IMG/VR virus record: IMGVR_UViG_3300018005_000013
Reading direction: 5' to 3' (one strand)
From: an uncultured virus (IMG/VR IMGVR_UViG_3300018005_000013)
Lineage: Duplodnaviria > Heunggongvirae > Uroviricota > Caudoviricetes
Length of the DNA: 20,000 nt
The position numbers and the translations under genes were made by a program. The notes under the pieces are model-generated. The model was given only the letters and a program-made list of their open reading frames with translations. It did no database searches and had not been told where the DNA came from. This document shows, in pieces, positions 1 to 20,000 of the stretch (position 1 is its first letter; each line of letters begins with the position of its first letter).

Positions 1-348
1 GACCTCGCAAATCCAGGTCAGGCAGCCGTCGGGCCCGCACTCGCCGCCGAGTTCCGGCTTGGGTCCGGCTTGTCGGTACTCCCTGCCGCACATGCAGCAG
101 CGGCTCAGGCCCTTGGCCGTGCTCTCCCGCAGGTCGCGCAGGTTGCGAGCGACGCGCAGGACGCCGCCGAATGGAAAACAGGTCGCGTTCCAGAGGATAA
201 AGCCGCAGTCATCGTCGGACAGGTCGGGCTTGCGGAGGATGCGGCGAACGAGGTCGTAGGTGGTCAGGCCAGAGGGCGCTGGCTTGGCTGCGCGCTCCCG
301 CAGCAGTTGGGCCTTGTGCTCGTCGGAGAGGTCGGGGGCGTCGCTCAT
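1..348 (-). CDS. Hypothetical phage protein (3' end runs off the window), Cys-rich C-terminal part
   Basis: Manually translated, not in ORF track: ATG at 348 after AAAGGTGG; open to window edge (MSDAPDLSDEHKAQLL...FILWNATCFPFGG...CCMCG...); lies downstream of the promoter at 427-435. Confidence 0.75.
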   Translation of the reverse strand, partial: MSDAPDLSDEHKAQLLRERAAKPAPSGLTTYDLVRRILRKPDLSDDDCGFILWNATCFPFGGVLRVARNLRDLRESTAKGLSRCCMCGREYRQAGPKPELGGECGPDGCLTWICEV

Positions 349-426
349 GGTCCACCTTTACGTCAAGCAATCGGGCTGTGGCTTTCCACAACCCGCCTTG
401 TGGCTACTGGGCTTGCCACACGGCCA

Positions 427-435
427 ATTATACCA
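427..435 (-). promoter_or_regulatory. Sigma70-type extended -10 element (TGGTATAAT)
   Basis: Perfect TATAAT with TGn extension in an intergenic gap, about 80 nt upstream of ATG 348. Confidence 0.7.
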
Positions 436-564
436 TGTCGGGCCCTGGCCGACAGGTGTCGGAGGCCTTCGCTTATTCCAGTCCGCGCCCCGAAAGTGGG
501 GCAAGGCCGCCGCTATTCTACTTTGGGGCCCGAAAGTGGAATAGGCTCGTATCAGATTCTAGTA

Positions 565-705
565 TCACAACCGGAACTTGATCCGAAACGCGCAGCAGGG
601 CAGCGGGCAGACCCACAGGCAACGGGCGACGTGCTGGTCCCAGTAGGCTCCGACCCACAGGTCGTACCAGGCGAAGCGGAAGGTGACGCTCAGGATGTGG
701 GGCAT
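565..705 (-). CDS. Small Trp-rich hypothetical phage protein (46 aa)
   Basis: MPHILSVTFRFAWYDLWVGAYWD...LWVCPLPCC; overlaps the end of the upstream gene; start uncertain. Confidence 0.6.
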   Translation of the reverse strand: MPHILSVTFRFAWYDLWVGAYWDQHVARCLWVCPLPCCAFRIKFRL

Positions 706-986
706 GAGCGCGCTCGCACGAGCTTGAACATAGCATCGACGTCGGGCTCGTCCCGGCACCACAGTTTCAGGAGCGGGTGATCGGGCGAGACCTTGGCTGC
801 CAGCGCCTCGGGTCCCTCCTCGCGGTAGAGCCGATAGGCGTCCACTTCCTGCGGGAAACCGGCAGCCAGGCGGCTCAGGTTCTCCGCGTCCGCCGACCGG
901 ATCGTGGCGAAGAGGTTGTGGAAAAAGTACCCGCTTCGCCCGTACATATTCTCGAGGAACCGGTCGTACCCGTTCGTCTCAGGCAT
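690..986 (-). CDS. Hypothetical protein (98 aa)
   Basis: ORF with SD GAGAGGGG before ATG; protein-like composition (ADAENLSRLAAGFP). Confidence 0.75.
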   Translation of the reverse strand: MPETNGYDRFLENMYGRSGYFFHNLFATIRSADAENLSRLAAGFPQEVDAYRLYREEGPEALAAKVSPDHPLLKLWCRDEPDVDAMFKLVRARSCPTS

Positions 987-1002
987 GGCTCACCCCTCTC
1001 AT

Positions 1003-1275
1003 TCAGATCGTGGGACTTAGCGGGCGACGCTCCCAAAGCTCCCGCTCGATGGCCGTGGCGACATCCCCTTTGGCCCTATCGGTTTGGCACAGGTCGCACA
1101 GCGGATAGAAGATGAATCTCTGCTTGCCCTGGGGAGCACCCCACTCGTGCTTGTCGGTGCACATGACGCCAAAGGATCGCGTCGGCCTGTCGCAAAGGAT
1201 GCACGGGGCCTCGATCTCGCCGTTGGTCCGCGCCCGCATCGCCTCGTGCAGTTGCGCAAGTTGATCCTCCGTCAC
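1003..1275 (-). CDS. Hypothetical Zn-binding protein (90 aa)
   Basis: GTG start; CILC...LCDLC cysteine pairs; tightly packed with neighbours. Confidence 0.7.
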   Translation of the reverse strand: MTEDQLAQLHEAMRARTNGEIEAPCILCDRPTRSFGVMCTDKHEWGAPQGKQRFIFYPLCDLCQTDRAKGDVATAIERELWERRPLSPTI

Positions 1276-1278
1276 CCC

Positions 1279-1713
1279 TCACTCTCCATGGTTCAGGACG
1301 AGCACGGCGCGCAGGAAAAGGATGAACGCCCGCGCATCTGCCAGACTGGGCCTGGGCCGGAAGGGCGTGCCCCGGCACCACTTCTGGCGCGTGACCTTGA
1401 AAATCGGGCAGCGGTGGCACGGGTTCTTGGCACCCCTTTGCCAGTAGGTGTAGCAGAGCGGGCAGTTCCGCCCTGCCTGAACGACGACCTTGTCCTCCTT
1501 GAGCAAGCGCAGGATCACGCGCCACTTACGGATCGACTCGCGGATGGCCGGGTTAGGGATACGGGGCGGCCACATGCCCGCCACCTGGATCGTGTAGCTA
1601 CCATGTAGCCACGGCTGGCCCGCGGGGGCGTAGTGATAGATCGGAATGAAAATCAGGCGCTCGGCGCGCGATCGGCGGGTGGGTCGGTCCGAGCCGAAGG
1701 TCCTGGGGCTCAT
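1279..1713 (-). CDS. Hypothetical Cys-rich protein (144 aa)
   Basis: ATG 1713 overlaps the upstream stop (ATGA), SD GGGGAG; CPLC...CHRCP...C motif. Confidence 0.7.
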   Translation of the reverse strand: MSPRTFGSDRPTRRSRAERLIFIPIYHYAPAGQPWLHGSYTIQVAGMWPPRIPNPAIRESIRKWRVILRLLKEDKVVVQAGRNCPLCYTYWQRGAKNPCHRCPIFKVTRQKWCRGTPFRPRPSLADARAFILFLRAVLVLNHGE

Positions 1714-2351
1714 GCCAACTCCCCCGGAGACTGCATCTGGGGCTCCGGTTCGTGGTCGGGCGTGCAATGCAGGCAGTAGTCCGCCAACAGGTTGCCCTGA
1801 AGACCAGAGGCGGGCTCCTGGGCCGCGGCATAGAAGTCCGCAATCGGACGGTACTGCTCGCATTTCGCGCACCACCGGTCTAGCCGCTGGGGCGGGTACT
1901 GCCCGCCGACCCGCAGGATTCCGCCCGGCCCTTTGAAAATGAGGCCCGGCTCCCAATTCCCTGCGACCACTGTCTCGATGAGGTCGTACTGGACGAAGGA
2001 CGCGCCAACACTGTAGCTCGAGGTGGTCGGAACGCCCATGATGACATAGCGGCCCTGGGGCAGGACCCGGCGCAGCAGTTTCTTGGCCGCGTCCCGGCTC
2101 AAGGGCTGGCCGTCCGCGTCCGCGGCCAGCTTGGGGACGAGCAGCCGGACGGGCATGGCACCGGCCTTGCAAATCTTGCTCAGCCGCTCGCGGGACCTGG
2201 CCTTGTATTCTAGGCTCACGAGAGGGCGACAGGCGGGGCAGAACTTGGAGCCGCCGTGCGGCAGGTAGAGCGCCTGGCAGCGTTGGCAGTGGACCCTGAC
2301 CGTGCACCGGCGCACGGCTCTCGCCTCGAGGGGCGGGGCCGTAGTCACCAT
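1710..2351 (-). CDS. Hypothetical protein with multiple CxxC pairs (213 aa)
   Basis: CQRC, CPAC, CAKC, CLHC pairs; overlaps both neighbours. Confidence 0.7.
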   Translation of the reverse strand: MVTTAPPLEARAVRRCTVRVHCQRCQALYLPHGGSKFCPACRPLVSLEYKARSRERLSKICKAGAMPVRLLVPKLAADADGQPLSRDAAKKLLRRVLPQGRYVIMGVPTTSSYSVGASFVQYDLIETVVAGNWEPGLIFKGPGGILRVGGQYPPQRLDRWCAKCEQYRPIADFYAAAQEPASGLQGNLLADYCLHCTPDHEPEPQMQSPGELA

Positions 2352-2794
2352 TCGCTTCCGGCCAGCTTGTGCAGGTAGTCCATGGCCTCCGCCAGAGTCG
2401 GGAAGACGATGTCGGCGGCCTCGAGTACGAAGGCGTGCCAGTGCACGCTCGGGTTCTCCATCACGACGATTGTGTGCTTGCGCAGCATGTGCGCCCAGGC
2501 CAACTCCATCATGCAGCCAATGCTCACGCCCTTGGCCTCGCGCAGGTCCACGAGGACCACGTCCGCCAGGCCCACCATCCAGGCGTCGCGCTCCACAATG
2601 GCGTGGTTGGTAGAGACGGGGTTGCCGTAGCCGTGCGCCTTGAACTCCGTCTCCGTGCGCAGGTAGCCCTTGCCGGTCATCGGGTGCAGTATCTCGAAGT
2701 CCGCGCCGAGCATCCTGACGATGCCGTCGATGTAGGACACGACCTGCTCCCCCGTGAGCCCCGAAATCGGATGCGCCGTGTACAGTTTGAGCAC
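2345..2794 (-). CDS. Nucleoside 2-deoxyribosyltransferase / nucleotide N-glycosidase-like protein (149 aa)
   Basis: GTG 2794 after SD AGGGAGG; LYTAHP, DAWMVGLADVVLV and SIGCMMELAWA match the NDT/RCL-family pattern, including the catalytic Glu. Confidence 0.8.
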   Translation of the reverse strand: MLKLYTAHPISGLTGEQVVSYIDGIVRMLGADFEILHPMTGKGYLRTETEFKAHGYGNPVSTNHAIVERDAWMVGLADVVLVDLREAKGVSIGCMMELAWAHMLRKHTIVVMENPSVHWHAFVLEAADIVFPTLAEAMDYLHKLAGSEW

Positions 2795-2807
2795 GTTTGC
2801 CTCCCTA

Positions 2808-2996
2808 TCAGGCCGATCCCAGGACCACGCCAAGAGCCCACGCGACGGCCCCGACAATGGCCACGGTGAAAAGCAGTGTGAGCACGATCACCAGGCAGCC
2901 GCGGCCATTATCGTCCGCCGCCATGGAAATGGGGCCGAACAGCATGAGCGCGGCGACGAGTCCCAGGACGATCCAGGCAACGGTGTGGGCAATCAC
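2808..2996 (-). CDS. Small membrane protein, 2 TM (62 aa)
   Basis: GTG 2996 overlaps the upstream stop; SD GGAGAGG; two hydrophobic segments. Confidence 0.7.
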   Translation of the reverse strand: MIAHTVAWIVLGLVAALMLFGPISMAADDNGRGCLVIVLTLLFTVAIVGAVAWALGVVLGSA

Positions 2997-3169
2997 CGCT
3001 TCCTCTCCTTCCGGCGCTTGTGGGCACATCGGAAACACTCGCGCTCCCGTATCTCGCCGCCTACGATCACGACCCCGTGCGGGCGCACAACCGGCTTGCA
3101 CCCGCGCCCGGGGCAGCCCTTGCGCGTGTGGTAAATGGCCACGTTGGTCAGCATGTTGGCCAGCTTCAT
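2993..3169 (-). CDS. Small basic Cys-containing protein (58 aa)
   Basis: ATG 3169 overlaps the upstream stop; CPGRGC...CFRC. Confidence 0.6.
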   Translation of the reverse strand: MKLANMLTNVAIYHTRKGCPGRGCKPVVRPHGVVIVGGEIRERECFRCAHKRRKERKR

Positions 3170-3381
3170 TCGTCGCGCTCCCGGAAAAAGAACGTCCCAA
3201 GAATAAGTAGGCCCAGCAACCATAAGCAGACCAGCGCGGCGGGCAGCCAGATGGGAGTGAAAATCCAGAACCAGGACCAGTGCACGATGCCGAGTACCTT
3301 GGCTAGGACCAGAGCAAGCTGGATGCAGAACCAGCATCCGCCCAGCGGGCCGGAGTCGATGACAGCCTCGTCGGGCATCAT
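3166..3381 (-). CDS. Small membrane protein (71 aa)
   Basis: LAKVLGIVHWSWFWIFTPIWLP matches a common small phage/bacterial membrane protein pattern; ATGA coupling. Confidence 0.75.
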   Translation of the reverse strand: MMPDEAVIDSGPLGGCWFCIQLALVLAKVLGIVHWSWFWIFTPIWLPAALVCLWLLGLLILGTFFFRERDE

Positions 3382-3995
3382 CCCTGCCTCGCTTGCTCAG
3401 CCGCGCCCATCAGGTCCTTCGGGGCCAACTGCGCTCCGGTCTTCGGGTCTTGCCACCACGGCGGCGGCCCGTGGAGCGGGAAGATGTCCGCGCCCTTGGA
3501 GACGATATTGAGGACCTCAAGCAGGCCGGTGGCGAGCTTGTCGTCTACGTAGGTGTGAGTCCGCGCAAGCTCGTGGAGCGTCAGCCGGGCCGACTCAAGC
3601 CGGGCGTCGAGGTTGACCACCTCGTCCTCGAGCGCCGCGTTGTTCGCCAGGGCCTTGTGCTCCCGCTCCTGCGCCTCGGTCAGTCGCAGGGCCAGCGTGC
3701 CCATCCAGCGTTCCCTGCCCTCGAGTTCCAGGTGCGCCTTGCCGATGCGATCCAGAAGCGCCTTGTTGTCGGCCATGAGCGCCTCGGCTCGGCCTTTCCA
3801 GTCGTTGCCGCGCTCCATCGCCGCGGTGAAGTTCGCCCTGAGAACCTCCATCCCCGCCGCGGCTCGCTCGAGGGCGGCGACCCTCTCGCGCATGGCGGAC
3901 CCCATCCACTGGCCAATGTGGTCGGAGAGTTTCCGGCTACCGGGGTCGGCCAGCATTGCGTCCAAGTCGGGTCGAGTGTCCGTGTCCGATCCCAT
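3378..3995 (-). CDS. Coiled-coil hypothetical protein (205 aa)
   Basis: SD AAGGGAGG; Ala/Glu/Leu heptad-rich central region. Confidence 0.8.
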   Translation of the reverse strand: MGSDTDTRPDLDAMLADPGSRKLSDHIGQWMGSAMRERVAALERAAAGMEVLRANFTAAMERGNDWKGRAEALMADNKALLDRIGKAHLELEGRERWMGTLALRLTEAQEREHKALANNAALEDEVVNLDARLESARLTLHELARTHTYVDDKLATGLLEVLNIVSKGADIFPLHGPPPWWQDPKTGAQLAPKDLMGAAEQARQG

Positions 3996-4005
3996 GCTGC
4001 CTCCC

Positions 4006-4236
4006 TTAGTCGCCGCCGCAGGTGCTCGCGGGCAGCGGTATGCTCGGCCTCATGGCCCACCAGGTTTGCGCGGCGTCACGCAGCAGCCTTGCACAGTCGG
4101 GGCACACGTCCAGGTTGTCCGTGGTCCAGCCGTCCTGAAGGTACCAGAGAATGTCGCGGTCCGTGAGTTCCATCGCGTCCGGTTCCCCCTTGGGGTAGCC
4201 CTTGCCGCAGCGGTCGCAGACCTTTTGGGTTGCCAT
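4006..4236 (-). CDS. Small Zn-ribbon protein (76 aa)
   Basis: VCDRCGK...LDVCPDC. Confidence 0.75.
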   Translation of the reverse strand: MATQKVCDRCGKGYPKGEPDAMELTDRDILWYLQDGWTTDNLDVCPDCARLLRDAAQTWWAMRPSIPLPASTCGGD

Positions 4237-4246
4237 GGCCGTCTGC

Positions 4247-4636
4247 CTACTCGGGCCTGGCCTGGCCGCCGAGGCGGTAGTAGGCCACGTCGCTCACGTC
4301 TAGGTCATACATGTGCACCGGCGGCTGCGTGGCGTAGAGCATCGCGTCGCTTTCGAGCATCTCGGCGGCGCGTCGGTGCTCCGTCATCTTCCCGTAGGCC
4401 TCCTGCATCCGGTTGTACGCCGCGGGATCGCCGTAGTTGACCACCAGGTCCGTGCGCTTGCCGCCTGTCACCTCGAACTCACGAAACTCGACCCGGGCCG
4501 TGTCCTTGAGACGGCTGACGGCCCCGGCGTACTCGCCCTGATAGAAGGCGATCCGATCCCGGTGGTACTGGGCCTCCGCCTTGGCAGCAGCGGCGATCTG
4601 GCCAGCGGTGAATCGAAAGACGTGCTTGTCCCTCAT
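4247..4636 (-). CDS. Hypothetical protein (129 aa)
   Basis: ATG 4636 after AGGGAGGGG, overlapping the upstream TGA. Confidence 0.8.
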   Translation of the reverse strand: MRDKHVFRFTAGQIAAAAKAEAQYHRDRIAFYQGEYAGAVSRLKDTARVEFREFEVTGGKRTDLVVNYGDPAAYNRMQEAYGKMTEHRRAAEMLESDAMLYATQPPVHMYDLDVSDVAYYRLGGQARPE

Positions 4637-4857
4637 TTCCCCTCCCTGTCTTTGACAACCTGGTAGGTCGTGCGCGGGTCTTCTTCCTCGGGCCGCAAGA
4701 ATCGGATGGCGGGCAGCATAGCAGCGTAGAGGCGGGCCAGCCGCCAGATTGTGAGCGGTGCCCTCCACCACGGCCCCATCCGGTCCAGGCGCACCAGGAA
4801 GGTCGGCCTGGGCGGCAGGGCCGCGTCCGTTCCGTCCCCAAGGTTGAAAATGGGCAT
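4633..4857 (-). CDS. Hypothetical protein (74 aa)
   Basis: SD GGGGAG; fills the gap between coupled genes. Confidence 0.65.
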   Translation of the reverse strand: MPIFNLGDGTDAALPPRPTFLVRLDRMGPWWRAPLTIWRLARLYAAMLPAIRFLRPEEEDPRTTYQVVKDREGK

Positions 4858-4861
4858 CAGG

Positions 4862-5260
4862 TCAACTCCCCTTGGCTGGCCAAGTTCCTTGCTGGCATCG
4901 GTCCGCGCCCGCGAACTTGCCCCAGACCACGTGCTTGAACTCGATCCGCGTCACCCTCGCCTCGGGGCCGCACCGGTTTGCCCTGCCGAACATGGCCACG
5001 AAGCCCCCCGGCGTCATCCCAGGGAATCCCTCGCGGATGCACTCATCGCGGTCAATCCCCGCCAGCGTGACTTGCCGGGCGCTCACGACCTCAATCTCGC
5101 CGAGGATGCGCTGGCGGTCGCCCTTCTTGAGACCCATGCCCTTCTCGACGGCGATGAGGTGGTCGCCCGGCTTGAGTAATTTCCACCCGAGCCGCCGGGT
5201 CACGTCCTTCGACCCGTCCAGGAATTGCCGCGTGGTCATGCTAAAGGCGATGCGTCGCAT
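4862..5260 (-). CDS. ASCH (PUA-like) domain protein (132 aa)
   Basis: ATG 5260 (TGATG overlap); IAFS...GSKDVTRR, KPGD, ECIREGF and VTRIEF are ASCH hallmarks. Confidence 0.85.
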   Translation of the reverse strand: MRRIAFSMTTRQFLDGSKDVTRRLGWKLLKPGDHLIAVEKGMGLKKGDRQRILGEIEVVSARQVTLAGIDRDECIREGFPGMTPGGFVAMFGRANRCGPEARVTRIEFKHVVWGKFAGADRCQQGTWPAKGS

Positions 5261-5463
5261 CAGGGGGCGTCCGGGCCGCTGGTGTTCACGTCCACGAGCA
5301 GGACCATGCCGACAATGAGCATCACGCCGAGCAGGATCACCCCGAACAGCGGCAGGTCCGTCAGGTAAAGTTGCCAGAGCCCGTAGATCACCCCGCCCAG
5401 TAGCACCGCCAGCGGGACGGAAACCAGCGTCCATCCGATCAGGTGCCGCCATCGTCTGCTCAT
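5260..5463 (-). CDS. Small membrane protein, 2 TM (67 aa)
   Basis: ATG 5463 overlaps the upstream stop; basic N-terminus then two hydrophobic helices. Confidence 0.7.
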   Translation of the reverse strand: MSRRWRHLIGWTLVSVPLAVLLGGVIYGLWQLYLTDLPLFGVILLGVMLIVGMVLLVDVNTSGPDAP

Positions 5464-5672
5464 TCTGCCTTCTCCAATTCGCGCCCGTCGTCCGCGTGGG
5501 CGCACCCGTCGCACAGGGGCTCGAGATAGGTCTGCATCGCCGACCGGGTGAATGAAAACCAGTGCTCCCGGCAATTCTCGGGCGTCAGCGGGACACCGCA
5601 CTTGTGGCAGTTGTGCCCCGCAACCGGCGGCACGTCCTCGACCCCAAACAGGAAGTTTCGTGCATGGTCCAA
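5460..5672 (-). CDS. Small Zn-binding protein (70 aa)
   Basis: CHKC...LCDGC; TTG start uncertain. Confidence 0.6.
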   Translation of the reverse strand: MDHARNFLFGVEDVPPVAGHNCHKCGVPLTPENCREHWFSFTRSAMQTYLEPLCDGCAHADDGRELEKAE

Positions 5673-5696
5673 TTATCTCACCTGTTTCGGCCCAGG

Positions 5697-6173
5697 CTAC
5701 TGCGCGGGACGCCAGACGTACCGACCCCGCCGGTAGCGCGGGCGCAGCCCAGCCGCCCAGCGCCGGGCCTCCCGCACGATCCAGACCCGGTTGCGTGCCA
5801 GCCAGTTCCGGGCTCGGGTGTAATCTGTCCGCGCCCTCCGATCTTGCCCCCACCAGCTTTCGGCGCAGGCATGCGCGTGGTCCACGTCGGACATACACAG
5901 GTCCGCCACGAGCGCCGGAGCCAGGTCTACCGCGATCTTTCGCCAGCGGGCGATGGGAAAGGCGAAGATGCTGGTCTTGTGCTCGACCATGCCCTCCCCG
6001 TTGCGCTTGAGCGTGACCCGGGCCGTGGCCAGGCCAAAGTGCTCGGCCACGACCATATGCAGGCCCTCGTGCACGCGGGCGCAGCGGTTGCAGTGGCATG
6101 CGCCCACGCCGTAGCCCGCCTCGCTCCAAAGCAGGCGTGACCTATAGCGGGGGTTGTGCCGATGCGCCTTCAC
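5697..6173 (-). CDS. Basic hypothetical protein (158 aa)
   Basis: GTG start after GAGGAG; CHCNRC motif. Confidence 0.6.
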   Translation of the reverse strand: MKAHRHNPRYRSRLLWSEAGYGVGACHCNRCARVHEGLHMVVAEHFGLATARVTLKRNGEGMVEHKTSIFAFPIARWRKIAVDLAPALVADLCMSDVDHAHACAESWWGQDRRARTDYTRARNWLARNRVWIVREARRWAAGLRPRYRRGRYVWRPAQ

Positions 6174-6477
6174 TCGTATGCGGCTCCTCGCCGCCCGGCA
6201 AGTGGATCGAGTCCCAGACCATCAGTGCCAGGTTGGCGATGTCTACAGCCTCTTTCCGCATGATGTCCTCGCGGCCATAGGCTGCTCCCGCCGCGAGTTC
6301 GCCCACGTGGCGGATAAGAGTCCAGGCGAGGAACACGGGCGACCAAATCCGCCAGTCGCCGCGGTCGTCCTTGTGCGCCTCTATGGCGGCGATCATCTCG
6401 TGCTCGAAGGGGGCCAGGCTACGGGCCACCCAATTCTCTGGAAGTTCCCGATAGGCCGGTTTCGCTGTTTCAGGCAT
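6142..6477 (-). CDS. MazG-like / all-alpha NTP pyrophosphatase-like protein (111 aa)
   Basis: ATG 6477 after AGAGGAGG; HVGEL...KEAVDIANLALM resembles the ExxE/ExxD helical motif, but the first Glu position is His, so activity is uncertain. Confidence 0.55.
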   Translation of the reverse strand: MPETAKPAYRELPENWVARSLAPFEHEMIAAIEAHKDDRGDWRIWSPVFLAWTLIRHVGELAAGAAYGREDIMRKEAVDIANLALMVWDSIHLPGGEEPHTSEGASAQPPL

Positions 6478-6490
6478 CACGCCTCCTCTT

Positions 6491-6505
6491 GAATGATAAT
6501 CATTC
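6491..6505. promoter_or_regulatory. Perfect 7-1-7 palindrome GAATGAT-A-ATCATTC, Fur-box-like operator candidate
   Basis: Intergenic, immediately 5' of the SD of the 6477 gene; 14/19 match to GATAATGATAATCATTATC. Confidence 0.5.
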
Positions 6506-6544
6506 GCGCCTCGAATGAGGCAGCGGTATGACCGCCTGCCCCAA

Positions 6545-6823
6545 TTATCCCACCGCCTTCGTTCCCGGTTCCTCCGGGTCCCAGCCCTCGAGCTTGATCC
6601 AGTCGTGGAAGGCGCAGCCGTTCTCCCGCCCTGGGCAGACCACACTCGGGCTGACGATGCCGTCGGCAGCAATGTCGTGGTCGGAGAGCGTGCCAATGTG
6701 GCCATTCGGGCAGCAAAAAAGGGCCGTCCGCTGGCCTTCCCCCAGCGGGCCGGGCACGCGGAACTTCCGGCCTCCTGCCCACGTCCCTGGCCGCAGTTCC
6801 TTGTCGTAGGGAATGATAATCAC
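6545..6823 (-). CDS. Small Cys/His protein, DUF6527-like (92 aa)
   Basis: FCCPNGH...VSPSVVC...CAFHDWI pattern; GTG start overlaps the upstream TGA. Confidence 0.6.
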   Translation of the reverse strand: MIIIPYDKELRPGTWAGGRKFRVPGPLGEGQRTALFCCPNGHIGTLSDHDIAADGIVSPSVVCPGRENGCAFHDWIKLEGWDPEEPGTKAVG

Positions 6824-7368
6824 CCGGGCCTCGCGTTAGTCGGCGGCTGGAAGAAGGGCGAGGCCTGGCAGTTGTGCTTGTGGGCCCGGTTGCGCTCGAC
6901 GGTGTCCGACCCGTCCGGCACCGTGGCGTCGCAGATGGAGCAAATCAGGTCATCCGAGCCCTCGTAGGCGTGCCAGCAGGTTTCCCGCAACCCCTCCGCG
7001 AGGCGCTGCGCCCGCTTCTCGAGGTCGCCGACGGCCTGGGCCTGGCGCTCGACCAGTTCCGTAAACACGCGCAGCGTCATGCCGCCCCGGCGAAAGAACT
7101 CCACTCCGTTGAGAATCCACTGCTTGAGCGTGCCGATGCCCTGGGAGGGCGCTATGACCGTACTGGGCTGCCTTGGGTCGCCCGACAGCGGCGCACGCAG
7201 GCTCCAGTCCTTCGGGACCTCGTGGCGAACCGCCTGCGCCCCCGCCAGTAGCGCGTCCAGGTCCAGCGCGTGGCGTTTGACCTCTTCCTCGAAGGCATGG
7301 GCCGCCTTCGTGTCCAGGTGGCCGATCTCCCCGGCGGTGACGAGTAGCTGGATCACATGCTCATTCAT
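6820..7368 (-). CDS. Hypothetical protein with C-terminal C2HC Zn site (182 aa)
   Basis: CSIC...HKHNC; overlaps both neighbours. Confidence 0.75.
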   Translation of the reverse strand: MNEHVIQLLVTAGEIGHLDTKAAHAFEEEVKRHALDLDALLAGAQAVRHEVPKDWSLRAPLSGDPRQPSTVIAPSQGIGTLKQWILNGVEFFRRGGMTLRVFTELVERQAQAVGDLEKRAQRLAEGLRETCWHAYEGSDDLICSICDATVPDGSDTVERNRAHKHNCQASPFFQPPTNARPG

Positions 7369-7675
7369 GGCGCGGCTTGCCCCCGTAGGCCAGCCAATGC
7401 TCGGCCCACTTCAGTTGGCTGCGCATCCGCCGGACGATGCGCTCGTCGCTCGCTTTGAGTTCGGGCAGGGTATGCAGCATGCGGCCCAGGACTTCGGTCG
7501 CGGTGTTCTTGAGGCCCTCGACTTGGGCGCGCACGAAGGTCAGTTGCTTGTCCAGGTGCCGGTTGTCGTGCTCGAGCTTGCGGGCGCGCTGCGCCCAATC
7601 GACGTAGCGGGGCAGGCCGTTGCTCATGGCCTGTATCTCCTCGCTCAGCATCCCGGTCGGATCATGGCCTGCCAC
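7361..7675 (-). CDS. Helical hypothetical protein (104 aa)
   Basis: GTG after AAGGGAGG. Confidence 0.75.
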   Translation of the reverse strand: MAGHDPTGMLSEEIQAMSNGLPRYVDWAQRARKLEHDNRHLDKQLTFVRAQVEGLKNTATEVLGRMLHTLPELKASDERIVRRMRSQLKWAEHWLAYGGKPRHE

Positions 7676-7859
7676 TTTTTCCTCCCTTCGCTACGTCCGC
7701 GGCCTTCGCCCTTTGAATAACGTGGTCGAACTCGCCAGCGCGGAGCGCCTTGAGCATGCACCTCAAGCACATGCCGCCGTTCACGCTGCCCTTCTTGTGA
7801 CAGCGCGGGCACGGGGCATTCATGTCGATCCGAACCACGCCGACGGATTCGTCTGGCAT
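7662..7859 (-). CDS. Small Zn-binding protein (65 aa)
   Basis: ATG 7859 (TGATG overlap); CPRC...CLRC. Confidence 0.7.
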   Translation of the reverse strand: MPDESVGVVRIDMNAPCPRCHKKGSVNGGMCLRCMLKALRAGEFDHVIQRAKAADVAKGGKSGRP

Positions 7860-8320
7860 CAGTGGTCGATCCTGTCCGCGTAAGGTCCGCTCGTATAGGG
7901 GTTGCCGGTCTCTTTCCGCTTGCTGTGAAGCTCCCACGCAAGCGCCATCAGGGAGCCGGGCGACTTGATGGTCAGGCCTCGCTCGTGCATCGCCGTGGCC
8001 GCGTCATGCAGTTCGTCCGGCGTGATCCCCGTCTGCTCGAGGTCGTGCAGCCCCTCGATCCAGTGGCCCCGCTCGCTTTTCGCGGGCTCGCGTTTGATAA
8101 TTTGCTCAAAGGCCTCTGCCAGCGGTACCAGATACTCCGGGGCCCAGCGCCCAGCCTTGGGGCTGTCGTGCGCCTGCGCCAGGATCGCCAGGCCGCGCTT
8201 GCGGAAGGCCTCGACGCCGCCCTCGGAGTTCGTGACGTTGACGGTGCTGAGCTTGCGCCGCGTGCGTCCCAGCGCCTCGTCCAGGGGATTCTCCGGTCCA
8301 CCACTAACTTCGTTGGTCAT
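7859..8320 (-). CDS. Hypothetical helical protein (153 aa)
   Basis: ATG 8320 after GAAGGTGG; C-terminal GITPDELHDAATAM...TIKSPGSL is only loosely like the C-terminal helical domains of phage replication proteins, so no function is assigned. Confidence 0.7.
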   Translation of the reverse strand: MTNEVSGGPENPLDEALGRTRRKLSTVNVTNSEGGVEAFRKRGLAILAQAHDSPKAGRWAPEYLVPLAEAFEQIIKREPAKSERGHWIEGLHDLEQTGITPDELHDAATAMHERGLTIKSPGSLMALAWELHSKRKETGNPYTSGPYADRIDH

Positions 8321-8345
8321 TCCGCCACCTTCTTTGGTAGGATCG

Positions 8346-8657
8346 TCAGTCACGGGGGTCCACCTGCACGTCGCCATAATTGACCTGCGAGTAGTCCCGT
8401 CCCTTCGCCGTGGCAATGCGGGTCGCCGGATGCTGCGACCCAATGGCTGGCCCAATGGCGCGGGCATACCACATCCACCAGGAGAACGCACCCGCTGCCC
8501 GCTGGTGACGGCCAGCGAAGGTGCGCCGGATCACCGGCTCTACCTCGATGCCAGCCTCGTCTTTGATAATCTTGGCCAGCCTGAGCGCCAGCGCCGTCGG
8601 CCCACGGCGGAGCGTTGTGGATTGGATGCCCAGCTTCGCGTCCAGCGGCTCGCCCAT
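8346..8657 (-). CDS. Hypothetical protein (103 aa)
   Basis: SD GAGGAGG; starts just after the upstream stop. Confidence 0.75.
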   Translation of the reverse strand: MGEPLDAKLGIQSTTLRRGPTALALRLAKIIKDEAGIEVEPVIRRTFAGRHQRAAGAFSWWMWYARAIGPAIGSQHPATRIATAKGRDYSQVNYGDVQVDPRD

Positions 8658-8658
8658 G

Positions 8659-8847
8659 TCAGTCCTCCTCGCGCTCGAGGCAAAGCTCGAGCGGACCGAT
8701 CTGGACCCACGGCCCGGGCCACTGCAACGCCGCGTCGAGCTTCCAGGACAGCGGCCAAAGCCGCAGTGCCAGGGCGTAGTTGGAGCGCAGTAGATTCGCC
8801 TCGAGCGTCACTCCAATCCCGACGTACCTCCAGCGCCAGTCCATCAT
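8659..8847 (-). CDS. Small Trp-rich protein (62 aa)
   Basis: ATG 8847 overlaps the upstream TGA; MMDWRWRYVGIG... Confidence 0.55.
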   Translation of the reverse strand: MMDWRWRYVGIGVTLEANLLRSNYALALRLWPLSWKLDAALQWPGPWVQIGPLELCLEREED

Positions 8848-9005
8848 GGCCGGGCCTGCCTTAGCAGCGGGCAGCGCCGGTAGGTGCACCGCGTTCCCAC
8901 CGGAGCGAACAGGTCGCAAAGGGGATTCCTTCGCGTCCGCCTTTGTGCGTCCAGCGTCTTGTGGTAGCAGAGCCGCATCATCCTGCGCCAATCCCGGTGC
9001 GTCAC
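8844..9005 (-). CDS. Small basic Cys-containing protein (53 aa)
   Basis: Manually translated: GTG 9005 overlaps the upstream stop; MTHRDWRRMMRLC...CPLLRQARP; its stop overlaps the next ATG. Confidence 0.55.
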   Translation of the reverse strand: MTHRDWRRMMRLCYHKTLDAQRRTRRNPLCDLFAPVGTRCTYRRCPLLRQARP

Positions 9006-9316
9006 TTCTTGGCCTTCTCCATCACGAGCTTGCGCAGGGCGTCCTCAATCTCCGTCCGCTGGTCCTTCTGGGCCGCCAGCGTGTGCTCAATCGGATAGGG
9101 CAGCGCGCCGTTCGCGTCCGCGGCGGGATGAAAAATGATGTGACAGTAGGCCCAGAGCGCCTCGAGTTCTGCCTTGGCGCGCTCCAGCGGCTCAATCTTG
9201 TCCGCCCATTCCTCGAGCAGGAGGTTGGCGATCTGGTTCATGGTCATCGGGTCGCCGACCACGTTGCGGAAATTTCGGACTTCGGTGCTCAGGGCTGGAT
9301 GCAGCGGCTTGGCCAT
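9002..9316 (-). CDS. Hypothetical protein (104 aa)
   Basis: SD AGGA; tightly packed with neighbours. Confidence 0.75.
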   Translation of the reverse strand: MAKPLHPALSTEVRNFRNVVGDPMTMNQIANLLLEEWADKIEPLERAKAELEALWAYCHIIFHPAADANGALPYPIEHTLAAQKDQRTEIEDALRKLVMEKAKK

Positions 9317-9322
9317 GGCGTC

Positions 9323-9850
9323 CTATCCTCTCCCGCTCGGATCGCGGACCACCTCGCCCTCGAGGATGTCGGTGGCGTGGCGGCTCGGCGCGGGCAGGAA
9401 ACTCGACCCGTCCGGCAGGTGGGCCTTCACAAGCGCGCCGACGGTCGTGGGCGGCTTGCCCTTGATGAGCCACTCAAAGTGGCTCAGGAATACGTCCTCA
9501 AAGCTCAGCAGGCCAAAGTCCACGGCCTCAAACTGGGACTTGAGCCAGTAGTGGAGCGCCCGATAGGTCGAGCGCGCCGACTGCTCCCAGAGTTCCGCCT
9601 GCGACTTGGGCGGGCGGTAGCGCCCGTGCCGCCAGCCGCCGGTGTTTCGCTTTTTCGGCGGCTCCTGGATGAGCAGAGTCACGCTGACGGTGCGCATCGC
9701 CTTGCCGACCTCTTTGGCGAAGCGGACGTTGACTCGGTGCTCCTCGAAGTCCTCGGCGAATTGGACGCCTCGAGCGCCCGCGGCGATGAGAATCTTGCGG
9801 ATGGCTTCCTTAGATCGTTCGACCGGAACGGCGGTTCCTTCGTAGGCCAT
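9323..9850 (-). CDS. Conserved phage hypothetical protein (175 aa)
   Basis: YEGTAVPVERSKEAI...RALHYWLKSQFEAVDFG..SFEDVFL resembles a widespread uncharacterised phage family. Confidence 0.8.
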   Translation of the reverse strand: MAYEGTAVPVERSKEAIRKILIAAGARGVQFAEDFEEHRVNVRFAKEVGKAMRTVSVTLLIQEPPKKRNTGGWRHGRYRPPKSQAELWEQSARSTYRALHYWLKSQFEAVDFGLLSFEDVFLSHFEWLIKGKPPTTVGALVKAHLPDGSSFLPAPSRHATDILEGEVVRDPSGRG

Positions 9851-9857
9851 GGCACCC

Positions 9858-10400
9858 TCATAGGTCCAGCGGTGGGTCGATCCCGGCGGCCTTCAGCGCG
9901 TCCACCAGCAGCCGGAACTCCGAGAGGATTGACCGGGCGTCCTCCTTGCCGATCAGGTTGTAGAGGTAGGACTCGCTCAGGAAGGGGTTTAGCTCATCCC
10001 CCTTCTGGTACATGCCGTGCGTATTGGCCGTGGTCCATCCCGGCTTCATCTCGGGCGACCACGTCGCCAGCCAATGCAGGAGCTTCACGACTGCATGGAC
10101 CACGTCCTCGAGCTTGGCCGCCTCCGCGCCCCGGCGCTCTAGCCACTCGAGCAGGACGGGGTTGGCATGAAAATCGGCAATTGCCCGCACATCCTCTAGC
10201 TTCTCGTGTAGCGGAACGGCGGCGTACAACTCACGCCAGTCCGCCTGCGGCCGCGCGCCGTCCTCGGCCACGGGGCGGAAGACCTCACAAACGCAGGTGA
10301 GCACGCCGCAGGAGTGATAATCGCTGTCCTGTGTGTGCTGGCCGTAGACGTGGCCGCAGGCGCAGCGGGTCAGCCTCGTGGGCAGCGGTCTAGGGTTCAT
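9858..10400 (-). CDS. Hypothetical protein with N-terminal Cys/His Zn module (180 aa)
   Basis: ATG 10400 after AAGGAGG; CACGH...H...C...CVC. Confidence 0.75.
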   Translation of the reverse strand: MNPRPLPTRLTRCACGHVYGQHTQDSDYHSCGVLTCVCEVFRPVAEDGARPQADWRELYAAVPLHEKLEDVRAIADFHANPVLLEWLERRGAEAAKLEDVVHAVVKLLHWLATWSPEMKPGWTTANTHGMYQKGDELNPFLSESYLYNLIGKEDARSILSEFRLLVDALKAAGIDPPLDL

Positions 10401-10770
10401 GGGCCTCCTTCTCGAGGAATCTTGCGACCTCTTCGCCCCACCCGTCTCGCGTACCGGCGGCCCCGAGCAGGATGCGAGCATTGCGTAACCGATCCTCCAC
10501 TGCGTCTAGCTTGTCCAGCATCCACGCCACCAGCCTGCCCTTGTCGGGCACGATCCGGTGCCGCCCGCCGGTCGCCTCCTGCCACATGCGGATGCCGCGC
10601 ATGTCGGCGGCCTCGTACAGCTTGAAGGACTGCTCCCATTCCTCGTTCGCCGCCTCGAGGGCGGCCACGCGGTCGATCCAGAAGTCGAAGGTCGAGTTGC
10701 CGACCACCGTGCTCGGGAACGTCCCTGCCCGATACAGCTTCATTTCGGCGCTCAGGAGTTTTTGGGTCAC
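10390..10770 (-). CDS. Hypothetical protein (126 aa)
   Basis: GTG overlaps the upstream TGA; SD GGAGG. Confidence 0.75.
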   Translation of the reverse strand: MTQKLLSAEMKLYRAGTFPSTVVGNSTFDFWIDRVAALEAANEEWEQSFKLYEAADMRGIRMWQEATGGRHRIVPDKGRLVAWMLDKLDAVEDRLRNARILLGAAGTRDGWGEEVARFLEKEAHEP

Positions 10771-11075
10771 AGGAACGCGCCTCCCGCCACCGTGTACAAC
10801 AGGAAGCCGATGCCCGCCAGGACGGCCAGGAACACGACCGCGCCGACGATCACTGCTAGGTTGCTCGGCTGGGGCTGGCCCGGGTCATTCGAGTCCGGTG
10901 CGGCGAGTCGTTTCATGTCACAGACGGGGCAGCGCACGCCCCAGTAGGGCGCGCCGTTATAGGCGTTATACATGATCTTGATGTCGAACGGCTCCGGTTC
11001 AAAGACCGTGCCGCAAAAACGGCAAAGGAGCGCGACGGGCTCGGGAATTGGGGAGCGAGTGATAATCCGGCTCAT
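10767..11075 (-). CDS. Zn-ribbon protein with C-terminal TM anchor (102 aa)
   Basis: ATG 11075 after AAGGGAGG; CRFC...CPVC; hydrophobic C-terminus. Confidence 0.75.
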   Translation of the reverse strand: MSRIITRSPIPEPVALLCRFCGTVFEPEPFDIKIMYNAYNGAPYWGVRCPVCDMKRLAAPDSNDPGQPQPSNLAVIVGAVVFLAVLAGIGFLLYTVAGGAFL

Positions 11076-11207
11076 GGCCTTCCTCCCTTGGGCTGGACGG
11101 TGAACACGACGCCCTTCCAATCGGGCCGCCCCCAGCCGTCGAGCCGGAAGGAGATTGGACCGGCACGGGGCACCATCCGCTTGTCTCGGCTGGGGCAGCC
11201 CATCGCT
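11076..11207 (-). ncRNA. Candidate structured 5' leader RNA
   Basis: 15-bp stem 11187-11201/11123-11137 directly after the promoter; inner hairpins; loop complementary to the downstream SD. Confidence 0.45.
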
Positions 11208-11212
11208 TCTAT

Positions 11213-11241
11213 ACTATACCACGTCCGGCATGATTTGTCGA
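11213..11241 (-). promoter_or_regulatory. Sigma70-type promoter TCGACA-N17-TATAGT with extended -10
   Basis: -35 at 11236-11241, -10 at 11213-11218, TG extension, in an intergenic gap. Confidence 0.75.
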
Positions 11242-11276
11242 GGCTGCCTACAAGTCGGTGGGCTTGTTACCGGCCA

Positions 11277-12935
11277 TTACAACCCCAGCGGCGATTGATA
11301 ATCCCGGTCGAGCCGGACCCGGGCAATCTGGGCGTAGGCCTCGAGTAGTTCAATCCCGAGGGCGTAGTCCCAGCCCGCCAGCAGGGCACCCAGCATCTCC
11401 GAGCCGGTCCCAGCAAAGGGAACCAGGATGCGGCGCGGCGCGTAGGCCGCCGGGGGCAAGAGCAGGCTTGCGAGCCACTGGCAAAGCGCCACTGGTTTGA
11501 TGGTCGGATGCCCGTTGCGGCGGCACGGAACGTCGCGCCCATGGTCGTCTTTGTGGGTCAGCGTGTGCAGGCCGCCGCAGTTGAAGCAGGGGATGCGGCC
11601 CAGCAGGCCCTCCTCCCGCTCGGCGGTGTCCGCCTTGGCCTGGTAGCGGACCGGGTCGGCATCCTCCGGTCCCCAGCCGAAGCGCGGGAAGAAGCGACTG
11701 GCCGGGCCCGAGTCCGCATACATCTCCGCAGGCGTGCCCTTGCCCCGGAAGTCCGTGACGCCGGAGACGCGCTCGCCGTCGTGATGGTCCTCCGGGTCAT
11801 ATAGACCGCTGCTCCGGCGCTCGCCCGCTTGCTCGTCCAGCGTCGCCACGGGACAGCCGTCGGCGCACTCCCAGACCTCGACCGTCTCCATACCCTCGGC
11901 GTCGCCGTAGGTCCTCATCACCGTGCCGCCAGGCCGAGTCTCCGCGCCGTAGGCCGTCCCTTGGTTGCCCTCGGCGTCCGACCCGCTCCTGCCCTTCTTG
12001 ACGGAACCGTCAGGTCTACCGGGAACGCGAGCCGTGCCGAGACATCTGCATTCGGGCAGGTGCACCAGGACGAAGTTGGGTGGCCAGCGGCCAGACCCCA
12101 GCGACCCCCGCCGCTGCGAGGCGTTGCCGAACATAGAGGCGCTGGGCGTCGTGGTCTCTGTGATCCCGGGCCGATGGTTCGGATCATTGGGGTTGATCCC
12201 GACCCGGCCTGCGTCCACGTTGATCGCGCCCGCGCCGGTGCGCGTGATCGACTCGAAGGGTTTGCCGTCATAGGGCCTTTGAAAAACGATGATCGGCTCG
12301 AGGGCAGGCTTGAGGGCCTGCATCCCATAGCGGTGCCCGGCCCATGCCTTGGCCAGGTCGGTCACGGGAGCGTGGATGGCCGACAGGTCAATGGTTTCCG
12401 CCTGGTCCATGTACCGACCGCCGCGCATGTCATGCTTCGGCGTGGCGGCACGGCCCGTCGTGTGCTTCCCGACCACCGGCTGTTCCTCGCCCGCCGCCCG
12501 GTCGATCTGGTTGTCGATCCGCGTGGCCTTCGGAAAGCCTTGTGCGTACAACCAGCCGAAGATGGTCGGGTGAATGATAAAACCGGCGTCCTCAATCGCG
12601 CAGGCAAGCCTATGCCAGCCGCGGCTGCTTGCGAACGCCATGCCGAACGCGCCAGGCAGCAGGTGCTTGCCCAGCGCCGCCCAGACCTCGGGCTGGAAGG
12701 CCACGTCACCGCCGTCCCACGTCTGGCCCATGAATCCATGGCTCACGCGCGAGTAGGGCGACGCGCCCCTGCCAAACGTGTCCACCTTGACAGGAGCCGC
12801 TCCGGGCGAGCCAAAGCGTTTGACAATCGAAGTCAGGTGATAGGGCGGATCGCAGAGGAGCGCATGGAACGGCGGGCCCTCGTAGTCCGCCGCCCAGGCG
12901 AGCACATCGCCCGTCGTGACCTCCCAGGGGCTCAC
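11277..12935 (-). CDS. DNA amino-methyltransferase (N6-adenine/N4-cytosine), beta class (552 aa)
   Basis: N-terminal catalytic DPPY; WLYAQGFPK, ALKPALEPI, GRWPPN, HPTIKP; C-terminal SAM motif VPFAGTGS; GTG 12935 overlaps the upstream TGA. Confidence 0.92.
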   Translation of the reverse strand: MSPWEVTTGDVLAWAADYEGPPFHALLCDPPYHLTSIVKRFGSPGAAPVKVDTFGRGASPYSRVSHGFMGQTWDGGDVAFQPEVWAALGKHLLPGAFGMAFASSRGWHRLACAIEDAGFIIHPTIFGWLYAQGFPKATRIDNQIDRAAGEEQPVVGKHTTGRAATPKHDMRGGRYMDQAETIDLSAIHAPVTDLAKAWAGHRYGMQALKPALEPIIVFQRPYDGKPFESITRTGAGAINVDAGRVGINPNDPNHRPGITETTTPSASMFGNASQRRGSLGSGRWPPNFVLVHLPECRCLGTARVPGRPDGSVKKGRSGSDAEGNQGTAYGAETRPGGTVMRTYGDAEGMETVEVWECADGCPVATLDEQAGERRSSGLYDPEDHHDGERVSGVTDFRGKGTPAEMYADSGPASRFFPRFGWGPEDADPVRYQAKADTAEREEGLLGRIPCFNCGGLHTLTHKDDHGRDVPCRRNGHPTIKPVALCQWLASLLLPPAAYAPRRILVPFAGTGSEMLGALLAGWDYALGIELLEAYAQIARVRLDRDYQSPLGL

Positions 12936-13525
12936 GCCATAGGCTCCGGGCGGTCTATCACCGTGAAGGCCCATTCTCCCGCCTGGCCGCTGATTTCAAG
13001 CAGGGCGTGGCACTGGGCGCAGACAATCGGCGACAGGCAGTAGCCTTTGATGGTGCCGAAGGATTCTGGGTTCCCGCACCCCGGGCAGGGCAGCGTGACC
13101 TGCTCTACCGGCGTGGGCGGCGTCTCCGCTTTCGCCCAGTCGTTGATCGCCTTGGCCACGCGCTCGCAGGCCGCGCCGGTCATGGCCAGGGCTTCCTCCC
13201 AGGGCGTGCCGGAGTAGACGTTGTGGACGATCACCTCGAGGCACCACAGGTAGGCCTCGGGCAGCGGGAGAATTTCTTTGGAGAACAGGCAGGTCTCCGC
13301 CGGGAAGGCGTGCGACTCAGTGGCGATGACAGCCCGCGCCATGCGCTCAATCCGCTCGTCGCTCGAGGGCTCAAAGTAGATATGCGCCCACTGCGTCCCA
13401 TGCCCGCTGCACGAGGACGTGGTGACGAATCCGGCGGCGTTCAGGGCGTCGCATAGCGGGATGACCTCCGGGTCCAGCGGCTCCGGGTAGCTCGGGTCGA
13501 ACCGCACCGTCTGCCAATCAGCCAT
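12932..13525 (-). CDS. TYW3-like N-terminal domain protein with C-terminal Zn ribbon (197 aa)
   Basis: LDPEVIPLCDALNAAGFVTTSSCSGH resembles the TYW3 D..I..L...N....TTSSCSG signature; CPGC...CAQC at the C-terminus. Confidence 0.6.
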   Translation of the reverse strand: MADWQTVRFDPSYPEPLDPEVIPLCDALNAAGFVTTSSCSGHGTQWAHIYFEPSSDERIERMARAVIATESHAFPAETCLFSKEILPLPEAYLWCLEVIVHNVYSGTPWEEALAMTGAACERVAKAINDWAKAETPPTPVEQVTLPCPGCGNPESFGTIKGYCLSPIVCAQCHALLEISGQAGEWAFTVIDRPEPMA

Positions 13526-13560
13526 CGGTAACATTCCTGTTGTGATCGCTCGGAAAGATG

Positions 13561-13878
13561 TTATAGCTTGGCCCGGAAGTAGCTGCAGCGGGTGACGAAG
13601 GTCGCCGCATCCGCCGCCTGGCACACAACAAAAAACTGGGCGGCAAAGATGCAATGGTCGGCCCGGTGGCTACCGTCTGGCAGGATGTGCATGTGGTCGC
13701 AGCGGCGGCAAAGGCAGCGCGTGCGCCGCATCTCATCGGCCTCGCGGTCCGTCCACGTCAGCGCGCCATAGTGCTCCTCGAGGACCGGCTCGGGCAGCCC
13801 CGGAACCCGCTCCTGGGGTCCCAGCGCCCCGTTCTCCGCCCCGTTCTCCTCGCGGTCGAGTTTCGCTTCCTCACCCAT
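13561..13878 (-). CDS. Cys-rich hypothetical protein (105 aa)
   Basis: ATG 13878 after AGGAGGG; CLCRRC...C...C...C; this is the real 3' part of the tracked 396-aa ORF. Confidence 0.7.
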   Translation of the reverse strand: MGEEAKLDREENGAENGALGPQERVPGLPEPVLEEHYGALTWTDREADEMRRTRCLCRRCDHMHILPDGSHRADHCIFAAQFFVVCQAADAATFVTRCSYFRAKL

Positions 13879-14686
13879 CGGTTGGACCCTCCTGATTCTC
13901 GGCGACCACGCGCCGGAGCAACGTAGCCAGCATACCCCAAGTCGCCGGATTGTCCGGCACGGTCGAGCGTTTGATAATCCGTGAGCGCCCATTCGGGTAG
14001 ACGACCACCAGGCCGTAGGGGTCGGGAATCTCGCCCGGCCTGAGGACGCCCTTGGGACAGGCGAAGTAGAACTCGGAGCAGTTGTAGGCCGACTTGGCCG
14101 TCTTTTCCGGGTGCGCCCGCTCGCGCATGAAGTCCGAGCGGCTGACCTTGATCTCGTAGCCCACGCGCTTGTAGCCCCCCGAGGGGAAGCACGAGAGCGC
14201 CAGCGCGTCCATCTGATGCGACACCAGGCCCGGTGCCATGCCGCCATGGCGTGGATCAACCCAGCGCGGCACCACGACCGTCGGCTCGGCCACGAACACC
14301 CAGTCGGGCGGCTCGTGCCGGGCGGCCAGGGCACGCATGACCCGGGCCGACTCGCCCTCGAGGCTGGCAACGCGCCGGGCCTGGGACTTGGAGAGGAAGT
14401 CTGGCGGCAGTCCGCGGAGCGCCTCGAGCCCGGCTGGGCTGACCCGGTAGACGAGCCGGAATCCGCCCGACCAATCGTCCTGCGTGGGACTATGGAAGGA
14501 CTCGATCCACCCCATCCGCTTGCAGGCCATGAGCGTGCGCAGGTTGAGCGGACCCTCCTGCGTGAAGTGGGTGCCCTTCTCGTCCGAGAATATGGCGCGG
14601 TTGCCCCAGGCGATGCAGTAGGGAGTCGGCCCCTCGGACAGACGTTTGAGCAGTTGGGCTTGTGGGGCTGTCGGTTTGGCTGGCAA
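13871..14686 (-). CDS. MmcB-like PD-(D/E)XK nuclease with N-terminal extra domain
   Basis: MDALAL...GYEIKVSRSDF..E...PEK...EFYFACP...EIP..YGL; TTG 14686 after AAGGA (alternative start ATG 14734). Confidence 0.8.
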   Translation of the reverse strand: MPAKPTAPQAQLLKRLSEGPTPYCIAWGNRAIFSDEKGTHFTQEGPLNLRTLMACKRMGWIESFHSPTQDDWSGGFRLVYRVSPAGLEALRGLPPDFLSKSQARRVASLEGESARVMRALAARHEPPDWVFVAEPTVVVPRWVDPRHGGMAPGLVSHQMDALALSCFPSGGYKRVGYEIKVSRSDFMRERAHPEKTAKSAYNCSEFYFACPKGVLRPGEIPDPYGLVVVYPNGRSRIIKRSTVPDNPATWGMLATLLRRVVAENQEGPTDG

Positions 14687-14745
14687 TGATAATCCTTGAG
14701 ACAGGAGAGCCGGGCGCTCGGGGAGCCGCGCCATACTTTTACCCG

Positions 14746-14767
14746 TAGCAATAGTGCACTACTGCTA
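14746..14767. promoter_or_regulatory. 22-bp near-perfect palindrome TAGCAATAGTGCACTACTGCTA (operator candidate)
   Basis: One mismatched pair; AT-rich gap upstream of the nuclease gene. Confidence 0.45.
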
Positions 14768-14950
14768 ACGACCCCGATGGAAGGGACACGCCCGGCAACG
14801 GCACGGCCCCTCCCGACCGCCGATGATGACCGTGATGATCCAGAACGCCAGCCCGAGCGCCAGCCAGCTGATGCGCGGCGTGGGGCTGAATCCGAACGCG
14901 GCCAGCAGGAAGCACACTAGCCCAGCGATGAGCAGGATCAGCGTCTGCAT
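14765..14950 (-). CDS. Small membrane protein, 2 TM (61 aa)
   Basis: SD AAGGAGGAG; two hydrophobic helices. Confidence 0.8.
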   Translation of the reverse strand: MQTLILLIAGLVCFLLAAFGFSPTPRISWLALGLAFWIITVIIGGREGPCRCRACPFHRGR

Positions 14951-14965
14951 GTCGACTCCTCCTTC

Positions 14966-15121
14966 CTACCCCCGTGTCGGCTGCGGGTTTCGGCTCTTGC
15001 TGCACCGCAGGCAAATCTCGAATCCCAGGATGCTGTCATCCGGGAGTATGCGCACGTAGCTCCACTGGTGCCCGAAGAGGCGGCACCACAGCTTTTGCAG
15101 GGTCCAGCGCAGGTCGATCAT
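14966..15121 (-). CDS. DUF1660-like small phage Zn-binding protein (51 aa)
   Basis: Manually translated: MIDLRWTLQKLWCRLFGHQW...ICLRCSK; ATG overlaps the upstream TGA. Confidence 0.75.
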   Translation of the reverse strand: MIDLRWTLQKLWCRLFGHQWSYVRILPDDSILGFEICLRCSKSRNPQPTRG

Positions 15122-15417
15122 GGGCCCACGGCCTCATAGGTCTGCTCAAAGATGTCGGGCTTGCACGGGTACTTCTCGCCATGGACGCCAGTGATAATCC
15201 AGTCGCCCGGATCGACGCGGTGGCCGCCCTCGAGCGTGCCGATCCACCAGAGCACGCGGACGTGCACGTCCCGGCCCTGGGCCTCCGCGTCCACGTCCAG
15301 CCCCCAGGCGGGCACGCCCGGGGAGCCATACGGCAGAACGCCCTCGGGCCAGGGCTGGTTGTCGGGGAAGAATTGCTCCGCCTCGACGATCACCGGCTTC
15401 TTACGGAACTTGGCCAC
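15118..15417 (-). CDS. Conserved small phage protein (KKPV.EA..GDWII..YPCKPDIF family), copy 2
   Basis: KFRKKPVIVEAEQF...TLEG...PGDWIITGVHGEKYPCKPDIFEQTYE. Confidence 0.85.
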   Translation of the reverse strand: MAKFRKKPVIVEAEQFFPDNQPWPEGVLPYGSPGVPAWGLDVDAEAQGRDVHVRVLWWIGTLEGGHRVDPGDWIITGVHGEKYPCKPDIFEQTYEAVGP

Positions 15418-15418
15418 G

Positions 15419-15715
15419 TCAAACTCCCTTGAGCGGGCTGTACAACTCGGCGAACTTGGGGCCGCGCACGAGGTAAGGTTTTTTGTCGCCGGGGCCTTTG
15501 ATAATCCAGTCGCCTGTGTACGCGACCATCGGGCCGTGGTTGCCGTCGTTCACGGACAGGGCTGGGGCCATGTCTTGCCCGGGCCCGCCCGCCGGGACGC
15601 GGGCCACGTCCTTGCCGATCCAGACGGTGATGTCGTCGGCGGACTTGTCGGACCCGTCGAACTGAACGGCCTCGACGATCAGGCCGGGCAGGTTCTTGCG
15701 CATGAACTTAGGCAT
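15419..15715 (-). CDS. Conserved small phage protein, same family, divergent copy 1
   Basis: KFMRK...IVEAVQFDG...GDWIIKG....YLVRGPKFAELY; SD GAGGAGG. Confidence 0.8.
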   Translation of the reverse strand: MPKFMRKNLPGLIVEAVQFDGSDKSADDITVWIGKDVARVPAGGPGQDMAPALSVNDGNHGPMVAYTGDWIIKGPGDKKPYLVRGPKFAELYSPLKGV

Positions 15716-16463
15716 ATCGGCCTCCTCGGATGTGTCTCATGGCGCTGTCCTCGGCGGGCGAGGTGAGGTGCCATTGGTGGTAGACCGCGTAACCGGCTGG
15801 ACGAAGGTCACGGCGCACGCCGCCCTTGGGCATCCGGGCCTGTTCCTTGGCGAAGATGCCGGTCTCGTCCAGGCCAAACTGCGACTCGGGCGACAGGGGC
15901 GTCTTCCAGAACTCGAGCCAGCCCGCCCGCGTGTTGCTCGTGAACATGACCGTGTGCAACCAGCCGTGGGCACTCCGGTTCGGGTGTGGGCAGGCCCCGT
16001 GCCATGCTTCCCAGCCGGGCAGCTTGGCGAACTGTTCAAAGTCCGTCCCTAGCCAATGGTTGCCCGGATCGTCCAGCGCATCCGTGGCCTGGCCGTCCAG
16101 CGCGTAGACGATGACAGTGGTTCGGTGATTGCCGTCCTGCTTAGCCAGGGACCACTCGATCCCATGGTACGGCACCAGGATGTCGTTCCAGGTAATGAAA
16201 ATCATATCGCCAGTGCACGCAGGCCAGGCCGCGTTGACGGCCAGGCTGCTGTTGCGCATCAGGCCGCCCCGGGGTCTGTGGGCGATGTACTTGATCTCCA
16301 CGCCTTCGAGCGGCTCCGGCCCTATTGCCCTCGCCCAGGCATTGCCGCCGTCATCGGCAATGATAATCTCGTCGGGCATGCGCGACTGGCAGAGAAGTGT
16401 GCGCAGGGCGCGGCGGGCCGACACAGCCCGGTAGCGCCCGCCCAGGATGACGCTGACCCTCAT
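15708..16463 (-). CDS. Glycosyltransferase, GT-A fold / family 2-like (251 aa)
   Basis: MRVSVIL...ALRTLLCQSRMPDEIIIADDGG...AVNAAW..CTGDMIFI, FGLDE, VYHQWH; ATG 16463 overlaps the upstream TGA. Confidence 0.85.
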   Translation of the reverse strand: MRVSVILGGRYRAVSARRALRTLLCQSRMPDEIIIADDGGNAWARAIGPEPLEGVEIKYIAHRPRGGLMRNSSLAVNAAWPACTGDMIFITWNDILVPYHGIEWSLAKQDGNHRTTVIVYALDGQATDALDDPGNHWLGTDFEQFAKLPGWEAWHGACPHPNRSAHGWLHTVMFTSNTRAGWLEFWKTPLSPESQFGLDETGIFAKEQARMPKGGVRRDLRPAGYAVYHQWHLTSPAEDSAMRHIRGGRYA

Positions 16464-17350
16464 CCGCCCACTTGGCCAAGCATGGCGGCGGCGTCTGCGG
16501 CATCCTCGGGGTAGAGGCATGTCTTGCCCTTGTTCTCGCCGGTCAGTACGATGACGCGGTCAAACCCGCCGGGTGCGCCCGGATCACGGACAATAGCCTC
16601 TTTCGGCTGCCCGAGCAGGTCCCGGGGCGGCCCGATCATGTCGGACACGCCGACGCGGACCGTCGGCGGCGCAGCGTCCGGTCCGGGGACGTGCTTGCGT
16701 GGAGCGGAGGGCTGAGCCGTAACGGCCCCTTGCTTGACCGAGTCCTCGAGGTCCTTGACCATGCCTTTCAGGGCCGTGGCGATGGCGGGGTGCATCCCCG
16801 GCTTTTGCGCCTTGGCCTCCGCGTAGCCTCGGGCAGTCCCGGCGCTGGCGTCCACGACGCCGCCGTTCACAATGGGACTGCAGCGCAGCCATTCGCGGGC
16901 GTACTTTTCGGCCAGGCCAATTTGCGTGCGCGACGCGGCAATCCTGCGCATGCCCTCCATCGCCTTCTCGCCCTCAGCCTTCGCTTCCGCCTCGGGTAAG
17001 TCCTGGCCGTCGTGGTTCCGGTGCAAGACGCGCCGGATGATGCTCTCCACGTCCTCTTGGTCCATCCGCTGGCGGGCCATGCGCTCCATGTGGTACTGGT
17101 GGTACAGGAGCACGAACTTGCCCACGCCCTCATTCGTCACCCAGGCGCGCCGCATCTTCGGCTGCTCCTCGTGCAGGAGTTGCTTCGTGTAGGCGTCTAT
17201 CTGGGCGTGGCCTTTGAAAATCGCTACGGCGATCCCGAGCAGCACCTCGGGGGTGTCGAGGTCGCTGCAAATCGCCACGCCGGTGAAGCCGTGCCCGATC
17301 CGAGCGACCGTCCTCCGCCCACTTTGGAGCAGGCGGTAGGTGATGTCCAT
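16460..17350 (-). CDS. Hypothetical protein (296 aa)
   Basis: ATG 17350 after AGGGAGGAG; between gmd and the glycosyltransferase; no motif recognised. Confidence 0.8.
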   Translation of the reverse strand: MDITYRLLQSGRRTVARIGHGFTGVAICSDLDTPEVLLGIAVAIFKGHAQIDAYTKQLLHEEQPKMRRAWVTNEGVGKFVLLYHQYHMERMARQRMDQEDVESIIRRVLHRNHDGQDLPEAEAKAEGEKAMEGMRRIAASRTQIGLAEKYAREWLRCSPIVNGGVVDASAGTARGYAEAKAQKPGMHPAIATALKGMVKDLEDSVKQGAVTAQPSAPRKHVPGPDAAPPTVRVGVSDMIGPPRDLLGQPKEAIVRDPGAPGGFDRVIVLTGENKGKTCLYPEDAADAAAMLGQVGG

Positions 17351-17367
17351 GGCTCCTCCCTGTCCAT

Positions 17368-18618
17368 TCAATTGCCGAGCGGCGGCAGATGCTTGGGATC
17401 GACCAGTTCCACTCGGAGCGGCTCAGGCTGTTGGAGCGCCGCTTGCTCCATTTCCGCCTTGACCATGATTTCGGTCAGCCATTTCATGCCCACGACCGGC
17501 TTCCAGTTCAGGACCGCCTCGGCCTTGCTTGCGTCGGCGCGGAGAACCGGCACGTCGGCCCAGCGCATCAACGTCCCGTCGCTCTCCACATACTGCCAAC
17601 TTTGGTCCAGCCCGGCGGCGTCCATGCAGGCCAGCAGGAAGTCCCGGACGGTGTGGGACTCGCCGGTTCCGACCACGTAGTCGCCAGGAAGGTTCTGTTG
17701 CAGGATGCGCCACATCACGTCCGTGTACTCGGGCGCATATCCCCAGTCGCGCGCGGCCGACAGGTCGCCCAGGATGATCTTCTTCTGGAGCCCGAGCTTC
17801 ACCCGCACCACGCCTCGGGCAATCTTGCGCGTGACGAACTCGAGGCCGCGCCGCGGGCTCTCGTGATTGAATAAAATGCCGGTCGCCACATACATGCCGT
17901 AGCTCTCGCGGTACACGCGGGCCAGCGCGTGGGCCGCCAGCTTGGCTGCGCCGTAGGGGCTGCGCGGGCGCATTGGGCTGTTCTCGCTCATGCCGCCCGT
18001 GTCCTTTACCTGCTGGGGCCAATCGCCCGGCCCCGGCTTCGGCATCTCCCCAAACATCTCGGACGTGGAGGCTTGATAAATGCGGATGTCGGGGCACGGG
18101 ACCACGGTGCCGCGACCGTTGGCCGCCGTTGCAACCCAGCGCCGCTCCACGAACGGGCGGACCGCCTCGAGCACGTTCAGGAATCCCAGGGCGTTCGTCT
18201 CAAATGTCGCCCGGGCCTGCGCCCAGCTTGCGCCTACATACGACTGCGCCGCAAGGTTGTAGATTTCGTGGGGCATCGTCGCGCATACCGCCCCGCTCAC
18301 ACTGCCCGGGTCCGTCACGTCGCCCGCCAGCAGGGTCAGCCGCGGATCGTTGATAATTCCACGCAGGTTCTCGAAGTTCAGATGCGAGGTGCGGCGCACG
18401 AGGCCATAGACCCGGTAGTTGCGGGTAATAAGTTGCTCCGCCAGATAGGACCCGTCCTGGCCGGTGATCCCGGTAATGAGAGCGCGCCGCTCCGAATAGG
18501 ACGGCGGCTCGCCGTAGGGCTGGGGCTGGGGCTTGGGCTCCTGGGCCAAGGCCTCTACAATCGACTTGTCCAGCAACGCCGCGCCTGCCAGGTTGACAGC
18601 GTTCAGTGAAGTCAGCAT
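17368..18618 (-). CDS. gmd: GDP-mannose 4,6-dehydratase (416 aa)
   Basis: ALITGITGQDGSYLAE, EIYNLAAQS, YQASTSEMFG, PRSPYGAAK (YxxxK), GILFNHESPRRG.EFVTRKI, RDWGYA; ATG 18618 after AGAGGGAG. Confidence 0.95.
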   Translation of the reverse strand: MLTSLNAVNLAGAALLDKSIVEALAQEPKPQPQPYGEPPSYSERRALITGITGQDGSYLAEQLITRNYRVYGLVRRTSHLNFENLRGIINDPRLTLLAGDVTDPGSVSGAVCATMPHEIYNLAAQSYVGASWAQARATFETNALGFLNVLEAVRPFVERRWVATAANGRGTVVPCPDIRIYQASTSEMFGEMPKPGPGDWPQQVKDTGGMSENSPMRPRSPYGAAKLAAHALARVYRESYGMYVATGILFNHESPRRGLEFVTRKIARGVVRVKLGLQKKIILGDLSAARDWGYAPEYTDVMWRILQQNLPGDYVVGTGESHTVRDFLLACMDAAGLDQSWQYVESDGTLMRWADVPVLRADASKAEAVLNWKPVVGMKWLTEIMVKAEMEQAALQQPEPLRVELVDPKHLPPLGN

Positions 18619-18678
18619 ATTGGCTCCCTCTTGCCCCGCGCTTGCCGTGGCGGCCCGTAGCGCCCCGAGCATGGCCAA

Positions 18679-18687
18679 ATTGTACCA
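18679..18687 (-). promoter_or_regulatory. Extended -10 element (TGGTACAAT) for the leftward gmd operon
   Basis: TGn+TACAAT about 60 nt upstream of the gmd ATG. Confidence 0.6.
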
Positions 18688-18727
18688 CAGACGGCAGGCC
18701 CACATCCTCGCCCCGCCTGGCCCCGGC

Positions 18728-18766
18728 CTAGCCCCGGCAAAAGGGTACCGAGTGAGCCGGGGCTAG
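18728..18766. repeat. 11-bp perfect inverted repeat CTAGCCCCGGC-N17-GCCGGGGCTAG
   Basis: Arms at 18728-18738 and 18756-18766, between the divergent promoters. Confidence 0.75.
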
Positions 18767-18816
18767 CCAACCGGGCCAGAATCGCCATACAGGGGACCGG
18801 CCCGGCATTTACCCCC

Positions 18817-18844
18817 TTGACAAGTATTCCGTAAGTGGTATAGT
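18817..18844 (+). promoter_or_regulatory. Strong sigma70-type promoter TTGACA-N16-TATAGT with extended -10
   Basis: Perfect -35 at 18817-18822, TGGTATAGT at 18836-18844, followed by AGGAGG and ATG 18891. Confidence 0.8.
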
Positions 18845-18890
18845 TACGGCAGTTGAACCAATCGCCAAAAGGCGTCCAATAGGAGGTACC

Positions 18891-19394
18891 ATGGGCATCC
18901 AACTTCTTCACCCTCACGACCCAGACACCACCTGCAAACACAAGGGCCACTTCACCTGCGGCTGCGGCCAGGAAATCATCGGCTCGAGGTACGTGGTTGC
19001 CGAGCATCTCCGCCACTGCAACGGCGGCGACTTCCATTCAGCAGGCCCCGACCGCCTTGATAATCCGCTCGTCTGCACCTGCGGGTTCAAGGCTTTCGGC
19101 GGCCCCGGATCGCTTGCCGCGCACCGCGCTGCCTGCCATGACAGCGACGAGGAGCGGCCCGGCCATCTGGACGGCATCGAGGCCCAGCGCGACGCGCTCA
19201 GCGGGCTCGAGTTGGAGGGCGGCAACTTCCACGGCGTCCCGACCCCCAGCTCCGTGCCTGAGGATGTTCGCTTCGGCGAGTTCGGCTGCGGCAACTGCCT
19301 CTACGCTTCGGTCGAGTGCTGGCACGGGTCCAAGTATGGCCCCGCCTCCGCGCAGGGCCAGCCGTCCTGCAAGTCCTACGTCTACTTCGATTGA
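18891..19394 (+). CDS. Multi-Zn-finger-like hypothetical protein (167 aa)
   Basis: SD AGGAGG; two CxCG-x(10-11)-AxHxxxC units plus C-terminal CGNC...C...C. Confidence 0.8.
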   Translation: MGIQLLHPHDPDTTCKHKGHFTCGCGQEIIGSRYVVAEHLRHCNGGDFHSAGPDRLDNPLVCTCGFKAFGGPGSLAAHRAACHDSDEERPGHLDGIEAQRDALSGLELEGGNFHGVPTPSSVPEDVRFGEFGCGNCLYASVECWHGSKYGPASAQGQPSCKSYVYFD

Positions 19395-19403
19395 GAGGCC
19401 GCC

Positions 19404-19697
19404 ATGAAGCCCTTGACCCACAAAGCGGTAGTCAGCAAGCTCGCGGCGGCGGGCCTGAAGGTCTGCCAATCCGAGCAAGAGTGCCACGGCTACAACGGCG
19501 GCCATTGGACCATCCGCCACTTCTGGGCGGACACCCCAACCGACCGAATCGAGTGGTCTGTTACGGATGATAAACCGACCCTCGACAACGCGCTCTACGT
19601 CATTGGCCACGGCCAGGAAGACGATCTGATGACCGACTACTTCGCAGGCACCTTCTGCCACAGCATCAAGCTCGCGCTATACCTCGCCACCCACTAG
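19404..19697 (+). CDS. Hypothetical phage protein (97 aa)
   Basis: SD GAGAGG; C-terminal DDLMTDYFAG. Confidence 0.8.
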   Translation: MKPLTHKAVVSKLAAAGLKVCQSEQECHGYNGGHWTIRHFWADTPTDRIEWSVTDDKPTLDNALYVIGHGQEDDLMTDYFAGTFCHSIKLALYLATH

Positions 19698-19707
19698 GAG
19701 ATAGGCC

Positions 19708-20000
19708 ATGACACGCGGTCGGGCTTGGTCTGATTACAAGGTCACAAAAGTCGTGCGGCGCTACTATGCCGGTGCTGTGCCCGAAGGTGCTCCGCACGGA
19801 AATTACGATGTGCTCGCGTGCGGGCACGTGCACTTCCGCTGGTCTGGAGCGCCCCTCCGCGTCCCGCCCGTGCGCCGCTGCTATGCTTGCTGCGCAGCGC
19901 CGAACAGCGAGACATCGGTTTGGGACCCGAAGAAGCAGAAGACAGTCAGCCGTGCCGGAACCTGGGTCTGGGCCTGGGACGAGGAGGCGGGCATGCCCGC
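19708..20000 (+). CDS. Hypothetical Zn-binding protein (3' end runs off the window)
   Basis: Manually translated: ATG 19708 after AGGAG; MTRGRAWSDY...LACGH...RRCYAC...; open to window edge. Confidence 0.7.
   Translation, partial: MTRGRAWSDYKVTKVVRRYYAGAVPEGAPHGNYDVLACGHVHFRWSGAPLRVPPVRRCYACCAAPNSETSVWDPKKQKTVSRAGTWVWAWDEEAGMP

Follow-up and report, generated by a model that had tools for sequence, protein, structure and literature searches.

A one-way A+T-rich word along the genomes of unrelated phages, possibly read by a host DNA-processing enzyme

An oriented word overlaid on coding DNA

The window (the whole stretch of 20,000 nucleotides that was analysed) is part of an 84.6-kb phage contig, and its source is an uncultured peat virus of bacteria. 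A block of leftward genes gives way to rightward genes near its right end, and the heptamer TGANAAT recurs along it in a single orientation (Table 1).

Table 1. Copies of the word and other features of the window (G450, closest relative of the window's phage; G001, another word-bearing phage)
Feature	Position	Strand	Context	Remarks
Field of 25 co-oriented TGANAAT	1398..19064	+	soft consensus W-W-TGANAAT-C	mean gap 736 bp, range 147-1649
TGAAAAT	1398..1404	+	Ile-Phe-Lys, minus-strand gene 1279-1713	word kept in G450 orthologue
TGAAAAT	1647..1653	+	Ile-Phe-Ile, gene 1279-1713	
TGAAAAT	1934..1940	+	Ile-Phe-Lys, gene 1710-2351	kept in G450, N base differs
TGAAAAT	3258..3264	+	Ile-Phe-Thr, gene 3166-3381	
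TGAAAAT	4845..4851	+	Ile-Phe-Asn, gene 4633-4857	
TGATAAT	6494..6500	+	intergenic, upstream of gene 6142-6477	in short inverted repeat (partial palindrome)
TGATAAT	6814..6820	+	Ile-Ile-Ile, start of gene 6545-6823	
TGAGAAT	7110..7116	+	Ile-Leu-Asn, gene 6820-7368	
TGATAAT	8095..8101	+	Ile-Ile-Lys, gene 7859-8320	
TGATAAT	8564..8570	+	Ile-Ile-Lys, gene 8346-8657	
TGAGAAT	9787..9793	+	Ile-Leu-Ile, gene 9323-9850	
TGAAAAT	10168..10174	+	second frame Asp-Phe-His, gene 9858-10400	
TGATAAT	10315..10321	+	second frame Asp-Tyr-His, gene 9858-10400	
TGATAAT	11060..11066	+	Ile-Ile-Thr, gene 10767-11075	
TGATAAT	11296..11302	+	second frame Asp-Tyr-Gln, end of methylase gene	not kept in G450
TGACAAT	12821..12827	+	Ile-Val-Lys, methylase gene	kept in G450
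TGATAAT	13972..13978	+	Ile-Ile-Lys, gene 13871-14686	not kept in G450
TGATAAT	14687..14693	+	intergenic	between ribosome-binding site and TTG start of gene 13871-14686
TGATAAT	15192..15198	+	Ile-Ile-Thr, gene 15118-15417	
TGATAAT	15499..15505	+	Ile-Ile-Lys, gene 15419-15715	
TGAAAAT	16196..16202	+	Ile-Phe-Ile, glycosyltransferase-like gene 15708-16463	not kept in G450
TGATAAT	16361..16367	+	Ile-Ile-Ile, glycosyltransferase-like gene 15708-16463	kept in G450, N base differs
TGAAAAT	17215..17221	+	Ile-Phe-Lys, gene 16460-17350	kept in G450
TGATAAT	18351..18357	+	Ile-Ile-Asn, GDP-mannose dehydratase gene	kept in G450, N base differs
TGATAAT	19058..19064	+	Leu-Asp-Asn, + strand gene 18891-19394	genome orientation unchanged
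DNA methyltransferase	11277..12935	-		
PHROG 5429 'DNA repair' protein	13871..14686	-	presumably winged helix plus PD-(D/E)XK nuclease	weak reader candidate
GDP-mannose 4,6-dehydratase	17368..18618	-	first gene of leftward block	same position in G001 and G450
Sigma-70-type promoter match	18817..18846	+	where leftward block gives way to rightward genes	canonical

The sequence-only reading had listed 25 copies of TGANAAT on the + strand and none on the - strand, and a recount returned every start exactly, together with the split into TGATAAT, TGAAAAT, TGAGAAT and TGACAAT (14/8/2/1), the C that follows 21 of the 25 copies and the counts of GANAAT lacking the leading T (7 on +, 10 on -). Base composition alone predicts 0.9/1.0 copies per strand, as had been estimated, and order-2 and order-3 Markov models predict 1.4 and 2.0. 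Unbiased word searches returned TGANAAT as the strongest word of the window, with TGANAANC as its best form (27:0) and TGANAA as its core (35:0). The empty - strand by itself is no significant depletion in the window (0 vs 0.65).

As the same reading had it, many copies (19 of 25 under our gene model) lie in the frame ATT-NTC-A, three use a second frame, two (6494 and 14687) are intergenic and one keeps its genome orientation within a + strand gene. The concentration in one frame would suit a by-product of codon or codon-pair usage, or of restriction-site avoidance on one strand, and in G006, a phage devoid of polarity, the sense strand does show a mild surplus (45 vs 33.6). However, 23 copies in genes compare with 4.8±1.9 and 5.9±2.1 in two synonymous-codon shuffles (1000 each; maxima 12 and 13), and 22 with 6.4±2.2 in a dicodon-preserving shuffle, none of whose 500 rounds reached the observed count; codon usage is therefore insufficient, as had been argued. 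The tripeptides that the word encodes are themselves over-represented (window, 21 vs 9.8; G450, 89 vs 56) and control tripeptides are not, polarity holds in opposite-strand genes, and the signal consists mainly of a 2-5-fold gain and is more than loss. By-product and avoidance are thus refuted, and we leave them next to no chance. Of the 21 isoleucine codons in Ile-[IFLV]-[IKTNM] contexts, 20 are ATT, compared with 55 of the 226 at other places; in the window, second-frame opportunities are used in 3 of 8 cases and third-frame ones in 0 of 22. Strong selection for the word has altered codons and tripeptides across the proteome. With the enrichment persisting under the dicodon shuffle and the word not flipping with the coding strand, the proposed oriented signal overlaid on coding DNA stands.

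The same word family in other phages

The family WTGRNAATC is clear in six other phage records and weak in two. It reaches 130:2 in G450, 37:3 in G001 (TGGNAAT, 52:2) and 73:12 in G002 (TGATAAT, 44:0), and neither of the latter two, which are circular-mapping, has a polarity switch point. G001, G451 and G453 mostly use TGG variants. In every polar record the word is antisense to the major operons, and ATTNYCAW, its opposite-strand form, is read on the strand that carries the terminase and these operons; G002 has ATTNTCA on its G-rich strand. The polarity goes with the strand of the genome and not with transcription: oppositely transcribed genes hold 14 right-way copies (2.3 expected) vs 0 in G450, and 19 (4.5 expected) vs 2 in G001, counted as TGRNAAT. 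In 5-kb bins the distribution is flat along G001, G002, G450, G451 and G453, whose record ends may not equal virion ends. These data show that WTGRNAATC is a selected DNA-level signal that runs one way round the whole phage genome whatever the gene direction.

G002 and the G001 group have the word in common and share only 5-6 genes; on the capsid tree the polar label is scattered over 7 of the 17 rows, with 5 changes, of which strong branches force at least 2, and replication modules and small terminases differ among the polar phages. Mean gaps amount to about one word per 0.57-1.34 kb. Co-oriented copies avoid gaps below 100 bp, a dead zone that ends at ~100-150 bp, and gaps above 3 kb are few (11 vs 21.8). 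Wrong-way copies are purged in G001 (3 vs 14) and G450 (6 vs 24), marginally so in G002 and not in G451, G452 or G453, and they are not excluded from the neighbourhood of right-way sites. Any mechanism must be compatible with both the dead zone and the one-way purge, which can be measured.

It had also been suggested that the word serves a regulator as Fur half-sites or stoperators, to which we add -10-only promoters. Set against the 7-1-7 Fur box consensus, the consensus of G002 and the window equals its left half, and site 6494, alone among the sites, sits in a short, partial palindrome. Yet no second element occurs within 60 bases of the sites in three genomes, orientation is independent of transcription, and the TGG variants preferred by relatives do not fit a Fur box. 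Moreover, the window's real promoter match is canonical, and sites between genes are not clearly enriched (2/28, 5/89, 13/169, 6/89 and 10/114, and 15/97 in G002; intergenic DNA makes up 4-9%). An operator network is largely refuted and very improbable.

Candidate readers in phage and host

Since a one-strand word bends protein sequences, some direction-sensitive machine must read it, and no phage gene tracks it: primase, terminase, methylase and recombinase all fail. A modification target had been among the proposals; the methyltransferase of the window was rejected as reader because 42 other records bearing this family are without clear polarity. The PHROG 5429-type protein was not found in polar G002 and is present in non-polar G006. 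A Rad52/DdrA-like annealing protein occurs in 4 of 4 near-complete polar records and in 0 of 10 non-polar records of the capsid family; two Pfam-positive annealing-protein records are non-polar, however, and as a predictor of polarity the protein failed prospectively (0 of 10 new records polar). Pfam and PHROG scans of these four polar records, covering G450 and G453 in part, named no partner exonuclease beside it.

Priming of one-way (rolling-circle) replication, in which a primase would begin at the YCA side of ATTNYCA and give roughly one start for each Okazaki fragment, would account for mean gaps near Okazaki fragment length, for the paucity of long gaps and for the G-rich ATTNTCA strand of G002, and an 8-base primase site is known from phage NrS-1 (PMC8718748). 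Against this, Pfam, PHROG and reading revealed no primase, helicase or polymerase in G001, a partial scan found none in G450 either, and G002-type primases are present in non-polar G458 and G462; no cognate primase is common to word carriers and absent from non-carriers. Host DnaG as reader should mark the chromosome, and the dead zone does not end at fragment length. We regard priming as improbable.

Equally improbable is a packaging mark, that is, dispersed oriented terminase start sites or one-strand nicks in virion DNA as in tf and T5. A footprint of ~100 bp would suit a small-terminase wrap, the word is antisense to the major operons, and 14 nick sites, all of them on the same strand, are described for tf (PMC3517423). 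However, polar phages carry two unrelated small-terminase families, each also found in non-polar phages (G006, G467), the large-terminase class differs in G455, neither nuclease candidate was found in G002, and word density is several times that of tf sites.

That no phage gene tracks the word points to the host, and because unrelated phages have the word in common but no suitable gene, a host protein likely reads it. Of the readers proposed earlier, translocase, recombinase, primase and packaging all remain on the list, with the evidence favouring host-encoded over phage-encoded ones. For G002 as for the G001 group, the leads on the host point to Chloroflexota; the host of the window's phage probably belongs to this phylum, which the other word-bearing phages probably infect as well. 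Among 251 genomes of the presumed host phylum no chromosome approaches phage-level density, and four chromosomes with a high test-to-control ratio lack polarity. G244 has a weak same-sense excess on the G-rich strand (50 vs 21, in contigs chosen for concordance), which ranks only 120 of 20,480 patterns, and an AddAB-type nuclease was not found there. ATTNTCA gave nothing in G259, and the complete 3.8-Mb chromosome G143 contains just 25 TGATAATC, whose polarity is weak. The sampled candidate host chromosomes carry at most a weak trace of the word. Long helicase-nuclease-type frames occur in two of five candidate host genomes and two FtsK-gamma genes in three of five; the recognition helix appears altered in three of eight gamma domains (G244, G143 and one G259 copy) relative to what we take to be the canonical helix, a match made post hoc.

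The best explanation, to which we assign a probability of roughly 0.35, is that the word is a candidate Chi read by a host end-processing helicase-nuclease of the AddAB/RecBCD type. The enzyme would enter a phage DNA end from the sole available direction (a rolling-circle tail or free packaging end), would meet a word within ~1 kb and stop degrading, and would pass the 3' tail to RecA or to the phage annealing protein, a hand-over that would save or build concatemers; should packaging be headful, ends would lie at any place and sites would therefore be needed all along the genome. In its favour are the one-way enrichment of an asymmetric word, its unswitched polarity, its independence of transcription and its sharing by otherwise different phages, and we also count the annealing protein of polar records, the host helicase-nuclease-type frames and the G244 excess. 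Precedent comes from phages MD8 (32:0) and LLS (20:3; PMC12315714). By contrast, the Chi words of E. coli, Pseudomonas and S. aureus are G-rich, whereas the phage word is rich in A+T and its consensus is soft. Nor did the sampled genomes offer a strong host-chromosome counterpart, the G244 signal being low-ranked, from concordance-picked contigs and with no AddAB-type nuclease found beside it. The clustering toward genome ends seen for LLS, MD8 and P1 is replaced by an even spread, dead zone and wrong-way purge are not predicted by Chi, and the annealing-protein link failed prospectively.

A KOPS-like role is doubtful, though not negligible: the word would be the loading point of a ring-shaped translocase of the host, either an FtsK paralogue whose gamma domain has changed or an uptake motor, and the phage genome would be driven in one direction, into the cell or across the septa of a filamentous host. 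Paired FtsK-gamma genes in candidate hosts, some with a seemingly altered helix, would fit, as would the purge in G001 and G450 and a dead zone in which a second site adds nothing; the soft consensus with a central N recalls KOPS words (PMC8190038). However, KOPS converge on a terminus and G001 and G002 have no switch point, the G143 chromosome is nearly bare, three genomes show no purge, and right-way sites tolerate wrong-way neighbours. With somewhat modest odds, the word, neither Chi nor KOPS, could instead show a DNA motor of GC-rich Chloroflexota hosts, one not yet described, where to load; unrelated phages would then have convergently tiled whole genomes with it one way, at least 100 bp apart, for pulling into the cell or cell-to-cell passage along the host filament.

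Chi-type words are stated to be hard to predict from chromosomes, and a literature search found none described for Chloroflexota. At up to 130:2, the phage word is a ready bait to fish out the reading enzyme and define its specificity, and it may help to group uncultured phages by host lineage.

Comparison with known systems

Mycobacteriophage L5 stoperators are likewise oriented and intragenic, but their orientation follows transcription, and the Fur 7-1-7 box, whose half-site the word resembles, needs an inverted second half; the word here shows neither property. DNA uptake sequences belong to chromosomes and occupy both strands, whereas this word is polar and in phages. Those of Pasteurellaceae and Neisseria similarly gather in genes and about double the encoded tripeptides (PMC2817400). 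The NrS-1 primase-polymerase has a 7-8-base site that could start primers every ~1 kb (PMC8718748). The polar phages have no such common enzyme, and two show no primase. Nick sites of tf, T5 and phiKMV-like phages are also short one-strand consensus sequences spread along the genome; their density is ~1 per 3 kb in tf, and they occur in a single group of phages (PMC3517423). In the assembled contigs analysed here, the word occurs at 1 per 0.6-1.3 kb and across unrelated phages.

KOPS density is far below that of the word. KOPS and SRS, the sites of FtsK and SpoIIIE, are similarly polar, have a free central base and ignore gene direction, and wrong-way copies are scarce as in two of our genomes; they differ in sequence (PMC8190038), and the word neither converges on a terminus nor is prominent in the sampled chromosomes. 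The Chi of LLS, MD8 and P1 consists of fixed G-rich octamers near genome ends, on both strands in P1, in phages that mostly lack a recombination module (PMC12315714; bioRxiv 10.1101/2021.07.08.451572), whereas the phages here carry an annealing protein. The present word is A+T-rich, soft and evenly spread, with a 100-bp dead zone. The Chi arrays of LLS (E. coli), MD8 (P. aeruginosa) and P1 are nevertheless likewise built of a short, asymmetric, dense phage word (same sources), and in LLS and MD8 that word keeps to one strand and its reader is a host enzyme (PMC12315714).

Enrichment of the word in the window

The 25 TGANAAT sites that the sequence-only reading had listed on the + strand, with 0 on the - strand, proved exact, and its estimate of about one copy per strand agrees with the 0.9-2.0 per strand that we computed from composition or Markov models. 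TGANAAT was also the top-ranked word of the window in unbiased word searches. The gene model comprises 42 leftward genes up to 18618 followed by three rightward genes, and the frame assignments made earlier hold on it: 19 sites correspond to Ile-X-X and three lie in the second frame; of the remaining three, two are outside genes and one is inside a rightward gene. Codon usage was indeed insufficient to account for the word, as synonymous shuffles yielded about 5 copies versus 23 observed (maximum 13 in 1000), and the dicodon-preserving shuffle gave 6.4 ± 2.2 expected versus 22 observed, with 0 of 500 shuffles reaching the observed count. The ATT codon was chosen in 20 of 21 permissive contexts versus 55 of 226 other contexts, and permissive tripeptides were doubled (21 versus 9.8) while two control classes were not enriched. 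The available opportunities were not all taken, with use of 3 of 8 in the second frame and 0 of 22 in the third. That the pattern is an artefact is hardly credible and is largely excluded.

Two motif sites 320 bp apart fall within a repeat, and one of them is a short palindrome (see table) that we take to match the centre of the Fur box; this site could have arisen by decay of a copy of the next gene's start.

The window, part of an 84,635-bp contig, carries a DNA methylase gene, genes for sugar nucleotides and small genes of phage type. The three runs with half or more of the sampled sequence words are peat metagenomes, and one of these may be its source. Contigs from 4 of 13 runs showed few differences from the window and 0 at motif bases, at a depth too low to inform. 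The closest phage relative, G450, has 14 protein matches to the window in the same order, and the circular-mapping phage record G001 has a common layout with it around the dehydratase gene and the direction switch.

Coordinates of features in the window and in other genomes
Feature	Sequence	Position	Strand	Remark
Sigma-70-type promoter match	window	18817		at switch from leftward to rightward genes
Second sigma-70-type match	window	18593-18621	+	overlaps start of dehydratase gene, antisense to that gene
36-base repeat (78%), first copy	window	6491-6526		contains motif site
36-base repeat (78%), second copy	window	6811-6846		contains motif site
Short palindrome	window	6494		motif site just upstream of gene 6142-6477
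9.9-kb gap in polar word	G002:C1	81908-91823		spans terminase region and TET-associated glycosyltransferase gene
2578-residue protein	G001:C1	63342-71078		beside portal gene
Skewed G-rich words	G197:C1	1-100000		candidate host chromosome
Skewed G-rich words	G179:C1	1-60000		candidate host chromosome
Skewed G-rich words	G283:C1	1-100000		candidate host chromosome

The word in other phage genomes

Among 57 methylase-family loci two stood out for the word, leading to G001 and a second circular-mapping record, G002. Both are whole records with terminal repeats and are polar from end to end, with right-way:wrong-way counts of 37:3 in G001 (TGGNAAT 52:2) and 73:12 in G002 (TGATAAT 44:0). The methylase itself was rejected as the reader on the basis that 42 other family records lacked clear polarity, the two most skewed being flat for the TGG form. 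At 145 further loci of at least 4 kb, hints came only from copies of G001 and G002 and from three short contigs (L123, L147 and L262). The major-capsid family of G001 comprises 39 loci, for which 21 records were counted and 16 were examined whole. Polar members were G450 (130:2), G451 (30:2 and 59:9), G453 (43:8 and 71:17) and G452 (43:16), with G455 (49:27) and G454 (21:14) weakly polar; the other ten capsid-family records examined whole were not polar. In unbiased searches the family WTGRNAAT(C) supplied the leading polar words of G001, G002, G450, G451 and G453 and the second-ranked one of G452.

G002 has 5-6 genes in common with the G001 group, and no more. On a capsid tree of 17 rows the polar label needs 5 changes, with clustering no greater than in shuffles (191/500). 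G+C content ranges over 52-66% in polar records and is at least 57% in the strongest, yet some records at 51-57% are non-polar. We conclude that the polar word is a real, strongly selected signal common to unrelated phages.

Other words were observed alongside. TTAA occurs 0 times in the window, 0 versus about 103 expected in genes of G450, 0 versus 49 in G451 and 2 versus 48 in G001, a scarcity suggestive of host restriction-site avoidance. TTAA is also scarce in several non-polar records, and its depletion is not tied to the polar word. Non-polar G006, G461 and G457 have in common a different, mildly polar word, AGCCGC/ATNAGCC (26 versus 5.3 expected in G461, reverse 8; 49 versus 18 expected in G006, reverse 21); it might be a signal of a different host or reflect an Ala-Ala codon pair. 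Strong words of the phage loci L027, L029, L040 and L014 were CTCNGAG (37/37 and 35/35), TAGTNAC (16/16) and CTGTGNG (24/3). The 2578-residue protein of G001 repeats GGPGSGHFGH between unrelated domains, and shorter versions exist in G450-G453 and G455.

Orientation and spacing

For the region to the right of 18891, strand dependence was judged from relatives. In oppositely transcribed genes we found 14 right-way copies (2.3 expected) versus 0 wrong-way in G450, 19 (4.5 expected) versus 2 for TGRNAAT in G001, and 18 (9.2 expected) versus 5 in G453, G452, G454 and G455 being uninformative; the orientation of the word follows the genome strand. G001 (3 versus 14 expected) and G450 (6 versus 24 expected) have been purged of wrong-way copies. 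In G002 the purge is marginal (24 versus 41 with codon shuffling, 24 versus 28 with dicodon shuffling), and G451-G453 show none. Over 635 sites in seven genomes, gaps below 100 bp numbered 28 versus 76.5 expected and gaps above 3 kb 11 versus 21.8. The short-gap deficit was absent for control words (54 versus 62), in non-polar genomes (41 versus 44) and, alone of the seven, in G453. A loading site for a translocase would explain the purge and this dead zone better than a Chi-type stop signal, but the convergence point is missing, and we consider this reading unlikely, if worth reckoning with.

Right-way sites did not exclude neighbouring wrong-way copies, and no site cluster marked an origin, pac or other special locus. 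In G002 the polar word is missing from a stretch of 9.9 kb, a gap that by itself lacks significance and that contains three wrong-way copies. Of nine aligned window sites six are retained in G450 orthologues, three of them with an altered middle base, and more distant polar pairs retain just 3-8 of 17-53 sites: density is conserved while positions turn over.

No second element was found within 60 bases of the word. The word resembles a DnaA box, an IHF site, an FNR half-site, an ECF -35 element and a rolling-circle nick site, identities that were all dropped because the second element is absent and the TGG variants misfit. Regulator sites of any kind are very improbable and largely excluded.

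Candidate readers and likeness to known signals

Replication modules differ among polar phages: G002 and G455 each encode a primase and DnaB of their own, and G453 encodes a DnaC-like ATPase. No integrase, primase, helicase, polymerase, DnaB or DnaC-like ATPase was found in G001 (112 kb, rated complete) or G450 (96 kb; direct scans covered 47 of 132 proteins, and most of the remaining long ones have homologues among the G001 proteins scanned). Primases of the G002 type are present in non-polar G458 and G462 too, and a search of 401 genomes with the G002 helicase gave no hit at E<=1e-25. Priming sites (cf. PMC8718748) would fit the spacing of the word but not this gene content, and are a doubtful reading. 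So, to the same degree, is packaging or nicking (cf. PMC3517423 and PMC8190038), which would fit the fixed orientation but conflicts with the unrelated terminases of the polar phages, whose two unrelated small-terminase types each recur in a non-polar phage.

A Rad52/DdrA-like annealing protein was the only family in 4 of 4 near-complete polar and 0 of 10 non-polar records, and Pfam detects it in non-polar G004 and G030 too. As reader it failed a prospective test, 0 of 10 newly found carriers being polar, nearly all of them A+T-richer and probably with other hosts. The low quality of its predicted model (pLDDT 48) precluded searching by fold, and sequence searches yielded no solved relative. 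G001 also encodes a HerA-like ATPase bearing winged-helix repeats, which was set aside, its only homologue being in non-polar G006. Because no phage gene family tracks the word, the simplest inference is that the reader is a host protein.

Leads to a Chloroflexota host come from both endolysins, whose similarity to clusters of that phylum (scores 0.82-0.89) amounts to a lead only, and from a virion protein of G001, one homologue of which is named from a Dehalococcoidales bin. Chromosomes were sampled from the phylum of G046, a genome with a related methylase, which we take to be Chloroflexota from its RNA polymerase sequence. They give little support for a host reader: none of 251 (4 flagged unpublished and counted in this tally only) came near phage density, and four with high ratios were not polar (62/60, 50/54, 26/40 and 28/20). 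All-plus listings were a listing artefact, as a control word behaved alike. Seven more chromosomes were listed site by site and two followed up. In G244, from an order with low word densities, ATTNTCA numbered 50 versus 21 on the G-rich strand and 24 versus 19.5 on the opposite strand, on contigs chosen for concordance, and ranked 120 of 20,480 patterns; in G259 it ranked 6147. Polarity was not convincing in the prophage regions of 7 sampled chromosomes (G275 weak, 13 versus 8.6). As a post hoc observation, the recognition helix of the FtsK gamma domain was altered in G244, in G143 and in one of the G259 copies (L429, L430 and L433). G259, G283 and G046 each have two FtsK-gamma genes. Strongly skewed G-rich words of the candidate host regions in the table (TGTGGGT 21/0, GGNTGTG 31/0 on one strand and GCTGGTGG 28/5) might act as Chi or KOPS in these hosts.

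We rank a Chi-type role first, tentatively and at a probability of roughly one in three, because of precedent and the host-side inference. Phages MD8 and LLS have a one-strand excess of a host-read word, according to PMC12315714, and chromosomal counts can miss Chi-type words, according to bioRxiv 10.1101/2021.07.08.451572. A literature search reaching few subscription papers gave one apparently unrelated item for the word in phages, and nothing on Chi/AddAB for Chloroflexota, Chi/Sak/AddAB or relevant strand-specific motifs. The sequence and the spacing rules are new.

Chi signals are not characterised by an even spread, a dead zone, a purge or an A+T-rich soft consensus. The tripeptide doubling parallels that of DNA uptake sequences (PMC2817400). 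The polar word would work like a Chi or KOPS signpost, bearing a likeness to both.
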